A stretch of 64,000 nucleotides of DNA, from contig JAWBAI010000005.1 in the NCBI GenBank assembly GCA_038816475.1, positions 17,566 through 81,565 on the forward strand, written 5' to 3'. The position numbers and the translations under genes are program-made. How positions within the stretch are numbered: position 1 is the stretch's first letter; each line of letters opens with the position of its first letter. Origin of the DNA: Desulfurococcaceae archaeon. Lineage in GTDB: Archaea; Thermoproteota; Thermoprotei_A; Sulfolobales; Desulfurococcaceae. The notes beneath the pieces were generated by a model. It worked only from the letters and a program-made list of their open reading frames with translations. It did not search any database and had not been told where the DNA came from. Positions 1 to 64,000 of this stretch are shown here, piece after piece.

Positions 1-656
1 ATCAACTCCGAGGGTTCACCGTAAACGTAGTGGTTGTAGCCGAGTAGTAGCATCTTCTTCGTGTAATCGAGCACTAGGAGGGGGTCGTGATTTGTCATCA
101 CGATTAGCTTTCTCTTTGAGAGTTCTCCAAGAAGCTCCGCTATGTCTACTTTCCCCTCGGGGTCAACACCTGTCAAAGGTTCATCTAAAAGTAGAATAGG
201 GGTGTTAGATGCAAGTGTTCTAGCTAAGAGAGCTCTGCGTACCATACCGCCTGATAATCTCGTCAACCTCTCACTCCACAGGCTTCTTGGGACACCGACC
301 ATTTCAAGGACCTCTGAGGTTCTCGTGTTCAAATCTACCTTTATCCCGTGCTTTCTTCTCCAGAGGTCGAGGTAGTTTTTAACAAACTCGTACGTTGATA
401 TAGGTGCTTCCATGGGTATGTTGAAGTCCTGAGGCATGTAGGATACTCCGCCCTCATCAACACCGGGCTCAACGTGAATGCTTCCAGACTGGGGCTTCAA
501 GGCTCCGAGTGTAGCTAGAATCAGTGTTGTTTTACCTACACTGTTTGGACCTACAACCTGGTACAAGCCTGGTCCAGGCATTTCTGCTGTTAAATCAGTT
601 ATAACCTCTCTGCATCCTCTTTTGACTGTTAAACGGTTGTAGTGTATTCTGGTCAT
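1..656 (-). CDS. Metal (Zn/Mn-type) ABC transporter ATP-binding subunit, 3' end truncated by window edge (not in ORF track)
   Basis: Manual translation from ATG at 656: MTRIHYNRLTV...GPNSVGKTT (Walker A)...LSGGMVRR (signature)...LLLDEP (Walker B)...TNHD; divergent from SBP/permease genes. Confidence 0.9.
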   Translation of the reverse strand, partial: MTRIHYNRLTVKRGCREVITDLTAEMPGPGLYQVVGPNSVGKTTLILATLGALKPQSGSIHVEPGVDEGGVSYMPQDFNIPMEAPISTYEFVKNYLDLWRRKHGIKVDLNTRTSEVLEMVGVPRSLWSERLTRLSGGMVRRALLARTLASNTPILLLDEPLTGVDPEGKVDIAELLGELSKRKLIVMTNHDPLLVLDYTKKMLLLGYNHYVYGEPSEL

Positions 657-663
657 GCTCCCT

Positions 664-705
664 TGTGCACAGTTTATTTAAGGGGGTTATAATATTTGTG
701 CACAA
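664..705. promoter_or_regulatory. Pair of TGTGCACA palindromes flanking the divergent promoter; candidate operator
   Basis: TGTGCACA at 664-671 and TTGTGCACAA at 696-705, with an AT-rich TATA-like core between them in a 61-bp intergenic region. Confidence 0.6.
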
Positions 706-717
706 CGTGGTGATACG

Positions 718-1746
718 TTGAGCGGAGAATTCAACCTGACATTGCACCGAGCCGCTTCAATGCTCTTCCTGATATTTGTGCTCGCGTGTAGTTCAGCAAT
801 TTTACACAGCGAGAACAACCCTTTGATCGTTGTTACGTTCTACTCGTTGAAAGAGGACGTTGAGCAGTTGCTCTGCGGATCCGGAGTGGTTCACTCCTTG
901 GTTAACCCAGGGGTCGATCCCCACGAGTACCAGTTGTCCATGGAGGACATTAGAATCCTTAGCCTAGCAGACCTGATCATTTCAACTGGTCACACACACT
1001 TTGAGCTCAGGATCAAGGAGCTCGTCGAGAGGGGTGAAATCAAAGCAAAATACGTCGATATCGTGGATGATGCAACAGTGATTCTACGCGTGAATCCGGT
1101 TACCGGTAAACCGAATTACCACATGCCTATCAGAGACCCCTACAACTACGTGGTCTTCGTTTTCAAGGTGGCAGAGGTCCTATCAGAGGTTGACCCCTCG
1201 AGAGCGAGTTGCTACTGGAGTAAAGCCTTCACCATTGCGGGAAGCGTCCTGAACACAGCTTCAATGCTAGCTGGAAGGTTCAGGGGGTTGGTCGTTGTTG
1301 ATAAACCACACGTGCAGTACGCTGTTTCGTGGCTTGGTTTCAATGTTACCTACATACTCAAGTACGAGGAGGAAGCACCACTAACACCTGAGCACGTGGA
1401 CGTGCTTCTAGAGCTCCTGAATCGAGGAAACGTTATAGCCGTGTTCGTAACAGACCCTCCTGATGCACCTGAATCCAGGGTTCTTCAGGAGGAAGCTCAA
1501 AAACGCGGTATACCTGTACTAAGAGTTCCTTCAGCGGTAACGACGGGCACGTACAAGACTATTAGAAGTGTAGCAGAGCAGGTATCTATGCTTGAGTTAG
1601 ATAGCACTCGTGAGGTACCAGTGCATGGAGCTGAGCGTGGAGCTCTGGATATGTATGGCATAGCACTGGGGTTCACACTGGGTTTTGTAACCGGCTTTGC
1701 ACTTCTTTACGTCATCTCCGCTAGGAGAAGACCATATACCAACTGA
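718..1746 (+). CDS. Metal ABC transporter substrate-binding protein (ZnuA/TroA family) with C-terminal membrane anchor
   Basis: N-terminal signal, GVDPHEY motif, NYH, C-terminal hydrophobic helix followed by RRR. Confidence 0.88.
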   Translation: MSGEFNLTLHRAASMLFLIFVLACSSAILHSENNPLIVVTFYSLKEDVEQLLCGSGVVHSLVNPGVDPHEYQLSMEDIRILSLADLIISTGHTHFELRIKELVERGEIKAKYVDIVDDATVILRVNPVTGKPNYHMPIRDPYNYVVFVFKVAEVLSEVDPSRASCYWSKAFTIAGSVLNTASMLAGRFRGLVVVDKPHVQYAVSWLGFNVTYILKYEEEAPLTPEHVDVLLELLNRGNVIAVFVTDPPDAPESRVLQEEAQKRGIPVLRVPSAVTTGTYKTIRSVAEQVSMLELDSTREVPVHGAERGALDMYGIALGFTLGFVTGFALLYVISARRRPYTN

Positions 1747-1755
1747 AGAACTCGG

Positions 1756-2568
1756 GTGAGAACCCTGGTTCATCCCACCATGTACTACCGTTTGATCGCC
1801 TACGTAGCCATGGGTGGTGCCATGGCTGCCATCAGCTTCGTAGTCTACTACAGGAGGCTCGAGTTCCTAGCAGCTGGTGCAACACACTCCGCCTTACTCG
1901 CTGTCGTCCTCGGAGTCTTGTTGGAGTACTACACAGGTTTGAATCACTATGTTCTAGCACTGCTGATCGGACTCGCTATTATTTACGCAGCCGGTGTCCT
2001 AGTGAAGACGGGCTTAACACCGGAGAAGGCTTCTGCACTACTGGTATCTTTCACATCAGCATCAGCTGTTCTATCAGTGCACTACGCTTTGACCATGATG
2101 CCAGGTAGAGTATCGTTATCCGCGCTGATTCTCGGAGATCCTCTCCTTTTAACAGTAGACGAAGCAGTTCTTGGAATTACTTTGTCCTTCACTATTATCG
2201 CAGCTGTGTACCTGTTGCGCCGAGCTGTTGTAGAAACCAGTGTAGACGAGGTCTCAGCCAAGATTGCAGGATTGAACACGGCTTTCTACGATCTAGTGGT
2301 TTACACGCTGATCGGCGCTGTAACTATTGGCATGCTGAGGCTCGCTGGGTACGTGATGGAGCACGTATTCGTACTCCTACCTGCACTCGCTACAGCTGAG
2401 TTCTCCGGTAGCACCGATGAGCACTTGGTTCTGACGATCACAGCTGGTGTTCTCTCGGCTCTTCTAGGATTCCTTCTATCGTACTTAGTGAGGTCTATTC
2501 CAACCGGTGTAACAGGCTTACTGCTCCTAGCTCTATTTATACTTGGTCGTCTTAAACCACGTAGATAG
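1756..2568 (+). CDS. Metal ABC transporter permease (ZnuB/ABC-3 family)
   Basis: Multi-TM protein, FLAAGATHSALLAV and LILGDPL motifs; operon with the SBP. Confidence 0.88.
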   Translation: MRTLVHPTMYYRLIAYVAMGGAMAAISFVVYYRRLEFLAAGATHSALLAVVLGVLLEYYTGLNHYVLALLIGLAIIYAAGVLVKTGLTPEKASALLVSFTSASAVLSVHYALTMMPGRVSLSALILGDPLLLTVDEAVLGITLSFTIIAAVYLLRRAVVETSVDEVSAKIAGLNTAFYDLVVYTLIGAVTIGMLRLAGYVMEHVFVLLPALATAEFSGSTDEHLVLTITAGVLSALLGFLLSYLVRSIPTGVTGLLLLALFILGRLKPRR

Positions 2569-2579
2569 GGTGGTAACGC

Positions 2580-2978
2580 TTGGTTTCAAAGAAGAGATTC
2601 GGTGTAAGTATTCCCGCAGATGTTGCTGAAGTGCTAGACGAGATCGCTGCCGAAACCAGGCGTAACAGGTCCAGCTTGGTTGCTAAAGCTATAGAGGAGT
2701 ACATACACGAGGAGCTACACTACAGTAGAGAGCACACCTGCTCAGGAGTACTCATACTGTGGGGTAGTGGAGCACCAAGTGATGGTGACCTCGGAGACCT
2801 CAGGACGATCGTCAAAACATCGTGCTCTGTTAGATTTGCAGACTACGTTGTTACCGTATTATTCGTTGAGGGCTCCTACGACAAGATCAGGTTTCTGATG
2901 AGCAAAGTAGCTGGTAAAACCGAGTTCTCAAGGTATATACCGCTTTACTGTATCTACCGGAGGAAGAAGCAACGTTGA
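2580..2978 (+). CDS. NikR-like ribbon-helix-helix transcriptional regulator
   Basis: RFGVSIP...NRSSLVAKAIEEYI RHH domain plus ACT-like C-terminal domain; located in metal ABC operon. Confidence 0.8.
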   Translation: MVSKKRFGVSIPADVAEVLDEIAAETRRNRSSLVAKAIEEYIHEELHYSREHTCSGVLILWGSGAPSDGDLGDLRTIVKTSCSVRFADYVVTVLFVEGSYDKIRFLMSKVAGKTEFSRYIPLYCIYRRKKQR

Positions 2979-3856
2979 GTATTGACTCGTACAGAGTATC
3001 CTTTAAACCCGTGAACGGCTACTGGTTTACATCCTTCCTGCTGAAAAGCATTGAGGGCAAAACAGGGTGCTTTACGACCACACTGGACCTCGGGGTCTCA
3101 ACTACCAGGGTTTGCGTAGAGAACGGAGAGCTCGTGGTGAACAAGCTAAGAGTAAACATAGAGTCCGTTAAGCCCAGCGAGGACGATAGAGTAGTGCTAC
3201 TTGAGGAGAGTGGAGCAATCTACGAGGTTGTTAAGCACACCATTATGGGTTTCTACAAGCTTAAAGCAGTAGCTGTGGATAAAGCACCTACACTCGAAAT
3301 CAGTGGAATACACATGCACAGGATAACCAACGTAGATCCGTGGACTGATACCCTACTCAAGGTTAAAGCTGCGAGAATCAAGCGTGGCTGCAGGGTGCTT
3401 GATACATGCATGGGTCTTGGTTACACCGCAATAGCATCTGTTCTCAGAGGTTCAAATGAGGTTTACACGTTCGAGATCGACGAGAACGTTATTTGGATAG
3501 CTGAGAGAAACCCCTGGAGTAGGTTGCTAGCGGAATTCTCGATAAGAGTTCATCTAGGTGATGTAACAAAGCTGGTACACTACCTGCCATCCAGCTACTT
3601 TCACAGAATAATACACGATCCCCCTAGGTTCACGAGAACAACAGGTGAACTCTACAGTACTGATTTCTACATGGAACTGTTCAGGGTTTTGAAGCCTAAC
3701 GGTCTCCTCTTCCACTACACTGGTGAACCCCGAAGACACGGTGCTCCAAGCATACTAAAAGGCATAAAGGAAAGACTAGAGAAAGCTGGTTTCAGGGTAC
3801 TACGCTACGATGAGAAAGCACAGGGATACGTAGCCTATAAACCGTATTCTTTGTGA
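2975..3856 (+). CDS. Archaeal class I SAM-dependent methyltransferase (COG2521-like)
   Basis: PTLEISGIHMH, VLDTCMGLGYTA, IIHDPPRF motifs. Confidence 0.85.
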   Translation: MSIDSYRVSFKPVNGYWFTSFLLKSIEGKTGCFTTTLDLGVSTTRVCVENGELVVNKLRVNIESVKPSEDDRVVLLEESGAIYEVVKHTIMGFYKLKAVAVDKAPTLEISGIHMHRITNVDPWTDTLLKVKAARIKRGCRVLDTCMGLGYTAIASVLRGSNEVYTFEIDENVIWIAERNPWSRLLAEFSIRVHLGDVTKLVHYLPSSYFHRIIHDPPRFTRTTGELYSTDFYMELFRVLKPNGLLFHYTGEPRRHGAPSILKGIKERLEKAGFRVLRYDEKAQGYVAYKPYSL

Positions 3857-3927
3857 CGCGCAGAGAGGCTACAGCACGCTCACCCATTCATACTCATCTA
3901 TTTTAGCAACCATACGCATTCCAGAAA

Positions 3928-3982
3928 CATGTGATGAAAGCATCCTAAGCAGAGCTCGTGAAGAGGGTTAGGGGGCTGATGA
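3928..3982 (+). ncRNA. Candidate box C/D guide sRNA
   Basis: C GTGATGA (3931-37), 12-nt guide, D' CAGA, C' GTGAAGA, 11-nt guide, D CTGA (3976-79); canonical archaeal spacing; intergenic. Confidence 0.7.
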
Positions 3983-4283
3983 CCCTAATCCTGAATTCAC
4001 CTATGTGTGTAAAGACCATGCTAGCTTGTTCAACGCATGAGCGCTTGTCCTACGTATGAGAGAACATGGCTGTAGACGCGGTTTCTAGGACTACTGATTT
4101 TCGAACCTTACCGATGCTAAACGTTGTTAACCTTGTAAGACTTCGTTAAACCCCGCAGGTGTTAATGCTTACATAAACAAGTTAATTCTTCATGCTGGCT
4201 CGGAACCAAAGGAGATGTACCATCAGGTGGAAATGCCGTATTTAGGTGGTACGTTGACTAGTCGCTGTGATCACTCTTTCTCT

Positions 4284-4823
4284 CTAGCTTAACGAGTTAC
4301 GAGCGTCCACAGGTTTAACTTGGGGTTTGTAAATGTAGAAATCATCTACGCAGTTTAGCTTAAAAGAGTATTCCTGGTCGAGATCGCTTGGGAGAACCTT
4401 GTATGTTCTGGGATGCCCTGTGATTACAGCAACTCCTTTCTCGTTGATCACGCGCTTGAGTTCGTGAAGAGCTTTTCCTTTCTCTTCTATAGCGCCCCAT
4501 GTTGAAATCGAGAGTGCATAATCGAAAACACCGCTTCTCAGTGGTAACTTCTCGGCGTACCCGAGGATGATCAGAGCTCTTGGTTCTTTTACTAGCTTTT
4601 TTTGAGCTTCGATGAGAATCTCTTCATCGGGGTCCAGGCATATGTACCTCTTGACTCTGTAGTTCTTGATTTTAAAGTACTCGTATAGTAGTGCTGTACC
4701 GCAACCAGCATCCAGCAAGTCTCCACGTGGTTCGCCTACAAGCTGAACGAGGCAGTTGTACTTCTCGAACTGCTCATCCTTGTACAGCTCGTCGTACACA
4801 CTAGGCTTAACGAGGCGTATCAA
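4284..4823 (-). CDS. Class I SAM-dependent methyltransferase
   Basis: LLDAGCGTA motif I; AEKLPLRSGVFD. Confidence 0.85.
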   Translation of the reverse strand: MIRLVKPSVYDELYKDEQFEKYNCLVQLVGEPRGDLLDAGCGTALLYEYFKIKNYRVKRYICLDPDEEILIEAQKKLVKEPRALIILGYAEKLPLRSGVFDYALSISTWGAIEEKGKALHELKRVINEKGVAVITGHPRTYKVLPSDLDQEYSFKLNCVDDFYIYKPQVKPVDARNSLS

Positions 4824-4825
4824 GG

Positions 4826-5614
4826 TTACCCCTGCTTTCTAAGGAACTCGTCGAGGGGTTTTGCTCTTTTTACCTGCTTCTTCTTAACCAGCTCCCAGAT
4901 TTTCCTTAGATCAACGTACCTGTACTCTAGTCCGAGCCTATGGAGCGTTTCTAGTGCTGTTGGTGAAAAGGATGGTGCTACGAGTATACCTCTGGGAGTT
5001 ACACCGTGTTCTCGGCGGTAAGCTTCTACGTACTTGTAGAGTTGTAGTACGGCTTCGCGTGTGGCCGTTACACGTTTAAGCTCTATTAGCACCCGCCTCT
5101 TGTGCTTGTCCATGGCGTATATGTCTACGTAGCCGTCTCCAACTGGTTTCTCAACTTCAAGTACTTCTAAACCTTCCTCGATGATCCAGGGGTTTTCAGC
5201 AATCGTATTCCTCATAACATTCTCGTCTACGTACATAACGAACTCAGCTTTGTCCACGAGTTTTCTCGCTATTGCATAGTACACCTTGCTGAATGTGATC
5301 GTTAAGTACTCTCGAGGCGAATCGCGAACACCATGCAGTAGAAGACCCACCTCGGGCTTGTAGGTGACTTCGATAACCGAGGTTGATGGTTGCCAGTTAA
5401 CCGGTGAATAGCCTGTTGGTCTATGCACAAGCATAGCACCATCCTGCTTTATCACTACAATCCTCTCGCCGCGTTCGAGTCTCGAAGAGCCTCTGCCCTC
5501 ATAGTCAACACTACACTCACCAATGATCACCACTGTGGATTTTTCAAGTAGAGCTCTTCTGATGAACTGCAGTACGTCCTCTAGCTCTGGTTCAACCAGT
5601 ATTTCGCTTTTCAA
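4826..5614 (-). CDS. nucS: Endonuclease NucS (EndoMS, mismatch repair)
   Basis: CSVDYEGR, IKQDGAMLVH, PVNWQP, VDIYA...IELKR, QLYKY. Confidence 0.95.
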   Translation of the reverse strand: MKSEILVEPELEDVLQFIRRALLEKSTVVIIGECSVDYEGRGSSRLERGERIVVIKQDGAMLVHRPTGYSPVNWQPSTSVIEVTYKPEVGLLLHGVRDSPREYLTITFSKVYYAIARKLVDKAEFVMYVDENVMRNTIAENPWIIEEGLEVLEVEKPVGDGYVDIYAMDKHKRRVLIELKRVTATREAVLQLYKYVEAYRREHGVTPRGILVAPSFSPTALETLHRLGLEYRYVDLRKIWELVKKKQVKRAKPLDEFLRKQG

Positions 5615-5682
5615 TGCTGAATCCTCCTACCCAGTGTTAATACTTGAGCATGCTGATAAACGTACAGGAGGGGTTAAACGGT

Positions 5683-6570
5683 TTGAAGATAAAGCTTGTA
5701 GCCTTCGACAGCATGGGAGTTAGAAGCATGGCTACATTCGTGGAGACAAGCGAAGCAACAATATTCATAGACCCTGGTGCAGCCCTCGGTCCACGCAGGT
5801 ACGGTTTACCACCACACGATGTAGAACTCAAAGCACTGGAGGAGAAGCTGAACGAGATATACAGGCTGATCCCCGAGTCACACGCTCTCGTTATAACCCA
5901 CTATCACAGAGATCACTACCTCTACAGGCGTGGAGAAGAAGAATACTACAGCGGTAAAGTAATCTACGCTAAAAACCCATACAGCTCTATAAACCCGAGT
6001 CAGAGAATCAGAGCTTATGTTCTCTACAGAAAAATGGGTGTTGAAGCAAAAGCCTCCAGGATAATCTACTCAGATGGACTATTGGAATACATTGGTAGAG
6101 TTAAACTAGAGTTCTCAAATCCACTGCCACACGGTGAATGCAACTCGAAGCTTGGCTGGGTCATAGGTGTAGCCATTGAGGAAGACGACTACAGAATTGT
6201 CTACGCTAGTGATGCTCAAGGACTTCTATGCAAGGACTCATTAGACTTCGTAGTTAAAAAGCCCTGGAACATGCTGATCGTCAGTGGACCAGCAACATAC
6301 CACATGAAAAACCCCGATCCACAGGTAGTCATGGAGAACCTGCTCAGAGCTACTAGCAATGCGGATGAGAAAGCAGTAGTCGTAGTTGACCATCACCTTC
6401 TCAGAGACATCAAATACAAGAAGTACCTGGAGTATCTTAGAAGAATGAGTAGAGCTAGAGTAGTAACAGCGGCTGAGTACATGGGCTCCGAGGTTAAACA
6501 ACTCGAAGCATACAGGTTCTCATTGTGGGGATTAAGATCACACGAGGAAACAGCAATCGAGGAGGAGTAG
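5683..6570 (+). CDS. Metallo-beta-lactamase-fold hydrolase (UPF0282 family)
   Basis: AFDSMGVRSMATFVE, ITHYHRDHY, DHHLLRD; start moved to TTG 5683 behind AGGAGGGG RBS (ORF track gives 5644). Confidence 0.85.
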   Translation: MKIKLVAFDSMGVRSMATFVETSEATIFIDPGAALGPRRYGLPPHDVELKALEEKLNEIYRLIPESHALVITHYHRDHYLYRRGEEEYYSGKVIYAKNPYSSINPSQRIRAYVLYRKMGVEAKASRIIYSDGLLEYIGRVKLEFSNPLPHGECNSKLGWVIGVAIEEDDYRIVYASDAQGLLCKDSLDFVVKKPWNMLIVSGPATYHMKNPDPQVVMENLLRATSNADEKAVVVVDHHLLRDIKYKKYLEYLRRMSRARVVTAAEYMGSEVKQLEAYRFSLWGLRSHEETAIEEE

Positions 6571-6633
6571 AATCACGAGCTTGCACACAGACCTTGCAGA
6601 TGCATATAAAGTCCCAGTATCCCAGAAGGATTA

Positions 6634-6694
6634 TACGGATGATTTGCGTTGAGCCCCGCGACTGATGCGTGATGAAAGCGACCTCGAATGATAA
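6634..6694 (+). ncRNA. Candidate box C/D guide sRNA
   Basis: Degenerate C CGGATGA (6636-42), D' CTGA (6662-65), perfect C' GTGATGA (6669-75), 12-nt guide, D-like ATGA (6688-91); TATA-like CATATAAA at 6603-10. Confidence 0.5.
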
Positions 6695-6756
6695 GGTTTA
6701 AAAATCCTTGTTTAAACAACAATAACGTAGTCTACTTTCACGGGTCATGGTGAGAA

Positions 6757-7650
6757 TTGAGTAAAACCATAAAAGTACTGTTCTCAATAAACCTGATCTC
6801 AGTTGTTCTCAAAACTCTCAGTGCAACTGGTACAAGCGCTGTTAGCGTGTTTCTCGATCTCCTGAACGACGCGGGCGATACAGTTGGATTAGGGCTTCTC
6901 CTCACGGGTCTACACTTCAAGCCTAAGAACCCCATTGCGTATCCCTACGGAACTAGAAGAGCTGTGTACGTTCTCGGTTTGGTCTTCATAATTCTGGTGT
7001 CAGTTCTGCTTTTCGTAGTTTCATTGTTCAAGATGATATCGTTGCTACAGGGAGAAGTTTCAGTAGAGTCTAAGCCGTACGCTGTTCTTGCATTTGCAGC
7101 TGCTTTTGCTTTAAACCTGTACGGCTTGTACGTTGTCTTGAAAACCAAGAGAACTGGTGCAAGCGATCCAGCATCCACCAGTGGTTTAATAGATGCTCTA
7201 AGCGATAGCATGGGCAGCTTTGTGGCATTACTCGCGATGATCACCGGCAGTATACTCGTGGATACCATTGGTAGCTTCCTAATACTAGCTGTAATACTCA
7301 TCTCGGCTGTTACCATTTCGCACAGGTACTTCCACGTACTAGTAGGTAAGTCTCCGCCTAAGGAAGTGCTCAGAAGAACACTTCAAACCCTGCTTTCGCT
7401 ACTCGAGGTTAAAGACGTGAACGTTTTCAATGCATCAATGATCACGGAGGACGAGTACATGCTTGTGCTGGAAGTCGAGGTAGACCGTGAAATGGATGTA
7501 GAAGACTTGGAGAAGCTCTCGAACATCATTGAGGAGAAAGTGAAGCAGGTTGAACCCAGGTTCAAGCACGTAGTAGTAGAGTTTGTAGCTGAGAGAAAAG
7601 ACAAAACCTACAGAAGAATCGTCAGCGAAGTTGACAACCTAGAGGAGTGA
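6757..7650 (+). CDS. Cation diffusion facilitator (CDF) family transporter
   Basis: DLLND, YPYG and DALSD motifs; TM helices followed by a C-terminal dimerisation domain. Confidence 0.85.
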   Translation: MSKTIKVLFSINLISVVLKTLSATGTSAVSVFLDLLNDAGDTVGLGLLLTGLHFKPKNPIAYPYGTRRAVYVLGLVFIILVSVLLFVVSLFKMISLLQGEVSVESKPYAVLAFAAAFALNLYGLYVVLKTKRTGASDPASTSGLIDALSDSMGSFVALLAMITGSILVDTIGSFLILAVILISAVTISHRYFHVLVGKSPPKEVLRRTLQTLLSLLEVKDVNVFNASMITEDEYMLVLEVEVDREMDVEDLEKLSNIIEEKVKQVEPRFKHVVVEFVAERKDKTYRRIVSEVDNLEE

Positions 7651-8096
7651 ACTCCACGAGGTAAACCCAGGCTAACCGTACGATCATTGCCTAAGATGGG
7701 TTTAAACGTTAAATGGTGTTCTCGCATTTGCTCAATATGAGCTTTTCTCCCTGGTTACCAATTTATTGAGCTCTTGAAAAGCCTTACCTTCTTATCGTCA
7801 CCTATATCCGCTAATACATTCACAAGATCTCTTATCGTGTAAGCAGAAACTCTTCATACTAGATAAGCTACTAGAAGCAAACAGCTTAACTACGGCAATA
7901 GCGTGGCTTAGTGCTGTGTACTACGCTACCCACGTAGCATCATAAAAGGCTGAAACGGAGAGTAAAGCCTACGACTAGTTAAACCTCTCCTACTTTTTAG
8001 ACCTTTCATTGTCCTCTCACACGAACATTAGCCTAAATGAGCTTGATTGAAGTTGGGAAAGGAGGTTAAAACGTAGAGTTGAGGTTCTACGAACCG

Positions 8097-8630
8097 CTAT
8101 CCGAACACTACTCCAGTGACTAGTAGGAGTCCCGGTATAAGTAGAGTTAAAAAGGAGCAGACAAGGCACCAGTACTTAGCTGCTTTACCGTACGTAGGCT
8201 TTCCTGTTAGTAACGCGAGGACGAATAGCAGGTACACTATAAAATATGCCCAGCAGAAAGCTGAAAATATCAACAGGCCTACTATTACGAAGTAAATTGC
8301 ATACATAGCATCAGCTATTCCCAAGTACATGAGAAAGCATGCCAGTGTCTTAGGGCTTAAACCTCTTATACTCCATATACCAGCCATGATGAAGGTGAAA
8401 GCAAATACTATTACCAGAGCTTCAGGAAGAGCGAGTCCAAGCCCTATGTACGCGAACAACCCTGTAATCAACCCTATGAAACCTGCTGCAGTAACCAAAA
8501 AACCAACAGCCTTAGCTTCAGCTTTTCCAAATAGTTGCCGAGCGAACATGAAAAGTACCAGACCGTAGAACATCATAGCAGTTCCAACGGGTTCCAGGAT
8601 TAGAAACTGCATACAGATAATCCTTTTCAA
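8097..8630 (-). CDS. AmiS/UreI-like small membrane channel (start possibly ATG 8612)
   Basis: About 6 TM helices in ~170 aa; LFGKAEAKAVG and FAFTFIMAG resemble AmiS/UreI segments. Confidence 0.55.
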   Translation of the reverse strand: MKRIICMQFLILEPVGTAMMFYGLVLFMFARQLFGKAEAKAVGFLVTAAGFIGLITGLFAYIGLGLALPEALVIVFAFTFIMAGIWSIRGLSPKTLACFLMYLGIADAMYAIYFVIVGLLIFSAFCWAYFIVYLLFVLALLTGKPTYGKAAKYWCLVCSFLTLLIPGLLLVTGVVFG

Positions 8631-8765
8631 TTTTCAATTTGTTTTTACTCATACAGGGGTCAGGTATCTTGGTTAATAGTTAGGTTCGATTAAGTTTGGT
8701 TCGGTTTTTTAACACCTGCATCGGGATTTTTCAATGAACTTTTTCATACCCTGGTACCGTGCCGA

Positions 8766-9158
8766 TTAGTCCTCTACGTATTCTTTGAAATCTACTTCCT
8801 TCCCGTGCTTTACAAACTTTATTCTGAGTTCCGGTTTGATGTCTAGACCGAGACGCCTTATAATTGTGTATACTGTTAAGCCATCGATCTCCTTTATCAC
8901 CCCGCTGTTCAGCAACTTGTAGAGCTCTGGTATGAGGACTCTATAGATATCCGGGTACATGTTCTTGAGCTTCTCCAGTAGTTCTACGGCTTTCTCATCG
9001 GTGGCTTTGCTTAAGACCACCTTCTCGGGGTCTTCACCGGGTTCTTTCTTTGCCTCCTTCTGCTGTTGAGCAATCATCTTCATGTACTTCTTCATCTTCT
9101 GCATTACAATAAACTCTGGTAGGTCCTCTGTAAGCATAGTGTTAAACCCTCTCTGCAT
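8766..9158 (-). CDS. Small helical protein, PDCD5-like double-stranded DNA-binding family
   Basis: Charged helical protein with EKAVELLEKLK..YP and LLNSGVIKEID pattern. Confidence 0.5.
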   Translation of the reverse strand: MQRGFNTMLTEDLPEFIVMQKMKKYMKMIAQQQKEAKKEPGEDPEKVVLSKATDEKAVELLEKLKNMYPDIYRVLIPELYKLLNSGVIKEIDGLTVYTIIRRLGLDIKPELRIKFVKHGKEVDFKEYVED

Positions 9159-9220
9159 TCTCTACTTGTTGGTTTTATTTGAGTAGTGGTGTTTAAAGTG
9201 TTTGAAGATGTAGTTAGGTA

Positions 9221-10225
9221 TTGTTGCACATCGAACGGCACTGCTCAACGCTGGTTGAACTGCAGGTGAGTTTTGACGTGAAGTGCTACGTTACGTGGAA
9301 CGAAGGTCTTCAACGTAGAGGTGTTATTAGTGTTGTTGACTGCGTTCCAGGAGAGCTCGTGGAAGTCGCGGATGTTGATACACTGGCTTACACTGTACGT
9401 GGAATTGTGGGAAAAGTCTTTACGGGACTAGAGAGCTCCAGTGTAACATTTGATTCGAATGAACCCATAGGATCAACTCACATGATCTACAGGTACCACG
9501 TGAACATAACTGGTGATAGATACATTGGTGTTCGCGCTGTAGTCTATGGGAAAACGCTGGTAAGATTGCTCTTCACGGTTCCGAGCGGAGTCGGTGTTGA
9601 ACTAGGGTTTAAGCCTGAACAGTACACTGCTGAAAAAGAGCTTGAAGCCGGTGGACCACCTCGGGAAATCACGGTTGCTCCTGGTCAAGTCTACGTGGAT
9701 TACCCCGTAGTCTACAGTATTTTTGGGCTTCCACAGGTTGACGTATCCAAGTGGATGTTGTCAATTGAGGGTGAAGTTGATAAACCTTTGAAGTTAAGCC
9801 TTCTAGACCTGTATGAAATGGGTTTAGACGAGATCATCGTGGATTTCCACTGTGTAACTGGATGGAGCGTTAGAGGACTTGTTTTCACGGGTGTAAAACT
9901 GAAGAAGATACTTGAAGCATCGAAGATTAAGCCGTCAGCTAAGTGGATTTACGTTGAATCTCTGGATGGCTACACAACGGTTTTGCCGATTGAGGAGGCA
10001 TTCGACGAGAAAGCACTTATAGCGCTGGAGATGAACAGGAAGCCTCTTAGTATTCATCACGGATACCCAGCTAGGCTACTAATACCGAGGCTATATGGCT
10101 GGAAGAGTGCAAAGTGGGTTTACAAGTTGCATCTGATGAGCAAGTACAGAGACGGCTACTGGGAGTCACTTGGTTATCATCCGAGGGGTAGAGTGGACTT
10201 AGAGGAGAGGTTTAAGAAAGCGTAG
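9221..10225 (+). CDS. Sulfite oxidase-like molybdopterin oxidoreductase with N-terminal extra domain
   Basis: DFHCVTGWS and HGYPARLLIPRLYGWKSAKWV, GYWE..GYH. Confidence 0.9.
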   Translation: MLHIERHCSTLVELQVSFDVKCYVTWNEGLQRRGVISVVDCVPGELVEVADVDTLAYTVRGIVGKVFTGLESSSVTFDSNEPIGSTHMIYRYHVNITGDRYIGVRAVVYGKTLVRLLFTVPSGVGVELGFKPEQYTAEKELEAGGPPREITVAPGQVYVDYPVVYSIFGLPQVDVSKWMLSIEGEVDKPLKLSLLDLYEMGLDEIIVDFHCVTGWSVRGLVFTGVKLKKILEASKIKPSAKWIYVESLDGYTTVLPIEEAFDEKALIALEMNRKPLSIHHGYPARLLIPRLYGWKSAKWVYKLHLMSKYRDGYWESLGYHPRGRVDLEERFKKA

Positions 10226-10261
10226 AGAGCGAACACGCATTTATCGTCCACGGTATTTACC

Positions 10262-11599
10262 ATGAGCACGTGGTTTAAGTCGAGAGCTGACAGCGAAATC
10301 CTAGAATCGCTGAAAGTTTCACTACCACTTGTTGTTGTTCAACTCATTGAATCCATCTACAGTCTAACAGACACGTACTTCGTAGGTGGACTTGGTAGAG
10401 AAGCCTTAGCTGGTGTAGGAGTGGCTGGTTACCTTACATGGCTTATAGGAGTTCTAATAGCTGTTTTTCAAGCTCCAATAAGCATACTTGCAGCTCAGCT
10501 CGTGGGTGCTGATAAGCGTCTGGAGGCTTCAGCTACAGCTGGAACAATACTACTGGTTGGTGTAGCGTATTCAGCTCTCATCTCCGCTGTTCTCTACGTG
10601 TTTGTTGAAGAACTTGTCTACGTTCAGTCGGGTGCATCCGGATTAATGTTCAAGTACGCTGTAGACTACCTTAGAGTAAGAATCCTAGGTTTCACGGTAC
10701 TTGCGGTAGCAATGATGCTGGACTCCGTAATAGTGGCTTCAGGGAGAACGAAGTACTCCATGATAGCTCATGCAATTGGTGTACTCCTGAACATAGCGCT
10801 AGATCCAATTCTGATCTACGGTTTGTACGGTTTCCCGAAACTAGAAACAGCGGGTGCGGCTCTAGCAACCGTAGTAGCGAGCACGGTTGCAATACCTGTT
10901 CAACTGCTTCTCCTCTCAAAGCTCGATCTTCTACCAAGGTTCTGCCTTAAGCTGAGTACTGTAAAGCAGGCTCTCTCTCTGGGTGCACCTGTGTTAGCCG
11001 AGAGAGCTGTAATGGCATTCGGGAACAACGCATACGCGGGAGTAATCTCAAGGCTTGGAGAAGCGGCAATGGCTGCTCACAACATTGGTTTAAGAATAGA
11101 GAGCGTAGTGTACATGCCTGGCTTTGCTTTCATGATGACTGCATCAACATTGGTTGGTCAAAGAGTTGGCAGAGGAGACCTTGAAGCGGCAAGGAGAATT
11201 GGGCTTAAGGTCGTACACCTAGGTTCAACTGTTATGGCTGGTCTCGGTTTAATGATCGCTGCCCTCGGCTACTACCTGGTAGCACCGTTTTCACCGGATC
11301 ACGATGTGAGAGTACTAGCATCAACGTACCTCCTTCTCGCTGGGTTAAGCGAGCTTGGACTTGGACTAGCCATGGTTTCAAGTGGTGCTATTAGAGGTGG
11401 AGGAGAAACGAGACTACCCTTTCTTGTTAACACGGTATCAATGATCCTCGCCAGAGTAGTACCAGCAGTAGTTCTAGCCAGGGTTCTGGGGGTTGTTGGA
11501 CCCTGGTTAGCCATGTTCGTTGACGTCTACGTGAGGGGTTTCACTCTCTACGCTTTGTTCAGGCTGAGGTTCGAGAAGATTGCGAGAAAACTCGCATAG
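10262..11599 (+). CDS. MATE family efflux transporter
   Basis: DTYFVGGLG, NIALDPILIYG, GAALAT, ~12 TM helices. Confidence 0.93.
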   Translation: MSTWFKSRADSEILESLKVSLPLVVVQLIESIYSLTDTYFVGGLGREALAGVGVAGYLTWLIGVLIAVFQAPISILAAQLVGADKRLEASATAGTILLVGVAYSALISAVLYVFVEELVYVQSGASGLMFKYAVDYLRVRILGFTVLAVAMMLDSVIVASGRTKYSMIAHAIGVLLNIALDPILIYGLYGFPKLETAGAALATVVASTVAIPVQLLLLSKLDLLPRFCLKLSTVKQALSLGAPVLAERAVMAFGNNAYAGVISRLGEAAMAAHNIGLRIESVVYMPGFAFMMTASTLVGQRVGRGDLEAARRIGLKVVHLGSTVMAGLGLMIAALGYYLVAPFSPDHDVRVLASTYLLLAGLSELGLGLAMVSSGAIRGGGETRLPFLVNTVSMILARVVPAVVLARVLGVVGPWLAMFVDVYVRGFTLYALFRLRFEKIARKLA

Positions 11600-11600
11600 C

Positions 11601-12266
11601 TTACTCGGTTAGCTCTCTCCATATGTCATCCCTGATTCTCCTGTACTTCAAGTAGTACTCGAGTCCATCAGCTAGTAGGGGTTTTCCGTTCACGATGGGA
11701 TATCTGAAGGGTAAATAAACCTCGCCGTGTTCTGCTTGCACTGTTACACCATCGACGTAGATGAAACCTTCTGTCCCCTTATGCTTCAGCACGTAGTTCA
11801 CGTAGAAGACAGCACCATCAATACTGTACTGACCATCACCAATATTGAACGATCTAACGCAGGCTGGCACCCTGCTCGTTATGTACTCCCAGGTTCTACC
11901 TCGTGGAGGATGGTCACCTAGAATACCTCCAACGACGACGTAACCTGCTGAAGCAAGATCCTCGTACGTTAACGACCTCGAAGCCTTTGGGTCCAGAACA
12001 ATTACCACGCTGGGATCTATGGCTCCAGTTCTAACAAGGTCTATTACACTCTCGGATTTCACAAGACCATACTTTGATAGCAACCTGTGGTATCTTGAGG
12101 GGACATTTGTATACCAGACGTAGCTTCTACCGTAGATCAAAGAGACGTGCCTGTACTCCAGTATAAGCCAAGGTGTAATCTCGGGTTCGCAGTGCTCTAC
12201 GATTAAAATGGGCTTCCATGGTAAGTCAGCTTCACCAGTTAACTGGGCTTTGTTCATTGAAATCAC
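11601..12266 (-). CDS. SPOUT-family methyltransferase (Sfm1/Trm10-like)
   Basis: WLILEY, VLDPKA, VVGGILGDHPPRGRT, QYSIDGA. Confidence 0.85.
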   Translation of the reverse strand: MISMNKAQLTGEADLPWKPILIVEHCEPEITPWLILEYRHVSLIYGRSYVWYTNVPSRYHRLLSKYGLVKSESVIDLVRTGAIDPSVVIVLDPKASRSLTYEDLASAGYVVVGGILGDHPPRGRTWEYITSRVPACVRSFNIGDGQYSIDGAVFYVNYVLKHKGTEGFIYVDGVTVQAEHGEVYLPFRYPIVNGKPLLADGLEYYLKYRRIRDDIWRELTE

Positions 12267-12345
12267 GCACTTGCACCGTTATGTACGAGTAAACCATCCG
12301 GTAAACTATTTTTCTTCAGCAATCGAAATCTTAAACAGGGGTTAC

Positions 12346-13704
12346 ATGAGTTCTAGTGAGGTGGGTAAACTCGAAGAGTTCATTCTCAAAAAGCTTTCCA
12401 AGTACAGAATGCCAAGCCTGGTTATTGCTTTATCTAAGCGGGGAGAGCTTGTTTACCAGCGTTGCTTTGGGTTTAAAGACGTGGAATCCTCGTTGCCTCC
12501 TACTCCGAGAACAAACTACGGTATAGGCTCTGTTACCAAAGCTTTCACAGCACTAGCTATTATGCAGTTGCAGGAGAGAGGACTTCTCAGCGTTGATGAC
12601 CCTGTGAACAAGTACGTGGATATCTTTAAGACTAATGAGGTAAGAATACACCATCTACTAACGCACACGTCCGGTATACCCGCGTTAGGCTACGCTGAAG
12701 CCTTAATTGACAGCTACTACGAGCTTGGTGGACCATGGCTACCCGTATCGAATCCAGATGACGTTCTCGTCTACATGAGAAGCTACGAGTCGTGGATAAC
12801 CTTCAAACCTGGTGAACGATGGTTCTACCTGAACGAGGGCTACGTGGTTCTCGGGAAGATCATCGAAAAGGCTACTGGTTTAAAGTACGAGGACTACGTG
12901 AAGAAGAACATCCTTGAGCCGATCGGAATGGACAAGTCTTACTTCACGAGAGAAGAGTATGTAAAGGACCCGGACAAGGCAACACCCTACAAAGTTCAGG
13001 ACAACAAGCTGGTCAGAGCAGAGCCTGTTTTCGGTATTAGTGCTGATGGAGGGCTATTCAGCAACGTTGTTGATTTGCTGAAGTTCACTGATACCTTGAT
13101 CAACAGGGGTTCACGCTGCGGAGTAAGCATTGTGGGCAGGGAGAGCGTTGAGCTTATGGAGAAACCGCACGTGAAGCTACCATACGAATCGCCCACGAGC
13201 AGGTACTACGGCTACGGACTCATAGTTCACGACGACTTCCACGGTAGAAAGCTCGTTGGTCACAGCGGGTCGGTGTACGTTTACACAGCCTACCTGGGCT
13301 ACCTCCCCAGCGAAGGAGTAGCTGTCGCTGTACTATCGAACTCCAGCGGTTATCCACTATCGCTGATCGGAGCGTACGCTTTAACCCTTGAGCTCGGCTA
13401 CAACCCCGATGAGAAGCTGAACTTCGTTAAGGTTGAAAAGGTTCTGGAAAGAATCGAGGGGGCATACGCGGGTTACATGAACTCTGTTCAGCTCAGGGTG
13501 AAGGCAACAGGTGGTTCACTCTTAATCGAAGATCCCTACAGGAAAACTCAGATTCCAGCATTCCCCGAGAGGATCGAGGACAACTACGCTCTCTACTACG
13601 TGCACGGAGTCACGTACAAACTTCCCGTTGAGTTCTACATAGATGCCAGTGGAGTAACCATGGTTTACGAGAGGTACGTATTGAGAAAGATAGGTTCTTC
13701 CTAG
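12346..13704 (+). CDS. Serine hydrolase, beta-lactamase class C / Pab87-like peptidase
   Basis: SVTK (SxxK), LLTHTSG, YLN, HSG; likely start ATG 12346, since the ORF-track start 12208 overlaps the neighbouring gene. Confidence 0.9.
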   Translation: MSSSEVGKLEEFILKKLSKYRMPSLVIALSKRGELVYQRCFGFKDVESSLPPTPRTNYGIGSVTKAFTALAIMQLQERGLLSVDDPVNKYVDIFKTNEVRIHHLLTHTSGIPALGYAEALIDSYYELGGPWLPVSNPDDVLVYMRSYESWITFKPGERWFYLNEGYVVLGKIIEKATGLKYEDYVKKNILEPIGMDKSYFTREEYVKDPDKATPYKVQDNKLVRAEPVFGISADGGLFSNVVDLLKFTDTLINRGSRCGVSIVGRESVELMEKPHVKLPYESPTSRYYGYGLIVHDDFHGRKLVGHSGSVYVYTAYLGYLPSEGVAVAVLSNSSGYPLSLIGAYALTLELGYNPDEKLNFVKVEKVLERIEGAYAGYMNSVQLRVKATGGSLLIEDPYRKTQIPAFPERIEDNYALYYVHGVTYKLPVEFYIDASGVTMVYERYVLRKIGSS

Positions 13705-13719
13705 TAAGCACAGCCTTTT

Positions 13720-14454
13720 TTACTCTCTGCTAGGCCTACCCTCGCTCTCCACCATTCTCTTGAGTAGTTCAAGTGCTTCGTACATGTCTTTTACCACCGT
13801 TAAACCGGCTACGTTTCTGCAGGCTTCCAATGAACCTTTGCTTCGTGCGAGGAGCATGGGCTTCATGCCGGCTAATACAGCTCCTAGTGCGTCTCTAATG
13901 CAACTATCACCTATGTGAACAGCCTCCGAGGGTTCTGCTTGAACAGCTCTCAGTGCTACGTGGAATATGGCGGGGTTAGGCTTCATCAAGCCTAGGTCAG
14001 CTGAAGACGCAATGTAGTCAAACATGTTGCATAAACCGGCATTGCAGAGGATTCTTTCAACGGCTTTAGCGGAGAAGGAGGTGTTGGTAACAACGACGAT
14101 CTTTAAACCAGCTCTTCTCGCGAACGTCAGTAGTTCGCGTGCACCAGGGACGAGAACTGGTGTGTAGACGTATGATGCTTCCTCATACTCCTGAACAGCT
14201 TTCTCCACCACCGGGTCATCCGGTCGGTAGCCCACCAGCAGTGCGATCATCTTAGCGAAAACCCTTGGTGGAATAACTCCCTTGTACTCTAAAACTCTCT
14301 TGTAGACTTCTAGGATATCGCTGAATGTAACTTCTCCTGATCCACCGAGAGCCCTCTGGAGAGCCTCAAGCTTCATGAGTGTGTATGACTCGAAGGGACC
14401 ACGTTCTCTGCGTACTATGGTGTCCCAGAGATCGATCGATAGAACCCTGATCAA
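13720..14454 (-). CDS. HAD-superfamily hydrolase
   Basis: DLWDT motif I, VTNT, KPNP, HIGDSCIRD. Confidence 0.9.
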   Translation of the reverse strand: MIRVLSIDLWDTIVRRERGPFESYTLMKLEALQRALGGSGEVTFSDILEVYKRVLEYKGVIPPRVFAKMIALLVGYRPDDPVVEKAVQEYEEASYVYTPVLVPGARELLTFARRAGLKIVVVTNTSFSAKAVERILCNAGLCNMFDYIASSADLGLMKPNPAIFHVALRAVQAEPSEAVHIGDSCIRDALGAVLAGMKPMLLARSKGSLEACRNVAGLTVVKDMYEALELLKRMVESEGRPSRE

Positions 14455-14816
14455 GTCTTTACACCCAGGTGTGTGAACACCTCGTGTAGTAGTATAGCCG
14501 TTAAAAGCCAGGTAGCGTAGAATGTTCCAAGTCCTCTAAGGTACAACTGGAAACGGCTCAGAGGCCTGTACTTTACGGCTACGTATATAACTGTCGAATA
14601 GTACACCAGGACTGATGCTAGCCACGAGTTGATGGAAAGGGTAATCGGGTTCACGAAGAACGAGAGTAAAAACACGGATAAACCGAAAACCAGCCCCGTG
14701 GTGAACCTTATCAATACGATCTTGTCTTCAACACTGAGACTACTCCATGATAATTTTATCAAGTGCAGGTCCCTTGGTATTAAGAAGCCAGGATATGAAA
14801 TAAATACTGGGCGCAT
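14451..14816 (-). CDS. Hypothetical membrane protein (3 TM)
   Basis: Hydrophobic ORF whose stop overlaps the start of the HAD gene. Confidence 0.6.
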   Translation of the reverse strand: MRPVFISYPGFLIPRDLHLIKLSWSSLSVEDKIVLIRFTTGLVFGLSVFLLSFFVNPITLSINSWLASVLVYYSTVIYVAVKYRPLSRFQLYLRGLGTFYATWLLTAILLHEVFTHLGVKT

Positions 14817-14819
14817 GCA

Positions 14820-16826
14820 ATGCTCAAAAAGTCCATGGACATAGTAGACGTTTATGCATGGTTTGTTTCAAACGCTGATACGCTCAGAGAGTGCTTTGTG
14901 GACAACGCCTACAGGTACAAGTACGCGTGGATGCTTAAGCTAAGGTGCGCTGGCACAATCAGGCTCCTCAAGATCGAACCCGGTCAACGCGTGCACTTCT
15001 CCAGCACAGAGCCAGGTGAGAAAGGAGTGGACAGGTTTGCTCAGTTCATCAGAGCGCATTTACGTGATGGTAAAGTAGTAGAGCTCAGCATGCCGTGGTG
15101 GGAGAGAATACTAGTTATCAACGTTCTGCGTGGCAAAACCAGGCTCAGAAACTACGTTGAGCTTGTACCAAGGGGGCTCTGGGTTGTAACAAGTACTGAT
15201 GACAAGGTACTCTACGCTTCGAGGTTCGAGATGTTCAGGGACAGAGCTGTTAAACCCGGTTTGCACTACAAACCACCACCTCCACGTGGAATACCTCCGT
15301 GGGATGAAGCAAAGCTTCTCGAGTCTCTGCTGGAGGACAGAGAGATGGTCAGGAACATAGTGTACAACTGGGGATTACCCGGCTACGTAGCGGAGGAACT
15401 ACTCCTGAGAGCAGGACTCTACGAGTATAAGTCGAAGAGACCAGCAAGTGTAAGTAGAAGCGATCTCGAGAAGATTATTCAGGAGTACAAGGCTCTGCTG
15501 AAGGAGTCTGCAGAGGGTAAAGGGTACCTTGTGTACGGTTCCCAGGGGATTGAAGCCTACACACCCTACAAGCCGAGACTATTCACGGAGGTTCATGAAC
15601 TTGAGGTTAAGGAAGTAGCAAAACTCGACGAAGCACTAGACATATACTTCTCAGAGCTCGAAGCACAGCAGGAATCGCTCGATAGAGCTAAGCAGCTGGA
15701 GAAGGAGCTTGAAGCCTGGAGAAAGCGTCTAATCGAACACGAGAAGCTTGTGGAGGGGTACAGAAGGGATCTTGAAGACGTAGTTAGAGTTCTCAACTTG
15801 ATATACGAGAACTACGTGACCTTGGAGAACACTGTTGAGTGTGCTCGTAAAGCTAGAGCTGAAAGGGGATGGAGTGCTGTGAGAGAATGCGGCGTTGAAA
15901 GCTACGATGAAAAAACTGGTTTAATCGTAGTGAGAGTCTCTGGTGTTGAGCTGAAGTTCAGCGTGAGAGCGGGGTTCGCTGAGCAGGTGGTAGAGCTCGA
16001 GAGAAAGCGTGGTGAACTCGAGAAGAAGCTCGAGAGAGCACGAATCGCTCTGGAGGAGCTGAAGAAGAAGAGCCTGGAGCTGGAGAAGGAGCTTTCCATA
16101 AAAGTCTACACTAAGCCCTCACCAAGGTACTGGTACGAGAAGTACAGGTGGAGCATTACAAGAAACGGGTTCCTCGTGGTAGCCGGTAGAGATGCTTCAC
16201 AGAACGAGTCTCTCGTGAGGAAGTACCTCAGAGATGACTACTACTTTCTTCACGCAGATATACATGGTGCTCCTGCAACAGTGGTTATCAAGCACTCTGG
16301 TGAACCATCGCGTGAAGACCTGGAGGACGCAGCTGTAATAGCTGCATGCTACTCTAGAGCATGGAAAGCCGGGTTCAGCTACGTAGAAGTCTACTGGGTT
16401 CACGGGAAACAGGTTTCCAAAACGCCACCTGCAGGCGAATACCTTGGTAAAGGAGCTTTTATGGTGTACGGTGAGAGACACTACATCACAGTCCCACTGA
16501 GGCTAGGTGTAGGTCTTAGGGTTTTCTGTGACCCTACTTACGGAGATTACGTAAAGGTTTTCGCGGGAAATCCGAGCGTTGTAAAAGAAACATCACTATC
16601 TTACGTGGTTCTTGTACCCGGCGATGAGGAGTCTAGCAGAGTCGCCGAGGAGGTTGCAAGACTTCTCTCAGAGCTCGCATCCAGGAAGTCCAAAGTAAGG
16701 TTCAACATCAAGGCAGAGCATGTACTCGAAGTTTTACCAGGCCCCTCTCGGATCGCAGAGTATGGAGAAGGGCTTGGAGAAGCATTCTGCGAGGAAACCG
16801 ATAACCGGGAGGAAGCCCTAGAGTAA
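14820..16826 (+). CDS. rqcH: Ribosome rescue protein RqcH/Rqc2 (NEMF/NFACT family)
   Basis: NFACT-N (KKSMDIVD, ELVPRG), coiled coil, WYEKYRW, GRDASQNE, HADIHGAP, QVSKTPPAGEYL. Confidence 0.93.
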   Translation: MLKKSMDIVDVYAWFVSNADTLRECFVDNAYRYKYAWMLKLRCAGTIRLLKIEPGQRVHFSSTEPGEKGVDRFAQFIRAHLRDGKVVELSMPWWERILVINVLRGKTRLRNYVELVPRGLWVVTSTDDKVLYASRFEMFRDRAVKPGLHYKPPPPRGIPPWDEAKLLESLLEDREMVRNIVYNWGLPGYVAEELLLRAGLYEYKSKRPASVSRSDLEKIIQEYKALLKESAEGKGYLVYGSQGIEAYTPYKPRLFTEVHELEVKEVAKLDEALDIYFSELEAQQESLDRAKQLEKELEAWRKRLIEHEKLVEGYRRDLEDVVRVLNLIYENYVTLENTVECARKARAERGWSAVRECGVESYDEKTGLIVVRVSGVELKFSVRAGFAEQVVELERKRGELEKKLERARIALEELKKKSLELEKELSIKVYTKPSPRYWYEKYRWSITRNGFLVVAGRDASQNESLVRKYLRDDYYFLHADIHGAPATVVIKHSGEPSREDLEDAAVIAACYSRAWKAGFSYVEVYWVHGKQVSKTPPAGEYLGKGAFMVYGERHYITVPLRLGVGLRVFCDPTYGDYVKVFAGNPSVVKETSLSYVVLVPGDEESSRVAEEVARLLSELASRKSKVRFNIKAEHVLEVLPGPSRIAEYGEGLGEAFCEETDNREEALE

Positions 16827-17066
16827 CATGGCGCTTCGTAGAGATTGAAGCGTTTACCAGGGTATCTGCACGATTCCTCTCGCCTAGACGAGTTTGCGTA
16901 GGATTAACATACAGGGGAACATTTGCAACGTTAACCTCTTTGATTACTTTGATTACATCGTTAAAATAATGGCTGAAGGATGCGTAGAGGCCCCTGATTT
17001 AAGTTTAAAAACTTTAAATAAAAATCCCCAATAAGAGAGAACTCGTACAGTTGTGGTGTTTTAGCG

Positions 17067-18305
17067 GTGGGGGTTTCGAGAAACATAGAAGTTGAGCTTT
17101 TGAGAATGCAGAGCGTTAGGCATATGCGAGTTGAACTTGTTGAGAGAAAGGGTCTAGGGCACCCGGACTACATAGCGGACTCTGCTAGCGAAGCTGCTTC
17201 TAGAGCGCTCTGCAAGTATTACCTCAAGGAGTTCGGTACAATACTGCATCATAACCTTGATAAAACGCTTCTCGTGGGTGGACAAGCTAGTCCTCGGTTT
17301 GGTGGCGGTGAAGTGCTTGAACCCATATACATAGTAGTAGCTGGTAGAGCTGCAACAGAGGTGAGATTAGGGGGAGCAATGTACAGTGTACCCTACGGTA
17401 AGCTGATCGTTGAAGCGGTTAAGGACTGGATTAGAAAGAACTTCAGGTACCTGGATCCGGATACCCACGTAATTGTTGACTACAAGGTTAGAAAAGGTAG
17501 TGCTGATCTCGTCGCGGTGTTCGAAGCTGGTAAAGAAGCTGTACCATTGGCGAACGACACCAGTATGGGTGTTGGTTACGCTCCACTAACTGTTCTCGAG
17601 AAGCTCGTTTACGAAACTGAGAGGTTGCTCAACAGCAAGGAGTTCAAGAAGAAGCATGCAGCTGTAGGAGAAGACGTGAAAGTTATGGGGTTGAGAAGAG
17701 ACAAGCAAGTAGTACTAACGGTTGCAGCAGCGATCATAGACAGAGAGGTTAGAGACAAGTACGAGTACATGAAGGTAAAGGAGGATATCGTTGAAGAAGT
17801 TGAAGCCCTTGCTCACAGCATAGCACCAGAGTACGATGTCAAGATATACGTAAACACTGCAGATATACCGGAGAGAGACAGCTTCTACTTGACCGTTACA
17901 GGGACATCGGCTGAGCACGGAGACGATGGTGCAACTGGTAGAGGCAATAGAGCAAACGGTTTAATAACACCTATGAGACCTGTAAGCATCGAGGCAACAG
18001 CAGGCAAAAACCCGGTGAACCACGTGGGGAAGATATACAACGTCCTCGCAAAGCTCATTGCCGAGAAGGTGTACGCTGAGCACAGCGATCTCTTCGAGGA
18101 CGTCTACGTTGAGCTTTTGAGTCAAATAGGTAAACCCATAGATAAGCCACTGATAGCAAGCGTAAAGCTTGTTCCCAGAGACATGAGCATACTCGAAATA
18201 CCAGGTCACGTGAAGAGCGATATTACAGGTGTTGTCGACGAGTTGCTAGCGAATATTAGGAAAACAACGGAACTTGTAATAAACGAGCAGGTATCTCTCT
18301 ACTGA
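17067..18305 (+). CDS. mat: S-adenosylmethionine synthetase (archaeal type)
   Basis: [43 protein letters not shown]. Confidence 0.97.
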
Positions 18306-20185
18306 GCTCCGAGACGACGAGACTCCTGGTACTCCTTGATCATTTTTAAAATCCTTTCACGTCTTTCACGTGCTTCAACCTCTTCGATAACCCTCCACAT
18401 ATCGCGTGCTTCTCTTAGGACTTTCGATTCAACGATAACGTAGCTACCTGAATCGTAAACAACGGAGACCTCTACTACGGGTACTCTAAGGTTAATCCAG
18501 TCTATCTTCGACCCCATCGGTACTAGTATGGCTGTTTTTCTGCTCTTAGCACACTCCACGTAGAGAGAGATGTTCCTGGGGTCATCTACGTATACTGGAT
18601 ACTCGGGGCAGGTGTTGCGGGGATTCTTGATAGCAACAATGAGTTTACCAGATGCTAACTCGAGGATTAGTTCCTCTAGTTTTCTGTTCCTCTCGCTAAG
18701 GACCTCCATAGCTTTCAGCTTCTCTTCGAGAACCTTTCTGAGGTGATCTACCATAGATCTCAGTTGGTTTACTCTTCTCTCGCATTCCTCGCTGAGAGCT
18801 TTCTTTGATGCCATCTTTAACTCCAGCTCAAGACTCCTGATGACCTCGTCTTTCGACTTGATCTCCTCCTCTAGTCTTCTGATCAGGGCTTCAAGCTCTC
18901 GCTGTTTAGCTTGTAGTTTTTCAACGTCAGGACAAGGCTTCTCTCTTATCTCCTCGTAGACCGCCTCTCTAGTCCTCTTACTAGCCAGTATCCTAGCGAA
19001 GATCTCTTCGAGAACGTGCGTTAAAGGTTTACCCTTGAGTACTTCAACGACGACAACATCTCGTTCAACTCCAGCTATGTCTCTGATCTTCGATTCAACC
19101 TCCTCTATAAGCGGTCTTATGAGCTTGTACGCTTTGAGAGCAGCAGCTAAAGCATCCCCTGCGTGCACGTCCGGTAATACGATGTTGAAAACCGAGATGT
19201 ACTCGGAGATCATTCTCTGCTTTTCCTCGGTTGAAAGATCCCTGTCCGGTGCGTAGATCTGGGTGTTCGTCATCGCTGAGATCTTCTTTACGTACTCGGG
19301 CGGTTTAGCTGTGTCAACAGCGAATAGCACTGGTTTACCCTTAGACATTAAGAGCTCAATCAGCTTCTCACGGTCAGGGCTTCTCAAGCTTGTAATAAGC
19401 ACGGGTCTTCCATCGAGGTCTAATGCAGCTACTCCAATTGTAGTACCAGGGTCTATGCCAACAATAAGGGGTCTTTTGCTGGATCCGGTGGCGGGTTTTC
19501 TCAATGGTGCAGGCTTAACTACTACTCTAATGTTTCTTGATTTCACCGGTGAAACAACATTCTTAACTACCTCTGGCGGTGCGTACACGATGAATACACC
19601 TCTCTCCAGTCCACCCTCGCTCTTCTTAACCACCAGGTCGTACTCCAGCTTTGCCTCGTCAAGCTTGCTTTTCACTTCTTTGACTAGCTGCAGTATGGAA
19701 GCTCTAATACTTCTCCTAAACCTACTTGCACTAGCTCCACCCTGAACCGGTGTTCGACCCTTGGTTACAACCACGTAGGTGTACTCCGAGTGAAGCGGAA
19801 CCTCTTTTCCAAACCCTTTTGAAGCAGCATAAGCGTTTACTAGCGCTGTCTTAACGGGGTCTGTGACGTCGAATCCTAGGTTAAGGCTTTTTGCCAGCTC
19901 CTGTACGCTAATGAAACCCTCATCAGTTCTGGTAACTTCAACTAGCTTACACCATGAGGGTATTACTTTTGAAAGCTTTATGATATCCCTTCGACTTCTA
20001 GCTATCTCCTGAACACTGTCTACGGCGAGTATGTCCACGTGGTATTCAAGTATAAACCTCACGATGATGTGCAGAGGAACATCATCAAGTGCTCGGATAA
20101 CTTCATCATCTCTAAGAATAACAACAGCGTACCTAGGCTCTCTCGAACTCCTGGGCGAGTACCCTGGTTTTATATCTACACCCAT
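18299..20185 (-). CDS. DUF460-type protein (RNase H-fold nuclease domain plus coiled coil, COG2433-like)
   Basis: MGVDI, IVGIDPGTTIGVAALDLDG, DALAAALKAY, long coiled coil. Confidence 0.85.
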   Translation of the reverse strand: MGVDIKPGYSPRSSREPRYAVVILRDDEVIRALDDVPLHIIVRFILEYHVDILAVDSVQEIARSRRDIIKLSKVIPSWCKLVEVTRTDEGFISVQELAKSLNLGFDVTDPVKTALVNAYAASKGFGKEVPLHSEYTYVVVTKGRTPVQGGASASRFRRSIRASILQLVKEVKSKLDEAKLEYDLVVKKSEGGLERGVFIVYAPPEVVKNVVSPVKSRNIRVVVKPAPLRKPATGSSKRPLIVGIDPGTTIGVAALDLDGRPVLITSLRSPDREKLIELLMSKGKPVLFAVDTAKPPEYVKKISAMTNTQIYAPDRDLSTEEKQRMISEYISVFNIVLPDVHAGDALAAALKAYKLIRPLIEEVESKIRDIAGVERDVVVVEVLKGKPLTHVLEEIFARILASKRTREAVYEEIREKPCPDVEKLQAKQRELEALIRRLEEEIKSKDEVIRSLELELKMASKKALSEECERRVNQLRSMVDHLRKVLEEKLKAMEVLSERNRKLEELILELASGKLIVAIKNPRNTCPEYPVYVDDPRNISLYVECAKSRKTAILVPMGSKIDWINLRVPVVEVSVVYDSGSYVIVESKVLREARDMWRVIEEVEARERRERILKMIKEYQESRRLGAQ

Positions 20186-20290
20186 TACTGTAACGATGGA
20201 TAATTCACCAAGGTTAGAACAAACTGTTACACCTTGGTATGATAGAATACGTGGATTATAAGCGCAGATCCCGTGAACGCGATTTCATCT

Positions 20291-21187
20291 CTACGTATTC
20301 AGCTTGCTCCATTTAACCACGTAATCGAGCGCTTCGTTGATCTTCAGCTCAACTCCGTAGGTTTTAGAGAAAAACTTAACCACGTAACTTACATCCCTTT
20401 TCAGCAGGTCCACTGCCTGTGGATCATCTCTGTAAACGTACTGAGGCCAGTCTATTATGAATGGTACTTCATCCTGCTTTCTAACCAGAATGTTGTACTC
20501 GCTCAGATCACCGTGAACTATGGAAGCTTTGTGGTACGCTGTGGCTATGGTGTCTAGAACCATGAGTAGAACAGCCTCTGGGTCCTTTAGGGGAGGTTTT
20601 CTGTACAGCTCTAATCCGTCTATGTACTCTATTACGACAACGTGCCTGTTGTAACCCAGGGGTGTAGGAACGTATGCTTTATACGTTGATAGCTCCTTGA
20701 GGGCTTTGAATTCTCTTTCAGCGGCTATCCTAGACTGCTTATACCAGGGTAAGCTTAGTCCACTTGTCCATGTTCTACGGCGAACCGTTTGTCTAAAGCT
20801 CGTTCTTCCTATCCTTAGGAACTTAACAGCAACTTGAACATTGCCTGGTGCTAGGGCAAGGTATATCTCGCTCTCCTTTCCTTCACCAACTTTGTCACCC
20901 ATAGCCTCGATCACGTTTCGGTTCACGAGTGCTCTGATCGCGAGCATGTCGTATCCCAAGTAGGTCAACCTGTAAGCCTTCTCACCAGAGATAGTTTCAC
21001 CCTTGATCAACCCCAGCTCGTGAAGCTTGGATAATACCAGGAGAAGCTTTTCCTCATGGAAACCAGAAAGCTTTTCCAGGATTTGAAGTGTAACATACTC
21101 CCTTCTAGCGTGAGCTCTTTCAATCGCAGACAGCACTCTGAAGTCGTCACGTAGTAAGCTCTTGTATATTAATGCTATTTTAACCAA
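20291..21187 (-). CDS. rio2: RIO2-type serine/threonine kinase
   Basis: N-terminal wHTH (YRLTYLGYD), GEGKESEIY, HGDLSEYNIL, IIDWPQ. Confidence 0.95.
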   Translation of the reverse strand: MVKIALIYKSLLRDDFRVLSAIERAHARREYVTLQILEKLSGFHEEKLLLVLSKLHELGLIKGETISGEKAYRLTYLGYDMLAIRALVNRNVIEAMGDKVGEGKESEIYLALAPGNVQVAVKFLRIGRTSFRQTVRRRTWTSGLSLPWYKQSRIAAEREFKALKELSTYKAYVPTPLGYNRHVVVIEYIDGLELYRKPPLKDPEAVLLMVLDTIATAYHKASIVHGDLSEYNILVRKQDEVPFIIDWPQYVYRDDPQAVDLLKRDVSYVVKFFSKTYGVELKINEALDYVVKWSKLNT

Positions 21188-21314
21188 GACTTTGTACCAC
21201 CGTGGTTCTACTTCAAGGTTTTACTTAACAGAGCTAAGTCGTATTATAGCTATACACTTCCTCCCTCAGATAATAGCTACCTGTAGAATGAAAGATTTGT
21301 TGAGCACATGGTGA

Positions 21315-22331
21315 GTGCACTTGAGTACCTTGATCACCGCAAAGCGTGTTAAGTGTGCAAAGTGCGATCTAGACGCAGCTGTAAGAGTGCACTACGCTAG
21401 GTTAAACCTCTGCAGAGAACACTTCCTTGAGTACGTTGAGAACAGGGTTGTTAAAACATCACAGTACTACGGCTTGTTCAATGGTGCGAGAAGAATACTA
21501 GTAGCTCTCTCCGGTGGAAAGGACAGCTTATCTTTAGCTAGAATACTTAGCAGAAGAAGAGGCGAGCTTGGGATCGAGAAAGTATACGGCTTACACCTGG
21601 ACCTTGGGCTTGGAGACTACTCTAGAGCTTCGAGAACAGCTGTTGAAAAGCTCTGCAAGGAGCTGAACCTAATGTGCATTTTCCTGGACCTAAGGGATCT
21701 CGTAGGATACAGTTTACCCGAGCTAGTGTCGTTAACAAAGAGACCAGCCTGTAGCCTCTGCGGTATGCTTAAAAGGTACATAGTGAACGCTGCTGCCGTT
21801 GAACTGAACGTAGACGCAGTAGCTCTTGGTCATCACCTCGATGATCTCCTCGTTTTCGCTCTTAAGAACATTCTCACACAGCAGGACTTAAACCAGCTAA
21901 AGTTGTCACCAATTGCCAGAGGGAGTCCAGGGCTTTTAGCAACAAAACTCAAGGTTCTCTACGAGATTTACGAGAGTGACTTAAAGCTCTACGCCGACTT
22001 GAGCGGCATAGAGTACGTGAGAATTCCGTGTCCGTTCAAGTACGTAGACACGGTTCAGGAGGCCGTGAGAGAACTACTGGAAAAGCTCGAGAGCAGTAGC
22101 CCAGGCTTCAAGGTATCGCTGATCAGGAGACTCTCAAGGTTGCTAAAGTCCGAGGAAGAACTGAACAAGGTAATGCAGTGCAAGTACTGTGGTATGCCAA
22201 CCTCCACTGGAACATGTGCTCTGTGTAAACTAACAACGCGTGTTCACGGTAAACCCCTTGGAAGCGAAGTGAGATCAAAGGTGAGAGAATCAGTAGTTCT
22301 CCTCGAAAAGCATGAAAGCCTGCACACGTGA
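21315..22331 (+). CDS. ttuA: tRNA 2-thiolation protein TtuA/Ncs6 family (PP-loop ATPase)
   Basis: N-terminal CxxC/CxxH Zn finger, SGGKDS, CSLCG, GHHLDD, CPF, C-terminal CxxC..CxxC. Confidence 0.85.
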   Translation: MHLSTLITAKRVKCAKCDLDAAVRVHYARLNLCREHFLEYVENRVVKTSQYYGLFNGARRILVALSGGKDSLSLARILSRRRGELGIEKVYGLHLDLGLGDYSRASRTAVEKLCKELNLMCIFLDLRDLVGYSLPELVSLTKRPACSLCGMLKRYIVNAAAVELNVDAVALGHHLDDLLVFALKNILTQQDLNQLKLSPIARGSPGLLATKLKVLYEIYESDLKLYADLSGIEYVRIPCPFKYVDTVQEAVRELLEKLESSSPGFKVSLIRRLSRLLKSEEELNKVMQCKYCGMPTSTGTCALCKLTTRVHGKPLGSEVRSKVRESVVLLEKHESLHT

Positions 22332-22339
22332 CACGGCTT

Positions 22340-23050
22340 CTAGATGCAATCACCCTTATAAGCGAGAATACCTTTAACCTTGGCGATCCTCAGGTACTCA
22401 AGTACGTCCTGATCATCCAGATCTCTCCACTCCTGATACGCGTCTGCAACTGCGTACAATGGTGTAGATCTCGGGTTTAAGCAGTAAACAGCATCAGCTA
22501 ACTTCGCGATCCTGACTGCGGACACTGTGTGACATGTTGGTACAGCTACAAGCACTTTGCTCACACCCAGCTTCCTCAGGAACTCAACAGCAGCTCTCAT
22601 TGTGAAACCAGCTGCAATACCATCATCAACTACAACCGCTCTGTCTCCGTATTTAACGTAGTTCTCGTTGCACCTGTACCTGGTAAGTCTTCTTGCAATT
22701 TCCTCGCGTTGCTCTCTAATAGCGTTTACGATGTCCTCGTAGGAAAGCCCTAGGCTTACAGCGTAAGCTACATCGAAGAAGAACGCGCCATCTGGTGCTA
22801 CTGCTCCGAAGCCAGCCTCTCTATTCCACGGTATAAGTAGCTTTCTGCAGATTAATACATCAAGCTTGCACCTGAGGACCTCTGCAACTCTCAATGCAAC
22901 CGGTACACCTCCAGCGGGAACACCATAAACTACATCCGCGTCTACGCCTAGATCTCTAAGCCAGTAACCCAGCTTAGAACCAGCATCTTCACGGTTCCTG
23001 AAGACGTAGAACTTCTCAGCGAAATCCTCGTTGAAGAAAACAGATTTCAA
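22340..23050 (-). CDS. Phosphoribosyltransferase family protein
   Basis: FRNREDAG, VVVDDGIAAGFT PRPP-binding loop. Confidence 0.9.
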   Translation of the reverse strand: MKSVFFNEDFAEKFYVFRNREDAGSKLGYWLRDLGVDADVVYGVPAGGVPVALRVAEVLRCKLDVLICRKLLIPWNREAGFGAVAPDGAFFFDVAYAVSLGLSYEDIVNAIREQREEIARRLTRYRCNENYVKYGDRAVVVDDGIAAGFTMRAAVEFLRKLGVSKVLVAVPTCHTVSAVRIAKLADAVYCLNPRSTPLYAVADAYQEWRDLDDQDVLEYLRIAKVKGILAYKGDCI

Positions 23051-23061
23051 GTGTGATTCAC

Positions 23062-24006
23062 CTAGGTGATCTCTCTTCTCAGGTGATCAAGGAGAACTCG
23101 TGGTAGTGGTCCATGCTTAGCTTCATCGTACCTGGGTAACTTGCTTACCATATCTTTGATCAGCCTTTCCCCGAGCTCTTTGAGTGATTGTGCATTGTAG
23201 ACCTCTCGAGCTATCCTTACTACAGCTTCTTTAGCGGAAACTCCGCTACTAGTGTACTCTAGTAGCCTCTTCCTATGCTGAAGCCTAATGTGCTTTAATG
23301 CTATTTTCTCGGGGCTTCTAACGTACGCTAGGTGAACACCGAGGACTCGGTCTACGAGGATGGATTTGTAGAGTCTTAGTGGTGCTATTAGAGTTTCCAT
23401 GTAAACACCTCCACCGTAGTCTAGGTACTTGTACTTCAGCTTCTGTGAGTAGGTTACAAGCCAGTGCTCGATGTGGTACGGTTCATCCCCGCATACGTGG
23501 TGTACATCACCACACATCAGTAGGTACTTCCAGTAGACAAGGTAGTGCCTCCTGGGGTTCAGGCTCTCAACAACCTCGTGGATTATCTTCGGAGCCCATT
23601 CGTAGAGAACCATGTCTCCATCGTGAATAAGTATCCACTTGTAGGATGAGTTCTTTAAACCGGTGAGCCTGGCTTCGGCTATACTACCGGATGGTATTCT
23701 TATCAACTTCAGGTTTAACCCGTGCTCCTCTGCAACCTCTCTTACTATAAGCGGTGTTCTATCGCTGGAAGAGTCGACGACAACGTACTCGTCGACTAGC
23801 TCTTTCAACGACAGCATAGCAGGTTTAACCCAGTCTTCTTCGTTGTAAAGGCACATTACTGCTGAAATACCGTTTTTCCTACCCACAGAGTCGGCGTACT
23901 CGTAGAAAAACCCCATTCGGTAGGTTAATTCCGAAAGAACCGTTCTAAGAAGAAACGTTCCCCTTCTACCAAGAAATCTCCTGGCAAGCACTATGAGTGA
24001 AACCAA
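23062..24006 (-). CDS. Glycosyltransferase family 2
   Basis: SAVMCLYNEE, VVVDSSSD, HDGD (DxD-like). Confidence 0.85.
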   Translation of the reverse strand: MVSLIVLARRFLGRRGTFLLRTVLSELTYRMGFFYEYADSVGRKNGISAVMCLYNEEDWVKPAMLSLKELVDEYVVVDSSSDRTPLIVREVAEEHGLNLKLIRIPSGSIAEARLTGLKNSSYKWILIHDGDMVLYEWAPKIIHEVVESLNPRRHYLVYWKYLLMCGDVHHVCGDEPYHIEHWLVTYSQKLKYKYLDYGGGVYMETLIAPLRLYKSILVDRVLGVHLAYVRSPEKIALKHIRLQHRKRLLEYTSSGVSAKEAVVRIAREVYNAQSLKELGERLIKDMVSKLPRYDEAKHGPLPRVLLDHLRREIT

Positions 24007-24119
24007 CGCAGTGCACCGTTAGAACCTGGTTCCACCGGCTCGTATATTAAAAGACCCACTTACTCCTATAATATAATCTCAGTAGACAGTAACATCTCAA
24101 CGTTTTCTGGTGGTGTACC

Positions 24120-25478
24120 ATGAGCGGTGTTCCCATAAGAGTTGAACCGATTGCCAGGAGGAGAATCGGTGTTCACAGCCATATACGTGGACTAGGCTTA
24201 GATGAGCGTGGTAAAGCTATATTCAAGGCTGATGGATTAGTTGGACAAGTAGAAGCTCGTGAAGCCGCTGGTATCGTTGTAAGAATGATCAAGGAGGGTA
24301 AAATGGCTGGCAGAGGCATTCTCTTGGTTGGTCCACCGGGTACTGGTAAAACAGCTTTAGCTGTGGCTATCGCCAGGGAGCTCGGTGAGGATACACCCTT
24401 TGTAATGATGAGTGGTAGCGAAGTTTACAGCACTGAGAGGAAGAAAACAGAGATACTAATGGAGGCTATCAGAAAATCCCTTGGAGTTAGAATAAGAGAA
24501 GTTAGAAAAGTCTATGAGGGCGTTGTTAAGGAGGTTAAGATCAGGAGAGCTAGGCACCCGTTGATGCCTTACTACGCTCTACCCGTAGAGGCTAAGATAA
24601 CTCTGGGTACCAAGGACGAGGAGCTAACACTAACTGTACCAGAAGAGGTTACACAGCAGATCGTTGAAATGGGTATTAGAAAAGGCGATGTTATATGGAT
24701 TGATGCTGAAACAGGCAGAGTTCACCGTGTTGGTAGAACAAAGGAGATCGAGGGTGCACGAACATACGATATTGAGGTCAAGAAGGTTGTTGAGATACCA
24801 AAGGGACCTGTCAAGAAGGAGAAGGAAATAGTAACGGTTGTAACACTTCATGACCTGGATCTACACTACGCTGTGCAGAGAAGCATAATAAGCTTCTTTG
24901 GTTTAACCTTCGAGCGTGAAATACCCAGTGAGGTTAGAAGAAGCGTAGATGAGCTTGTTAAGAAGTGGATTGACCATAAGAAAGCAGAGCTTGTTCCCGG
25001 TGTACTCTTCATTGATGATGCACACATGCTTGACATCGAATCATTCAGCTTTCTCACCAGAGCCATGGAGATGGAGTTTGCACCAATAGTAATTCTTGCA
25101 ACCAACAGAGGCTTTGCTCGAATAAGGGGAACAGACCACGAGTCTCCTCACGGTATGCCGTTAGACCTGCTGGATAGGCTTCTCATAATACCAACAAGAC
25201 CGTACACAGCTGAGGAGATTAGAGAAATACTCAAGATCAGAGCTGAGGAAATGGAAGTAGAACTCAGCGGTAAAGCTCTCGAGAAGCTAGTTGAGCTTGG
25301 AGTCAAAAAGAGCCTAAGGTACGCTGTATCACTGCTTGAACCCGCAAGAATAATAGCTGAGGAGAGAGGTTCAAGCACCGTTGACGTTGAAGATGTTGAG
25401 AGAGCATCAAAGCTATTCATAGATGTATCAACCAGCGTTGAATACTTAAAGCAGTACGAGCAAATGTTCCTAAAGTAG
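24120..25478 (+). CDS. TIP49/RuvB-like AAA+ ATPase (archaeal Rvb)
   Basis: [43 protein letters not shown]. Confidence 0.96.
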
Positions 25479-25679
25479 GATCCGCATTGTTTTCACCTAA
25501 ACTGAAATACAAAAGAGATACATAGTAAAGTACCAATGATAGATCCGAGCTAGACATCGCAACTTTCTTCTCAAACGAGCTCTTCCTAGTGGTCTATTGA
25601 TTAGCGTTAAATGGATAGAAGTGAATGTTTTGGAGGCATTTATACGCCTTGCTCTGATCTGATAGAAAAAAGGGGGTCC

Positions 25680-26864
25680 ATGAAAACGGATAGCACTATC
25701 CCACTAATATCAATAATTATACTAGTGACATCGTTACTCGATGTTCCATTCATCGTAGCCCATACTCCAGGAACAACGTTTAGCTATGAGGTTACAGCTA
25801 AGGTGGATTACGAGAGTACAGTTCAACTCGATCCACTTTAACCTTTCCCCAATTTAACATCCAAGATGCTACTTCAAGGCGAAATCAACTATGGTGTTGT
25901 TTCGCTAGAGCGTGATGGCGTCACAGTTCACATTGAAATAGTTGTTAAGGACGTAAGATTCGACGCTAAACCACAAGAATTTAAAGCTTTCATTGAGCAA
26001 TTAATTAACTTATCCGGCTTGATCGGGCAAAGAACATCGTTTACATTCACGATTCCATACTCAGGTAAGGGGTTTGACGCTTTTAACTTTTCGGGAATTC
26101 TGGGGATCGACTTACAGCAGAATCTTCAATACCTTCTTCAAATGTATGGGCTTTACGGTTTACAACCACGTATAATGATAGAAGTGACTACCTGGGAGAA
26201 TATACCGTGTATTTGCATTAGCTCAAGTGCATTTCAGTCCATGGAGATTTACGAATTTAACGTTACTGAGAGGGTGGAAACTAGAACCTGCTATGATATG
26301 ACTGGCGTGTTTCCATTGGGCTCGATGGGTATTACCGAATATCGTTTGATGAATAAAAGTGATCCAACGCAGTACGTGAGAGTTTTAACAGAGTATACTT
26401 CAAGGTTAAAGGACATAGATGTAATCAAAGGCTTGATCGTTAGAAGCTATGTTGTGAAACTCGAAAAAGGCGGTGTGGATATTCACCTCTCGGGTAGAAA
26501 CCTCAGTGTTCTAGATATTAGTGCTCAGGGCAACAGACTAGTGCTTAGATTGACTGGAGAGGGTTTAGGATCCGTAGTCCTGCACTCGAGCAGGTATATT
26601 GAAATAGAGAAAGTTCTGGTTGACTCTACTCCTGTGGCGTACTATATTGACACAAGTGATGGTGTAGTTGTGATCAGGATACCGGTGATTTTCAGCGAGA
26701 GAACTGTTGAAATAATCTTCAAAGAGGAGATCGATGGTATAGAAAGTAAAGAAGCAAAAGATACTGGGATTGGATGGTTGTTCTACGCGTTAATCGTAGT
26801 ACTTGTCATAGCAGTTGCTGTGGTAGTCGTCTGGAAACTACTGAGAAAAACACCTCAAGCATAG
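25680..26864 (+). pseudogene. Secreted/membrane-anchored protein gene interrupted by an in-frame TAA (25839-25841)
   Basis: ORFs 25611-25841 and 25866-26864 are in the same frame, joined by 8 open codons (PFPNLTSK); signal peptide in the first, C-terminal TM plus basic tail in the second. Confidence 0.7.
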
Positions 26865-26974
26865 CACTCTTTTTCATTTTATTCAATGTTTTTAACTACT
26901 AATAAACTCATTGCATGTACGCAGTTCGTACTGTTCTTCCTCGGGGGTTTACGCTTAAGTATCCATGTTCGTGT

Positions 26975-27892
26975 TCATGCTTTTTGTGCTGCTCCTACGA
27001 GGTCTTCGATTCTCGAATAGCCTACTGCTTTAAGCCACTCTTCTAAGCCTTGCAGGACCTCCCGGACGATGTTCCTGTTTCTTAGAAAAGCGCTTCCGAT
27101 TTGAACGGCTTTAGCACCAGCAACTATGAACTCAGCTGCATCCTTCCAGTTGGTGATGCCTCCACAACCAATGATCTCGGCTTGATACTCTCTGTAGACA
27201 TCGTACACTACTCTTACAGCAATTGGCTTTATCGGTGGACCAGAGAGTCCTCCGTACTTGTTCGAGAGTACAGGCTTGAAGGAGTATATATCTATGGCTA
27301 TTGCTCTAATGGTGTTTATGAGTGTTAATCCACGAGCTCCGGCTTCAAGAGCTTTACCGGCTGATTCTACGACTTTATCGCAAAGCCCTAGTTTTGCCAG
27401 AATAGGTACTCTAGTGGTGGATGAAACTTCCTTAACCACTCTATAGACGAGCCCGGGGTTGCTCCCGATCTCTAGTCCATGACCTCTCACGTGAGGGCAA
27501 CTGAGATTCAGCTCAATAGCATCAGCACCAGCGTTCTCAGCTTTGATCGCAAGCTCCGCGAACTCTTCTTCCGACTTAGCACCAATGCTTACAACAACGG
27601 GTTTTCCCAGCCTATGGGCTTTCTCGACAACTAGGTCAACACTGTCTATGCCCGGGTTTGCAAGTCCAACAGCGTTCAGGAATCCACCGTTCTCGAGTTC
27701 AACCATAATGGGCATGGGGTAACCTGTGCTTGGCTTCAGAGTAAATGTCTTGGTTACTATAGCTGAGAAGCCTGCTGATGCAAGTATTTCAACGTGCTCC
27801 AGCTCTGAGCCCAGTATACCACTAGCGTTCATCACGGGATGCTCTAGGTCTATCCCTACGACCTTAATTTTAAGCTTGCCTGAGGTGTTCAT
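26975..27892 (-). CDS. pyrD: Dihydroorotate dehydrogenase B, catalytic subunit
   Basis: NASG, VTKT, NAVGLANPG, ELNLSCPH, INT, GGLSG; start likely 27892-27901. Confidence 0.95.
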   Translation of the reverse strand: MNTSGKLKIKVVGIDLEHPVMNASGILGSELEHVEILASAGFSAIVTKTFTLKPSTGYPMPIMVELENGGFLNAVGLANPGIDSVDLVVEKAHRLGKPVVVSIGAKSEEEFAELAIKAENAGADAIELNLSCPHVRGHGLEIGSNPGLVYRVVKEVSSTTRVPILAKLGLCDKVVESAGKALEAGARGLTLINTIRAIAIDIYSFKPVLSNKYGGLSGPPIKPIAVRVVYDVYREYQAEIIGCGGITNWKDAAEFIVAGAKAVQIGSAFLRNRNIVREVLQGLEEWLKAVGYSRIEDLVGAAQKA

Positions 27893-28625
27893 ACACATCA
27901 TCGCACCTGAATAATGGTCCATCTGTGCAGAGTAGTTTACTCGTCGGCTTGAGAGTACAGCTTCCACAAGCTCCATAACCGCATTTAACCATGGCTTCAA
28001 GGGAAACCCAGACATCGACTCTGTTACTCCTGAGTAAGCAGATCTCTCTCAGCATCTGAGTAGGTCCAACAGCTATTACAGCATCGTACTTCTTCTTATC
28101 GAGTAACCTGGGAAGTACTTGTGAAACCTTACCACAGTACCCTACTGTGCAATCCTCGGTTGCTATGTATACATCTCCGTTGATTTTAGCTATGGTACTC
28201 AGCTCGAAGAGGTCATCAAAGGATCTAACACCCCATAAAACATCGACTTGAACTCCTCTAGAAGAAGCGACCTTGCTGAAGAACGGTAAAGGTGCTATTC
28301 CAGAACCACCTGCTACGAAGAGGACTTCTCCCGTGAGATCGCATTCTAGACCTCTCCCCAGGGGACCCTTTACTCCGAAGAATCCCTGCAGATCCCTTAT
28401 ACTCCTTGTGCCTTCACCAACGACCTTGAAGAGTATTGAGAGAGCGTTGTCATCCTCGTTGAACTGCGAGATCGACATGGGTACTTCGTCCACACCAGGG
28501 ATCCATATGTTCACAAATTGGAAAGGCTGAGGTTTTCTCGGTAGGGGTTCAAGAAGCTTGAAGGTTGCGTAGTAATACTTACCACTGAGCTTCTCGGTGG
28601 ATGTTTTCAAAGCTGGTTTAAACAC
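27870..28625 (-). CDS. pyrK: Dihydroorotate dehydrogenase electron transfer subunit
   Basis: PMSIS, GPLG, AGGSGIAP, KCGYGACGSC...LCTDGP 2Fe-2S motif; adjacent to pyrD. Confidence 0.93.
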   Translation of the reverse strand: MFKPALKTSTEKLSGKYYYATFKLLEPLPRKPQPFQFVNIWIPGVDEVPMSISQFNEDDNALSILFKVVGEGTRSIRDLQGFFGVKGPLGRGLECDLTGEVLFVAGGSGIAPLPFFSKVASSRGVQVDVLWGVRSFDDLFELSTIAKINGDVYIATEDCTVGYCGKVSQVLPRLLDKKKYDAVIAVGPTQMLREICLLRSNRVDVWVSLEAMVKCGYGACGSCTLKPTSKLLCTDGPLFRCDDVYEHLRQA

Positions 28626-29232
28626 CGTTGTTCACCTTCTTGAACTTCTCCAGGTACTTTATAACCCTGTCATAGTCTTCTTTACTGATGAGATTGTGCT
28701 CGAGTAGGACGTTAAACACGTCACTGGCTTTCATGAGAGCGTAGAAGTCTACACCTTCTTTCTCGAGAACGCGTCTTGCACCCTGCTCTCGGTCTATAAT
28801 TACGATGGCTTTAACAGGTATAGCATATGCTTCCCTAAGGAACCTCACTGCTTTAACGAGCGATGAACCGGTTGTTGCTACATCATCAACTATAGCAACT
28901 CTTTTACCCACCACCTCTCCTTCAACCGCGGAACCTGTTCCGTGCTTCTTCTTCTCCTTTCTAACGTAGGCGAGTGGTTTGCTAACTAGGCATGAAATGT
29001 ACGATGCTAGTGGTATACCAGCTGATTCTACACCAGCGAGAACTTCGACATCGTGTAGTGGTATCCTTGAAACAATCTCGGTGATCACGCGGCGAGTGAG
29101 CTCAGGGTAGCTGTACATTTTCCTAACATCAATGTAGAACGGGCTTGTTAAACCAGAGGAAAGCTTAAACTCACCCAACTGTACTAAGCCAGCTCTGTAG
29201 AACTCTACTGCTAAGCGTTTTACTGCATCCAT
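28618..29232 (-). CDS. pyrE: Orotate phosphoribosyltransferase
   Basis: GEFKLSSGLTSPFYID, RKEKKKHG, VDDVATTGSS. Confidence 0.96.
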   Translation of the reverse strand: MDAVKRLAVEFYRAGLVQLGEFKLSSGLTSPFYIDVRKMYSYPELTRRVITEIVSRIPLHDVEVLAGVESAGIPLASYISCLVSKPLAYVRKEKKKHGTGSAVEGEVVGKRVAIVDDVATTGSSLVKAVRFLREAYAIPVKAIVIIDREQGARRVLEKEGVDFYALMKASDVFNVLLEHNLISKEDYDRVIKYLEKFKKVNNGV

Positions 29233-29409
29233 TCAAAGCACCTCATCGTCGACATAGGGTATAAACTTTCACGTGAACCCGCTCAACGCGAAAAGCTGGA
29301 GAGTTTTCGAGCTTCCGCGACTGAGCATTATGTAGTGCTCTGGTAGAACTTCGCACGTTGACTGGTGAGTAAATCCGCGGACCTAGGGTGTGAGGTTCTT
29401 TGAATCTGT

Positions 29410-30084
29410 TTAACTCTGGCATTTTCTAACACTCTCCACTTGTTTTTCGAACACTTCTCTTGCTTTCTCTCCGGGTTTAGGAGACCTGGTTATGTACCTA
29501 CCGATGATTTCGTAATCTGCTCCAGCACAGAGAGCACTACCTACCTCAGCCCCTTGTACACCGATACCTGGTGAGTATATGCGTAGATTGTTTCCAGCGA
29601 TTTGCCTTGCTCTCCTGATTAAGCCTGGCTTGTTCGCGGGAACGACGACTCCGTGAACTCCTAGATCTAGCGATAGATTAACCAGCTCCTCGAAGTGCTT
29701 ATCTATGAACTCCTCTGAGCCTCTGTGACTCATGGAAGCAACAAGAATAACGTCAAGCTTGTACCTGCTGGCTGCTTCCACCAGCTTATCAATGGAGTCT
29801 CTTAAACCGATAAACCCATGAGCGATCACAGCGTCCGCTCTGTACCTTGAAATCTTCTCGGCAACGTTTACCAGGATGTCTCCGATATCAGCTAGTTTGA
29901 AATCAACTATTACTCTTCCTTTACAGGTGCTTTTGATCTCACTTACTACTTTTAAACCTTGTTCGAGAACAAGTGGTAATCCAACCTTGTATCCGTACGC
30001 TACTTCACACGTTTCCTCAACAATGTCGTATACCGAGTACTCTCCACTGGGTCCAAAGGGCGGGTCTAGTGCAACTACGAGCAC
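29410..30084 (-). CDS. pyrF: Orotidine 5'-phosphate decarboxylase
   Basis: VALD, KVG, DFKLADI, SPGIGVQG, IIGR. Confidence 0.96.
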   Translation of the reverse strand: MLVVALDPPFGPSGEYSVYDIVEETCEVAYGYKVGLPLVLEQGLKVVSEIKSTCKGRVIVDFKLADIGDILVNVAEKISRYRADAVIAHGFIGLRDSIDKLVEAASRYKLDVILVASMSHRGSEEFIDKHFEELVNLSLDLGVHGVVVPANKPGLIRRARQIAGNNLRIYSPGIGVQGAEVGSALCAGADYEIIGRYITRSPKPGEKAREVFEKQVESVRKCQS

Positions 30085-30188
30085 AAGCCCTTTACAGCAT
30101 ATGATGTGGAGAGGAATATAAAGCCTGTTTCAGATGACTTGACCATCGCTGAGCTTGCGTGTTTTGTGTTACCAGTATTGAAAGCTGG

Positions 30189-30599
30189 TTAATCGGTTAC
30201 CTCAATGATTACCTCAACGGGTTCGTCATTCTCAAGCATCCAGGCTTTGTGTTCTCCAGAGGTACTGCTCACGATTAACCATACAAGAGAACCACTGTTC
30301 CTCATACCTTTAACGTCCTCGAGGCTTGGGTAGGGTGGAGCAGGGTGACTGTGAGCTAGGAGAACCACCTGTTCGCCTCTTTCCTCGGCTTCCCTGTAAA
30401 CTCTGTAAACACAGAGAGGATCAGCCGTGAACCTTAACGTGGGTTTATCGGATACGTTCGGGCACTCGATAACACTGTTTACGGTTACTCTGTCACCCCT
30501 TAGGTAGCCTACCCCTAGGAAAACCCTTTCGTAGGTTGCTCCTTTGCAGGAGCTGATGATGTAGTCGAGAACTCTTCGTGGAATAACCAGTTTAACCAT
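30189..30599 (-). CDS. JAB/MPN+ (M67) metalloisopeptidase
   Basis: N-terminal Glu plus HSHP..PYPSLED JAMM motif. Confidence 0.9.
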   Translation of the reverse strand: MVKLVIPRRVLDYIISSCKGATYERVFLGVGYLRGDRVTVNSVIECPNVSDKPTLRFTADPLCVYRVYREAEERGEQVVLLAHSHPAPPYPSLEDVKGMRNSGSLVWLIVSSTSGEHKAWMLENDEPVEVIIEVTD

Positions 30600-30670
30600 G
30601 TGCTTGCACCATGGAATGCTTACTTTGTCTACTAAGCTTTATAGGGATTAACATGGTACATTAAACCTGG

Positions 30671-31522
30671 TTGAAGGTGTACATGAAGTCGGTTTTAAAC
30701 ACTGTAGTAAATCAACTTGAAAACCTAATCAGAGTTCTCGAGGAGAAGAACTACCCAGATTACTGCAGAAGAGAAGTTGCTAGGTTGAAGACGAAGCTGG
30801 AGAACGCGCAAGCACCGTTGATTCCTTCGCGAGTAATATGGGATAAGTACATTGCCTTGATGTCGGCGATAGAAGAGGCTATTGCAACAGCGAGTAGAGA
30901 AGTTGATAAGCTCGTGGTTTGCTCAATCATTAATGGTGTCAAGGAGTACAGCGAAGGATTCTACAGTGCTCTCCGAAGAAGCTACTACATTGAGAGGATT
31001 CAAATAGCATTACCCGTTATAATAGCATTCTCAGCATTTGCGTATAGAGTTTTAAACGAGATTTCTCCTGAAAACTTGTACTTGCTTGCAACATCACTAG
31101 TTTCCCTCGTACTGGTGTTTGCAAAGCCAATTGTAGGCTTAGCACTTCTCGGCCTTCTAGGGGTTCTAGTGCTGTACACGGCAACTACTCCAGTTGACTC
31201 AATGTTAGGTGCCCTACTCTTGTTTGCCAGTGTATCGTACACCTATGTACTTTATACCACGAGATCAGCTGGGTTTGAGAAGAAGCTTAGAGAAGTATCG
31301 GAGAGTATTCGTAATATAATAGTGCAAGGAATGAAGCCCAGAGGCTTAGACGTAGATGAAGCATTGTCTCAGGCGATAGAGAAGTACAGAGTTCCAAGCA
31401 ACGGTATCTTCAAGTTCATTGATAAAACCGAGGTTTTAAGATACAAGGCTGTTTTAATGAAAATGGCTGTGCACAACCTTAGTATTATAAAGGGAGTTGA
31501 AACTAGGAGTAATGGGATGTGA
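30671..31522 (+). CDS. Hypothetical membrane protein
   Basis: Helical N-terminus, central TM cluster, stop overlaps the next start. Confidence 0.7.
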   Translation: MKVYMKSVLNTVVNQLENLIRVLEEKNYPDYCRREVARLKTKLENAQAPLIPSRVIWDKYIALMSAIEEAIATASREVDKLVVCSIINGVKEYSEGFYSALRRSYYIERIQIALPVIIAFSAFAYRVLNEISPENLYLLATSLVSLVLVFAKPIVGLALLGLLGVLVLYTATTPVDSMLGALLLFASVSYTYVLYTTRSAGFEKKLREVSESIRNIIVQGMKPRGLDVDEALSQAIEKYRVPSNGIFKFIDKTEVLRYKAVLMKMAVHNLSIIKGVETRSNGM

Positions 31523-32007
31523 ACATGGGTGGCTTAAAGAAAACCAAAGTTGCTACAACTCAAACTGGTGGTGAAAAGGGTAAAGAAATAAGAATAGTCA
31601 CAAAGCATGTGGTTACCGTTAGCGATGTAGAGAAGAACCCAAGGCTAGTTAAACTACTGTACGTTCTATCAATACCAAGGGATGGCATCAGTGAAAAGGG
31701 GTTAACGTACGTTCTTTACTATATGAGCGAGAAGAACAAGAGCATAGGTTACACGTTCACCACGGTGAGTGGAACGCCGGTGAGCAGAGATCTAATGAAC
31801 GATCTAACGCTACTCAAGTACACCGGCTTAGTTGAAGTAGATGAGTCAAAGAAGCTCAGAGTTACAGGCATGGGTAAAGAGCTCCTCGACAAGGTCTCCC
31901 AGAAGATGCTCAGCGACTTCGAGGAGCTAAGGAAGCTTTTCGAGGAAAACTGGCCTAAGGTTTTACCAATAGATGTAGAAGTCTCGTTGAAGTCGAGGAA
32001 ACGCTAG
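31519..32007 (+). CDS. Hypothetical winged-helix protein
   Basis: KLLYVL...YTF...PVSRDLMNDLTLLKYTGLVEV...RVTGMG wHTH-like pattern. Confidence 0.65.
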   Translation: MNMGGLKKTKVATTQTGGEKGKEIRIVTKHVVTVSDVEKNPRLVKLLYVLSIPRDGISEKGLTYVLYYMSEKNKSIGYTFTTVSGTPVSRDLMNDLTLLKYTGLVEVDESKKLRVTGMGKELLDKVSQKMLSDFEELRKLFEENWPKVLPIDVEVSLKSRKR

Positions 32008-32411
32008 ATAACTGGTGTTGGTGGCTGTCTTTTCTGCTCTTTCTCCTCTCTTACGAGTCTAATGGTGAACAGTGGGTTTATCATGTTGTTTTCTTCTAGT
32101 TTCCTTAGGTACTCGGAGAACTTGGAGGTATGCTCTACGTCCAGGTCTATCAGCAGGTAGAATATTTGTCTTAGTTTCTCCCAGAGATCAACGAGCATTT
32201 CTCTGGGCATGTGCGTTGTTATCAAGGGGTCCTTTAGCCAGTTGTCGAACGCTTCAATGGTTCTCTCCATGTGCTGGAATGCTAGTCTTGAGAGTGTTAT
32301 TAGTGTAAGTCTATCTGCTTCTCTGTAGGCTTCCTCAGCCTTCATGAACAAGCTTTTCACTTCCAGCTGTTTTTTAACCCATGATTCCAGGTTTTCGTAG
32401 AATCCGGTCAT
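32004..32411 (-). CDS. DUF2153 family crenarchaeal protein
   Basis: ADRLTLI..SRLAFQHMERTIEAFDNWLKDP..HMPREML. Confidence 0.8.
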   Translation of the reverse strand: MTGFYENLESWVKKQLEVKSLFMKAEEAYREADRLTLITLSRLAFQHMERTIEAFDNWLKDPLITTHMPREMLVDLWEKLRQIFYLLIDLDVEHTSKFSEYLRKLEENNMINPLFTIRLVREEKEQKRQPPTPVI

Positions 32412-32444
32412 TTAGATATGCACCCTTGAGTCTTTAAGCTAAAA

Positions 32445-32487
32445 TCTACTTTATACTTTTCGGTAACTCTACTTTATGCTTTTCGGT
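32445..32487 (-). repeat. Tandem 20-bp direct repeat containing BRE+TATA (duplicated promoter core)
   Basis: TCTACTTTATACTTTTCGGT (32445-64) and TCTACTTTATGCTTTTCGGT (32468-87); minus strand reads ACCGAAAAGTATAAAGTAGA. Confidence 0.75.
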
Positions 32488-32603
32488 TCCATAGTACTAG
32501 AGGTGCTTTTTAAACAGTTCAGCGGATTTGCTTTAAAGCTGATAAACTGAAAAGTATAGTCTAGACATGGATTTAGACTTCGTTGCATTAGAGCACTAGT
32601 GCA

Positions 32604-33332
32604 GTGTTCTTCATGAAGACCAGTGATAAGGTTCTTATAGGTGTAGATGAAGCTGGTCGTGGTCCATTGATTGGTGACATGGTTATAGTTGCAGTAGCTA
32701 TTCCTCAATACATGGAGAATACTCTTTTGAACGAGGGTGTAAGAGATAGCAAAACCCTGAATCCAGAGAAAAGGAGGAGACTTTCCTATTTCCTCCTGGG
32801 GAGCGATCTCTTGTCTGTTGCAGTATACGTTCCACCGTGGAGAATAGATGAATCTAATCTGAACGATGTTGAAGCTAGGTACATTGGTAAAGCACTAGGA
32901 ATGCTATCAAGAGTTCTCAACAAGCTACAACCGAGCGAAGTACATGTATACGTGGATGAAGTCAAAGGTCGTAGTGAAATGATAAAGAAACATGTTGCCA
33001 GCATGTTCAGAGCGTGTGAAAGGCTCAACGTGAGAGTAGAACCAGATGCGGACGCAAAGTACACAGCTGTATCAGTAGCCAGCATACTGGCAAAGGTGTT
33101 TAGAGACTCCTCGTTGACTCCTCTACGCAGAATCTTCGGGGATTTTGGTTCAGGGTATGCTTCGGACAGTAGAACCATAAGCTGGGTATCCAGTTACTAC
33201 GCTAGCCGCAGAGAACCTCCTGTTTTCATAAGGAGAACCTGGAGAACTCTCAGGAATATAGCTCCGGACTGGTACACTAGCAAGAGGAGAACAAGTGGAT
33301 ACAGAACTCTACTGGATTACGTTAAGAGGTGA
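32604..33332 (+). CDS. rnhB: Ribonuclease HII
   Basis: GVDEAGRGP, GVRDSK, ASILAKV.RD, GDFGSGY. Confidence 0.96.
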   Translation: MFFMKTSDKVLIGVDEAGRGPLIGDMVIVAVAIPQYMENTLLNEGVRDSKTLNPEKRRRLSYFLLGSDLLSVAVYVPPWRIDESNLNDVEARYIGKALGMLSRVLNKLQPSEVHVYVDEVKGRSEMIKKHVASMFRACERLNVRVEPDADAKYTAVSVASILAKVFRDSSLTPLRRIFGDFGSGYASDSRTISWVSSYYASRREPPVFIRRTWRTLRNIAPDWYTSKRRTSGYRTLLDYVKR

Positions 33333-33339
33333 ACAATCT

Positions 33340-34503
33340 ATGCCAACGAACCTACCAGCTGAAGCCAAAGCAAAGTGGATCAAGGTGATGGAAGCTCGAA
33401 CAACAGAGGAGAAGATCAGAGCATTAGAGGAGTTCCTATCAAGTGTACCCAAGCACAAGGGTACAGAGAGACTGAGAGAGTGGGCAACAAAAAGGCTTGC
33501 TCAGCTCCGCGAGGAGCTAGAGGAGAAGAGGAGGAAGAGAACAGGGGGTAGATCTCTGTACTTCGTTGAGAAGGAGGGTGATGCACAGATAGTGGTCATA
33601 GGGTTACCGAACAGTGGAAAAAGCACGCTTGTACACAGGCTTACAGGTGCTAAAACAGTAATCGCGGATTACCCCTTCTCAACAACGTACCCTGTTCCAG
33701 GTATGCTTAAGTACAACGACGTGTACTTTCAGCTAGTTGATACAATGCCACTGTACCCAGGATCAGCGCTCTCAAGTAAAACCATTGGCTTGATCAGAAA
33801 CGCAGACGGTGTAGTTGTAGTGCTGGACGCGACGCAGGACCCGGTTAAACAGCTTGAAACGATCTTGAACATACTGAGAGAAGAGGGAGTTCACCTCGCG
33901 AAACCCAAGGGTAGAGTACAGATAGACATTGTGAGAGCAGGTAAAACCGGAATTAGAGTAACTGTACTTGGAAAACTTATAGATGCCACAGTCGACGATG
34001 TAAGAAAACTGCTGGAGAGCTACAGAGTGTACAATGCACACGTTAAGTTGTACGGCGAGGTAACCATAGACGATGTAGAGCTAGCACTGTTCGAAGCTAC
34101 GATGTACAAGCCGGCACTAGTCTTCGTAAACAAATCGGATGCAGCTAAGCCAAGTGAGCCCGTGATCGAGGACTTAAAAAAGCTTCTTCCCGGCTCACAC
34201 ATTGTAATCGGTTCAGCGCTAAAAGGCATTGAAATAGATTGTATTGGAAGAGCCATATACGATATGCTAGAGATCATTAGAGTTTACACGAAAGCACCCA
34301 ATGCTCCACCAGCTAGGAAACCACTAGTACTAAAACGTGGTGCAACAGTGCGAGATGTAGCTGTAAACGTGCACAGCGAGTTCCTGGAGAACTTTCTCTA
34401 CGCAAGAGTATGGGGTCGCTCCGTGAACTACCCCGGTGAGAAAGTTGGATTGGATCACGTGCTTGAGGATGGTGATGTGGTTGAAATACACGTTCGTGGT
34501 TAA
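33340..34503 (+). CDS. DRG/OBG-family GTPase with TGS domain
   Basis: MPTNLP start after GAGGTGA RBS, PKHKGTE, GLPNSGKST, NKSD, C-terminal TGS. Confidence 0.95.
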   Translation: MPTNLPAEAKAKWIKVMEARTTEEKIRALEEFLSSVPKHKGTERLREWATKRLAQLREELEEKRRKRTGGRSLYFVEKEGDAQIVVIGLPNSGKSTLVHRLTGAKTVIADYPFSTTYPVPGMLKYNDVYFQLVDTMPLYPGSALSSKTIGLIRNADGVVVVLDATQDPVKQLETILNILREEGVHLAKPKGRVQIDIVRAGKTGIRVTVLGKLIDATVDDVRKLLESYRVYNAHVKLYGEVTIDDVELALFEATMYKPALVFVNKSDAAKPSEPVIEDLKKLLPGSHIVIGSALKGIEIDCIGRAIYDMLEIIRVYTKAPNAPPARKPLVLKRGATVRDVAVNVHSEFLENFLYARVWGRSVNYPGEKVGLDHVLEDGDVVEIHVRG

Positions 34504-34874
34504 CACGTGTACAACTCCACACCCGCTACTGTAAGAAACCTGGTTACAGGATCCAGGGAGCTTTTCTCATCGCATAAGTATACTCTTGATGGCTTCACCA
34601 ACGTGAAAACTCTGAGAGCAGTTTCTTCGGGGTTTCTACCAGCGTAAACGATTACCTTCTCCACTAGAAGCTCTCTCAGTAGACCCATGGATGCTAGTAC
34701 TCTCATTGTTGATCTGTCAACGACTAACCAAACGTTCTCGCGTCCAAGCGTGTTCAGAATCTCGCTGAGAAACCTCAAGCCCCTCGGTGTACTGGTCGAG
34801 AGTACAACTAGCAACTGTTCGTTTCTTCGACTGCTCCTCAATAGGTTCACCCAACTCTTATAAACCATTAGCAA
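34500..34874 (-). CDS. Hypothetical protein
   Basis: 124-aa ORF filling the gap; stop overlaps the convergent gene. Confidence 0.55.
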   Translation of the reverse strand: MLMVYKSWVNLLRSSRRNEQLLVVLSTSTPRGLRFLSEILNTLGRENVWLVVDRSTMRVLASMGLLRELLVEKVIVYAGRNPEETALRVFTLVKPSRVYLCDEKSSLDPVTRFLTVAGVELYTC

Positions 34875-34926
34875 AATATATCTACAACGAGAGCACTGTG
34901 CTTAGTGGTTTAAAGGTGCAAACATT

Positions 34927-35307
34927 TTGAGCACTGCAGAACTGGCATCGTACCTTGAATCCCTTGGCTACAGGGTTCATCAACTTGAGGATAAGAAACT
35001 GGTAATTGTTCACCCCTCGCTTCCTCTTCAACTCTACATCGAGTTCAAGGAACCACTGGTTTACATAGGGATAAGGTTTGATAGAGACGAGCTTGCGGAT
35101 GTGCTTAGGGATATTCACGAATCGGGTGAAAGCATCGAGGAGGTTGTCGAGGAAGCTTTAAGCTACCTTAGCGTGGCATCTCTGAGAGCGCGTAAATGGC
35201 TCGAAGATAAGGGATATACGCCAGTTTTCAGACTCAGGGATAGTAGTGTTGAGGTGTACGAGTTGCTCGAGGATCTCCGGGAAGAGCTTGAGTTGGAGGA
35301 GGAGTAG
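34927..35307 (+). CDS. Hypothetical acidic protein
   Basis: 126-aa ORF directly abutting the mutase gene. Confidence 0.7.
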   Translation: MSTAELASYLESLGYRVHQLEDKKLVIVHPSLPLQLYIEFKEPLVYIGIRFDRDELADVLRDIHESGESIEEVVEEALSYLSVASLRARKWLEDKGYTPVFRLRDSSVEVYELLEDLREELELEEE

Positions 35308-36678
35308 ATGACTCAGAGACAGAGGCTCTTTGGAACAGATGGTGTACGAGGAGTTGTTGGAGTAGATTTGAACCCAGTATTCATCTCTAGGCTAGCATCA
35401 GCGATTGCCTTCTTCTTTGGAGAAGGCTCACGGATCCTAGTTGGAAGAGATACTCGCGCAGGCGGAGAAGCTGTTCAAGCCATAGTTACCGGTACTCTTC
35501 AGCTATCAGGTATAAAAGTCTACGATGCTGGTGTAGTACCAACACCCGCGCTACAGTACGCTGTGAAAACACAGGGTTTCGACGGCGGAATTGTGATCAC
35601 GGCAAGCCACAACCCACCGGAGTACAACGGAATAAAGGTGATTGGACCAACGGGGATAGAAATAGACAGAGATGAAGAGAGAGTAGTTGAGGAGTACTTC
35701 TGGGAGGAGAAGTACAAACCCGTGGACTGGAGAGCTGTTCAAAACGTTGAGAAGTACCCTTGCGTAAACGACATCTACGTTAAGGCTGTTGTTGAGCTTG
35801 TTGACAGAGAATCCATAGCTTCAAAAGGCTTCAAAGTTCTCGTAGACCCGGCGAACGGTCCAGGCGCTTTGACAACACCTAGGATTCTTAGAATGCTCGG
35901 TGCTAAGCCATTGGTGATCAACGGTGATCTCAGCCCTGTACCAGCTAGACTACCAGAGCCAACTCCTGAAACTCTATCCAAGGCAGCATATGAAACAGTA
36001 GCAACTGGGTGCGATCTAGGCGTTGGACACGATGGTGATGCTGATAGAGCAATATTCATAGATGAAGCTGGCCGTGTTCACTGGGGAGATAGATCAGCCG
36101 TGTTGCTCATAAAGCACCTATGGGTTAACCGAGGTGAGAGAGGCCGAGTATACACAGGGGTTTCCTCGAGCATCGTTGTCGAAGAAGTTCTCAGACCTCT
36201 CGGTGTAGAAGTTGTTTGGCTTAAGGTTGGGAGCGTGGATATAGCACACGCTATGAGGAGAAGTGGTGACGCTCTCTGCGGGTTCGAGGAGAACGGAGGC
36301 TTCTTCTACGTTAAGCACCAGTACGTTAGAGACGGAGGAATGACTACAGCGCTCTTCCTCGAGTTCATGGCTAAGGAGAGGAGAAAAGCATCAGAGCTGT
36401 TCGATGAGCTACCGAGGTACATTACTGTGAAAACCAAGTACACTATGAGCCGTGATAAAGCACTCATGGTGGTTGAAAAAGTAAAAGAGCTCTTCAAGCA
36501 CGAGCGACTTGTAACAGTGGATGGTGTTAAGGTAATATCGAGTGACTACTGGTTACTGGTGAGACCAAGTGGTACAGAGCCTCTTCTCAGAATTATGCTT
36601 GAAGCTAAAACAGAGGATAAGGTCAAGGAGCTACTCGAATCAGTGGACTCTGTTATAAAGGAGGTGATTAAGCATTGA
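35308..36678 (+). CDS. Phosphohexomutase (phosphoglucosamine mutase / PMM-PGM family)
   Basis: FGTDGVRG, TASHNP, DGDADR, EENGG, RPSGTEP. Confidence 0.95.
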   Translation: MTQRQRLFGTDGVRGVVGVDLNPVFISRLASAIAFFFGEGSRILVGRDTRAGGEAVQAIVTGTLQLSGIKVYDAGVVPTPALQYAVKTQGFDGGIVITASHNPPEYNGIKVIGPTGIEIDRDEERVVEEYFWEEKYKPVDWRAVQNVEKYPCVNDIYVKAVVELVDRESIASKGFKVLVDPANGPGALTTPRILRMLGAKPLVINGDLSPVPARLPEPTPETLSKAAYETVATGCDLGVGHDGDADRAIFIDEAGRVHWGDRSAVLLIKHLWVNRGERGRVYTGVSSSIVVEEVLRPLGVEVVWLKVGSVDIAHAMRRSGDALCGFEENGGFFYVKHQYVRDGGMTTALFLEFMAKERRKASELFDELPRYITVKTKYTMSRDKALMVVEKVKELFKHERLVTVDGVKVISSDYWLLVRPSGTEPLLRIMLEAKTEDKVKELLESVDSVIKEVIKH

Positions 36679-37082
36679 TGAGGTACTGGGGTTTAGATGT
36701 TCTCAAGTGTGTTAACTGCAAAAGGTTTCCACTAGAAATGTACGTTATCGAGGAAGAGCGTCAAAACGTAGATACAAGTGGAATCGAGAAACCTCTATGC
36801 AAAGAGTTCTGCGGTTTCCTGAAAGCGAAGATTGAACCCGGTTCTGAGTACCCCTGCGATGAGTGCTTGAGAATAGGCATTAAAACAGCTGTACTGTACT
36901 GTCCTGACTGCAAGCACTGGTACCCGGTTAGAGATGGAATAGTAATAATGCTAACGGACAACAAGAGGAAGCGAGAAAGGGATCTCGATTTCCTCAGGAA
37001 GTACGTGGACAAAATACCAGAGCATATAGTAAGAGAAGGAAAACCATTCAACTTAACCTCAGATGAACCTCGAGAAGCTTAA
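36675..37082 (+). CDS. trm112: Trm112 family methyltransferase activator
   Basis: LDVLKCVNCKRFPL...LYCPDCKHWYPVRDGIVIML. Confidence 0.85.
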   Translation: MMRYWGLDVLKCVNCKRFPLEMYVIEEERQNVDTSGIEKPLCKEFCGFLKAKIEPGSEYPCDECLRIGIKTAVLYCPDCKHWYPVRDGIVIMLTDNKRKRERDLDFLRKYVDKIPEHIVREGKPFNLTSDEPREA

Positions 37083-37207
37083 TAGTATAAGATTCTATTA
37101 ACGAGAAAGCTCTGGGATTCGCATCTTCCAAAGTGTTTATCTTATTGAAGTAAAGGCCAAAAAGTTAGGTTTATAAACTTGAGCAACAAAGATCTTGATC
37201 GTACAAG

Positions 37208-38608
37208 GTGAAGAATATGTCTATTCCCTCAAAGATCCTGGTACCAGCACTAGCAATTCTAATAGTTCTTGCAGCTGTTGGTGGATATCTCGCTGGATAC
37301 TACACTGGTAGACCTCCTGCTGTTGTTGAGTACAAACCACCGGAGAAGATCAAGGCTGCTTGGATATACGTGGGTCCTGTGGGTGACATGGGTTGGTCAT
37401 ACATGCACGATATTGGTAGAAGATTCGTAGCAGAGCTCTTCAAAGACTGGCTTGAAACAACCTACGTAGAGGCTGTTCCCGAGCCCAGGTTGCTAGAGGT
37501 CATAGATGACCTTGTTGCAAAGGGCTATAACGTGATATTCACAACATCATTCGAGTTCATGGATAAGACGATTGAGGCTGGTAAGAAGTACTCCAACGTA
37601 ATGTTCTTCCACTGCTCTGGCTACAAGAGGTATAGAAACGTGGGAACTTACTTTGCGGACTTATACCAGGTTTACTACTTGAACGGACTGATGGCTGGTG
37701 CTTTAACGAGGACGGGTCAAATAGGATACGTAGCAGCGTTCCTAATACCTGAAGTCGTAAGGCATATCAACGCTTTTGCACTAGGAGCAAAGGAGATCGG
37801 TGAACAACTAGGAAAGAACATAACAGTTCACGTAATTGAGATTGGAGCGTGGTATGCACCTGAAAAAGCAAGAGAAGCTGCTGAAACTCTTCGCAGGCTT
37901 TACAACGTAGATGTCATAGCTTTCACAGAGGATAGCACAGCTATAGTGGAATGGGCTGAAGCCAACGGGGTATACGTGTTCAGCCACTACGGTCCAATGC
38001 TGGAGTATGGACCTAGGTACATTGTTAGCGGTCAGCTAGTTAGGTGGGAGGTTATATACGCGGATATCCTCATCAAGGTCAAGACTGGTGTTCTAAGACC
38101 AGACAACTTGGAGAACGTAGACTACTGGTACCTCCTAAGTAGTGGAGCAGTTGAAATGGCAGCAGGTATTGATAGGAACGGTAGACCAATCTACATTAAT
38201 CCAGTATATGAAGATGTGTTCAAGAACATCAGAGTCAAAGATAAGCTAACGGGTGAGGAAATAACCCTCTACGACTTAATATGGAGAAGATACTGGCAAA
38301 TGAGAGGTGCATTCATGGTACTACCATTGCAGTTCTCAGCTCTTACTCACATGTACGAGCACATAACTCATATAACCTTAGAATGGGGTGGAAAAATAGG
38401 TAGATTACCATACCCAATAGCCGCGGAGTTCGACCCGTTCACTGGTCCGCTTAGAGGGTACTGCCTATACGATGCAGCTGCATCGTTCTCAAAGGAGTGC
38501 AAAGCTCTGGGTAAAGGAGGAATAGTAACCATACCAACAGGTGTTCGATTAACTCACGAAGACCTCTGGAACATGGACTGGTTCTTGGACTTCGTCATCA
38601 AGCGTTAG
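37208..38608 (+). CDS. BMP-family (nucleoside/purine) ABC transporter substrate-binding protein
   Basis: N-terminal anchor, YVGPVGDMGWSYMHD, IFTTSF, PEVVRHINAF. Confidence 0.92.
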   Translation: MKNMSIPSKILVPALAILIVLAAVGGYLAGYYTGRPPAVVEYKPPEKIKAAWIYVGPVGDMGWSYMHDIGRRFVAELFKDWLETTYVEAVPEPRLLEVIDDLVAKGYNVIFTTSFEFMDKTIEAGKKYSNVMFFHCSGYKRYRNVGTYFADLYQVYYLNGLMAGALTRTGQIGYVAAFLIPEVVRHINAFALGAKEIGEQLGKNITVHVIEIGAWYAPEKAREAAETLRRLYNVDVIAFTEDSTAIVEWAEANGVYVFSHYGPMLEYGPRYIVSGQLVRWEVIYADILIKVKTGVLRPDNLENVDYWYLLSSGAVEMAAGIDRNGRPIYINPVYEDVFKNIRVKDKLTGEEITLYDLIWRRYWQMRGAFMVLPLQFSALTHMYEHITHITLEWGGKIGRLPYPIAAEFDPFTGPLRGYCLYDAAASFSKECKALGKGGIVTIPTGVRLTHEDLWNMDWFLDFVIKR

Positions 38609-38616
38609 GTCACCTA

Positions 38617-38648
38617 TTTTTTTCTTGAAGACTTAACCTTCATTTTTT
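38617..38648 (+). terminator. Putative U-rich archaeal terminator/attenuator between the SBP and ATPase genes
   Basis: T7 run at 38617-23 and T6 run at 38643-48 just after the stop codon. Confidence 0.45.
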
Positions 38649-38670
38649 GCTTAAATCATCGTGAAAGGGG

Positions 38671-40206
38671 TTGGTGTTGGGTCTCAAGCCCATAGTAGAA
38701 GCAGTAAACATAACTAAGAGATTTCCCGGGGGAGTAGTAGCGTTAGATAGTGTAAGTCTCGAGCTTTACGAGGGCGAAGCAGTAGCACTTCTCGGTGAGA
38801 ACGGATCTGGGAAATCTACTCTTGTTAAAGTACTATCTGGAATATATACACCGGATGAAGGACTGGTGAAGATCAGCGGAAAAGAGGTAACTATGAGAAA
38901 CCCGAGTGATGCGATTAAACATGGAATAATTCTCATATCTCAGACACCTCAACTAGTTGAAAGATTAACTGTAGCTGAAAACCTTGCAGTTTTTCTATCT
39001 GCTCTTAAGATGAGTAAACCATTCTCGAGCATTAAGTGGATTGGAAAGTACGTTGAGAAGGAAGCTTTGAAACTCGGTATACGCGTAGATCCGTTCGCAA
39101 GGGTCCATACTCTTAGCTATACTCAAAAGCAGCTCGTGGAGATACTTAAGGCTGTGTTAGCGGGAGCACGAGTACTACTGCTCGATGAAGCTCTAACCTA
39201 CTTACCTGTTGAGGAGCGGAAGAAACTGTACAACTACGTGGTGGAGTATAAGAAGAAAGGAGGCACAGTCGTCGTTATAACACATAAGCTGAGTGAAGCA
39301 TTAGAAGTAGCTGATAGAATAGTTGTTTTAAAGGATGGTCGAGTAAGAGGTATTCTAAGGAGGGAAGAGGCCACATTAGACAATGTAAGATATTTAATGT
39401 TCGGTGAATGTGCTAGAGAAATAACCTACGAGAGACTCGTTAGTCGTAGTACTCCAGATGAGCCAGTTATAGTTGCAAAAGACCTGCGAGTTCTTGATGA
39501 TTATGGTAGAGAAGCTGTTAGAGGAGTTAACCTGGAGGTTAGAAGTGGTGAAATAGTCGGCATAGCGGGTATTACGGGGAACGGCCAAAAGGAGCTTTTG
39601 GAAGCCATAGCTGGTTTACGTAGAGTTAAAAGTGGTCGTATTTATGCTAAAGACCTTTCCTCGGGCAACTTCGTAGAAGTTACAAATAAGGGTGCACGAG
39701 TGATCCGAGAACTCGGAATCGGTGTTATACCTGAAAACATACTTCTACATGGTGTATCAATAGAAGACCCAATCGTAGTAAACTTGATTGCTCTATATCA
39801 GAGAAACGGTTTTCTTGTAGATTGGCGTAAAGCGTCTAGCTTGGCAAAGGCTTTGATCAACGAGTTGAGGATCTTAACTCGAGATGAGCACACTCCGTGT
39901 AAACTGCTTTCCGGGGGTAACTTAATGAAGGTTGTCGTGGGTAGAGAACTGATGTACAGTAGAAGTGCACTCCTCGCGTACAATCCAACGAGAGCTCTAG
40001 ACGAGGTGACGGCTATTCGTGTTAGAAAGATCATGAGTTATAAGGCGTTAAACGAGAAGCTCGCTGTTCTACTGGTCTCCGAGGACCTCGACGAGGTGCT
40101 ACAAGTTAGTAGTAAGGTGTACGTTATGAACTCAGGTAAGCTCTACGGTCCATTTGACCCAGAGCAAACTAACCGTAGTGAGATCGAGAGCTACATGGTG
40201 ATGTAA
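38671..40206 (+). CDS. Nucleoside/sugar ABC transporter ATP-binding protein (tandem ABC domains)
   Basis: GENGSGKST, LLLDE, GITGNGQKEL, LSGGN, SEDLDE. Confidence 0.93.
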   Translation: MVLGLKPIVEAVNITKRFPGGVVALDSVSLELYEGEAVALLGENGSGKSTLVKVLSGIYTPDEGLVKISGKEVTMRNPSDAIKHGIILISQTPQLVERLTVAENLAVFLSALKMSKPFSSIKWIGKYVEKEALKLGIRVDPFARVHTLSYTQKQLVEILKAVLAGARVLLLDEALTYLPVEERKKLYNYVVEYKKKGGTVVVITHKLSEALEVADRIVVLKDGRVRGILRREEATLDNVRYLMFGECAREITYERLVSRSTPDEPVIVAKDLRVLDDYGREAVRGVNLEVRSGEIVGIAGITGNGQKELLEAIAGLRRVKSGRIYAKDLSSGNFVEVTNKGARVIRELGIGVIPENILLHGVSIEDPIVVNLIALYQRNGFLVDWRKASSLAKALINELRILTRDEHTPCKLLSGGNLMKVVVGRELMYSRSALLAYNPTRALDEVTAIRVRKIMSYKALNEKLAVLLVSEDLDEVLQVSSKVYVMNSGKLYGPFDPEQTNRSEIESYMVM

Positions 40207-41343
40207 ATGCACGTGGTTGTCTTAAAGAGAAAGCAACCACTTAAATACGGTGTACTCGCTGTAATGCTACCCTCGATAATACTGGGAGTAGCTGTATTCA
40301 CGTTAATCAACTGGATCTCAGGTGCAGACCCGATCAGCACACTACAACTCATAGCAACATCCTTTGTATCTCCTATTGTGATCAAGGACGTAATACTACT
40401 AACCATGCTCGGCTACGCTTTACTAGTCTCGTTCAAAGCAGCTATTTGGAACATAGGTGGAGAGGGGCAATTCTTCATGGGTGCTCTTGCAACCGTAGTT
40501 ACAATACTGCACTTGCTACCGGAAAACCCGCCAGAAAACCAAGCACCACTCTACATGGTAGCAGGACTCTTTTTCTCCGTTGTTCTCGCATCTCTAGCTG
40601 GTGCTGCCTGGGCGTTCATCGCTGGTTTAATCAAAGCCTATGCTAAACTGGATGAAGTTCCAGTTACACTCCTGCTGAACTACATTGCATACTACTTGAT
40701 AAACTACCTAGTGTACTATCCTCTACGTGGAAGAAGAGTCTACGGTTACGTTAGAACAGATGAAATACCATCAGTGTACCGGGTAAACATACGCTTACTT
40801 ATACCAACGCCTGAGGACCCGGTTACTAGAGCACTTGTTTTCGCAGTTCAGCAGGTAATCTACTACGCCGTATGGATACTGGGTGCTCTTCTACTAGCTG
40901 TCTTGACTTGGTTTATACTGAGAAGAACTAGGATCGGCTTGTACATTCAGATCCACGGTTCAAACCCTGAGTACCTCGCTGCACTAGGTATTGACCCGAG
41001 GAAAGTAGCCATATCTGCAATCACTCTATCTGGACTACTCGTGGGCTACGCATCCACGTTCTACACTCTAGGTGATATGTTCAGAATCAGCTACCCTGTT
41101 CAAGAGGTTACAGGTGGTTATGGTTTCCTCGCTGTTCTTGTAGCATGGTTATCACTACTGGAGTTCAAGTACATTCCGATCTCAGCGTACATTGTATCAT
41201 CACTGCGGAGTGCTGGCTATGCTCTTCAAATAGGTGGATTAGGCGCCATGGAGCAAATGCTAATTCTCATTGGAGTAGTACTTCTCTTCTCTTCTACACT
41301 CAGATTCTTAACTGAGTACGAGGTGAAGGTGAGATTCAAGTGA
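40207..41343 (+). CDS. Nucleoside ABC transporter permease
   Basis: WNIGGEGQ, DEVPVTLLLNY. Confidence 0.9.
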   Translation: MHVVVLKRKQPLKYGVLAVMLPSIILGVAVFTLINWISGADPISTLQLIATSFVSPIVIKDVILLTMLGYALLVSFKAAIWNIGGEGQFFMGALATVVTILHLLPENPPENQAPLYMVAGLFFSVVLASLAGAAWAFIAGLIKAYAKLDEVPVTLLLNYIAYYLINYLVYYPLRGRRVYGYVRTDEIPSVYRVNIRLLIPTPEDPVTRALVFAVQQVIYYAVWILGALLLAVLTWFILRRTRIGLYIQIHGSNPEYLAALGIDPRKVAISAITLSGLLVGYASTFYTLGDMFRISYPVQEVTGGYGFLAVLVAWLSLLEFKYIPISAYIVSSLRSAGYALQIGGLGAMEQMLILIGVVLLFSSTLRFLTEYEVKVRFK

Positions 41344-42269
41344 TCGAGTTGTTGAGCACTGTTTTACTCTCGGCTATTCCAGCTTTTGTTTTCATATACC
41401 TTGTATCTCTGGGTCACAGTATTGCAGAGAAGTCTGGTGTACTGAACTTAGCTGTGGATGGCATGTTCTTTCTATCAACAAGCATAGCTGTACTGGTAAG
41501 CTACAATGTATACGCTTCAGCGGGGTTCACTGAGGTACCTGCTGCTGTCTGTGGAACACTAGTAGCAGCAACTGTAGTAGCATTGATCGGCGCGTTGATG
41601 GCGGTGATTCTCACGGTTTTCCCAGTGAACCATGCAGCGTTCGGTTTATCACTGATGTTCCTTGGATATGGACTCGGTGTAATGGCTGGTTATCCTGTTA
41701 GACTCCGGGTGGGTGTTATTGAGCCGTTCACGTACCCCGCTGATCTCACAGTTTACCTTGCACTGCTCTCATTATCGGTGGGAGTATCAATCGCTGCTCA
41801 CATCCTTATGTCTAGAACATCCCTTGGAGCATCCATTAGAGCTGTTGGTGAAAAACCGCACAGTGTTCTAGCCATGGGAATGAGCGTTGCTAAGATCAGG
41901 GTTATAGCGTGTTTAATAGGTTTCTTCATACTGGGCGTAGGAGCCTCCATGTACTCACTACTATGGAGTAGAATGTGGGGTCCAAGAGATTACCTGCTTG
42001 GCTACGGATGGATAGCTTTCACAATAGCCTTGGCTGCTGGTAGACACCCACTACTGCTACTGGCTTTATCCCTAGTGTTCGGAGGAATACTGGGTAACAG
42101 GTACACAATACAGGTTCTTCTAGGAATACCACCAGACATATCACACATGATACCCTACATCTCAGCACTAGTAGCAATGCTAATATACAGCACCACGAGA
42201 TTAAGAGAAGTACTAGCACCACCTGGAGCTCTCGGAAAAGTATTCTACAAGGAGGAGAGAACAGTATAG
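41340..42269 (+). CDS. Nucleoside ABC transporter permease
   Basis: EKSGVLNLAVDG, RAVGEKP, GYGWIA, PY...APPGALG. Confidence 0.9.
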   Translation: MIELLSTVLLSAIPAFVFIYLVSLGHSIAEKSGVLNLAVDGMFFLSTSIAVLVSYNVYASAGFTEVPAAVCGTLVAATVVALIGALMAVILTVFPVNHAAFGLSLMFLGYGLGVMAGYPVRLRVGVIEPFTYPADLTVYLALLSLSVGVSIAAHILMSRTSLGASIRAVGEKPHSVLAMGMSVAKIRVIACLIGFFILGVGASMYSLLWSRMWGPRDYLLGYGWIAFTIALAAGRHPLLLLALSLVFGGILGNRYTIQVLLGIPPDISHMIPYISALVAMLIYSTTRLREVLAPPGALGKVFYKEERTV

Positions 42270-42355
42270 CCGAGTACAATTGCAAGCAAAAACAGGATCC
42301 ATAAGCAGAGAGACATTTAAGTAAAAAACTCGTTTAAACTACTCGTATAGGGAAA

Positions 42356-44419
42356 CTAGTGCTTTCTTTTCTTCACGATCAGCGAGTAGGTTACGAATGT
42401 AGCAGTCGCTGTAGCTACTACTACGGTAATATACCATGGTTCAGGTATTGGTATAGGTTCCTGAAGCTCAGGGTAAGATTCGGATACTAGGTGAACAACG
42501 AGATTACCTCCTACATCTCCTTCAAGTGTAACTATTGCAATCCTTCCTGGTTGACCTGGGTTTGCTCGCAGTACAGCTACGTATAGTGGAGTTTCGTGAA
42601 CACCCTTAACAGTGGATACTGGTAGTACCCATGGTTCAAGAGTATCTGTGCTCGTATCATAGAAAGCAACGTAGAGGTTCCTAGTACCTGTTTCATCCGT
42701 AATAGCATACGGTATAATGTATTTACCAGAGCCCTCGTCGAATACTACACGAACATAGCTAGCGTTCCCATCAGCTAGCACAAAGCTTCTAACCACTCCA
42801 CTCGTATCTAAGAGAGATAAGTTAACCCATCCAACAGCACTCCAAGCAACAAGCCAAGTAGAGTAGTTACTTGCAATCCACGGATAGAAAGTAGTTGGTA
42901 CACCACGATCAATTAATGCTCCTCTCGATACGATGGGAGACGGTGGCTGTAAATCTATGATCGCGTAGTCAAGGCTCGTAGAACTAGCATTGTACACTGT
43001 TAACACGTAACGACCTTGTCCAAGGATTTTACTGTAGATCGATGGATAAAGGTTGAAGTACGAATAGTAATTCCCACCTGATACGTACAGATCCGGTTCT
43101 GGACCCTGATCTCCTTCTCTATCATCGACAGAATACTGAGTTATGAAGAATCCTAAGGTTGGATCAGACCTGCCCACGATTACCACAATATCATGACCAG
43201 TAGTAGCAGTTACATTTCTTGCTAGTAGCGTGAAGTTTCTTGTTAATGGATCGTAGATTAGACTACCTATGATGTCTACTCCAACGCGTGGCGTAGTATC
43301 GGGGGAGGATGTGACACCTCCACCTAATGGAACAAGAAGGTATCTTCCTGTGTACACGGGCGTTTCGTTCAAGAGGTTAATGGTGTACCGAGCCACAGCT
43401 GTGGTTTGAGATGAGTGTCCTACTACCCACCACCTGGTTTCATTGGAATGAATAAAGAACGTTACCGTGGGATGATACTGGTAACTCGCACCATAAATGT
43501 GCATCGGCGTTGTTGGTTCTCCAACGATTGGTACATAGCTGTACAACACAGTTCTAAAATATGTAGTAGTACCGACCACTCTTGTGAAATTCGTCCATGC
43601 AACTAGGAACCCTGTTTCATTAGCTGCAATATCTATCATTCCTCGGAACACGTTTGCGTAGATCAATGAACCCTTATCTGGACTAAACGCGTATTGATTA
43701 ACGATTTCTCCCTCATTATTCAAGATGTATACTCTCAAAGTATAGTTCGGGGCACCTTCTGAGAATGCTATTCCAAGATACTGCTTGTCGGGTGTTACAG
43801 CTACTCGGATACCCCATGATGTAGGGTACTGAATGGTCCCAGTGTATATCGACACTTTTTTTACTGTGGGAAGCTTCTCAGACTCTACTGAGTACTCCAG
43901 GTACAAGCTCCACTTACCTGGGTCGAAGTCGTCGTCTTGGAAGTCCTGGATCACAGCGTAGCCGTTATCAACCATCCACTTGTTAACGTTCAATATGTGT
44001 GTTCTGTTCACTCTTACGTAGAGTACTGCTACAATTCTTCCGTAGTTATCTACAAGTCCACTACTGCATCCAGCTTGTCTTGAGTAGTTGGCTATATCCA
44101 AGTACACTGTGTTGTTGTATGCTGCAAGCAGGTTTATCAGTGCATTCCGCGCTTCCTCTCCCTCTGGTGTATTTAGTTCGGGTGCATCTATGTCTGCTAA
44201 TCTAACAACTGTTCTGTATTCACCTGCAACACACACAGGTGGTGAAATATGCACTGTGTCTCCGTCGACAACCCTGGTTACTACTACGCGTGCATGTGGA
44301 AAATCAGGGTGAAAACCAACTCTGTTGCTGGATGTTAGTAGAATTGCTGGTTGAGCTAGTAGTAGCATGATTAGTGATAGTATTATTAAACCCTTGATCC
44401 TCAACCACAACACCTTCAA
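42356..44419 (-). CDS. Secreted, surface-anchored thermonuclease (SNase domain plus large beta-rich domain and PIPEP-TM-basic C-terminal sorting signal)
   Basis: Signal peptide; VVDGDT, VRLADIDAPE, DNYGR, MVDNGYA; C-terminus PIPIPEPW-TM-KKRKH. Confidence 0.85.
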   Translation of the reverse strand: MKVLWLRIKGLIILSLIMLLLAQPAILLTSSNRVGFHPDFPHARVVVTRVVDGDTVHISPPVCVAGEYRTVVRLADIDAPELNTPEGEEARNALINLLAAYNNTVYLDIANYSRQAGCSSGLVDNYGRIVAVLYVRVNRTHILNVNKWMVDNGYAVIQDFQDDDFDPGKWSLYLEYSVESEKLPTVKKVSIYTGTIQYPTSWGIRVAVTPDKQYLGIAFSEGAPNYTLRVYILNNEGEIVNQYAFSPDKGSLIYANVFRGMIDIAANETGFLVAWTNFTRVVGTTTYFRTVLYSYVPIVGEPTTPMHIYGASYQYHPTVTFFIHSNETRWWVVGHSSQTTAVARYTINLLNETPVYTGRYLLVPLGGGVTSSPDTTPRVGVDIIGSLIYDPLTRNFTLLARNVTATTGHDIVVIVGRSDPTLGFFITQYSVDDREGDQGPEPDLYVSGGNYYSYFNLYPSIYSKILGQGRYVLTVYNASSTSLDYAIIDLQPPSPIVSRGALIDRGVPTTFYPWIASNYSTWLVAWSAVGWVNLSLLDTSGVVRSFVLADGNASYVRVVFDEGSGKYIIPYAITDETGTRNLYVAFYDTSTDTLEPWVLPVSTVKGVHETPLYVAVLRANPGQPGRIAIVTLEGDVGGNLVVHLVSESYPELQEPIPIPEPWYITVVVATATATFVTYSLIVKKRKH

Positions 44420-44499
44420 GTATAAACTTACATCGCGGTGGGTTTATAAGCAGATATGTGTGGAAGCAGAGATCGACTTGTTCATCGTGGTTGTTGAAG

Positions 44500-45372
44500 C
44501 TAGGATTTGTACTTGAACTCTGATACTGTTGCAACGTAGAGTGCTACAAGTATTAATCCACCACCGAGAACCTTGTACAAGGCTAGTTCTTCAAGCTTCA
44601 TTAAAACCGAGAAAACCAGTGCGAAAACAGGCTCTAGAAGAAACACCAGTGCAGCTGTTTCAGGTGAAACGTACCTCTGTCCTAGAACCTGGAAGAAGGT
44701 TGCACCAATTGAGCAAACCAGTGCAAGGTACGCAATGTAGACGAGTGCTTCCGTTGATAACTGTGGATTGTGCAGAATTGATAACGGAGCGTAGAGTAAG
44801 CCCACAGCAAAGCAACCAAGGAGAAACTCGTACATTGAGGAACCCTTGAACCTGGCTATTAGGAGGATCTGAGCTGCCCAAGCAAAGGTAGCAGTAAACA
44901 CCAGTAGTTCACCGACCCCGAATCCACCAGCAGGTGTTGTCAGAGCGTAGAGACCAGTTATTGCTAAAGCAAGGCTCACGAGATCCAGCATCGTATACCT
45001 CTTCGCTACGAACCCAGCGTACAGGTGAACGTGGATTGTGCTTAAACCCGTGATGAAGGCACTTGTGGATGGATCTACGTAGGCTGTTCCCGCTGCTTGA
45101 AGACAAAGCCCTACAGTGTACGCTAACCCGGTGATGAATCCTCGTTTAAAGCTCAACGAGTCAAAGGACCCGTTTGCTATTCTGCGAGCAACCAGTGGCG
45201 TAAGAACCAGTATTGCTAAAGCTGTCCTCGCAAAAGTATAGGTGTAAGGATCTACTTCACCCATGGATAGCTTTATGAAAGCAAAGGATGTTCCCCACAA
45301 AATCGTCGTTGTAATTAGAGAAAGCAAACCAAGAAACTTAAGCTTACTACTGGTGCTTCCCATAAGGTACAC
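44500..45372 (-). CDS. DMT/EamA family transporter
   Basis: ILWGTSF, SAFITGL, LLEPVFA; ~10 TM helices. Confidence 0.92.
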   Translation of the reverse strand: MYLMGSTSSKLKFLGLLSLITTTILWGTSFAFIKLSMGEVDPYTYTFARTALAILVLTPLVARRIANGSFDSLSFKRGFITGLAYTVGLCLQAAGTAYVDPSTSAFITGLSTIHVHLYAGFVAKRYTMLDLVSLALAITGLYALTTPAGGFGVGELLVFTATFAWAAQILLIARFKGSSMYEFLLGCFAVGLLYAPLSILHNPQLSTEALVYIAYLALVCSIGATFFQVLGQRYVSPETAALVFLLEPVFALVFSVLMKLEELALYKVLGGGLILVALYVATVSEFKYKS

Positions 45373-45435
45373 GGATCACGCTTACTCAACTAGGAAGTAC
45401 ACGTGCTCTCTTCAACCAGTTTGAATGTAGCTTGT

Positions 45436-46401
45436 TCACCCGGGAATTATTCTTGTTCCAGCTTCTCCTCTGAGAGCTTCAGCTGCTTGCTTAAGATGAG
45501 CTATTACTGCTAGTTTACCACCGTTCTGTATGAACCTGACGCCGGCTAGCACCTTTGGACCCATGCTTCCAGGTTTGAAGTGACCTTCCTTGTAGTACTT
45601 TAGTGCTTCGCTCACCGTTAGAACTTTGACTGGTTTAGCGTTGGGTGTTCCGTAGTCTAAGTACACGTAGTCAACGTCTGTTAGTATCATGAGAACATCT
45701 GCTCCAAGCGAACTAGCCATTCTCTCTGCTCCAAGGTCCTTGTCTATTACAGCTTCCACTCCGCTGAGCCTCCCGTTTTCCTCAACAACTGGTATTCCTC
45801 CTCCACCATCCGCTATTACAATGAAGCCTTTTTCAACCAGTGTTCTAATAGCCTCGATCTCCACTTGGATAAGCGGGTCAGGTGATGGTACGACTCTTCT
45901 GAATCCACCGCGAGGATCAGGCTTAAAGATCCACTTGTATTCTGCTGCTAGCTTATCAGCCTCCTCCTTCTCGTACCATGGACCAATGTACTTTGAGGGG
46001 TCTTTGAAGTCGGGGTCATCTCTTCTAACGAGAGTTTGTGTAACAACGGTGACTACGCCCTTAACCACGCTGGGGATTAGTTCTTTCTCTTTGAGCTTGT
46101 TGTAAAGTGCTTGCTGAAGTATGTAGCCAAGCCAACCCTGAGTCATAGCACCAGCTATGTCCAGGCTCATTGGTGGAATGTTCTTGTGCTTAAGTCCAAG
46201 CACCATTAGTTCAGCGAGTATACCAACCTGTGGTCCATTACCGTGGGTTACAACAACTCTGTAGCCTTCCTCAACGAGGCTTACAACAGCTTCTGCTGCT
46301 CTGTACGCGTTTCGCCAGTAGTCCTCAACAGTACCCTTCTCGCCTTTCGACTGAAAAGCGTTTCCACCAAAGGCTATAACAACTAATCCTTTATTCTTCA
46401 A
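45436..46401 (-). CDS. arcC: Carbamate kinase
   Basis: AFGGNA, THGNGPQVG, AMTQG, RRVVPSP, GGGGIPV, EAVIDKD, GSMGPKV. Confidence 0.97.
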   Translation of the reverse strand: MKNKGLVVIAFGGNAFQSKGEKGTVEDYWRNAYRAAEAVVSLVEEGYRVVVTHGNGPQVGILAELMVLGLKHKNIPPMSLDIAGAMTQGWLGYILQQALYNKLKEKELIPSVVKGVVTVVTQTLVRRDDPDFKDPSKYIGPWYEKEEADKLAAEYKWIFKPDPRGGFRRVVPSPDPLIQVEIEAIRTLVEKGFIVIADGGGGIPVVEENGRLSGVEAVIDKDLGAERMASSLGADVLMILTDVDYVYLDYGTPNAKPVKVLTVSEALKYYKEGHFKPGSMGPKVLAGVRFIQNGGKLAVIAHLKQAAEALRGEAGTRIIPG

Positions 46402-46478
46402 CCATTCACACCCCTTGGTTCAAAACGTGTGTTAAATACAGATCGTAGACCTTATAAAGGTAAACCATGAGCGTATAA

Positions 46479-47747
46479 CTAGCGATCTTTGCCCAAATGG
46501 GTGTGCAGGGCTTTCTCAAGATCTCTGAGGGTTGGTGATATGGTTGGAGCATCTCCTGCGATGTTCTTCAGGACCTCATGGTCCTTTAAGCCGTGCCCGG
46601 TTACTAGTACAACAACTGTTTCATCTCTATCGACTCTACCCTCGTTAACAGCCTTGATGAGTCCTGCTAGTCCAGCAGCACCACTAGGCTCTGCTAGTAT
46701 CCCCTCGAGGCTAGCCAAGAGCTTCATGGCTTCAACTATTTCACTATCGGATACTACAACTCCGTAGCCGTTGGTATCGTAGAGTGCTCGAAGCCCTGCA
46801 TCACCGTCCCACGGGTACGTGTCCTCGAGACCCGTAGCAATTGTTTGAGGAGGCTTCTCCCAGGGTCTAATATTCAGAGGGTCTTGCTTTTCGAACCAAG
46901 CTCTAACCAGTGGGTGATTACCCTCTGGTTGAACAGCGACCAGTCTTGGATACTCGTTCACAAGACCTATTTCGTTGAGGTCTCTAAACCCCTTGTAAAC
47001 GCCAGTTAGTAAACTACCAGCACCCACTGGAACGAAAACCTGACTTGGAACACTGTAGTTCAACTGCTCAGCGATCTCCATGGATATGGTCTTAGCACCT
47101 TCAACCTGGTAGGGGTTGAAGGGGCCGAAGCTAGGGCTCATGTAGAAGCCGAACTTCTCGTATGCTAGTTGCATGAGCTTTACTGTTGGGTCCTCGGCTG
47201 TTGTCCACTCTACTTTAAACACTTTTGCTCCGTAAACTAGTAGCTGTGCTATTTTACCGTAGGCTGCGAAGTGAGGTACAAAAGCGTAAACGGTTAACCC
47301 TGCTCTTGCACCGTAGGCTGCTAGCGAAGCAGCTGCATTACCACTACTAGCTGTAACAGCGTGCTTGTACCCGAAGTACTTAGCCATTGATACTGAAACA
47401 CTCATGCATCTATCCTTGAAACTACCGGTAGGATTACGCGTTTCATCCTTCAAGTAAAGGTTTCTCAAGCCAAGTTTTTCACCCAGCTTCTCAGCTTTGA
47501 CCAGTGGTGTTCCACCCTCGTAGAGTGTAACAGCGGCTTCGGGATTTGGTAGTGGTAGTAGCTCTCGGTATCTCCACATGTAGAAGAGTCTTTGCCTAAG
47601 AGTATCCTTGGACAAGTGCTCTTTTACAGCTTCATAGTCGTAGTGTACGTCTAGTCTACCGAGGTCTCTGTTAGCGCAGATCAAGGGCTTCATGTCTAGC
47701 GTGTATACTCTGCCACACCTACTACACACTAGTTTCTCAACAAACAA
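46479..47747 (-). CDS. Threonine-synthase-like PLP enzyme (fold type II)
   Basis: N-terminal CxxC..C, EGGTPL, NPTGSFKDR, ASSGNA, PVGAG, EPSGA, TGHGLK. Confidence 0.85.
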   Translation of the reverse strand: MFVEKLVCSRCGRVYTLDMKPLICANRDLGRLDVHYDYEAVKEHLSKDTLRQRLFYMWRYRELLPLPNPEAAVTLYEGGTPLVKAEKLGEKLGLRNLYLKDETRNPTGSFKDRCMSVSVSMAKYFGYKHAVTASSGNAAASLAAYGARAGLTVYAFVPHFAAYGKIAQLLVYGAKVFKVEWTTAEDPTVKLMQLAYEKFGFYMSPSFGPFNPYQVEGAKTISMEIAEQLNYSVPSQVFVPVGAGSLLTGVYKGFRDLNEIGLVNEYPRLVAVQPEGNHPLVRAWFEKQDPLNIRPWEKPPQTIATGLEDTYPWDGDAGLRALYDTNGYGVVVSDSEIVEAMKLLASLEGILAEPSGAAGLAGLIKAVNEGRVDRDETVVVLVTGHGLKDHEVLKNIAGDAPTISPTLRDLEKALHTHLGKDR

Positions 47748-47815
47748 CCGTGATCCCTTGTTACAGCGAACACTGCTCTGGGAATTAAAAATAAACTGTG
47801 AAGGTAGAGTTAAAA

Positions 47816-50215
47816 CTAGTGTTTTATCCCGTGCTTCTTTATTATATAGTAGACTCTGTCCGGTGTTGCAGGTATAGTGTTTAGATCTCTGCTTGCTTTT
47901 TCAGACTTTAAGGCATGGGCTATTGCATTGACTATGGATGGTGCTATTGCAACTATGGATGGTTCTCCTAGACCCTTAGCACCGAAGGGTCCTCTTGAGT
48001 ACCCTGCTTCAACGAAGTCCACGTTTATGGTTTCGGGAACATCGGGAAGAGTTGGAATATGGTACTTGGAGAAGTTGGTGTTGTAAACGCTTCCATTGGG
48101 TGCGTGAACTATTTCCTCCATTAGTGCATAACCCATTCCCTGTATGTAGCCTCCTATTGCGTGGAACTCTGCTCCAAGTCTGTTTACAACTCTCCCGATG
48201 TCGTACACGGTTGTTGCACTGAGAACTCTCACTAAGCCTGTTTCAACGTCAACTTCAACCTCGCTGATCACTGCACCGAAGGTGTATGTGAAGTACGGTT
48301 GTCCTGTTCCAGTTTCATCGTGCCACTCGGCTGGTGGAGCACGGAAGAAACCGTACTCCTGCAGTGGAACACCTCTCCAGAATGCTTGCTCAACGAGCTC
48401 TCTCCACGTAATGGACCTCCTGGGTTCGTCTCTGCAGTATACTCGTGGAGCCTCGATCACGACCTCGCTTGGTGAACAACCAAGCATTTCTGAAGCCAAC
48501 TTGTTTAGTCTTTCTCTCAGCTTGTAGGCGGCTACCAGAACGGCGTTACCAGCCATAACCGTGACTCTGGAGGCAACGGTTGGTCCACCGTCTGGAACAG
48601 ATGATGTGTCTATGGATTCAACCTTAAAGTACCATGGTGGAACACCCAGGACCTCAGATGCTATATTCAGAAGAGACTGTATAGAGCCTTGACCCATGTC
48701 AGTTAAACCAGACCTAAGTACAATGCTTCCATCCCTCTGGATGATGATAGAGGCTGATGAGTAGTCTGCTCCCTCAGCGCCGATGCTGTTACCGTGCCAC
48801 ACGATGGCAATACCAATACCCCTCCTGAACCTGCCTTTGCTCTCCATGTAAAGTTTTCTCTTCTCATGCCAGTTACTAAGCTCTACAGCTCTTTTGATAG
48901 CATCTTCGAGGCCTACGCCGTGGTCTAAGAACTGTCCGTGGACTGTTCTATCCCCGTTTCTCAGAATGTTCTTTAGTCTTATTTCAACGGGATCTAATCC
49001 CAGCTCCTCCGCGATGAGATCCATTTGTCTCTCAACAGCGAAGTGAACTTGTGGGTTTCCAAAGCCTCTGAACGCTCCAGCTGGTACTCTGTTGGTGTAA
49101 ACAACAAGGGTGTCTATTTTTGCGTTTTTAACCCTGTAAGGACCCGTGCTGTGAACAGTTGCTCTCCAGCCCACGAAGGGACCCAGGCTTGCGTAAGCAC
49201 CAGTGTCGAGCACTATTTTAGCTTCAACAGCTAGTATTGTTCCATCTCTGCTTGCAGCGTGCTTGTACCATGCGATCATCGGATGCCGCTTGGTGTGTCC
49301 TATTATGGATTCCTCTCGCGTGTGTAATACAACGGCTGGTCTACCGGTTGCTAGTGCTGCAAGAGCAGCTTTCGCAGCTATCTCGTTTCCAACATCTTCT
49401 GCACCGCCAAACCCTCCTCCAAGAGCTGGTGCGATCACCCTTACCATGCTGAATGGTTGACCGAGAACACTTGAAACAGCGCGACGAGTATCAAAGGGGC
49501 ACTGTGTTTTTGCGTATATCGTAACTCCACCATCTGGCTCTGGTATGGCTATGGCTGCTTCTGGCTCCAAGTATGCGTGCTCCTGCATGGGAGTACTGTA
49601 AACGTTCTCCACGATAACCGTGGCTTCCTCGAAGGCTTTCTTTACGTCTCCAGTTCTGATCCTGTACCGGGATAGTACATCTGAGCCTCTTTCATCGTGT
49701 ATCAAAACATGTTCCTTCTCTCTGAGTGTTTCAAAGTCCACTATTTCCAGCGGATCAAGGTAAACCGGCAACGGCTCGTAATCAACGTGCACTCTCTCAG
49801 CTGCTTCCACAGCGTTTTCAAGAGACTCTGCAACAACGAGTGCTACTGTGTCACCTATGTACCTAACCTTTCTATCTGCTAACAATGGTTGATCGGGTAA
49901 AACGTAACCAACATCGTTGATACCCGGTATATCCCTAGCCGTTAGAACCCTCAGAACACCAGGGTACTTTACAGCTTCAGAAACATCAATGCTCTTGATC
50001 CTAGCATGAGCGTACCTTGATCTAACGCTGTAGACGAACACTGGGTTCTTGATCAGGTTCAGTAGATCCGCCGTGAATATAGGTTTACCCGTAACTTTGC
50101 TAATAGCATCCCATCTAGCAATACGCTTACCTACGTACTTGAACTCTTGCGTTGACTTGCTCCTCGTCTCGGTGAACACTCTCTCAACTATCTCCAGGTA
50201 ATCCGGTCTACTCAT
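47816..50215 (-). CDS. Xanthine dehydrogenase family molybdopterin-binding subunit
   Basis: QEHAYLEP, GGGFGG, AFRGFGNPQ, MGQG, GPTVASR, KGLGEP. Confidence 0.95.
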   Translation of the reverse strand: MSRPDYLEIVERVFTETRSKSTQEFKYVGKRIARWDAISKVTGKPIFTADLLNLIKNPVFVYSVRSRYAHARIKSIDVSEAVKYPGVLRVLTARDIPGINDVGYVLPDQPLLADRKVRYIGDTVALVVAESLENAVEAAERVHVDYEPLPVYLDPLEIVDFETLREKEHVLIHDERGSDVLSRYRIRTGDVKKAFEEATVIVENVYSTPMQEHAYLEPEAAIAIPEPDGGVTIYAKTQCPFDTRRAVSSVLGQPFSMVRVIAPALGGGFGGAEDVGNEIAAKAALAALATGRPAVVLHTREESIIGHTKRHPMIAWYKHAASRDGTILAVEAKIVLDTGAYASLGPFVGWRATVHSTGPYRVKNAKIDTLVVYTNRVPAGAFRGFGNPQVHFAVERQMDLIAEELGLDPVEIRLKNILRNGDRTVHGQFLDHGVGLEDAIKRAVELSNWHEKRKLYMESKGRFRRGIGIAIVWHGNSIGAEGADYSSASIIIQRDGSIVLRSGLTDMGQGSIQSLLNIASEVLGVPPWYFKVESIDTSSVPDGGPTVASRVTVMAGNAVLVAAYKLRERLNKLASEMLGCSPSEVVIEAPRVYCRDEPRRSITWRELVEQAFWRGVPLQEYGFFRAPPAEWHDETGTGQPYFTYTFGAVISEVEVDVETGLVRVLSATTVYDIGRVVNRLGAEFHAIGGYIQGMGYALMEEIVHAPNGSVYNTNFSKYHIPTLPDVPETINVDFVEAGYSRGPFGAKGLGEPSIVAIAPSIVNAIAHALKSEKASRDLNTIPATPDRVYYIIKKHGIKH

Positions 50216-50763
50216 TCTCTCACCTCCAGTGGTTTCATGTAGAGCTTTTCTCTAACCTCCTTCTCGTTGAAGAACACTCTTCCCTCACGCACGTACTTGG
50301 AGGCTAGTTGAGCTGCTCTCACGTAGTAATGGTAGCTACCGCATCTGCATAGAACACTACTAAGCCATTCTTTTATTTCATCCACGGAGGGATCGGGGTT
50401 TCTATCGATCAAAGCCTTCATCACCATGAGTACACCCGGTACGCAGAAACCACACTGAATTCCACCAGTCTCTAGTAGAGCTACTTGAACAGCGTGAAGC
50501 ATACCGCTAGGTGCAATACCCTCGAGGGTTACAACCTCAGCTCCATCAAGCGTAGCTGTGAGAAGTAGGCAGGAGTTTCTCGGTTCTCCATTCACTAGAA
50601 CAATGCAGGTTCCACACTCTCCTCTACCACAACCTTCCTTGACACTCGTAAAGCCAAGTCTATACCTTAGCGTGTTTACCAAACGCTCGTTTGCAGGAAC
50701 AACAACGGTGTACTCTCTTCCGTTAACAACAAGACGCACGTTGTGCGTCTTCAAGCAGAACAC
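50212..50763 (-). CDS. Xanthine dehydrogenase family 2x[2Fe-2S] subunit
   Basis: GCGRGECGTC, QCGFC, LCRCGSY. Confidence 0.95.
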   Translation of the reverse strand: MFCLKTHNVRLVVNGREYTVVVPANERLVNTLRYRLGFTSVKEGCGRGECGTCIVLVNGEPRNSCLLLTATLDGAEVVTLEGIAPSGMLHAVQVALLETGGIQCGFCVPGVLMVMKALIDRNPDPSVDEIKEWLSSVLCRCGSYHYYVRAAQLASKYVREGRVFFNEKEVREKLYMKPLEVRE

Positions 50764-51650
50764 CCCCTTTCAACTCTCTCCTTCACTACACGTAGTCCAT
50801 CCTTCAACGCAACCTTGGACATTTCTAACCTGTACTCGGCTGTTGTCCACCAGTCGGTAATCCTCTTCATTACTCTTGGAAGAACATCCTCGGAGGCTTT
50901 CTCGACGAGCTCCTCTGTGTAGACTTTGCCTTTAAGAAAGTCCTCGATCTCTCTAATTCTCGCGGGAATGCGCTTATCCTTAACCATATCATACGCTACT
51001 CTAACATCTCTCATGACTCCATCCACAAAGGTTGCGTAAACAGCGCAGGTTACTACTCCAGCGATGAGCAGGCTTCTTCTGTCGAATTTCACGAAAGCAC
51101 TGCTTGTTTTATCCGGGGGGTAGTCAAAGGTGATCTCCGTGATGAGCTCGTGTGGTTTTAGAGCTGTTACCCTGTTATCTAGTAGGAACTCTTCAAGGGA
51201 TAGTTCTCTTTCACCATCAACGCTTGCAAGTTTAACACGGGCATCGTGCACGAGGAGCAGTGGAATGTAATCACTGTACTGAGTCGCGGTTGCGATGTTA
51301 CCTCCGATCGTAGCGGAGAACCTTATAGCTAGTGTTCCAAACTTTCTCCAGACATCCACGAAACCAGCGAACCTGACGTCTCTGTGAAGTATGCTCTTGC
51401 TCAAGTCGTAAACTCTCGTCAAGGCACCAATTCTCACTCTTCCATTCTCTACTTTCACGTAGGATAGCTCTCTTCTGAGAGGTGAAAGATCCAGTAGGAA
51501 CCTTGGTGTAGGTATCTTCCTGTCTCTGATCAGAAGTAGAAGCTCTGTTCCACCAGCTAGAGGCTTAACATCGGGGGAGTTCTTTGCAAGAAACTCAAGA
51601 GCTTCTGCTAAGGATCTAGGGCGGTATATATCAAAGCTATGAATGAACAA
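50751..51650 (-). CDS. Xanthine dehydrogenase family FAD-binding subunit
   Basis: AGGTEL, IGALT, ATIGGNI, AEYR. Confidence 0.95.
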   Translation of the reverse strand: MFIHSFDIYRPRSLAEALEFLAKNSPDVKPLAGGTELLLLIRDRKIPTPRFLLDLSPLRRELSYVKVENGRVRIGALTRVYDLSKSILHRDVRFAGFVDVWRKFGTLAIRFSATIGGNIATATQYSDYIPLLLVHDARVKLASVDGERELSLEEFLLDNRVTALKPHELITEITFDYPPDKTSSAFVKFDRRSLLIAGVVTCAVYATFVDGVMRDVRVAYDMVKDKRIPARIREIEDFLKGKVYTEELVEKASEDVLPRVMKRITDWWTTAEYRLEMSKVALKDGLRVVKERVERGCSA

Positions 51651-51790
51651 TCACCCCGGGCCTTGGTTAATAAAATTTAGATTACTCGGGTTTAAAAGTT
51701 TTACAGTTCTTGCACTAACGATCTTCATGAATAGAGCTATTGAAATCTGGTTTTAATAGGTACGTGCGATCCTTATAATCCAAGGGGTGT

Positions 51791-52804
51791 ATGAGCTTGA
51801 AGGTGTGCAACAGCCTAATTGATTGCATAGGGAAAACACCCGTGATAAGAATCACCAGAGTTCTTCCACCTCGCATCAAAGCCGAGATCTGGGGTAAAAT
51901 GGAGTTCCTCAACCCCTCCGGTAGCGTGAAAGATAGAATCGCAGTGTACATGATTAAAAGAGCTCTTGAGAAGGGTGAGCTGAAACCAGGTATGACTCTC
52001 GTAGTACCCACGACAGGTAACACGGGTATAGCTTTCGCATCGGTTGGTGCATCACTTGGTTTCAAAGTGCTAATAGTTATCCCTGAGGAAATGAGCGCTG
52101 AGAGATTCATGCTCATGAAGCTTCTCGGTGCAGACTTCTACTTTACACCCGGTGGTGAAGTAGACGCGGGCGGAGCTCTAGAGGTGGCAAAGAGACTAGT
52201 TGCCGAGAACCCTGATAAGTACTACTTGTTTGACCAGTGGAGTGACGAAGCTAACGTTGAAGCGCACTACGAGACCACTGGGAAAGAGATAATTGAACAA
52301 CTGGGTTGCCCTAAAGCCTTTGTAGCTAACGTTGGAACCGGTGGAACCCTTGTAGGTGTTGCCAAGAGGCTCAAAGAGGAGTGCAGAGACGTGATCGTCG
52401 TAGGAGCTGAGCCTGCTGAGTGCGCAGTAGCTACGTCCTGGTTTAAGAAAGGTGTAGTTGAAGCATGTGGTAGACACGAAGTGGAAGGTGTTGGCGATGG
52501 CTTTGTACCCGACATTATTGCCAGGTACAAGCATCTTCTCGACGACTTCGTTACAGTCTCAAGCGAAGAAGCTATACTGATGACCAGGGAGTTGGCCAGG
52601 AAAGAGGGGTTACCAGTTGGAATAAGTAGCGGTGCAAACGTTTCAGCAGCGATCAAAGTGGCCGAGCAGTACGGACTTAAAGAAGATGACAAAGTTGTCA
52701 CTATTCTACCGGATTACGCAGCAAGGTACTTCAGTACAAGGCTCTTCAGAAAGAAAAAAGAAGTAGCGAGCAGACGGATAATACTAGAGGAGCTAGACCT
52801 ATAA
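51791..52804 (+). CDS. Cysteine synthase family PLP enzyme
   Basis: IGKTP, NPSGSVKDR, PTTGNTG, GTGGT, EGVG, GISSGA, PD..RYFS. Confidence 0.9.
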   Translation: MSLKVCNSLIDCIGKTPVIRITRVLPPRIKAEIWGKMEFLNPSGSVKDRIAVYMIKRALEKGELKPGMTLVVPTTGNTGIAFASVGASLGFKVLIVIPEEMSAERFMLMKLLGADFYFTPGGEVDAGGALEVAKRLVAENPDKYYLFDQWSDEANVEAHYETTGKEIIEQLGCPKAFVANVGTGGTLVGVAKRLKEECRDVIVVGAEPAECAVATSWFKKGVVEACGRHEVEGVGDGFVPDIIARYKHLLDDFVTVSSEEAILMTRELARKEGLPVGISSGANVSAAIKVAEQYGLKEDDKVVTILPDYAARYFSTRLFRKKKEVASRRIILEELDL

Positions 52805-52805
52805 T

Positions 52806-54641
52806 CTACTTTTTATACACCTCCTCAACGAGTGGAATAAGTCTACCGCTTTGAACATCTACAAGACCTCTATCAGTGATCCTAACCTCGGGTATTACCG
52901 GTAGTGAAACCAAGCTTAGTGTCATGAAGAACGACTCAAAGTGAACATTGTAGTGGCTTCTCATGTACTCGAGCATCCTTGTGTACTTCTCGTATACTAC
53001 CTCGGGTTCCTCAATGCTCATTAAGCCCGCTAACCTCAGTTCCAACTCTGCTACGATCTTACCGTTGTCCACGATGACTATACCACCCTGTATTCTTTCA
53101 ACCTCTCTCACAGCAGTATCCATGTCTCTCGGGTTCCAGCCCGCTACTACGAGGTTGTGAGTGTCGTGTGCTATGGTTTGAGCTATTGCACCAGCCTTAA
53201 AGCTTAACCCCTTGATGAACCCTGTTGAGAATCTACCACTACCTGTGTGTCTGTCGGCTACAACAACGTACATGATGTCTTTTTCGTAGTTCGTCTTCAA
53301 GATGCCGTTTTCAACCTCGAGTTCCTCGACAACCTTCTTGGTTAACGTGGAGCCTGGTTTAACCTCGATAACGTTTACTCTGGCATACCCGTGTTCAACG
53401 GACTCCTTTAATCTAGGAGTATATGAGATGACCTCTGGTAGTTTTCCAAGCTTCACGGTTTGAAGTACGCGCGGAGGGTACTCCGGCTTCTTGAACTCTT
53501 TCTGCAGTGTGTTCTTGTAGTATATGAGTTCTCCATTTGCTATCACTGTTTCTGGTTGTATTCTCTCGATTCTGCTCGTTAATACTATATCCGCTATGCG
53601 ACCAGGCGCAATTAAACCGATGTGATCTTCTAGGTGAAGCCTAATTGCCGGGTACAGGGTAGCGTACTTAACCGCTTTCACAGGGTCTACTCCGAGCTCA
53701 ATAGCACGGTTGATGATCCTATCCATGTGTCCTTTCGTGAAAAGGTCATAAACGTTCAGATCATCACTGACGAAGACGCATAGATCGCAAGCATTTTCCC
53801 TCACGATGGAAACTAGAGCTTCAAGATCTCTCCAAGCACTACCCTCTCTGATATAAATCCACATTCCTCTCCTCAGTTTTTCAACAGCTTCATCGATCGC
53901 TGTTGTTTCGTGATCGCTAATTATACCCGCTGATATGTACGCGTCAAGATGTGGACCCTTTAACTGCGGTGCATGACCATCTATGATCAAGCCCTTGTTC
54001 TTAGCCGCCTCTACTTTCCTTAAAACCTCTTCGGATGCGTGTACAACGCTGATGAAATCCATTACCTCGCCTAATCCACAAACGTTCTCACGTTCCACGA
54101 GCTTTGATACAGTTGAGGAGTCGATTACATGTGGTGCTGTTTCAAGCCCTAGGTACGGATCAGTTGCTGGAACGCAGCTCGGGACTTCCACCAGGAACTT
54201 TAGTGGAAGATCCTTCGTAAACGATATGAAGATCTCTACGCCTTCGGCTCCAAGAACGTTCGCTATCTCGTGTGGATCCGCTACAACAGTTGTTGTTCCA
54301 TGCTTAAGTGCTATTTTTGCGAAGCCTACTGGGTTTAGCAATGAGGATTCAACGTGAATGTGGAGATCTATGAAGCCCGGTAATGCGTACTTACCTTCGC
54401 AGTCAACTACTCGTGTTCTACTGGAGATGTACCTGGAGATGTCCTTTATTCTACCAATCCTGGCGATCCTCTTGCCCTTAATAACAACACTATAGTTCTC
54501 CAGTACCTCCTCGGTGGTTGGAACAACTATGTTTACGTTTGTTAAAACCATGTCAGCAGGAATTGCACCACGAGAGGCAAGAATGAGTTCTCTTCGTTCA
54601 CTCAAACTGTATTTTTCTATTAGAGTATTCAACGACTTCAC
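52806..54641 (-). CDS. ade: Adenine deaminase
   Basis: HIHVESS, DPHEIANV, LGEVMD, DGHAP, SDHE, REGS, AHDTHN, LSLVSLPVIPE. Confidence 0.96.
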   Translation of the reverse strand: MKSLNTLIEKYSLSERRELILASRGAIPADMVLTNVNIVVPTTEEVLENYSVVIKGKRIARIGRIKDISRYISSRTRVVDCEGKYALPGFIDLHIHVESSLLNPVGFAKIALKHGTTTVVADPHEIANVLGAEGVEIFISFTKDLPLKFLVEVPSCVPATDPYLGLETAPHVIDSSTVSKLVERENVCGLGEVMDFISVVHASEEVLRKVEAAKNKGLIIDGHAPQLKGPHLDAYISAGIISDHETTAIDEAVEKLRRGMWIYIREGSAWRDLEALVSIVRENACDLCVFVSDDLNVYDLFTKGHMDRIINRAIELGVDPVKAVKYATLYPAIRLHLEDHIGLIAPGRIADIVLTSRIERIQPETVIANGELIYYKNTLQKEFKKPEYPPRVLQTVKLGKLPEVISYTPRLKESVEHGYARVNVIEVKPGSTLTKKVVEELEVENGILKTNYEKDIMYVVVADRHTGSGRFSTGFIKGLSFKAGAIAQTIAHDTHNLVVAGWNPRDMDTAVREVERIQGGIVIVDNGKIVAELELRLAGLMSIEEPEVVYEKYTRMLEYMRSHYNVHFESFFMTLSLVSLPVIPEVRITDRGLVDVQSGRLIPLVEEVYKK

Positions 54642-54691
54642 CTGTGGGTTTTAACCATAGGTTTAAAATCGCGGGGTTATATATGTAGACG

Positions 54692-56113
54692 TTGAAACCC
54701 GGTGATCTATCCGTGGCTGATATATACGTTAGGGGTGGATGGGTGCTAACGCTGGATCCTCGGAGAAGGATCATCAGGAACGGGGCAGTAGCCATCAGTG
54801 ATGGTGTCATCGTGGACGTTGGTAAGAAGGATGAGCTTGATGCAAGGTACAGGTACTACTCGGACATTGTAATAAACACAGAGAAGGATATTGTAATGCC
54901 GGGATTAATCAACACGCACGTTCACCTTGTTCAAGGCTTACTTAGGCACTGTGCAGACTACTTACCACTAATAAGCTGGCTTAAAAACAGAGTATGGCCA
55001 CTACAGGGGAACTACAAGCCCGAGGAAGCTCTCGCCTCAGCAAAGCTAGTTCTACTAGAGATGATAAAGACGGGGGCTACAACGTTCCTTGAAACAGGCC
55101 TTGTGGGTAGGTACGGTCCTGACAACATAATAGAGTTCGTCTACGAGGCTGGACTGCGAGGAGTCTTCGCTAGGCACGTAATGGACTTAAGGGGGTATGC
55201 TCTCGAGGAGGAGGCTATTCACAAGGGTTTAATCGAGTCAGGTGATGCTAGCTTCAACGATACACTTAGACTCTACTACAAGTACCACGGGAAAGGCAAC
55301 AGAGTGTGGATCTGGTTCGGGCCGAGAACACCCGGTGCTGTGAGCGTAGAGCTGTACAGGAGAATCTCCGAGAAAGCAAGAGAGCTCAACACAGGTATAA
55401 CAATGCATCTTGCCGAGGTAAAAGAAGACGTAGAGTACACCGTGCGATTGTTCGGTAAGAAACCAGTAGAGTTTGCTAACTGGGTTGGATTAACCGGTAG
55501 AAACGTTGTTCTCGTCCATGTTGTCTGGGTTGATGACAACGAGATCAAGCTACTCGCGGAGACGAAGACTAATGTAAGCCACAACCCATCTAGCAACATG
55601 AAGCTTGGCAGTGGTGCAGCAAGAGTATCAGACATGATCAGGAGCGGTGTCAACGTTGCGCTGGGAACAGATGGTGGTCCAAGCAACAACACCTACGATC
55701 TCATGAGGGAGATGAAGCATGCCGCGCTCTTGCAGTACGTAACGAAGTTGAACCCGAGAGCTGTCAGAGCCGAGGAGGTTGTTGAAATGGCAACAATAAA
55801 CGGTGCTCGTGCTCTCATGATAGACCACTTGGTTGGTAGCATAGAGGTTGGTAAGAGAGCTGACATCATAGTTCTCGACTACTGGGTTCCACACCTGCAT
55901 CCACTTGTAAACCCGGTTTCACACCTGGTCTTTGCAGCCTCAGGCTCAGACGTTAAGCACGTGATAGTTGATGGTAAGTTGATAATGTTTAACAGGAGAG
56001 TTCTAACGCTAAACGAAGAGGAGATCATAGAGGAAGCTGAGAAGAGAGCCTTTGAGCTCTACAGTAGAACAGGGATCTGCTTGGAGCCTGATACGGTTTG
56101 GCCTATCACCTAG
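54692..56113 (+). CDS. Amidohydrolase, TRZ/ATZ (MTA/SAH-, guanine-, 8-oxoguanine-deaminase-like) family
   Basis: NTHVH.Q, MHLAE, LVHVV, HNPSSNMKL, GTDG. Confidence 0.9.
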   Translation: MKPGDLSVADIYVRGGWVLTLDPRRRIIRNGAVAISDGVIVDVGKKDELDARYRYYSDIVINTEKDIVMPGLINTHVHLVQGLLRHCADYLPLISWLKNRVWPLQGNYKPEEALASAKLVLLEMIKTGATTFLETGLVGRYGPDNIIEFVYEAGLRGVFARHVMDLRGYALEEEAIHKGLIESGDASFNDTLRLYYKYHGKGNRVWIWFGPRTPGAVSVELYRRISEKARELNTGITMHLAEVKEDVEYTVRLFGKKPVEFANWVGLTGRNVVLVHVVWVDDNEIKLLAETKTNVSHNPSSNMKLGSGAARVSDMIRSGVNVALGTDGGPSNNTYDLMREMKHAALLQYVTKLNPRAVRAEEVVEMATINGARALMIDHLVGSIEVGKRADIIVLDYWVPHLHPLVNPVSHLVFAASGSDVKHVIVDGKLIMFNRRVLTLNEEEIIEEAEKRAFELYSRTGICLEPDTVWPIT

Positions 56114-56373
56114 CCGCCCATCTCAGGTGTTATAAACGTGACGCGATCACCATCCTTGAGCTTAGTTGACGGATCAATTGTTGGAACACCATTGATGTAC
56201 GTAACGAAAACGTAATGCCCCTCGATAAACCTTCTGAACAAGTCTGGGTGAATTTCATCACCGAGTTTTTTAAGCAAGTCGAGTACAGTGCTTTCCTCGG
56301 GTAGTTCAACTTCAACGAGTGATCTCCTAGCGATTTCACTCGCTCTACCTAGGAAAACAACAGTGACCTTCAA
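56110..56373 (-). CDS. MoaD/ThiS/SAMP ubiquitin-like sulfur carrier
   Basis: Beta-grasp pattern, LKDGDRVTFITPEMGG with C-terminal GG; likely start TTG 56373 after GGTGG RBS. Confidence 0.9.
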   Translation of the reverse strand: MKVTVVFLGRASEIARRSLVEVELPEESTVLDLLKKLGDEIHPDLFRRFIEGHYVFVTYINGVPTIDPSTKLKDGDRVTFITPEMGG

Positions 56374-56454
56374 TGTTAAACCACCGGGAACACTTGGAAC
56401 AAGCTTATAACTCGACCCCTGTCTATCTATACTATTAGTCAAGGGGTGAATTAA

Positions 56455-57519
56455 ATGCCCGCTTTGAGAAACCTTGTTCGTGAACTATCAGGTAAAGATC
56501 TGATATCTACACTCGAGTGGAGTGACGAAGAAATCGACATTGCTCTCAAGCTATCAGCTGAGTTCAAGAACATAGCACACTACTACGGTACAGAGGCTAT
56601 TCCCAAGGTTCTAGCAGGAAAAGTATTCTACATGCTGTTCTTCGCTCCATCAACGAGAACTAGAGCGGCTTTCGAAACAGGAATGTATCTACTGGGTGGA
56701 CACGCGGCATACATAGATGCAACAACAACGAGGTTAGCTGTTGGGAAAGAGGAGAAGGTTGGAGAGGATATTAGAGACGTAGCTGCAATGTACGATGTCT
56801 ATGGGCATGGACTGGGGATAAGGATCCTCGATAAGGCTATAGACTACTTGTACGGAGTTGGTAACAAGTACATCAGGGAAATGGCTAGGGTTGCAAAGAT
56901 CCCCGTTATAAACATGGCAGATGACATGTTTCATCCAACCCAGGGATTGGCAGACATATTCACATTCATCGAGAAATTCAAGAACCCGCGTGGCAAGAAG
57001 TATGTTATTATGTGGGCTTACAGCCCGGAGATCAGGGGCTGGTGCAGTGTTCAGGAGGACATGGTCCTGTTTCCGAGATTCGGCGTGGATGTGGTAATAG
57101 CTAGACCACCGGGTTTTGACCTTGACCCCAAGCTCGTTGAGAAGGCTAGAGAAATCGCCAAGGAGCAGGGCGCTGTTTTCGAAGTTACAGACAACCTGAG
57201 GGAAGCACTAGCTGGAGCTCACGCTGTTTTCCCAAGAAACTGGGCTTCACCAACTCTGGTTCAGCTCGGCTACAGCAAGTTCAAGGACGAGGAGCTCAAG
57301 ATATACGAGAAGTACAAGAACTGGAAGGTTACAAGAGAACTAATGGACCTCATGGACAAGCATGGTGTACTAATGCATGTTCTACCCATATTCAGAGGTT
57401 ACGAAGCAGACGAAGATGTAATAGACGACCCAAAGAGGTCGATCATATATCAGCAAGCGGAGAACGGTCTTTGGACTAAAATGGCTGTTCTAGCCCTTAC
57501 AATGTACGGTGTTAAGTAG
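56455..57519 (+). CDS. Carbamoyltransferase, YgeW/knotted transcarbamylase-like (paralog 1)
   Basis: STRT, HPTQ, MWAYSP, HVLP, QAENG. Confidence 0.88.
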   Translation: MPALRNLVRELSGKDLISTLEWSDEEIDIALKLSAEFKNIAHYYGTEAIPKVLAGKVFYMLFFAPSTRTRAAFETGMYLLGGHAAYIDATTTRLAVGKEEKVGEDIRDVAAMYDVYGHGLGIRILDKAIDYLYGVGNKYIREMARVAKIPVINMADDMFHPTQGLADIFTFIEKFKNPRGKKYVIMWAYSPEIRGWCSVQEDMVLFPRFGVDVVIARPPGFDLDPKLVEKAREIAKEQGAVFEVTDNLREALAGAHAVFPRNWASPTLVQLGYSKFKDEELKIYEKYKNWKVTRELMDLMDKHGVLMHVLPIFRGYEADEDVIDDPKRSIIYQQAENGLWTKMAVLALTMYGVK

Positions 57520-57648
57520 AAACTCAAAGACCCACTGAGTCTCGGCAAAATAGAACATTTTTTTATCAAATCTCTCCTCTACGAAGCAATTTATGAAGGA
57601 GTTAGGTAAAGGGTATACTAGTAAAAACTGATTAGGAATGCGGAGTTA

Positions 57649-58857
57649 CTACGTGAACTTGATGGCTCTTGTTGGACATACTGTTGTGCAGAGACCGCAA
57701 CCGTAGCACTTGGTAAGGTCTACAACGGCTACTCTTCTACCCTGTTTCCCTGTTTCAAAGTGTATAGCGTTGTAGTTGCAAACCTGTTGGCAGAAGCCGC
57801 AGCCTATGCATCTCTTCTCGTCTACTCTGGGGGGTAGAGCCCACGTTCTGAGAGGTTCTAGTTTAAGGTACTTTAGGCTCATACCCTTGATGTCCAGGAT
57901 GCTACTGTATCCGTGACGTTTAAGCCAATCCTCTAGTTCTCTGAGTATGCGCTTGAAAACACCTGGTCCCTCTATGAGCGCAGCTGTGCATATTTGTACT
58001 GCTGACGCGCCAACCATGAAGTACTCAACTACGTCTACACCTCTGAAGATTCCTCCAACACCGATAACCGGTAGTTTCGTGTTCTTAGCGATCTCGGCTA
58101 CGATTGCTAACGCTAAGGGCTTTAGCGCTGGGCCACTCATCCATCCGTAACCACCGGGTCCTCCGACTATGGGTAATCCTGTTTCAACGTCTATGCTTAA
58201 AGCTGGACCAATGGTGTTTGTTGCAACTAGTCCATCTACTCCCACGGATTCAAGCTCTTTAACCAGCTCGGGTATGTTCGGAGTGAACGGACTCAGCTTG
58301 GCGAAGATTGGAATGGAAACGGATTCCCTGAGAGCCTTAGCAGCTTCAACTATGGGTTTGTAGTCTCTACCAATGTAGTGTGTGGAAAACTCAATCGCAT
58401 CTACACCAGCTTTCTCCACCTTGGGGCCCAGTAACGCGAGCTCTTCTGGTTTGTAACCTATGCTTGCGAACAGTGCAACACCGTGTTCTCTGCAGTACTT
58501 GACCATAGCAGGGTACTCGCGCTCGAGGTAGTGCTCAGCTGGAATATCACTCCACAACTCGGCGTTCAGAACAGCGTAAATGAACCTTGAGTTACCAGCA
58601 TCCACGGAAACAACCTGAACTTCACCTGGTTTCACTGTTCTGAGAACGTGGAACCTTCCAAGCCCTCGGTCTACAACACCCATCGTTGGTCTGGGAACAA
58701 TAGCTGGAACCACGCTAATAGTCTTAGCAACAACTCCACCCACATCGTTATCCACCAGTAGCTTCACGGATTCGAAGTCGCGAGAAATAGGACAAGCAGC
58801 GTTCATCAACGGATTCTTCAACCTGAAACCTGCGATTTCGACTGATAGATCAACCAC
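57649..58857 (-). CDS. Dihydropyrimidine/dihydroorotate dehydrogenase-like FMN protein with C-terminal 2x[4Fe-4S] domain (PreA-like)
   Basis: NPLMNAA, AKT, KLSP, TNT, SGPALKP, GASAVQICT; CIGCGFCQQVC and CYGCGLCTTVCP. Confidence 0.88.
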   Translation of the reverse strand: MVDLSVEIAGFRLKNPLMNAACPISRDFESVKLLVDNDVGGVVAKTISVVPAIVPRPTMGVVDRGLGRFHVLRTVKPGEVQVVSVDAGNSRFIYAVLNAELWSDIPAEHYLEREYPAMVKYCREHGVALFASIGYKPEELALLGPKVEKAGVDAIEFSTHYIGRDYKPIVEAAKALRESVSIPIFAKLSPFTPNIPELVKELESVGVDGLVATNTIGPALSIDVETGLPIVGGPGGYGWMSGPALKPLALAIVAEIAKNTKLPVIGVGGIFRGVDVVEYFMVGASAVQICTAALIEGPGVFKRILRELEDWLKRHGYSSILDIKGMSLKYLKLEPLRTWALPPRVDEKRCIGCGFCQQVCNYNAIHFETGKQGRRVAVVDLTKCYGCGLCTTVCPTRAIKFT

Positions 58858-58915
58858 GAGTTACACCTTTGTAGGCGTTGAATACAATTCATCGACAGGG
58901 ATATAAACTTTGTGT

Positions 58916-60301
58916 TTATGCTTTCAAATAGTCGATCTGGTATCTACCACTGCTTAGCAGCTTATCCCAGAGCCTCTCAACAACCCTGTGGACGTACTCT
59001 ACAGCCTTCTCCTCGTCAACCCCCAGAACTCTTCTATCCCTCATGACCACTCTTCCGTTGACGACAACGGTTTTCACATCCTTACCACTAACGGTGTTAA
59101 CGAGGTGAGCGTAAACAGTTTTCTCGTTCACCGGTGTCGGAGGATGCTCGGGTTTCAACACAACGATATCGGCTTTTTTACCCGGCTCTAAGGAGCCTAG
59201 CTCGTTCTCCACGTGGAACATTTTCGCAACGTTGACTGTTGCCATTTCTACAACCTGCATGAGTGTTATAACCCTTGGATCCCTGTTCCAGACCTTGTGT
59301 ATCAGGTACGCAGCTCTCATGTTCTCGAAGTGGTCAAAAACATAGCCATCGTTTCCTAGTCCAACGTTGATACCCATTCTCAACATCTCTGGAACTCTTG
59401 CAACACCAACAGCGTTCAACATGTTGCTCATGGGGTTGTGAGCCACGTGAGATCCTGTTCTCCTGATCAACTCTAGTTCGTCCATGGTTGTGTTCACCGT
59501 GTGTACAAGGATCACGTCATCTCCTAGGAAGTTCAGCTTGTACATTCTCTCAACGGGTCTTAAACCGTATCTTTCAATGTTGTGGTATACGTCCACTAAT
59601 CCCTCCTCGGTGTGAATAGCAAGCAAAGCCTTGTACTTGTTTGCTAGCTCACGAGCCTTGATGAAGAGGTCGTCAGATACGGTAAAGCTAGCGTGGAGGT
59701 ATATTGCTCCCTTCACGAGCTTAGAGGGATCAAAGTTGTTCTTGAGAATAAACCTCTCGTTTTCTTTTAAACCTCTAACTCCCTCCTCTAAGCTGCGCCT
59801 CTGGGTTGCCTCAAAGGATAGGTATCCTCTTATACCAACCTCGTTGACGGCTTTCTCAATGTAGTCCAAAACACCCTCTATGGAGTTTGGAGCACTTATG
59901 TTATCGAAGAAGAAGGTGACTCCCGATTTAACGAAGAGGAGACTACCCAGTAGTGCCGATGCATACGCATCTTCGTGCGTTAGTAGTACATCAAGAGCCC
60001 ACCATATTCTCTGAAGATTCTGCTGAAAATCGGTGGGTGCTTCGATCTTCGAAAACCAGGGACTCCCAGTGATTAAAAGTCCGTAGAAGTGCGTGTGAGC
60101 ACACATAAATCCCGGTGTTACAATGCTTTTTCTAGCATCAATGTACTCTTCTGCTATGTACTTGTCCTTACCATCACCCACACCAACATCAACTATTCTC
60201 TCACCTGAAACAGCAACGTAGCCGTTTCCGATGACCCTTCTCTCGCTGTTCATTGTTACAACAAGTCCATTTGAAACAAGGATGTCGACTCTTTCTCTCA
60301 A
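58916..60301 (-). CDS. SsnA-like amidohydrolase
   Basis: HTHFY...DFQQNLQRIWWALD (SsnA-type), HASFTVSD, HTEEG, HNPMSNMLNAVG, GNDG. Confidence 0.85.
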   Translation of the reverse strand: MRERVDILVSNGLVVTMNSERRVIGNGYVAVSGERIVDVGVGDGKDKYIAEEYIDARKSIVTPGFMCAHTHFYGLLITGSPWFSKIEAPTDFQQNLQRIWWALDVLLTHEDAYASALLGSLLFVKSGVTFFFDNISAPNSIEGVLDYIEKAVNEVGIRGYLSFEATQRRSLEEGVRGLKENERFILKNNFDPSKLVKGAIYLHASFTVSDDLFIKARELANKYKALLAIHTEEGLVDVYHNIERYGLRPVERMYKLNFLGDDVILVHTVNTTMDELELIRRTGSHVAHNPMSNMLNAVGVARVPEMLRMGINVGLGNDGYVFDHFENMRAAYLIHKVWNRDPRVITLMQVVEMATVNVAKMFHVENELGSLEPGKKADIVVLKPEHPPTPVNEKTVYAHLVNTVSGKDVKTVVVNGRVVMRDRRVLGVDEEKAVEYVHRVVERLWDKLLSSGRYQIDYLKA

Positions 60302-60422
60302 GAACTCACCCTTAGGTTATGTTTACTCCGAATTGCGTATATATATTGTTTAACTCTGATGCCAGGTGAGGAAGAAGAGTTGAGAGGAATATCTAATGAA
60401 AAAGTGATTGCTAGTAGATGTT

Positions 60423-61496
60423 TTAATCTCCCATTACCATTGCCATCACAGCTTTCTGAACATGTAGTCTGTTCTCTGCTTCCTCGAAGTAGAGGCTCTT
60501 CTCGTACTTGTCCAGCACTTCGTCTGTAACTTCTTGACCACGGTCAGCTGGACCACAGTGCATGTAGTATGGTTTCCCGGCTTTCTCCAGCCTTTCGACT
60601 GTTACTATCCAGTCCTTGAACTTGTCCTGGTAAGCTTTGGCTCCCTCTTTATCCACGAAGGTGTTGTAAGGTGGGAAGAACCCCTTTGGGCTCCAGGCTT
60701 TCGGGTATACTAGGAAAGCTCCTTCGAACGCTTCATCCATGTTGTGTAGTATTTTGAACTCGCTACCCCAGTACTCGGAGTACTTCTTTATCCTCTGCAC
60801 TACTTCGTCCATTAGCTCGAAGCCGGGTGGATGAGCTAGGTAAACGTCTGCTCCCAGTAATGCAAACATTGAGGCAACATCCTGTGGTACAGCAAGTGGC
60901 TTTAATCCTCCACTGTAAGCGTAGCTAACAACAATTTTCTTACCTCTGAGGTCCTTGGGCCAGCCAAGTACCTCCATAGCGGCCATTGCGTCAGCAAGTG
61001 CTTGGAAGGGATGCCATATGTCATCCTCCATGTTTAAAACCGGAACCGATGACCACTTGGCGAACTCTTCGATAACCCTGTGACCTCGACCAATTATCCA
61101 CTTGGCGGCATCTCCGTATATTCTTATAGCTATACCGTTTCCATATCTGCTTAGAACTCTGGCAACATCGCTTATAGCCTCTGTTTGATACGGGATCATG
61201 TCCTCGGGTAACGTGGGTGTGTAAACCTGGTCTGGGCTTATGTATATGGCTTGTCCACCAAGCTGGTACATACCTGTTTGAAAACTGTTCCTTGTTCTAA
61301 GGCTCTTATTGTAGAATATGAGGTACAGTGTTTTACCATCAAGCCAGTTTACCTTCCTAATACCTCGGTGGTACATCTCCTTGAGTTCTCTAGCAGCCTG
61401 CAGAACCTTTAGGATCGTATCAAGATCGTATTCGTAGTTGGAAATCCAGTGCTTACCGTGGAGATAACCCACAAACCAGGGTTTATCTCTGGGCAT
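60423..61496 (-). CDS. Carbamoyltransferase, YgeW/knotted transcarbamylase-like (paralog 2)
   Basis: SLRT, HPFQ, SYAYSGGLKPLAVPQ, YPKAWSP, HCGPADRG, EAENR. Confidence 0.88.
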   Translation of the reverse strand: MPRDKPWFVGYLHGKHWISNYEYDLDTILKVLQAARELKEMYHRGIRKVNWLDGKTLYLIFYNKSLRTRNSFQTGMYQLGGQAIYISPDQVYTPTLPEDMIPYQTEAISDVARVLSRYGNGIAIRIYGDAAKWIIGRGHRVIEEFAKWSSVPVLNMEDDIWHPFQALADAMAAMEVLGWPKDLRGKKIVVSYAYSGGLKPLAVPQDVASMFALLGADVYLAHPPGFELMDEVVQRIKKYSEYWGSEFKILHNMDEAFEGAFLVYPKAWSPKGFFPPYNTFVDKEGAKAYQDKFKDWIVTVERLEKAGKPYYMHCGPADRGQEVTDEVLDKYEKSLYFEEAENRLHVQKAVMAMVMGD

Positions 61497-61580
61497 ACAC
61501 TAACACCAGCTATCACATCATGTTAAGGTACTTTGAGTTTAAAAATGCGATTCTCGGGACCTGCTGCTTGTTCACGTTGA

Positions 61581-61844
61581 CTAGGAAAGGTTTACGACTT
61601 CTATACCCATGTTCTCGAGTAACTGCTTGATAAGCGCGTAGTCCAGCTCACTAAGGCATTTATCAAGTTTAATTTCTGCTTGCAATCCACCCTCCTCTAC
61701 CACGGGTGATCCACTGAAGAAAACAACAGGTTTATACCCCTTCTCCATGAGGAGATCGCTGAGTTCTCTGACCACGTAGGTTACTGCAACACTACTCCAT
61801 GCTCTCTTCAAAACTATTGAGTTTCTACTAACCTCAGCACGCAT
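61581..61844 (-). CDS. Small hypothetical protein within the purine cluster
   Basis: 87-aa ORF with ATG, purine-rich leader and upstream TATA-like element. Confidence 0.6.
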   Translation of the reverse strand: MRAEVSRNSIVLKRAWSSVAVTYVVRELSDLLMEKGYKPVVFFSGSPVVEEGGLQAEIKLDKCLSELDYALIKQLLENMGIEVVNLS

Positions 61845-62146
61845 AAATACCCACTTGTTTTAAACCTTGTTAGGGAAGATGCAGGTTATATATTATTCGG
61901 GAGCTACAATTTCCGCGAACGAACTCAAGAGCGCTGAAGCATGCAAACTCTCTCAGGAATGTGAGTGACTATCTGCGTATCAATGGTACCAAAAAGTAGT
62001 TCACCTCTTCTGGTTCTCTTTTTGCCCTGTTTACATCATTTAGCACTCATTGAATCCCATCGCTCGGGAAGTAGCATACAGCATCCCTACTACTAACTTT
62101 ACCCCGGTAAATAGCTTGAATATTTTAGTTAATTAAGACCTTGAGT

Positions 62147-63475
62147 TTACTTGCGAAGCAGAATTGAACCAATGTATACTCCTGAGCCGGGTTTACCCAC
62201 GAGTTCACCCTTCTCAATAACAAGGTTTCCACGAACGATCGCGTACCTAGGATGACCGTAGACCTTCAAACCCTCCCACGGTGTCCAATCCACCTTGTGG
62301 TGGTGTGTTCTGTGCGATATTGTTCTCGGGTTTCTAACATCCAGGACAACCAGGTCTGCTTGACTACCGGGTGCTATTGCACCCAACGTAGGGTACAAGC
62401 CGAGTAAGCGTGCGGGATTCTCCGAGAAGACCTTGATGAAGGTTTCAAAGCTTATTCTACGCTCCATAACACCGTAGGTATATAGAAACGGGCCCATCAC
62501 CTCGAGGTTTGGTATACCACTCCAAGCACTCCACACATCCTTTTCCTTCATCTCCCTTGGGCATGGTGCGTTGTCACTAGCGTAGATATCGACAACTCCT
62601 CTCGCGATTCCTCTCCACAGGGCTTCTCTATCCTCGCTTGTTTTAAGCGTTGGAGCCATCTTCAGGTACGTTCCGTACTTAACACTATCCTCCCTTGTGA
62701 AGTAGAGGTAGTGCGGGCATGTTTCAGCTGTGATCCCAGTACTCAGCCTCTTCAGGTACTCAACAGCTTGAACACCCTCTTTGCTCGAGAGATGTGCTAT
62801 GTGAACCCTTGCTCCTACATCAGCAGCTGCTAATCCTACTCTCATAATAGCCGATGCTTCAGCGTAACCAGTTCTGCTCATGTGGTAAGCTAGTATGCTG
62901 TTGGAGCTTCTATGCTTCTCCTCGTAGTAGTCTACGAGGCCATCGTCTTCGGCGTGAACGATGAGAACAGCGTTGTTGTCCCTTACCTTCTCCATGATCC
63001 GGGGTACAGCTGATTCGTCCACTTTGAAGGGTCTGCAGGTGAACATCTTGAAGGTTTTAACACCGTGCTTTGCGAGAAGGTCAATGGACGCAATGTTGTC
63101 TCCTCTGAGGAATCCACCGGTTACACCGTAGTTAATGTAGGATTTCCTAGAGGCTTCGTTTATCTTGTGGTAGAGTGCACCGAGGTTGTCAACGTGGACT
63201 CTCAGAGGCATATCCACGATGGTTGTTATGCAACCGTAGAGAGCAGCAAGACTACCTGATTCCCAATCCTCGTTAACCGCGTACTCTGGGTCGTAGACAT
63301 GAGCGTGAACATCTATTCCACCCGGTACAACGGGGAGACCTTCTCCGTCAACCACGACATCCGCAGGCTTCTCTAGCTTAGATACGGACTTGATGTACCC
63401 GTCCTCAACCAGGATAGATCCCTCCACGAGCTCTCCATTGATTGGTATCCTAACGTTTCTTAGGAGAAGCGTCAT
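62147..63475 (-). CDS. Cyclic amidohydrolase (hydantoinase/dihydropyrimidinase/allantoinase-like, HyuA-like)
   Basis: DVHAH, DMP, TFKMF (carbamylated Lys), HAED, HIAHLSS, ETCPHYL, SDNAP, WTPWEG. Confidence 0.9.
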   Translation of the reverse strand: MTLLLRNVRIPINGELVEGSILVEDGYIKSVSKLEKPADVVVDGEGLPVVPGGIDVHAHVYDPEYAVNEDWESGSLAALYGCITTIVDMPLRVHVDNLGALYHKINEASRKSYINYGVTGGFLRGDNIASIDLLAKHGVKTFKMFTCRPFKVDESAVPRIMEKVRDNNAVLIVHAEDDGLVDYYEEKHRSSNSILAYHMSRTGYAEASAIMRVGLAAADVGARVHIAHLSSKEGVQAVEYLKRLSTGITAETCPHYLYFTREDSVKYGTYLKMAPTLKTSEDREALWRGIARGVVDIYASDNAPCPREMKEKDVWSAWSGIPNLEVMGPFLYTYGVMERRISFETFIKVFSENPARLLGLYPTLGAIAPGSQADLVVLDVRNPRTISHRTHHHKVDWTPWEGLKVYGHPRYAIVRGNLVIEKGELVGKPGSGVYIGSILLRK

Positions 63476-63581
63476 AGGGTGTCAACCCACATGTAAGCTT
63501 AGCTCCTTAAGGTAAACCCGGCGTGGTATACTAACTTCGCTCGAGGTTAAAAACGCTCATCTGTGGTTGATCCACCTTTTT

Positions 63582-63998
63582 CTACTTTAATCCGGGTGGA
63601 ACGTAGATCACGGGTACTATTGCAAGACCTGCTGCGTGGTCTTGCTCTAGCTCATCTAGAGCGTTGTACTTGACAGCTAGTTCTAGTACGTCAATGTAGT
63701 AGAGAAATGGTGTTCCACTCTCGCACAGCACTCTCCAGTACCTTTTTCTATCCTTCTTGATTCTAGCTTTACGTTCACCGACAATCCGCTGTAGTTCACC
63801 AATGTTTCTCACTGCGAGGGGTTCAAGTACTTCGTCAACGCACTGAAGGTAAAAGTCGAGTACCGTGTAGTCCGCTATTCTCATGTGTAGCTTCCAGTCG
63901 TTAATACTCATCTCCCTGCAGACGTGAACAGTTGATGCAGAGTACTTTTCGAGGTAACCTCTGTACGTGTTACCTACTACAATACCCGGTGATACGTA
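63582..63998 (-). CDS. Hypothetical protein, 5' end beyond window edge
   Basis: The frame of ORF 63582-63911 stays open to the window end (YVSPGIVVGNTYRGYLEK...). Confidence 0.7.
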   Translation of the reverse strand, partial: YVSPGIVVGNTYRGYLEKYSASTVHVCREMSINDWKLHMRIADYTVLDFYLQCVDEVLEPLAVRNIGELQRIVGERKARIKKDRKRYWRVLCESGTPFLYYIDVLELAVKYNALDELEQDHAAGLAIVPVIYVPPGLK

Positions 63999-64000
63999 CG

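What the first reader, a model, noticed from the sequence alone, without database searches (positions are those of the whole stretch)
37208..63475. Archaeal variant of an anaerobic purine/urate-degradation (2,8-dioxopurine-type) gene island
Seen: one ~26-kb block with a nucleoside ABC importer, nuclease, EamA transporter, carbamate kinase, XDH-family trimer, two deaminases, SsnA-like and hydantoinase-like hydrolases, a DHOD/PreA-like FeS-flavoprotein, two YgeW-like carbamoyltransferases, two PLP fold-II enzymes and a MoaD-like protein. Known: the bacterial xdh/ygfK/ssnA/hyuA/ygeW/ygeY/ygeX/carbamate-kinase locus reduces urate to 2,8-dioxopurine, opens both rings to 2,3-diureidopropionate, and yields carbamoyl phosphate (ATP), pyruvate and ammonia. 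Inference: this is an archaeal, rewired version. I recognised no YgfK, YgeY, YgeX or selenium-maturation genes in the window, but each has a plausible substitute here. I am not aware of this pathway being characterised in crenarchaea.
Basis: partly seen in the sequence, partly recalled or inferred. Interest (0 to 1): 0.88.

Follow-up and report, generated by a model that had tools for sequence, protein, structure and literature searches.

The report
Archaeal purine-fermentation gene island
A hot-spring archaeon carries a conserved set of genes that most likely lets it break purines down to pyruvate, ammonia and ATP without oxygen, by a rewired form of a pathway described only in 2025 in gut bacteria.

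Summary
The core is a co-inherited unit. In 41 related genomes, orthologues of the SsnA-like hydrolase, the PydA/UacX-type reductase, both carbamoyltransferases, the ThrC-like PLP enzyme and the cyclic amidohydrolase occur together in the same 19. They were not found in 20 others, and gene order is shuffled between genomes.

Trees tie the core to the bacterial reductive urate (2,8-dioxopurine) pathway:
- The reductase groups with bacterial UacX, not PreA (99/98).
- Both carbamoyltransferases group with YgeW, not with ornithine carbamoyltransferases (96/99).
- The hydrolase clade is sister to bacterial SsnA.
- A YgeY-family hydrolase sits in 7 of the 19 islands, but not in this genome.

Differences from the bacterial pathway:
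- There are two YgeW-side transferases.
- A threonine-synthase-family enzyme stands where YgeX would be. The same holds in Haloarcula, Anaerolineales and Actinomycetes clusters.
- No SelD was found.

The nuclease and EamA genes are not conserved parts, and carbamate kinase is shared with other functions.

Verdict: interpretation supported; a new variant of a known pathway. No biochemistry was done.

The parts
37208..42269 (+). Bmp/PnrA-family substrate-binding protein (37208-38608), double ABC ATPase (38671-40206) and two permeases (40207-41343, 41340-42269). Likely purine nucleoside or base importer.
   Evidence: Pfam; NCBIfam. The same transporter type lies in the clusters of G006, of 4 of 5 distant Thermoproteota genomes and of Haloarcula pNG700.
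42356..45372 (-). 687-aa protein with a weak SNase domain (42356-44419) and an EamA/DMT transporter (44500-45372). Neighbours whose membership is doubtful.
   Evidence: Pfam. SNase-like gene in 0 of 10 and EamA in 1 of 10 relatives' 40-kb neighbourhoods.
45436..46401 (-). Carbamate kinase, the only one in the genome. Carbamoyl phosphate + ADP gives ATP.
   Evidence: TIGR00746 378.8 bits, cut-off 358.25. One copy. Found in 34 of 41 relatives, 14 of them island-lacking. Inside the cluster in G019, G020, G023, G026 and G027.
46479..47747 (-). ThrC-family fold-II PLP enzyme. Proposed 2,3-diaminopropionate-degrading step in place of YgeX.
   Evidence: Orthologues in 19 of 19 island genomes and in none of 20 island-lacking ones. 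ThrC-family genes also lie in the SsnA clusters of Haloarcula, Anaerolineales and Actinomycetes.
47816..51650 (-). XDH-family molybdenum hydroxylase: Mo subunit 47816-50215, 2Fe-2S subunit 50212-50763, FAD subunit 50751-51650.
   Evidence: The only XDH-family locus found in this assembly. Orthologues in 18 of 19 island genomes. Which ring position it acts on is not resolved.
51791..52804 (+). CysK/CBS-like fold-II PLP enzyme. Role open.
   Evidence: cysKM 315 bits, cut-off 344. Orthologues in 17 of 19 island genomes. Adjacent to the ThrC-like gene in G019, G027 and three distant genomes.
52806..54641 (-). Adenine deaminase.
   Evidence: TIGR01178 513.6 bits, cut-off 472.5. In the cluster in G003, G006, G010, G019, G022 and G027 and in distant families.
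54692..56113 (+). Amidohydrolase of the ATZ/TRZ/deoxyadenosine-deaminase group. Probable second purine deaminase.
   Evidence: Relatives of it sit beside XDH genes in many bacterial loci.
56110..56442 (-). MoaD/ThiS-like small protein ending in Gly-Gly. The real start is probably about 21-24 codons inside this ORF.
   Evidence: Orthologues in 17 of 19 island genomes plus G001, and in 0 of 20 island-lacking ones.
56455..57519 (+). Carbamoyltransferase CT1, on the YgeW side of the family.
   Evidence: Orthologues in 19 of 19 island genomes.
57649..58857 (-). UacX-type reductase: FMN-binding DHO_dh domain plus two [4Fe-4S] clusters, no NAD(P)H domain.
   Evidence: Orthologues in 19 of 19 island genomes.
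58916..60301 (-). SsnA-like amidohydrolase, proposed to open the reduced purine ring.
60423..61496 (-). Carbamoyltransferase CT2, on the YgeW side of the family and closest to AOTC among solved structures.
   Evidence: A second tier of matches in 19 of 19 island genomes. Seven of these were confirmed as CT2 orthologues (67-87% identity).
61581..61844 (-). 87-aa ORF with no family match.
   Evidence: A 44%-identical ORF lies between the Hyd and CT2 genes in G022.
62147..63475 (-). Cyclic amidohydrolase of the dihydroorotase/allantoinase/hydantoinase group. Proposed HyuA-like second ring opening.
   Evidence: Orthologues in 19 of 19 island genomes. A separate paralogue lies on contig C7.

Best explanation
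This is an anaerobic purine-catabolic island of a Desulfurococcaceae archaeon from hot springs. It is a variant of the reductive urate (2,8-dioxopurine) pathway.

Shown here: gene content, co-inheritance, clustering, and family placement of the core enzymes.

Inferred route:
1. A Bmp-type ABC system imports nucleosides or bases.
2. Adenine deaminase and a second amidohydrolase remove the exocyclic amino groups.
3. The XDH-family enzyme sets the oxidation pattern of the ring, towards urate and 2,8-dioxopurine.
4. The ferredoxin-type UacX reductase dearomatises the ring and the SsnA-like hydrolase opens it.
5. The cyclic amidohydrolase opens the second ring, giving 2,3-diureidopropionate.
6. CT1 and CT2 phosphorolyse the ureido groups to carbamoyl phosphate, which carbamate kinase turns into ATP.
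7. The ThrC-family PLP enzyme, perhaps with the CysK-like one, converts 2,3-diaminopropionate to pyruvate and ammonia.

This genome has no YgeY-type or D-aminoacylase-type hydrolase. Both ureido groups would therefore have to go through carbamoyl phosphate, giving two ATP per purine instead of one.
For: Co-inheritance in 41 related genomes:
- Orthologues of SsnA-like, UacX-like, CT1, CT2, ThrC-like and Hyd occur in the same 19 genomes. They were found in none of 20 others. Two incomplete genomes, G001 and G011, hold parts.
- XDH is in 18 of 19, CysK-like in 17 of 19 and MoaD-like in 17 of 19.
- The genes are clustered in different orders in G006, G019, G022, G026 and G027.

Family placement:
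- The archaeal reductases form one clade with UacX of Cetobacterium, Clostridium and Anaerolineales clusters, 99/98, excluding PreA.
- The reductase is 40% identical to Cetobacterium UacX and 28-30% to PreA. That Cetobacterium cluster is annotated dpaL, YgeY, D-aminoacylase, ssnA, guaD, XDH, hydA.
- CT1, CT2 and the YgeW group form one clade, 96/99, excluding E. coli ArgI and the crenarchaeal OTCs.
- The SsnA-like clade is sister to the bacterial SsnA clade (SH-like 96).
- A protein over the curated YgeY cut-off (359.5 bits against 321) lies beside the ThrC-like gene in G019, G024 and G027. Orthologues occur in 7 of 19 island genomes.

Other lineages:
- In other Thermoproteota families the same block, CT2-CysK-like-ThrC-like-CK-CT1, sits with XDH, Ade, Bmp-ABC and an SsnA-like gene. 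That SsnA-like gene is paired with an LLM oxidoreductase.
- The LLM type is the third reductase type named in PMC12507026 (Results read).
- An Anaerolineales cluster with SsnA and YgfK over their cut-offs carries two CTs, CK, a ThrC-like and a distant CysK-like gene.

This genome:
- No YgeX, YgfK, YgeY-orthologue or D-aminoacylase was found.
Against: - No experiment and no direct expression data exist. Contigs of one metatranscriptome library cover the island at 85-95% identity, but DNA carry-over is not excluded and no control stretch was laid.
- SsnA-like, CT1, CT2, UacX-like and XDH all score below the curated equivalog cut-offs.
- Which ring position the XDH acts on could not be inferred. 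The enzyme forms its own clade. The assembly holds only one XDH-family enzyme, whereas C. sporogenes needs two (bioRxiv 10.1101/2025.04.24.650524, section 9 read).
- G020 is 99% complete and has the core but no XDH match.
- Seven of 19 island genomes have both CTs and YgeY. The second CT therefore did not simply replace YgeY.
- The ThrC-like protein passes two curated threonine-synthase cut-offs. The genome has homoserine dehydrogenase. An ordinary biosynthetic role is not excluded.
- Carbamate kinase is not island-specific.
- The CT tree lacked AOTC, SOTC, PTC and UGTCase references.
Confidence: 0.72

Rival explanations
1. The island degrades a different N-heterocycle by the same logic of reduction, ring hydrolysis and decarbamoylation. 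Candidates are another purine isomer, a pteridine, or a modified base from tRNA or cofactors. 2,8-dioxopurine would then not be the intermediate.
For: The SsnA-like clade is sister to canonical SsnA, not inside it. The XDH forms its own clade. All core proteins are below equivalog cut-offs. G020 keeps the core without XDH. Three decarbamoylating enzymes in 7 of 19 genomes exceed what diureidopropionate needs.
Against: Adenine deaminase over its cut-off and a purine-type Bmp transporter are co-clustered. Two ureido-cleaving transferases fit a 2,8-dioxo ring. UacX, YgeY and YgeW-side relatives come from the urate pathway.
Confidence: 0.12
2. The island ferments allantoin or oxalurate. The cyclic amidohydrolase would act as allantoinase. 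The two transferases would act as ureidoglycine and oxamate carbamoyltransferases feeding carbamate kinase.
For: The amidohydrolase scores 282 bits with the allantoinase model. A ureidoglycine carbamoyltransferase with an adjacent carbamate kinase is documented in Rubrobacter (PMC4016543, passages read). Two transferases plus a kinase fit that scheme.
Against: That route does not need a reductase-SsnA pair, a ThrC-like PLP enzyme or YgeY, all of which are co-inherited here. Neither CT grouped with the ATCase-like sequences. No uricase was looked for. These organisms come from anoxic hot springs.
Confidence: 0.06
3. Reductive pyrimidine catabolism: a PreA-type dihydropyrimidine dehydrogenase, a dihydropyrimidinase and decarbamoylation.
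For: The best NCBIfam hit of the reductase is PreA (189 bits). The amidohydrolase also hits dihydropyrimidinase.
Against: The PreA score is far under its cut-off of 335. The tree excludes PreA at 99/98. Identity is 28-30% to PreA against 33-40% to UacX. XDH and adenine deaminase are co-inherited. Pyrimidines give one ureido group, not two.
Confidence: 0.04
4. Arginine, citrulline or agmatine catabolism through catabolic ornithine or putrescine carbamoyltransferases and carbamate kinase.
For: The OTC, AOTC and PTC models give the top HMM and PDB scores for CT1 and CT2. The kinase is shared with island-lacking genomes that have a normal OTC.
Against: All those scores are under their cut-offs. 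The DxxxSMG and HCLP positions are changed. The crenarchaeal OTCs form a separate clade with E. coli ArgI. No deiminase is in the island.
Confidence: 0.03
5. No pathway: housekeeping genes (threonine synthase, cysteine synthase, dihydroorotase, carbamate kinase) merely lie beside a purine salvage XDH and deaminases.
For: The ThrC-like protein passes threonine-synthase cut-offs, the Hyd protein passes pyrC_multi, and the CysK-like protein is near the cysKM cut-off. Pyrimidine biosynthesis genes lie 30 kb upstream.
Against: These particular paralogues occur only in island genomes, while other paralogues are near-universal. They stay clustered through rearrangements and across families and domains.
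Confidence: 0.03

Closest known systems
Clostridioides difficile / Cetobacterium-type uricolytic cluster (XdhD, UacX, SsnA, HyuA, UacY, YgeY, YgeX). Source: PMC12507026, Results read; annotated example.
   Same: UacX-type FMN/[4Fe-4S] reductase next to an SsnA-family hydrolase. An XDH-family enzyme, a cyclic amidohydrolase, purine deaminases and a purine transporter are in one cluster.
   Different: Here there is no D-aminoacylase (UacY), no YgeY in this genome, and no YgeX. Two YgeW-side transferases use carbamate kinase instead. A ThrC-family and a CysK-like PLP enzyme are present. The XDH has three subunits and SelD was not found.
E. coli ygeW-ygeX-ygeY-hyuA-yqeA / ygfK-ssnA-ygfM-xdhD locus, the 2,8-dioxopurine pathway. 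Sources: bioRxiv 10.1101/2025.04.24.650524, sections 5, 7 and 9 read; PMC12507026; locus.
   Same: Same overall logic, with ATP made through a carbamoyltransferase and carbamate kinase. Identity to the E. coli proteins is 28-39%.
   Different: YgfK is replaced by UacX. One YgeW plus YgeY is replaced by two transferases. YgeX is replaced by a ThrC-family enzyme. The SsnA-like protein is a sister lineage. The selenium trait seen in bacteria (SelD) was not found in 6 of 6 archaeal genomes examined.
Anaerolineales (Chloroflexota) cluster L034, and the clusters of Haloarcula pNG700 and other Thermoproteota families.
   Same: L034 has two transferases, CK, ThrC-like and a CysK-like gene beside SsnA. 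The distant Thermoproteota clusters have the block CT2-CysK-like-ThrC-like-CK-CT1. Haloarcula has Bmp-ABC, XDH, a ThrC gene, a hydantoinase-like gene and an SsnA-like gene.
   Different: L034 uses canonical SsnA and YgfK, and one of its transferases is ATCase-like. Haloarcula and the distant Thermoproteota use an LLM-class oxidoreductase instead of UacX. Haloarcula uses hydrolases, a D-aminoacylase and a Zn hydrolase, and has no transferase or kinase.
Ureidoglycine carbamoyltransferase with carbamate kinase of Rubrobacter xylanophilus (PMC4016543, passages read).
   Same: A catabolic transferase turns a purine-derived ureido group into carbamoyl phosphate for ATP.
   Different: That enzyme belongs to the oxidative allantoin route and is an ATCase-like transferase. 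Here the transferases are on the YgeW side and sit with a reductive ring-opening pair.

Membership tests
Reductive urate / 2,8-dioxopurine pathway cluster | SsnA-family amidohydrolase (TIGR03314 / NF005540) | tested here: inconclusive
   SsnA is the best family, at 365 bits. The next family scores 263, but the cut-off is 444. In the tree the protein's clade is sister to the bacterial SsnA clade (SH-like 96).
Reductive urate / 2,8-dioxopurine pathway cluster | A dearomatising reductase (YgfK, UacX or LLM type) encoded with SsnA | tested here: met
   The reductase gene is adjacent to the SsnA-like gene. It falls in the UacX clade at 99/98, excluding PreA.
Reductive urate / 2,8-dioxopurine pathway cluster | XDH-family enzyme that removes the 6-oxo group of urate (XdhD / DOPDH) | tested here: inconclusive
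   An XDH-family enzyme is present and co-inherited in 18 of 19 genomes. It forms its own clade, with neither XdhD nor XdhA. Activity is not testable here.
Reductive urate / 2,8-dioxopurine pathway cluster | HyuA-type hydantoinase | tested here: inconclusive
   A cyclic amidohydrolase is co-inherited in 19 of 19 genomes. It is 28% identical to HyuA. It scores higher as dihydroorotase or allantoinase than as hydantoinase.
Reductive urate / 2,8-dioxopurine pathway cluster | YgeW carbamoyltransferase plus carbamate kinase | tested here: met
   CT1 and CT2 group with YgeW at 96/99, although both are under the YgeW equivalog cut-off. The kinase is over its cut-off.
Reductive urate / 2,8-dioxopurine pathway cluster | YgeY M20 hydrolase or UacY D-aminoacylase | tested here: not met
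   This genome has only a 32%-identical M20 paralogue, which island-lacking genomes also have. There is no D-aminoacylase. True YgeY occurs in 7 of 19 related islands.
Reductive urate / 2,8-dioxopurine pathway cluster | YgeX diaminopropionate ammonia-lyase | tested here: not met
   No orthologue was found. ThrC-like and CysK-like enzymes are present instead.
Reductive urate / 2,8-dioxopurine pathway cluster | Selenium trait (SelD with YqeB/YqeC) | tested here: not met
   SelD scored over its cut-off in 0 of 6 island genomes. An XdhC/YqeB-like gene exists. YqeC was not searched for.
Ornithine carbamoyltransferase | Score over the curated cut-off, ornithine-binding DxxxSMG and HCLP motifs, and placement in the OTC clade | tested here: not met
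   Scores are 192-202 bits against cut-offs of 281-306. The motif positions read NWASP/HVLP in CT1 and KAWSP/HCGP in CT2 (motif names recalled). Both lie outside the OTC clade.
PreA dihydropyrimidine dehydrogenase | Score over NF006183 cut-off and placement in the PreA clade | tested here: not met
   189 bits against a cut-off of 335. Excluded from the PreA clade at 99/98.
Threonine synthase | Curated HMM cut-off | tested here: met
   NF006050 gives 332 bits against a cut-off of 303. TIGR00260 gives 209 against 167. By family it is a ThrC. Whether it acts as threonine synthase is doubted because of its distribution and context. Substrate specificity is not testable here.

The most novel reading that the evidence does not exclude
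Hyperthermophilic archaea ferment purines as an energy source by a selenium-independent form of the 2,8-dioxopurine pathway. In it both ureido groups of 2,3-diureidopropionate are phosphorolysed by two dedicated YgeW-related transferases. That doubles the carbamoyl-phosphate-linked ATP yield. A recruited threonine-synthase-family enzyme replaces diaminopropionate ammonia-lyase, and this recruitment recurs in haloarchaea, Chloroflexota and Actinomycetes.
Probability: 0.35. Interest if true: 0.75.

Novelty: new variant of a known kind. Interest (0 to 1): 0.62.

Why it matters
The reductive urate pathway was worked out in 2025, in gut bacteria only. Neither paper read here mentions archaea. Four library searches found no paper describing an archaeal version.

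If the reading holds, several things follow:
- Purines from decaying nucleic acids would be a fermentable energy and nitrogen source in anoxic hot springs.
- The pathway would be older and more modular than the gut work suggests: three reductase types, hydrolytic or phosphorolytic removal of the ureido groups, and two kinds of terminal PLP enzyme.
- The selenium requirement would not be intrinsic to it.

It would also correct widespread annotation. These transferases are named ornithine or N-acetylornithine carbamoyltransferase. The SsnA-like proteins are named generic amidohydrolase or MTA deaminase. The PLP enzyme is named threonine synthase.

Cultured island-bearing species exist, so the prediction can be tested directly.

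Tried and rejected
- XDH active site. The bovine Arg880-equivalent position is Trp in the window enzyme (residue number recalled). It is Tyr and Arg in two orthologues, so it says nothing about substrate.
- XDH tree (13 sequences). It did not place the archaeal enzyme with either XdhD or XdhA.
- ThrC tree. Rooting with YgeX and E. coli ThrC gave long-branch artefacts. Without them, the Desulfurococcales clade and the Haloarcula/Anaerolineales/Actinomycetes clade join with only 53/26 support. A common origin is neither shown nor rejected.
- Genome-contig scan. Only 3 of 80 loci (L034, L036, L106) were informative, and no Desulfurococcales were returned. It is no survey of Thermococcales.
- CysK-like as an XDH maturation factor. 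This was considered because the genes are adjacent in the window's family and both are missing in G020. It was weakened because in distant families and in L034 the gene sits with the ThrC-like and CT genes.
- Expression. One metatranscriptome library covers all 30 bins, but only as 85-95%-alike contigs. No control stretch was laid, so transcription is not shown. The other RNA-labelled run laid only 10 short contigs.
- The supplements of both pathway papers and of PMC8305020 were not seen. They may list archaeal cluster members or haloarchaeal purine genes.
- Not done: structure prediction, complex prediction, or a look at the residues that bind the substrate phosphate in ThrC.

Full report
**1. 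What is in the sequence**

The stretch 37208-63475 holds 21 ORFs of 87-799 aa on both strands. Pfam and NCBIfam give:
- a Bmp/PnrA-type binding protein with a double ABC ATPase and two permeases;
- a 687-aa protein with a weak SNase domain, and an EamA transporter;
- carbamate kinase, over its curated cut-off;
- a ThrC-family PLP enzyme;
- a three-subunit XDH-family molybdenum enzyme;
- a CysK/CBS-like PLP enzyme;
- adenine deaminase, over its cut-off;
- a second amidohydrolase of the ATZ/TRZ/deoxyadenosine-deaminase group;
- a MoaD/ThiS-like protein ending in Gly-Gly;
- two OTCase-fold carbamoyltransferases, CT1 and CT2, 36% identical to each other;
- a DHO_dh protein with two [4Fe-4S] clusters;
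- an amidohydrolase whose best family is SsnA (365 bits; next family 263; cut-off 444);
- an 87-aa ORF;
- a cyclic amidohydrolase that scores similarly as dihydroorotase, allantoinase and hydantoinase.

The window is contig C5 of a 1.15-Mb assembly that is 92% complete. Sources name the close orthologues of the SsnA-like protein as Desulfurococcus mucosus, Staphylothermus hellenicus, Thermogladius, Thermosphaera and Zestosphaera. The organism is thus a member of the Desulfurococcaceae. Near-identical DNA is held mostly by hot-spring metagenomes.

**2. Is it a unit?**

I searched 41 genomes of the same order with each core protein. Orthologue-level matches to the SsnA-like protein (57% identity or more) occur in 19 genomes.

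| Protein | Island genomes with an orthologue | Elsewhere |
|---|---|---|
| UacX-like reductase | 19 of 19 | G001 |
| CT1 | 19 of 19 | G001 |
| CT2-tier match | 19 of 19 | - |
| ThrC-like | 19 of 19 | G001 |
| Cyclic amidohydrolase (Hyd) | 19 of 19 | G001, G011 |
| XDH Mo subunit | 18 of 19 (not G020) | - |
| CysK-like | 17 of 19 | G007, G011 |
| MoaD-like | 17 of 19 | G001 |

- Seven of the CT2-tier matches were confirmed as CT2 orthologues.
- G001 and G011 are 78% and 62% complete and hold parts of the island.
- None of these orthologues was found in the other 20 genomes, apart from the CysK-like gene in G007. Those genomes carry more distant paralogues of ThrC, CysK, OTC and the amidohydrolase.
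- In 40-kb neighbourhoods of ten relatives the genes are clustered, but in different orders and orientations.
- Carbamate kinase is different. There is one copy per genome, it is present in 34 of 41 genomes including 14 island-lacking ones, and it often lies elsewhere.
- The SNase-like gene (0 of 10) and the EamA gene (1 of 10) are not conserved neighbours.

**3. Which pathway?**

Two 2025 papers describe the bacterial reductive urate pathway. I read the Results of PMC12507026 and sections 5, 7 and 9 of bioRxiv 10.1101/2025.04.24.650524. The steps are:
1. XdhD/DOPDH reduces urate to 2,8-dioxopurine.
2. YgfK dearomatises it. In C. difficile the PydA-like UacX does this, and in Chloroflexota a luciferase-family enzyme.
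3. SsnA and HyuA open the two rings, giving 2,3-diureidopropionate.
4. YgeW, with carbamate kinase making ATP, and YgeY remove the ureido groups. UacY can take the place of YgeW.
5. YgeX turns diaminopropionate into pyruvate and ammonia.

The window's proteins are 28-39% identical to the E. coli ones. Placement by trees:
- **Reductase.** It is 40% identical (260 bits) to the '4Fe-4S binding protein' of a Cetobacterium cluster annotated dpaL-YgeY-D-aminoacylase-ssnA-guaD-XDH-hydA. It is only 28-30% identical (about 140 bits) to annotated PreA proteins. In a 14-sequence tree the archaeal and bacterial UacX proteins form one clade, 99/98, excluding PreA.
- **Carbamoyltransferases.** In a 27-sequence tree CT1, CT2 and a YgeW group form one clade, 96/99. 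The YgeW group holds E. coli YgeW and the transferases of two bacterial SsnA clusters. E. coli ArgI, five crenarchaeal OTCs and the ATCases fall outside. The tree had no AOTC, SOTC or PTC references. Alignment to solved OTCs and AOTCs shows the carbamoyl-phosphate motifs kept and the ornithine-binding positions changed.
- **SsnA-like protein.** In a 95-sequence FastTree the Desulfurococcales proteins join a few others, among them a Haloarcula protein. Together they are sister to a long-stemmed clade of 56 bacterial SsnA representatives that includes E. coli SsnA (SH-like 96).
- **YgeY.** A protein over the curated YgeY cut-off (359.5 bits against 321) lies next to the ThrC-like gene in G019, G024 and G027. 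Orthologues occur in 7 of the 19 island genomes and nowhere else.

**4. Variants elsewhere**

In a sample of 401 genomes of the phylum, 37 have an SsnA-like match at E of 1e-90 or better. Most lie in the window's family (14 of 16) and in one distant family (16 of 17).

In five genomes of the distant families the SsnA-like gene is paired with an LLM-class oxidoreductase, not with UacX. That oxidoreductase is 53-57% identical to one in the Haloarcula cluster. The pair sits with XDH, adenine deaminase, Bmp-ABC and a tight block CT2-CysK-like-ThrC-like-CK-CT1.

Haloarcula marismortui pNG700 carries XDH, a Zn hydrolase, a D-aminoacylase, two Bmp proteins with ABC genes, an LLM oxidoreductase, a nucleobase symporter, 'thrC', a hydantoinase-like gene and an SsnA-like gene.

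An Anaerolineales locus has SsnA (557 bits against 444) and YgfK (971 against 835). It also carries an ATCase-like CT, a YgeW-side CT, CK, a ThrC-like gene and a distant CysK-like gene.

An Actinomycetes locus has ssnA, YgeY, a YgeW-side CT, XDH and a ThrC-like gene.

The ThrC-family genes of the Haloarcula, Anaerolineales and Actinomycetes clusters form one clade, 100/99. The Desulfurococcales island ThrCs form another. The two join with only 53/26 support.

A ThrC-family enzyme is the only PLP enzyme in two clusters that lack YgeX. It is therefore the best candidate for the diaminopropionate step. The CysK-like enzyme recurs beside it, so it may share that task, but its role is open.

**5. 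What differs in this genome**

- No YgeX, YgfK or D-aminoacylase was found. The only M20 relative is a 32%-identical paralogue that island-lacking genomes also have. The window's genus and three sister genera (12 of 19 island genomes) have lost YgeY but kept both transferases.
- The simplest reading for this genome is that both ureido groups are released as carbamoyl phosphate, giving two ATP per purine through the single carbamate kinase. This is inference.
- Against a simple 'CT replaces YgeY' story, 7 island genomes have all three enzymes.
- SelD was not found over its cut-off in 6 of 6 island genomes. In C. sporogenes, selD mutants lose XDH and DOPDH activity (bioRxiv preprint, section 9).
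- The assembly holds one XDH-family enzyme. Which ring position it acts on could not be inferred.
- The reductase has no NAD(P)H-binding domain. PMC12507026 proposes ferredoxin as donor for clostridial UacX.

**6. Caveats**

- All function is inferred from homology, context and distribution.
- The ThrC-like protein passes curated threonine-synthase cut-offs. The genome has homoserine dehydrogenase but no ThrB over its cut-off.
- The Hyd protein passes a dihydroorotase domain cut-off. A paralogue on C7 scores higher still.
- Kin are not independent, so the 19-versus-20 pattern reflects a few gains and losses, not 39 trials.
- Expression is not shown.

**7. Literature**

Neither pathway paper mentions archaea, threonine synthase or cysteine synthase in its main text.
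- A search for 'archaea', 'purine degradation' and 'SsnA' listed 3 papers, judged from the listing and abstract openings. None is on an archaeal pathway.
- A search for the three genus names with the purine terms listed no paper that held a genus name among the 12 shown.
- 'yanthine' with 'archaea' found none.
- 'dioxopurine' with 'archaea' found one gut-ammonia review, seen as a listing only.
- Barba et al. 2013 (PMC4016543, section 5 and passages read) had already linked an uncharacterised dehydrogenase clade 'X1' to hyuA, ygeW, ygeY, ssnA, xdh and yqeA neighbourhoods.

Supplements were closed and may hold relevant lists.

**8. Verdict**

This is an archaeal variant of the reductive purine/urate pathway, built from a UacX-type reductase, a sister lineage of SsnA, two YgeW-related transferases and a ThrC-family enzyme, and apparently without selenium. 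It is a new variant of a known kind. It is of solid interest to specialists in archaeal metabolism and purine catabolism, and it can be tested in cultured species.

Noticed in passing
window 26975-30084: Pyrimidine biosynthesis genes lie upstream on the minus strand: PyrD (26975-28015), PyrK-like (27870-28625), a phosphoribosyltransferase (28618-29232) and OMP decarboxylase (29410-30084). The genome thus has its own PyrD, separate from the island's reductase.
   Followed up: partly
G019:C1:1141910-1149369; G022:C4:114937-121080; G005:C7:11796-19322; G031:C41:99630-106300: Many relatives, island-bearing or not, have a second locus. Two XDH-family paralogues (about 48% and 35% identical to the window's Mo subunit) flank an allantoinase-like amidohydrolase there. 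In G000 only the amidohydrolase paralogue was found, on C7.
   Followed up: no
L139-L148 (G064, G245, G234, G179, G419) and L032 12314-13348: In other Thermoproteota families and in Haloarcula the SsnA-like gene is paired with an LLM-class (luciferase-like) oxidoreductase instead of UacX.
   Followed up: partly
G020 (whole genome): This genome is 99% complete. It keeps SsnA-like, UacX-like, CT1, CT2, ThrC-like, Hyd, YgeY and MoaD-like, but gave no XDH match and no CysK-like orthologue.
   Followed up: no
G016:C14:11737-12744; G026:C60:235-1215: The CysK-like orthologues of these two genomes each carry one in-frame stop, TAA and TGA respectively.
   Followed up: no
window 56110-56442: Orthologues of the MoaD-like protein align only from residue 21-24 onward. 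The listed ORF, which nearly abuts CT1 divergently, is probably too long at its 5' end.
   Followed up: no
window 61581-61844: An 87-aa ORF with no family match has a 44%-identical counterpart at the same place, between Hyd and CT2, in G022.
   Followed up: no
These are odd habitat labels.
   Followed up: partly
proteins P0289-P0408; P0001-P0120; L032 15096-16355: Public names look systematically off. The CT2 family is called ornithine or N-acetylornithine carbamoyltransferase. This includes MAGs labelled Nezhaarchaeales and Hadarchaeaceae. SsnA-like proteins are called amidohydrolase or MTA/SAH deaminase, and the cluster PLP enzyme is called threonine synthase.
   Followed up: partly
window 51715-52116 (minus strand): A 133-aa ORF with no family match lies antisense to the start of the CysK-like gene. 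It is probably not a gene.
   Followed up: no

Follow-up and report, generated by a model that had tools for sequence, protein, structure and literature searches.

This analysis revealed, in the genome of a Desulfurococcaceae archaeon (GCA_038816475.1, G000; assembly 92% complete), what its genes identify as an archaeal version of the reductive urate/2,8-dioxopurine pathway, together with two carbamoyltransferases, CT1 and CT2, that by sequence are old paralogs and both look catalytic, with different substrate pockets. The window, i.e. the whole stretch of DNA analysed, comprises 64,000 nucleotides of contig C5, and all coordinates are given in its numbering. The gene types of the reductive urate cluster (Mo hydroxylase, UacX, SsnA, HyuA, carbamoyltransferase and carbamate kinase) are co-located at 45436-63475. 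One intermediate of the known pathway carries exactly two ureido groups, from one of which YgeW and YqeA gain ATP (PMC12507026; Liu et al. preprint). Double phosphorolysis of this intermediate, put forward in an earlier note on this DNA, is our leading reading, although a tentative one. We give somewhat less than an even chance to CT1 and CT2 being different, catalytically competent catabolic carbamoyltransferases forming the lower half of this pathway in its archaeal variant. That they phosphorolyse both ureido groups of diureidopropionate in turn, with two carbamoyl phosphates and 2 ATP per purine ring, is possible, at odds marginally lower still.

The gene content, like the conservation, co-inheritance and synteny presented below, was observed. 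The carbamate kinase (CK; 45436..46401, minus strand) scores 379 bits with TIGR00746 (cut-off 358) and, giving the single tblastn match in G000, is the only copy found. It is adjoined by an EamA-family transporter gene (44500..45372, minus); the same gene also lies between CK and the SsnA-like gene in G053 and G096. On the other side come a ThrC-like PLP enzyme (46479..47747, minus; 22% identity to YgeX), a candidate functional stand-in for YgeX, then a three-subunit Mo hydroxylase of the xanthine dehydrogenase type (47816..51650, minus; Mo 47816-50215, Fe-S 50212-50763, FAD 50751-51650) and a CysK/SbnA-like PLP enzyme recognized by profile matches (51791..52804, plus). An adenine deaminase (52806..54641, minus; TIGR01178 514 bits, cut-off 472.5) precedes a TRZ/ATZ-type aminohydrolase (54692..56113, plus), the top G000 match to E. 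coli GuaD and probably a deaminase of guanine or another purine, and a small MoaD/ThiS-like protein ending in GG (56110..56442, minus; translation and profile). CT1 (56455..57519, plus; 354 aa) is followed by a UacX/PreA-like flavoprotein (57649..58857, minus), the presumed ring reductase, with a DHO_dh domain and two 4Fe-4S motifs (NF006183 189 bits, cut-off 335), and by an SsnA-like amidohydrolase (58916..60301, minus) with NF005540 as best family (365 bits, cut-off 444) and 30% identity to E. coli SsnA. Translation gave an 87-aa ORF of no known family (61581..61844, minus) between CT2 (60423..61496, minus; 357 aa) and the HyuA-like cyclic amidohydrolase (62147..63475, minus; hydantoinase, dihydropyrimidinase or DHOase type, from profile and E. 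coli homology), as well as the C-terminal part of a 245-aa ORF, also of no known family (63582..64000, minus), that runs on into contig C11. The SsnA-like, HyuA-like and UacX-like proteins are best family matches but remain below the equivalog cut-offs. CK sits 10-14 kb from CT1/CT2 in G000, which counts against double phosphorolysis.

Profile search found PF02729 and PF00185 in both carbamoyltransferases. They share 36% identity over 354 columns and their second-substrate pockets differ (A155, R194 and R261 in CT1; E157, K199, K266 and D318, an AOTCase/YgeW-type pocket, in CT2), in agreement with the earlier description of two divergent enzymes with differing active-site motifs. The motifs quoted then are all present in the translations (STRT, HPTQ, HVLP and MWAYSPEIRG in CT1; SLRT, HPFQ, HCGP and the loop SYAYSGGLKPLAVPQ in CT2), SMG occurs in neither, and the YgeW loop had been given correctly, since E. 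coli K-12 YgeW (L009) has WAYSPSYGKPLSVPQ at the aligned place; X. campestris AOTCase has a different sequence there, TWTYHPKPLNTAVAN. The alignment shows a proline-rich loop, that of CT1 having just a single proline, and an extended 120's loop in both proteins. The label "YgeW-like" holds for the loop and for a broad clade only, as the YgeW family models TIGR03316 and NF005538 (cut-offs 500 and 453) are missed by a wide margin: 122.7 and 129.5 bits for CT1, 139.5 and 143 bits for CT2. YgeW-specific extensions and inserts are missing from both in alignment A1. The YgeW motifs for carbamoyl phosphate (CP) binding, SxRT, HPxQ and HxLP, are found in CT1 and CT2, with Gly for Leu in HCGP of CT2.

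Relatives of CT1 and CT2 carry the database name "ornithine carbamoyltransferase". It is very improbable that either or both proteins simply serve arginine or agmatine catabolism as ornithine or putrescine carbamoyltransferases, a possibility to which that name, the presence of a carbamate kinase and the family scores nevertheless lend something: the OTCase and AOTCase models score best, though sub-threshold (TIGR00658, 192.6 and 193 bits, cut-off 280.85; NF003384, 191.5 bits for CT1 and 230 for CT2, cut-off 288). Neither protein reaches a curated cut-off for YgeW, AOTCase or OTCase, the PTCase model gives only 150-164 bits (cut-off 500) and the DxxxSMG motif is missing. Moreover, neither ArgG, nor ADI, nor a canonical OTCase was found in G000, relatives have a separate canonical OTC-like gene besides the pair, and the neighbourhood consists of purine genes throughout. 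The AF2 models (pLDDT 92 for CT1 and 94.5 for CT2) have AOTCase as closest solved fold of CT2 (TMq 0.86-0.87); fold searches gave TMq values of 0.80-0.87 alike for AOTCase, OTCase and a YgeW homolog and did not separate knotted from unknotted relatives.

Every CP-binding residue is retained in both proteins, and S-x-R-T-R, the Arg after it, HPxQ and H-x-x-P are kept in 116/116 sequences of the CT1 clade and 120/120 of the CT2 clade. The second-substrate residues are fixed inside each clade and different between the two. In the tree, the CT1 and CT2 clades are not sisters; they and YgeW fall within one 48-row clade, sister to AOTCase (SH-aLRT 89), and both are outside the AOTCase clade (support 100). 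FastTree groups YgeW with CT2 (support 0.93), whereas YgeW falls nearer CT1 with IQ-TREE. The branching order of the three is ambiguous because the YgeW stem is long (1.1-1.4), and as a search with E. coli YgeW gave 85-92% identical sequences only, this branch stays unbroken.

The conservation bears on the suggestion that CT1 and CT2 form one hetero-oligomer (with mixed trimers, or with a regulatory or scaffolding role for one subunit) that carries out a single phosphorolysis. We regard this as improbable, though members of the family are trimers whose subunits jointly form the active sites (PMC4581275) and the two genes strictly co-occur and are frequently adjacent, many loci having gaps of 1-260 nt. 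Against it, the catalytic residues are kept in both proteins with no exception, the pockets differ, the clades are not sisters, and the genes lie 26 to about 640 kb apart in complete genomes (G053, G096, G110, G032 and G043). Furthermore, other members of the family are reported as homotrimeric, except ATCase and some OTCases (PMC4581275).

Co-inheritance was analysed in samples of the order (121 genomes) and of the phylum (301 genomes). CT1 orthologs occur in 23/121 genomes of the order, and since a CT2-like gene accompanies CT1 in 23/23 of them, the pairing is beyond chance. In the phylum sample, 27/301 genomes have a CT1 ortholog and the two genes co-occur in 27/28, the sole exception being an 86%-complete genome. 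Both CTs are also encoded by Desulfurococcus amylolyticus, a relative available in culture. Neighbourhoods were compared in 42 loci of several phyla in which CT1 is flanked by 5 kb or more in each direction: the commonest gene beside CT1 is ThrC-like (31 loci), followed by CT2 and CK (24 each) and a TRZ/ATZ aminohydrolase (15), CysK-like adjoins CT2 in 13, and M20 and YgeX are near CT1 in none. The order CT1-CT2-CK-SsnA-UacX-(CysK-like)-ThrC-like is found in G047, G113 and G003, where CK directly follows CT2, and in L038-L043. The UacX-like and SsnA-like genes are syntenic in relatives. Orthologs of the Mo subunit and of HyuA-like are present in 5/5 pair genomes, and for HyuA-like 5/5 pair-less genomes have just a 30-31% paralog. 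The module of CT1, CT2, CK and PLP lyase is old and spread over Thermoproteota, Hadarchaeota, Asgard archaea and Chloroflexota.

The earlier note had stated that no M20-family carbamoylase resembling YgeY is encoded in the window and had proposed looking for YgeY in the remaining genome. PF01546 matches of G000 are located on contigs C8, C3 and C11 only, none being on C5, and the one on C11 is an M42 peptidase. A search of the whole assembly, 92% complete, gave no YgeY (TIGR03526 best 122.5 bits; nothing with NF009555 at E <= 1e-60), nor is there one in the 20 kb that follow the window, as read by joining C5 to C11 through a 127-nt contig overlap. C8, a contig with a DapE-type M20, was discarded as a partner for the contig end because the sequences do not overlap. 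YgeX was not detected in G000 either (no match with TIGR01747 or by tblastn). By contrast, the anticorrelation with YgeY that had been predicted across genomes did not appear: YgeY-like M20s are present in 12/23 pair genomes of the order versus 1/98 others, and the phylum sample shows no association either way (4/27 versus 44/274).

These YgeY-like proteins (251-350 bits in the 12 genomes) count against double phosphorolysis. They fit an unlikely, but more serious, alternative, in which one CT alone acts on diureidopropionate, like bacterial YgeW, with 1 ATP per purine. A hydrolase whose gene lies elsewhere (an M20 of YgeY-like or DapE type, or a nitrilase-family amidase) would remove the second ureido group, or this group would leave as urea via PLP-dependent beta-elimination from albizziin, and the other CT would serve another ureide, e.g. 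ureidomethylhydantoin, 5-ureidodihydrouracil or pyrimidine-derived N-carbamoyl-beta-alanine. In the same direction, G003 combines both CTs with a YgeY-family gene, which exceeds the NF009555 cut-off and is located some 200 nt downstream of the CT1-CT2-CK operon; 7/10 pair genomes of the same family have a DapE-type M20 at 1.8-7.4 kb from HyuA-like; and G000 itself encodes an unassigned nitrilase-superfamily amidase (CN_hydrolase). All three count against double phosphorolysis. The cluster also conserves two PLP enzymes though one lyase would suffice, and the UacX-like and HyuA-like proteins resemble pyrimidine-degrading enzymes (profiles; PMC4016543). However, DapE-type M20s (69/121 genomes) and CN_hydrolases (48/121) are widespread, the pair-less G010 having both. 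The YgeY-like M20s of the f3 genomes adjoin CysRS and one occurs in the pair-less G085, and such genes are in unrelated contexts in 7/7 cases examined in pair-less Thermoproteota. No YgeY-like gene was found in the one-contig pair genomes G021, G032, G043, G053, G096 and G110, and M20 is within 10 kb in 0/80 loci. Finally, that CT1, CT2 and CK are strictly co-inherited and adjacent favours a common pathway over a single acting CT.

For double phosphorolysis, we infer the substrates, the succession of reactions and the ATP gained as follows. Purines would be deaminated and hydroxylated by adenine deaminase, the TRZ/ATZ deaminase and the xanthine dehydrogenase-type enzyme; the ring would then be reduced by the UacX-like protein and opened by the SsnA-like and HyuA-like enzymes, giving 2,3-diureidopropionate. 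CT1 and CT2 would each take off one ureido group, using phosphate, and the single carbamate kinase would convert both carbamoyl phosphates into 2 ATP. The ThrC-like or CysK-like PLP enzyme would turn diaminopropionate into pyruvate and ammonia. Tentatively, the AOTCase/YgeW-type pocket of CT2 suggests that it would act on the 3-ureido group of an N-acylated substrate, and CT1 would liberate the alpha-amino group required by the PLP enzyme. In that case, CT1 would define a new class by its specificity, as an N-carbamoyl-alpha-amino-acid phosphorylase that does not belong to the ATCase branch. A predicted catalytic pair with different pockets, its co-inheritance, its CK neighbour in many lineages, the single CK and the failure to find in G000 either YgeY or an arginine pathway requiring an OTCase speak for this scheme; the expected YgeY anticorrelation and YgeW membership did not hold. 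Carbamoyl phosphate is heat-labile, which also counts against it. The same applies to the thermodynamics, ureido-group phosphorolysis being uphill according to a remark on YgeW (PMC12507026). Action on diaminopropionate has a precedent in the family, DPTCase (PMC4581275).

It was not until 2025 that the anaerobic urate pathway was elucidated, and it was described as bacterial. Should the version with twin transferases operate as proposed, it would double the ATP gained per purine, extend the urate pathway to several archaeal phyla and add two new specificities to a well-studied enzyme family. Nucleobase fermentation would then be a widespread energy source in anoxic and in hot habitats, and the naming of CT1/CT2 relatives as ornithine carbamoyltransferases in databases would need correction.

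Several characterized systems can be compared with the one described here. A ureidoglycine transcarbamylase of Rubrobacter xylanophilus phosphorolyses a purine-derived ureide, likewise coupled to a carbamate kinase, and in Nocardioides a pseudo-ATCase and a ygeW homolog adjoin xdhABC, a published precedent for two family members together (PMC4016543). These enzymes belong to the ATCase branch and the allantoate route, and no double phosphorolysis was proposed there. PMC12625717 concerns allFGHK and not the CT1-CT2-CK module. DPTCase, from zwittermicin and viomycin biosynthesis, interconverts diaminopropionate plus CP and beta-ureidoalanine (albizziin), the pair proposed for one CT step (PMC4581275), but it is an unknotted anabolic enzyme of the OTCase branch, and its (T/S)RWQTTG and H-D-L-P motifs are absent from CT1/CT2. 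By sequence and fold, the top solved-structure match of both CTs is AOTCase (X. campestris, PDB 3kzc and related), with which CT2 shares S-(L/M)-RTR, the Glu and Lys carboxylate anchors and an AENRLHVQKA stretch; nevertheless, both CTs are devoid of an arginine-biosynthesis context and their proline-rich loop sequence differs. YgeW shares with them the CP-binding motifs, by alignment the extended 120's loop, the carbamate-kinase neighbourhood and, for CT2 above all, the AYS..KPL.VPQ loop, but they are only 30-33% identical to it, score 123-143 bits (cut-offs 453 and 500), and are about 40 residues shorter, without the terminal extensions and the 240's-loop insert (criteria of PMC4581275). As for the whole pathway, a commentary describes it as restricted to bacteria (PMC12990295), and no archaeal version was found in the literature searched. 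The bacterial route (E. coli, C. sporogenes, C. difficile) uses XdhD or XdhAC, YgfK or UacX, SsnA, HyuA, YgeW with YqeA, YgeY and YgeX. The G000 cluster differs by being archaeal, by its two carbamoyltransferases, neither of which is YgeW by family models, by ThrC-like and CysK-like PLP enzymes where YgeY and YgeX were not found, and by SsnA-like and HyuA-like proteins scoring below the cut-offs of their bacterial-pathway families. It resembles this route in clustering a Mo hydroxylase, a UacX-type reductase, SsnA-like and HyuA-like enzymes, a carbamoyltransferase and a carbamate kinase, its UacX-type reductase corresponding to the clostridial variant.

In the analyzed genome (1.15 Mb, 18 contigs, 92% complete), the window spans positions 17566-81565 of contig C5, ending where that contig ends on the right, and carries an island for nucleic-acid and purine catabolism from 35 to 64 kb. 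This island encodes an EamA transporter, a carbamate kinase and an adenine deaminase (both over their family cut-offs), a three-subunit XDH, a TRZ/ATZ deaminase, CysK-like and ThrC-like PLP enzymes and, at its end, the carbamoyltransferase CT1, a UacX/PreA-like Fe-S flavoprotein, an SsnA-like protein, the second carbamoyltransferase CT2, an 87-aa ORF and a HyuA-like protein. The ThrC-like protein (46479-47747) scores as the "threonine synthase" equivalog NF006050 (332 bits vs a cut-off of 303); the conserved surroundings of its gene are the purine module, another ThrC paralog is found on contig C3, and this name is probably wrong for its subfamily. Genes of a phosphopentomutase-like PGM, a four-gene PnrA/Bmp-type nucleoside ABC transporter and an SNase-domain protein of 687 aa (all within 35308-44419) adjoin the purine genes, and the island may begin from extracellular nucleic acid. 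A MoaD-like ORF (56110-56455 region) lies on the strand opposite CT1, its listed start just 12 nt from that of CT1; since its MoaD domain starts at residue 26-28, its true start is probably further in.

CT1 (56455-57519, + strand, 354 aa) and CT2 (60423-61496, - strand, 357 aa) are complete two-domain carbamoyltransferases sharing 36% identity, with predicted models of pLDDT 92 and 94.5, respectively. All motifs quoted in the earlier note were found in their translations, and the YgeW loop that it cited is that of E. coli K-12 YgeW; the AOTCase loop differs from it in the alignment. Neither protein reaches any curated NCBIfam cut-off: CT1 and CT2 score 191 and 230 bits with the AOTCase model (cut-off 288), 193 bits each with the OTCase model (281), 164 and 149 bits with the PTCase model (500) and 123-143 bits with the YgeW models (453-500). 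Their nearest solved sequences and folds are, in decreasing order, X. campestris AOTCase, P. furiosus OTCase and YgeW. In trees with representatives labelled by NCBIfam models, OTCases and AOTCases form separate clades, while a single 48-row clade, sister to AOTCase (SH-aLRT 89), unites CT1 (support 98), CT2 (100), YgeW (100, on a long stem) and otherwise unlabelled rows. Two tree methods give conflicting branching orders among CT1, CT2 and YgeW; CT1 and CT2 are not sisters in the trees, and their duplication is therefore old. Measured against the YTCase criteria of PMC4581275, both have the carbamoyl phosphate motifs, and the alignment shows the loop (with a single Pro in CT1) and an extended 120's loop in each; YgeW's terminal extensions and its insert in the 240's loop are absent from both. 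The description "YgeW-like" holds for the loop and the broad clade only: both enzymes are predicted to work as YgeW does, yet lie outside the YgeW family as now defined.

The residues binding carbamoyl phosphate are all invariant in the 116 sequences of the CT1 clade (the 120 best matches minus four removed for length) and in all 120 of the CT2 clade. CT2 keeps the carboxylate anchors of knotted enzymes (E157, K199, K266 and D318, aligned with YgeW Q160, K203, K270 and D334), whereas CT1 has A155, R194, R261 and F/L/M313, fixed within its clade. Active sites that are intact in both enzymes, with pockets that differ yet are conserved, argue for two substrates, and against redundancy or a dead subunit. 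A role in arginine metabolism was rejected since neither ArgG, ADI nor a canonical OTCase was found in this 92% complete genome, whose third member of the family is PyrB. Relatives have a separate OTC-like gene besides CT1 and CT2; in several, a canonical one (~315 aa) lies 1-2 kb from CT2 (L012:9829-10785 in G053, L019:12169-13113 in G096).

Gene content, conservation and synteny, which are direct observations, link the two genes. CT1 orthologs (at least 63% identity) occur in 23 of the 121 genomes of the order, all 23 of which carry a CT2-like gene. Among 301 genomes of the phylum, 27 have CT1, 28 CT2 and 27 both, the sole genome with CT2 alone (G329) being 86% complete. The order CT1-CT2-carbamate kinase-SsnA-UacX-(CysK-like)-ThrC-like is found in G047, G113 and G003. 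A CT1-profile search detected 80 loci in Desulfurococcales, Korarchaeia-type Thermoproteota, Bathyarchaeia, Caldarchaeales, Nitrososphaerales, Hadarchaeota, Asgard archaea, Baldrarchaeota and Chloroflexota. At the 42 with at least 5 kb on each side, the neighbours are ThrC-like (31), CT2 (24), carbamate kinase (24), TRZ/ATZ deaminase (15), CysK-like (13), SsnA (12), UacX (8), XDH (8) and HyuA (7), but never M20 or YgeX (diaminopropionate ammonia-lyase). HyuA-like and XDH orthologs are present, dispersed, in the five pair genomes (those with both CT1 and CT2) checked, vs a 30-31% HyuA paralog as sole match in each of five pair-less ones. In the one-contig relative G032, the HyuA-like gene (L111:5087-6443) is split into ORFs of 299 and 168 aa, possibly by a frameshift or as a broken gene. 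Pair genomes (G113:C35:1877-5618; G053:C1:1236340-1256793) also encode a second XDH-type Mo subunit (46-49% identical), next to which is a second hydantoinase-like gene (30-33% identical), and the two may make up a parallel N-heterocycle module; the analyzed genome has its second hydantoinase-like gene at C7:66044-67363.

The earlier note reported no M20 gene in the window, and indeed PF01546 matches of this genome are confined to contigs C8, C3 and C11. Its two M20 genes are DapE-type (NF006400, 572 bits) and PRK13983-type, and the genome-wide search detected no YgeY (top TIGR03526 score 122.5 bits vs a cut-off of 321.5; nothing with NF009555 at E <= 1e-60). Nor does one lie just outside the window: the last 127 nt of C5 are the exact reverse complement of the C11 end, their join restores an intact 245-aa ORF that aligns end to end with an ORF of G053, and the next 20 kb, devoid of M20, encode a radical SAM protein, 299-aa and 526-aa proteins of no assigned kind, DUF488 and wHTH proteins, an M42 aminopeptidase, an HtrA-like protease and glycine-cleavage genes. 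YgeY-like genes are likewise missing from six one-contig pair genomes (G021, G032, G043, G053, G096 and G110), so this absence is no assembly artefact. The 245-aa ORF and the genes of the radical SAM (259 aa) and 299-aa no-family proteins (63582-64000 continuing into C11, L118:17679-19998) precede HyuA-like and share its strand; a radical SAM and ~295-aa protein pair recurs, with a DUF711 protein, between CT2 and carbamate kinase in G053 and G096, and these genes may belong to the cluster as an accessory set so far overlooked.

We tentatively propose, with somewhat less than even confidence, that both ureido groups of diureidopropionate are phosphorolysed in turn, the 3-ureido group by CT2 and the 2-ureido group by CT1, a single carbamate kinase consuming both carbamoyl phosphates; we infer the substrates, the step order and the yield of 2 ATP per purine. 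An irreversible PLP lyase would pull these uphill steps, probably the ThrC-like enzyme, whose gene has the tightest linkage to CT1. Alternatively, the second group may be removed by hydrolysis. The predicted anticorrelation between the pair and ygeY is reversed in the order, where 12 of the 13 genomes with YgeY-like M20s (182-256 bits with TIGR03526, 251-350 with NF009555) are pair genomes, and in G003 a YgeY-family gene over the NF009555 cut-off (349.5-349.8 vs 321 bits) adjoins the operon, ~200 nt downstream of ThrC-like. However, the copies of the f3 group of genomes adjoin CysRS, one being in the pair-less G085; the phylum sample shows no association (4/27 pair vs 44/274 other genomes, none over the cut-off), and YgeY-like genes of pair-less genomes are in unrelated contexts (7/7). 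Similarly, a DapE-type M20 lies near HyuA-like in 7 of the 10 pair genomes of the family (1.8-1.9 kb in G096, G089, G032 and G043; 7.2-7.4 kb in G053, G110 and G072), but this gene is present in 69 of 121 genomes and keeps its downstream neighbours in the pair-less G010. A Nit1-like CN_hydrolase is found beside MoeA but is common (48/121). Taken together, these findings make a hydrolytic second step a possible alternative to double phosphorolysis.

Neither an archaeal version nor twin transferases are described for the reductive urate pathway in the main texts searched, and the words "Archaea" and "paralog" are absent from those of both primary papers (PMC12507026 and the Liu et al. preprint). 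In Nocardioides, a pseudo-ATCase is mentioned as adjoining a ygeW homolog and xdhABC (PMC4016543). Compared with the reductive urate/2,8-dioxopurine pathway, as outlined in PMC12507026, the Liu et al. preprint and PMC12990295, the island corresponds enzyme type for enzyme type, in the UacX (clostridial) version.

Follow-up and report, generated by a model that had tools for sequence, protein, structure and literature searches.

A UacX-like iron-sulfur flavoprotein in hyperthermophilic archaea as a probable ferredoxin-linked oxopurine reductase

A gene located in a 64,000-nucleotide stretch of DNA from a Desulfurococcaceae archaeon (contig JAWBAI010000005.1; the whole analysed stretch is hereafter called the window) probably encodes an archaeal orthologue of UacX/DHase X1, that is, a ferredoxin-fed FMN reductase of 2,8-dioxopurine or a close oxopurine. 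A preliminary description of this DNA had proposed a ferredoxin-linked replacement of YgfK acting on 2,8-dioxopurine. Owing to the gene linkage of the clade and to a Clostridioides difficile-type cluster in Tepidibacter, this is still the best reading, but the idea itself is already known: it was published for bacteria in 2025 (Li et al. 2025, PMC12507026), and the neighbourhood was described in 2013 under the name DHase X1 (Barba et al. 2013, PMC4016543). New here are the archaeal members, including those of hyperthermophilic Desulfurococcaceae, which are unmentioned in the main texts of Li et al. 2025 and Liu 2025, the likeness of the N-terminal domain of YgfK with L-S-T-M-H at the active-site loop, and the archaeal set of two carbamoyltransferases with a carbamate kinase.

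The open reading frame reported earlier proved to be a real gene, read from the minus strand. It starts with GTG and encodes 402 amino acids in an intact frame, and its N-terminus (M-V-D-L-S-V-E-I-A-G) marks the same start in the relatives. The features of the protein and of the dihydroorotate dehydrogenase (DHOD) used for comparison were as follows.

57649..58857, minus strand: target gene, UacX-like/DHase-X1-like flavoprotein (open reading frame, translation, Pfam DHO_dh and Fer4 families)
58573..58680, minus strand: lineage-specific insertion, approximately residues 60-95 (gap in the PyrD alignment)
58546..58566, minus strand: substrate-loop motif N98-A-E100-L-W102-S-D (residue counts, DPD alignment)
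58375..58392, minus strand: short loop E156-F-S158-T-H160-Y161, replacing E-L-N-x-S-C-P (alignments, residue counts)
57652..57831, minus strand: C-terminal 2x[4Fe-4S] domain with two CxxCxxCxxxC motifs (Pfam Fer4, alignments)
26975..28625, PyrD on the minus strand: true PyrD-PyrK pair, its PyrD (26975..28015) carrying the Cys loop

The protein consists of an FMN TIM barrel (approximately residues 1-330) followed by one 2x[4Fe-4S] ferredoxin domain. The latter had been recognized before and was borne out by Pfam Fer4 families covering residues 343-402 and by eight cysteines (350, 353, 356, 360, 384, 387, 390 and 394) that were invariant in 21/21 and 28/28 aligned sequences; it aligned to DPD residues ~940-998 and is presumed to be the entry point for electrons from ferredoxin. 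An AF2 model reached a mean pLDDT of 80.6, and its best matches in a fold search were pig DPD (domains IV-V, E ~1e-28) and then DHOD B. The best NCBIfam model was that of PreA (NF006183), which the protein matched with 189.4 bits, below the cut-off of 335; the class 1B PyrD model TIGR01037 gave 161 bits, also below its cut-off of 270. The FMN- and substrate-binding residues of DPD and DHOD were retained among 81 sequences (the window protein and 80 fetched relatives), with K45 and N98 in 80/81 each and K187 and N214 in 81/81. N98-x-E100 resembled N609-I-E611 of pig DPD and N214-T its N736-T737, whereas the PreT partner or N-terminal half that accompanies PreA and DPD was missing. The insertion seen after the A-K-T motif was confirmed by alignment with the window's PyrD as ~31 extra residues starting ~15 residues past A-K45-T. 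It was absent from Hadarchaeota, Thorarchaeota and most bacterial members of the family, which are ~362 amino acids long. Strands were predicted within it at residues 69-76 and 79-85 with a pLDDT of 48-62, suggesting, with low confidence, a beta-hairpin.

The loss of the Asn and the catalytic Cys, noted previously from I-E-F-S-T-H-Y against I-E-L-N-L-S-C-P-H, was verified by alignment and extends to the whole family. The target reads D-A-I-E156-F-S158-T-H160-Y161-I-G where the window's PyrD has D-A-I-E-L-N-L-S-C-P-H-V-R-G-H-G-L-E-I-G, and MAFFT opened a gap of 9 residues in the target; compared with pig DPD the loop is ~12 residues shorter, and both N668 and C671 are absent. Among the 81 sequences, E156 and S158 were present in all, H160 in 79 and Y161 in 77 (His in the other 4), while position 159 was occupied by T (71), L (6), C (3) or S (1). 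Given this retention, the short loop represents a conserved family signature rather than chance or decay. In the substrate-loop motif, E100 and W102 were both found in 81/81; the motif resembles N-I-E-L-I-S of DPD, with W102 specific to the UacX-like family, and such motifs were identical between archaeal members and bacterial members of C. difficile-type clusters. Ser is the catalytic base in class-2 DHODs. The claim of a novel active-site chemistry was not supported as stated: Cys and Asn are absent, yet the invariant Ser158 lies two residues past the conserved Glu. Profile alignment placed Ser158 at position 671 of the DPD C671S mutant and at N668 of wild-type DPD; the two alignments disagree, and Ser158 may occupy the canonical position of the catalytic residue.

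The 80 relatives comprised 61 archaeal and 19 bacterial proteins, with identities to the target down to 40% across archaea and bacteria. In a phylogenetic tree of 103 rows built with FastTree only, the window protein and 79 relatives (the truncated L014 was left out) formed one clade with an SH-like support of 100, whereas the 12 proteins with a canonical S-C-P loop, 10 further short-loop proteins and the PyrD of the window all fell outside. This sequence comparison supports the view that the target and its relatives make up a separate clade among DHOD/DPD-like Fe-S flavoproteins. The proteins of L069 and L074, both from C. difficile-type uricolytic clusters, nested inside the clade, and that of L069 from Tepidibacter shared 40% identity with the target along the entire length. 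Relatives were annotated as 'dihydroorotate dehydrogenase', 'PreA' or '4Fe-4S binding protein'.

The genetic context of the relatives linked the family, in archaea as well as in bacteria, to SsnA, hydantoinase, xanthine-dehydrogenase-type and carbamoyltransferase/carbamate-kinase genes. The cluster is also present on a Thermogladius chromosome (L001). An SsnA-like gene was found in 54 of the 80 related loci, including 17/19 bacterial loci and 29/38 loci with at least 5 kb of flanking sequence on both sides, and it lay directly upstream on the same strand in 31/80. Hydantoinase-like genes (31 loci), carbamate kinase (17) and the Mo subunit of xanthine dehydrogenase (XDH; 16) were also recurrent. 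The SsnA-like gene was absent from 26/80 loci, many with short flanks, and also from L011, L030, L042, L054, L055, L058 and L065 despite ~10 kb on both sides. In Thorarchaeota-type loci, the amidohydrolase encoded several kb from the UacX-like gene resembled the window's second amidohydrolase more than its SsnA-like one. A complex prediction for the UacX-like and SsnA-like families gave a score of 0.00 against a mark of 0.32, a value that speaks neither for nor against an association. The Tepidibacter locus L069 carried, in order, YgeX-like, YgeY-like M20, Amidohydro_3 (UacY-like), SsnA-like, xanthine/uracil permease, UacX-like, HyuA-like, fused 2Fe-2S/MoCo XdhD-like, YqeC and MobA-like genes, which is the composition that Li et al. 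2025 (PMC12507026) gave for the C. difficile-type cluster.

In that cluster, UacX (Q181U4) is a PF01180 protein proposed to replace YgfK with ferredoxin as donor, and its gene accompanies those for SsnA, HyuA and an XdhD-type enzyme; a UacX-SsnA assay is given in the Methods, whereas the main-text results cover YgfK-SsnA only (Li et al. 2025, PMC12507026). As described there, UacX shares with the target a PF01180 FMN domain with Fe-S clusters and the lack of an FAD/NAD(P)H domain; the target differs in being archaeal and ~40 residues longer through the insertion at approximately residues 60-95. Its identity with UacX is suggested by the cluster composition of L069 rather than by a direct comparison with Q181U4; C. 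difficile was absent from the 120 matches listed (at least 64% identity) for the Tepidibacter query, which included Clostridium, Paraclostridium and Tepidibacter. DHase X1 was defined as an uncharacterised clade of the DHOD/DPD superfamily that branches before PydA/PreA, is absent from E. coli, was given no function, and has hyuA, ygeW, ygeY, ssnA, xdhABC, ygfU and yqeA as neighbours (Barba et al. 2013, PMC4016543). The matching neighbourhood suggests that the target belongs to it.

The gene cluster around the target contained the following members.

45436..46401, minus strand: carbamate kinase (TIGR00746, 378.8 bits, above the cut-off of 358; 39% identical to YqeA)
46479..47747, minus strand: ThrC-like PLP enzyme (Pfam, NCBIfam, related loci)
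47816..51650, minus strand: xanthine-dehydrogenase-type molybdenum hydroxylase with three subunits, FAD, 2Fe-2S and MoCo (window open reading frames)
51791..52804, plus strand: CysK-like PLP enzyme, a conserved cluster member (Pfam, NCBIfam, related loci)
52806..54641, minus strand: adenine deaminase (TIGR01178, 513.6 bits, above the cut-off of 472.5)
54692..56113, plus strand: second deaminase-type amidohydrolase, guanine-deaminase/chlorohydrolase-like (25% identical to E. coli GuaD, E 2e-34)
56455..57519, plus strand: divergent OTC-family carbamoyltransferase 2, convergent with the target (Pfam, NCBIfam, comparison with E. coli proteins)
58916..60301, minus strand: SsnA-like amidohydrolase (best match NCBIfam SsnA NF005540, 365 bits against a cut-off of 444)
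60423..61496, minus strand: divergent OTC-family carbamoyltransferase 1 (Pfam OTCace_N and OTCace; 30% identical to YgeW)
62147..63475, minus strand: cyclic amidohydrolase, hydantoinase/dihydroorotase/allantoinase-like, candidate HyuA equivalent (Pfam, NCBIfam)

The SsnA-like gene lies 58 bp upstream of the target on the same strand, and its product shared 30% identity with E. coli SsnA across 432 amino acids (E 3e-50). The proposed ygfK-ssnA-like linkage holds in this respect, but the order is reversed in E. coli K-12, where ssnA immediately follows ygfK. The cyclic amidohydrolase shared 28% identity with E. coli HyuA across 460 amino acids (E 4e-57). Both carbamoyltransferases scored below their NCBIfam cut-offs, number 1 below every one of them. 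Compared with the UacX cluster, which has UacY and YgeY, the archaeal cluster contains two carbamoyltransferases and a carbamate kinase, and its XDH is a three-subunit enzyme with an FAD subunit; neither YgeY nor YgeX was found in it. In many Desulfurococcales loci, the UacX-like gene is immediately followed by the ThrC-like gene. A secreted nuclease and a nucleoside ABC transporter are encoded in the same archaeal setting. An Rfam scan of the window at gathering thresholds gave no matches.

On the basis of these genes, a catabolic route can be proposed. Adenine deaminase and the second deaminase-type amidohydrolase would supply purine bases, and the XDH-type Mo enzyme would set the 2,8-dioxo pattern. 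The MoCo subunit shared 33% identity with XdhA (E 2e-109) and 28% with XdhD, and because it is nearer the former, the formation of 2,8-dioxopurine in this host is assumed. The target would then reduce C5=C6 in the pyrimidine half of 2,8-dioxopurine (isoxanthine), as DPD does with uracil, after which the adjacent SsnA-like amidohydrolase may open the reduced pyrimidine ring to give ureidomethyl-hydantoin and the hydantoinase-like enzyme may open the second ring. The carbamoyltransferases and carbamate kinase could convert the ureido groups into ATP. The shortened loop might make room for the fused imidazolone ring, and the Cys could be substituted as proton source by Ser158, His160 or Tyr161, or by protonation of a ring nitrogen followed by tautomerisation.

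As the preliminary description had stated, no PreT/GltD-like subunit is encoded nearby: the open reading frames of the window included no NAD(P)H-binding partner, and the Fer4_20 domain of Pfam (the N-terminal domain of PreT/GltD) had no match in the target's own genome either (1.15 Mb, 18 contigs, 92% complete), whereas 9 of 14 control genomes gave matches under an identical search. A GltD-like FAD/NAD(P) domain protein of 364 amino acids is encoded on another contig of this genome (contig 2) in an operon with a 4Fe-4S protein and a membrane subunit; as it lacks Fer4_20 and belongs to a different operon, it was judged a less likely, though conceivable, hidden NAD(P)H partner. The donor would be a low-potential carrier, most likely reduced ferredoxin. 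A precedent is PydAc of Clostridium chromiireducens, which has FMN and Fe-S clusters but no FAD/NADPH domains and uses either reduced ferredoxin or methyl viologen as donor (Wang 2020, PMC7332683).

YgfK/DOPOR of E. coli reduces 2,8-dioxopurine in an NADPH- or NADH-dependent manner (Liu 2025; Li et al. 2025, PMC12507026) and selects it among three xanthine isomers (Liu 2025). It shares the proposed reaction and the partner gene ssnA with the target, but it is a protein of 1032 amino acids with a built-in GltD-like Fe-S and FAD/NAD(P)H module (PF14691, PF07992), whereas the target corresponds to the reducing half plus one ferredoxin domain; the YgfK model TIGR03315 had no match over its cut-off in the target's genome. 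BLASTP aligned YgfK residues 303-406 to target residues 198-309 (E 3.9e-5). With hhalign, the N-terminal domain of YgfK matched the archaeal family with E 1.7e-5, the mixed family with 3.3e-4 and the canonical Cys-loop profile with 0.095, at probabilities of 38-79% and with a YgfK alignment that is narrow because the search returned close relatives only (at least 71% identity). In each of three alignments made between YgfK and the UacX-like family, the invariant T-L-S-T-M-H-G of YgfK was placed on E-F-S-T-H-Y-I-G, while its N-T-E-W-S-T-E fell on L-N-A-E-L-W-S-D in the first of them and on the insertion region in the others. These statistically modest comparisons suggest that the N-terminal domain of YgfK is nearer to the UacX-like family than to canonical Cys-loop enzymes.

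The main competing reading keeps the target in purine metabolism and gives it another heterocycle, such as xanthine, 6,8-dioxopurine, urate or ureido-uracil, with entry at another intermediate. The three-subunit, XdhABC-type Mo enzyme, nearer XdhA (33%) than XdhD (28%), and the differing downstream set of two carbamoyltransferases with neither YgeY nor YgeX favour such a role. Nevertheless, the archaeal substrate-loop motifs are those of the bacterial C. difficile-type members and resemble YgfK, which is selective for 2,8-dioxopurine (Liu 2025), and a different substrate is considered unlikely. We regard as quite improbable that the target is a PydAc-like ferredoxin-dependent DPD acting on uracil or thymine, with the hydantoinase-like enzyme and carbamoyltransferases completing a pyrimidine pathway. 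DPD and PreA are indeed its closest solved fold and best NCBIfam model, a dihydropyrimidinase-like gene and ureido-cleaving enzymes are present in the cluster, and PydAc itself proves that ferredoxin-linked DPDs exist (Wang 2020, PMC7332683). However, the PreA score was 189 bits against a cut-off of 335, the Asn and Cys loop of DPD is missing family-wide, and the family shows linkage to SsnA and Mo hydroxylases; PydAc, as described, acts on uracil, is encoded in Pyd clusters and has two ferredoxin domains with four clusters, in comparison to one such domain in the target. In addition, the Hadesarchaea locus L060 carries, next to its UacX-like gene, a PreA-like gene with the canonical Cys loop, and since both are present side by side, the two gene types are not interchangeable there. 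Membership in PreA/DPD was rejected on the sub-threshold score, the lack of the Asn/Cys loop and the lack of a PreT-type partner with Fer4_20.

Loss of the catalytic Cys and of one substrate Asn would also be expected if the protein were a DHOD paralogue that had decayed or become non-catalytic, such as a subunit for electron transfer or scaffolding. The loop motif and FMN residues are, however, conserved in 81 archaeal and bacterial sequences down to 40% identity, and the frame is intact within a conserved catabolic cluster, which makes this reading extremely improbable; a pseudogene was rejected given the intact frame and conserved motif. A second DHOD was likewise rejected because the true PyrD-PyrK pair is present in the same window.

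Taking the target as a reductase of 2,8-dioxopurine, a broader scheme can be offered only tentatively and is less probable than not: an ATP-yielding reductive fermentation of 2,8-dioxopurine in archaea with two-ATP carbamoyl phosphorolysis, PLP enzymes for YgeX and a shared Cys-independent active site. Its hosts, which may ferment purines scavenged from nucleic acids, would be hyperthermophilic Desulfurococcaceae and, since they share this gene set, also Bathyarchaeia, Hadarchaeota and Asgard lineages. The two carbamoyltransferases would phosphorolyse both ureido groups of 2,3-diureidopropionate into two carbamoyl phosphates, from which carbamate kinase could form two ATP per purine, and the CysK- and ThrC-type PLP enzymes might stand in for YgeX. 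The S-T-H(-Y) site, common to UacX and the reducing domain of YgfK, would be characteristic of 2,8-dioxopurine reductases as a group.

The anaerobic 2,8-dioxopurine pathway was not elucidated until 2025 and, as described, in gut bacteria only (Li et al. 2025, PMC12507026; Liu 2025). The occurrence of its reductase-SsnA core in hot-spring and subsurface archaea would extend this pathway across domains, and the archaeal gene set suggests that purines supply energy, by way of substrate-level phosphorylation, to organisms that are commonly regarded as fermenters of peptides or sugars. The S-T-H-Y loop, strengthened by its echo in YgfK, may serve as a sequence marker that separates purine-ring reductases from the dihydropyrimidine and dihydroorotate dehydrogenases with which they are now confused in annotation, and a thermostable member would lend itself well to solving a first structure in this class of enzymes.

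The UacX-like flavoprotein gene lies at 57649..58857 on the minus strand as a single intact frame with a GTG start, encoding 402 aa. Pfam recognized a dihydroorotate-dehydrogenase-type FMN barrel and, as the preliminary description had stated, a C-terminal 2x[4Fe-4S] ferredoxin domain (residues 343-402), whose eight cluster cysteines were invariant in the aligned relatives. At 189 bits, the top NCBIfam model, PreA, stayed far under its curated threshold of 335, as did the PyrD models under theirs. An AlphaFold2 model built on an alignment of 21 relatives had a mean pLDDT of 80.6, with low confidence confined to residues about 56-100 and 217-234; its closest structural matches were pig dihydropyrimidine dehydrogenase (DPD, E about 1e-28) and, next, Lactococcus dihydroorotate dehydrogenase (DHOD) B. 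The insertion described after the A-K-T motif was found at about residues 60-95; it is lineage-specific, and neither Hadarchaeota and Thorarchaeota nor the majority of bacterial members have it.

Among the matches listed from a search of 5.8 billion proteins were at least 120 full-length relatives with 50-99% identity. Their named sources were Desulfurococcaceae, other Thermoprotei and Bathyarchaeia, and their annotations read only "4Fe-4S binding protein", "dihydroorotate dehydrogenase" or "PreA". Eighty loci were fetched from species-representative genomes, 61 archaeal (Desulfurococcales, Bathyarchaeia, Hadarchaeota, Thor- and Hermodarchaeota, and others) and 19 bacterial (Bacillota including Tepidibacter, Clostridium and Negativicutes, Chloroflexota, Acidobacteriota, Synergistota, Fusobacteriota and Coprothermobacterota). 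A FastTree phylogeny of 103 rows, from which the truncated row L014 was omitted, placed the 80 family rows in one clade (SH-like support 100), with the window protein among Desulfurococcaceae; 12 canonical Cys-loop proteins, the window PyrD and 10 proteins whose short loops are of other types fell outside it. Judged by sequence, the protein is part of a large, coherent family.

The altered active-site loop was also confirmed. The window's true PyrD (26975..28015, PyrK adjoining) has the loop IELNLSCPHVRGHGLEIG, whereas the UacX-like protein reads IEFSTHYIG, with nine residues deleted relative to that PyrD in a MAFFT alignment and about 12 fewer than in the pig DPD loop. Residues were counted over 81 sequences, the window protein and its 80 fetched relatives, with identities down to 40%. 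E156 and S158 were invariant, H160 was retained in 79 and Y161 in 77 (the remaining four have His), and position 159 was Thr in 71, Leu in 6, Cys in 3 and Ser in 1. The family also retains K45, N98, K187 and N214, FMN and substrate residues common to DPD and DHOD; E100, W102 and W239 are family-invariant and differ from PyrD. Three Negativicutes sequences (L063, L070, L080) read E-L-S-C-H-Y: position 159, mostly Thr in the family, is Cys, perhaps left over from the canonical S-C or regained. In a Hadesarchaea locus (L060, 11094-13680), a second, divergent pair adjoins the SsnA-like and UacX-like pair, in which the amidohydrolase shares 38% identity with the SsnA-like protein and its companion is a canonical PreA-like protein with the loop IECSFSCPQG, so this one locus encodes Cys-loop and short-loop enzymes together.

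The proposed linkage to ssnA was borne out by an SsnA-like gene 58 bp upstream on the same strand. Every ORF of the 80 loci was compared with the proteins of the window's cluster, with the following counts.

Neighbours of the family in the fetched loci
SsnA-like, anywhere in locus: 54/80
SsnA-like, loci flanked by 5 kb or more on each side: 29/38
SsnA-like, bacterial loci: 17/19
SsnA-like, immediately upstream on the same strand: 31/80
Hydantoinase-like: 31/80
ThrC-like: 21/80
Carbamoyltransferase 1: 20/80
Carbamate kinase: 17/80
Xanthine dehydrogenase (XDH) Mo subunit: 16/80

The SsnA-like gene was missing in 26 of the 80 loci, where flanks were mostly short but reached about 10 kb on both sides in seven. 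In Tepidibacter (L069), the order was PALP (YgeX-like), M20 peptidase (YgeY-like), Amidohydro_3, SsnA-like, xanthine/uracil permease, family member, hydantoinase-like, fused 2Fe-2S/MoCo enzyme, YqeC and MobA-like. This is exactly the composition described for the C. difficile uricolytic cluster (Li et al. 2025, PMC12507026), a match by cluster composition and not by UacX sequence. Li et al. describe its UacX as having an FMN site, no FAD domain and "likely relying on Fdx"; a UacX-SsnA assay appears in their Methods, and the main text gives assay results only for YgfK-SsnA. E. coli YgfK was shown to be an NADPH-dependent 2,8-dioxopurine oxidoreductase by Liu et al. 2025. Earlier, Barba et al. 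2013 (PMC4016543) reported DHase X1, an uncharacterised DHOD/DPD-superfamily clade, beside hyuA, ygeW, ygeY, ssnA, xdhABC, ygfU and yqeA. In five Chloroflexota/Anaerolineae loci (L062, L066, L068, L076, L079) the UacX-like gene adjoins an SsnA-like gene; according to Li et al., Chloroflexota have neither YgfK nor UacX and rely on an F420-type enzyme. The main texts of Li et al. and Liu et al. do not contain the word "archaea", and no paper on an archaeal version was found in literature on UacX, archaeal SsnA/purine, xanthine dehydrogenase-carbamate kinase purine degradation or isoxanthine reductase.

Likeness to YgfK was detectable directly, with 32% identity between YgfK residues 303-406 and residues 198-309 of the window protein (BLASTP, E 3.9e-5). 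The N-terminal "domain of unknown function" of YgfK (E. coli K-12 ygfK-ssnA region, 16061-17560) was compared by hhalign as a narrow profile of 22 sequences, all at least 71% identical. It matched the archaeal family profile with E 1.7e-5 (probability 79%), the mixed family profile with E 3.3e-4 (38%) and the canonical Cys-loop DHOD/PreA profile with E 0.095 (0.6%). The invariant YgfK motif T-L-S-T-M-H-G-C-P-P stood opposite the family's E-F-S-T-H-Y-I-G in all three alignments made between YgfK and the family; N-T-E-W-S-T-E, also invariant, stood opposite L-N-A-E-L-W-S-D in the first of these and against the insertion region in the other two. Even with modest statistics and a narrow YgfK profile, these alignments suggest that the reducing domain of YgfK, a proven 2,8-dioxopurine reductase, and the family have their unusual loops in common, which supports a common substrate.

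No PreT/GltD-type gene was found among the window ORFs, as had been claimed, and PF14691, the PreT/GltD N-terminal Fe-S domain, was not matched anywhere in the genome (1.15 Mb, 92% complete); the same search was positive in 9 of 14 control genomes. On contig 2 (1465-3062 of the fetched locus), the gene for a 364-aa GltD-like FAD/NAD(P) protein that lacks the Fer4_20 domain precedes those for a 167-aa 4Fe-4S protein with several clusters and for a polytopic membrane protein; because of these two it belongs to a different operon, and the set may form a redox module linked to NAD(P)H. Electrons would most likely come from reduced ferredoxin, by way of the two C-terminal clusters: the related PydAc is driven by reduced ferredoxin or methyl viologen (Wang 2020, PMC7332683), and the UacX-like protein has no NAD(P)H module at hand.

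The surrounding genes would place this reaction in a purine pathway.

35308..36678, phosphopentomutase-like enzyme (PGM/PMM-family mutase)
37208..42269, PnrA/Bmp-type nucleoside ABC transporter, four genes
42356..44419, secreted SNase-domain protein, 687 aa, hydrophobic N-terminus
45436-46401, minus strand, carbamate kinase
46479-47747, minus strand, ThrC-like PLP enzyme, conserved cluster member
51791-52804, plus strand, CysK-like PLP enzyme, conserved cluster member
56455-57519, plus strand, divergent OTC-family carbamoyltransferase 2
60423-61496, minus strand, divergent OTC-family carbamoyltransferase 1

The first three form a nucleic-acid scavenging set upstream of, and adjoining, the purine cluster (35308-44419), and would supply the substrates. 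Base conversion is represented by a three-subunit XDH, an adenine deaminase that scores over its NCBIfam cut-off and another amidohydrolase of the deaminase type, and ring opening and ATP formation by the SsnA-like and UacX-like pair, a hydantoinase-like protein, both carbamoyltransferases and carbamate kinase. A small MoaD/ThiS-like protein within the cluster (56110-56442, minus strand) may help to make the molybdenum cofactor of the XDH-type enzyme. An 87-aa ORF (61581-61844, minus strand), flanked by the hydantoinase-like and carbamoyltransferase 1 genes and reading in their direction, had no match in Pfam or NCBIfam. Both carbamoyltransferases, two of three OTCace-family genes in the genome, fell under every NCBIfam cut-off and were about 30% identical to YgeW. 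The order carbamoyltransferase 2, carbamoyltransferase 1, carbamate kinase, SsnA-like, UacX-like recurred in nine Desulfurococcales loci (L015-L017, L019, L020, L022, L023, L033, L035), with ThrC-like next in eight, which suggests that the two carbamoyltransferases and carbamate kinase may cleave off both ureido groups by phosphorolysis. Unlike the E. coli and C. difficile clusters, this one has no YgeY-type M20 peptidase or YgeX, and the M20 genes of the genome are confined to other contigs. The CysK-like and ThrC-like enzymes, conserved in archaeal and some bacterial clusters, are candidates to act on diaminopropionate or albizziin in place of YgeX.

Given the products that Li et al. 2025 report, we infer that C5=C6 of 2,8-dioxopurine would be reduced, after which SsnA would hydrolyse the C4-N3 amidine bond to give ureidomethyl-hydantoin. 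The words "cysteine" and "proton" are absent from their main text. In parallel to uracil reduction by DPD, reduced FMN would deliver a hydride to C6, with a proton going to C5. The proton source in DPD is Cys671, on a mobile loop. The substrate would carry a fused imidazolone ring on C5, which would be accommodated by a loop 9-12 residues shorter, and a proton from invariant S158, H160 or Y161 could replace that of the Cys; alternatively, a ring nitrogen could be protonated, with tautomerisation later. Thr159 is not a universal donor, since six of the 81 sequences have Leu there. In profile alignments, S158 paired with N668 of wild-type DPD and with residue 671 of the C671S mutant, and H160 stood opposite H673 in both. 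The novel active-site chemistry of the preliminary description accordingly remains a hypothesis.

Action on another purine-pathway heterocycle is a distinctly less likely alternative. A ferredoxin-dependent pyrimidine reductase is improbable. There is very little likelihood of a non-catalytic relic: despite the shortened loop, its residues are conserved across the 81 sequences, so the shortening is not decay.

The sequence features listed in the preliminary description were all confirmed; it had proposed a ferredoxin-linked replacement of YgfK. The proposed function and donor are largely supported by the clade, the neighbourhood, the likeness to YgfK and the lack of PF14691, but the family is a known bacterial one and not new; given the UacX and DHase X1 reports, the idea was essentially correct and, for bacteria, already in print. 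The protein's probable substrate is 2,8-dioxopurine or an oxopurine very close to it, reduced with electrons from a low-potential donor, and the protein is a new member of the UacX / DHase X1 group, archaeal and insertion-bearing, assigned to both by neighbourhood.
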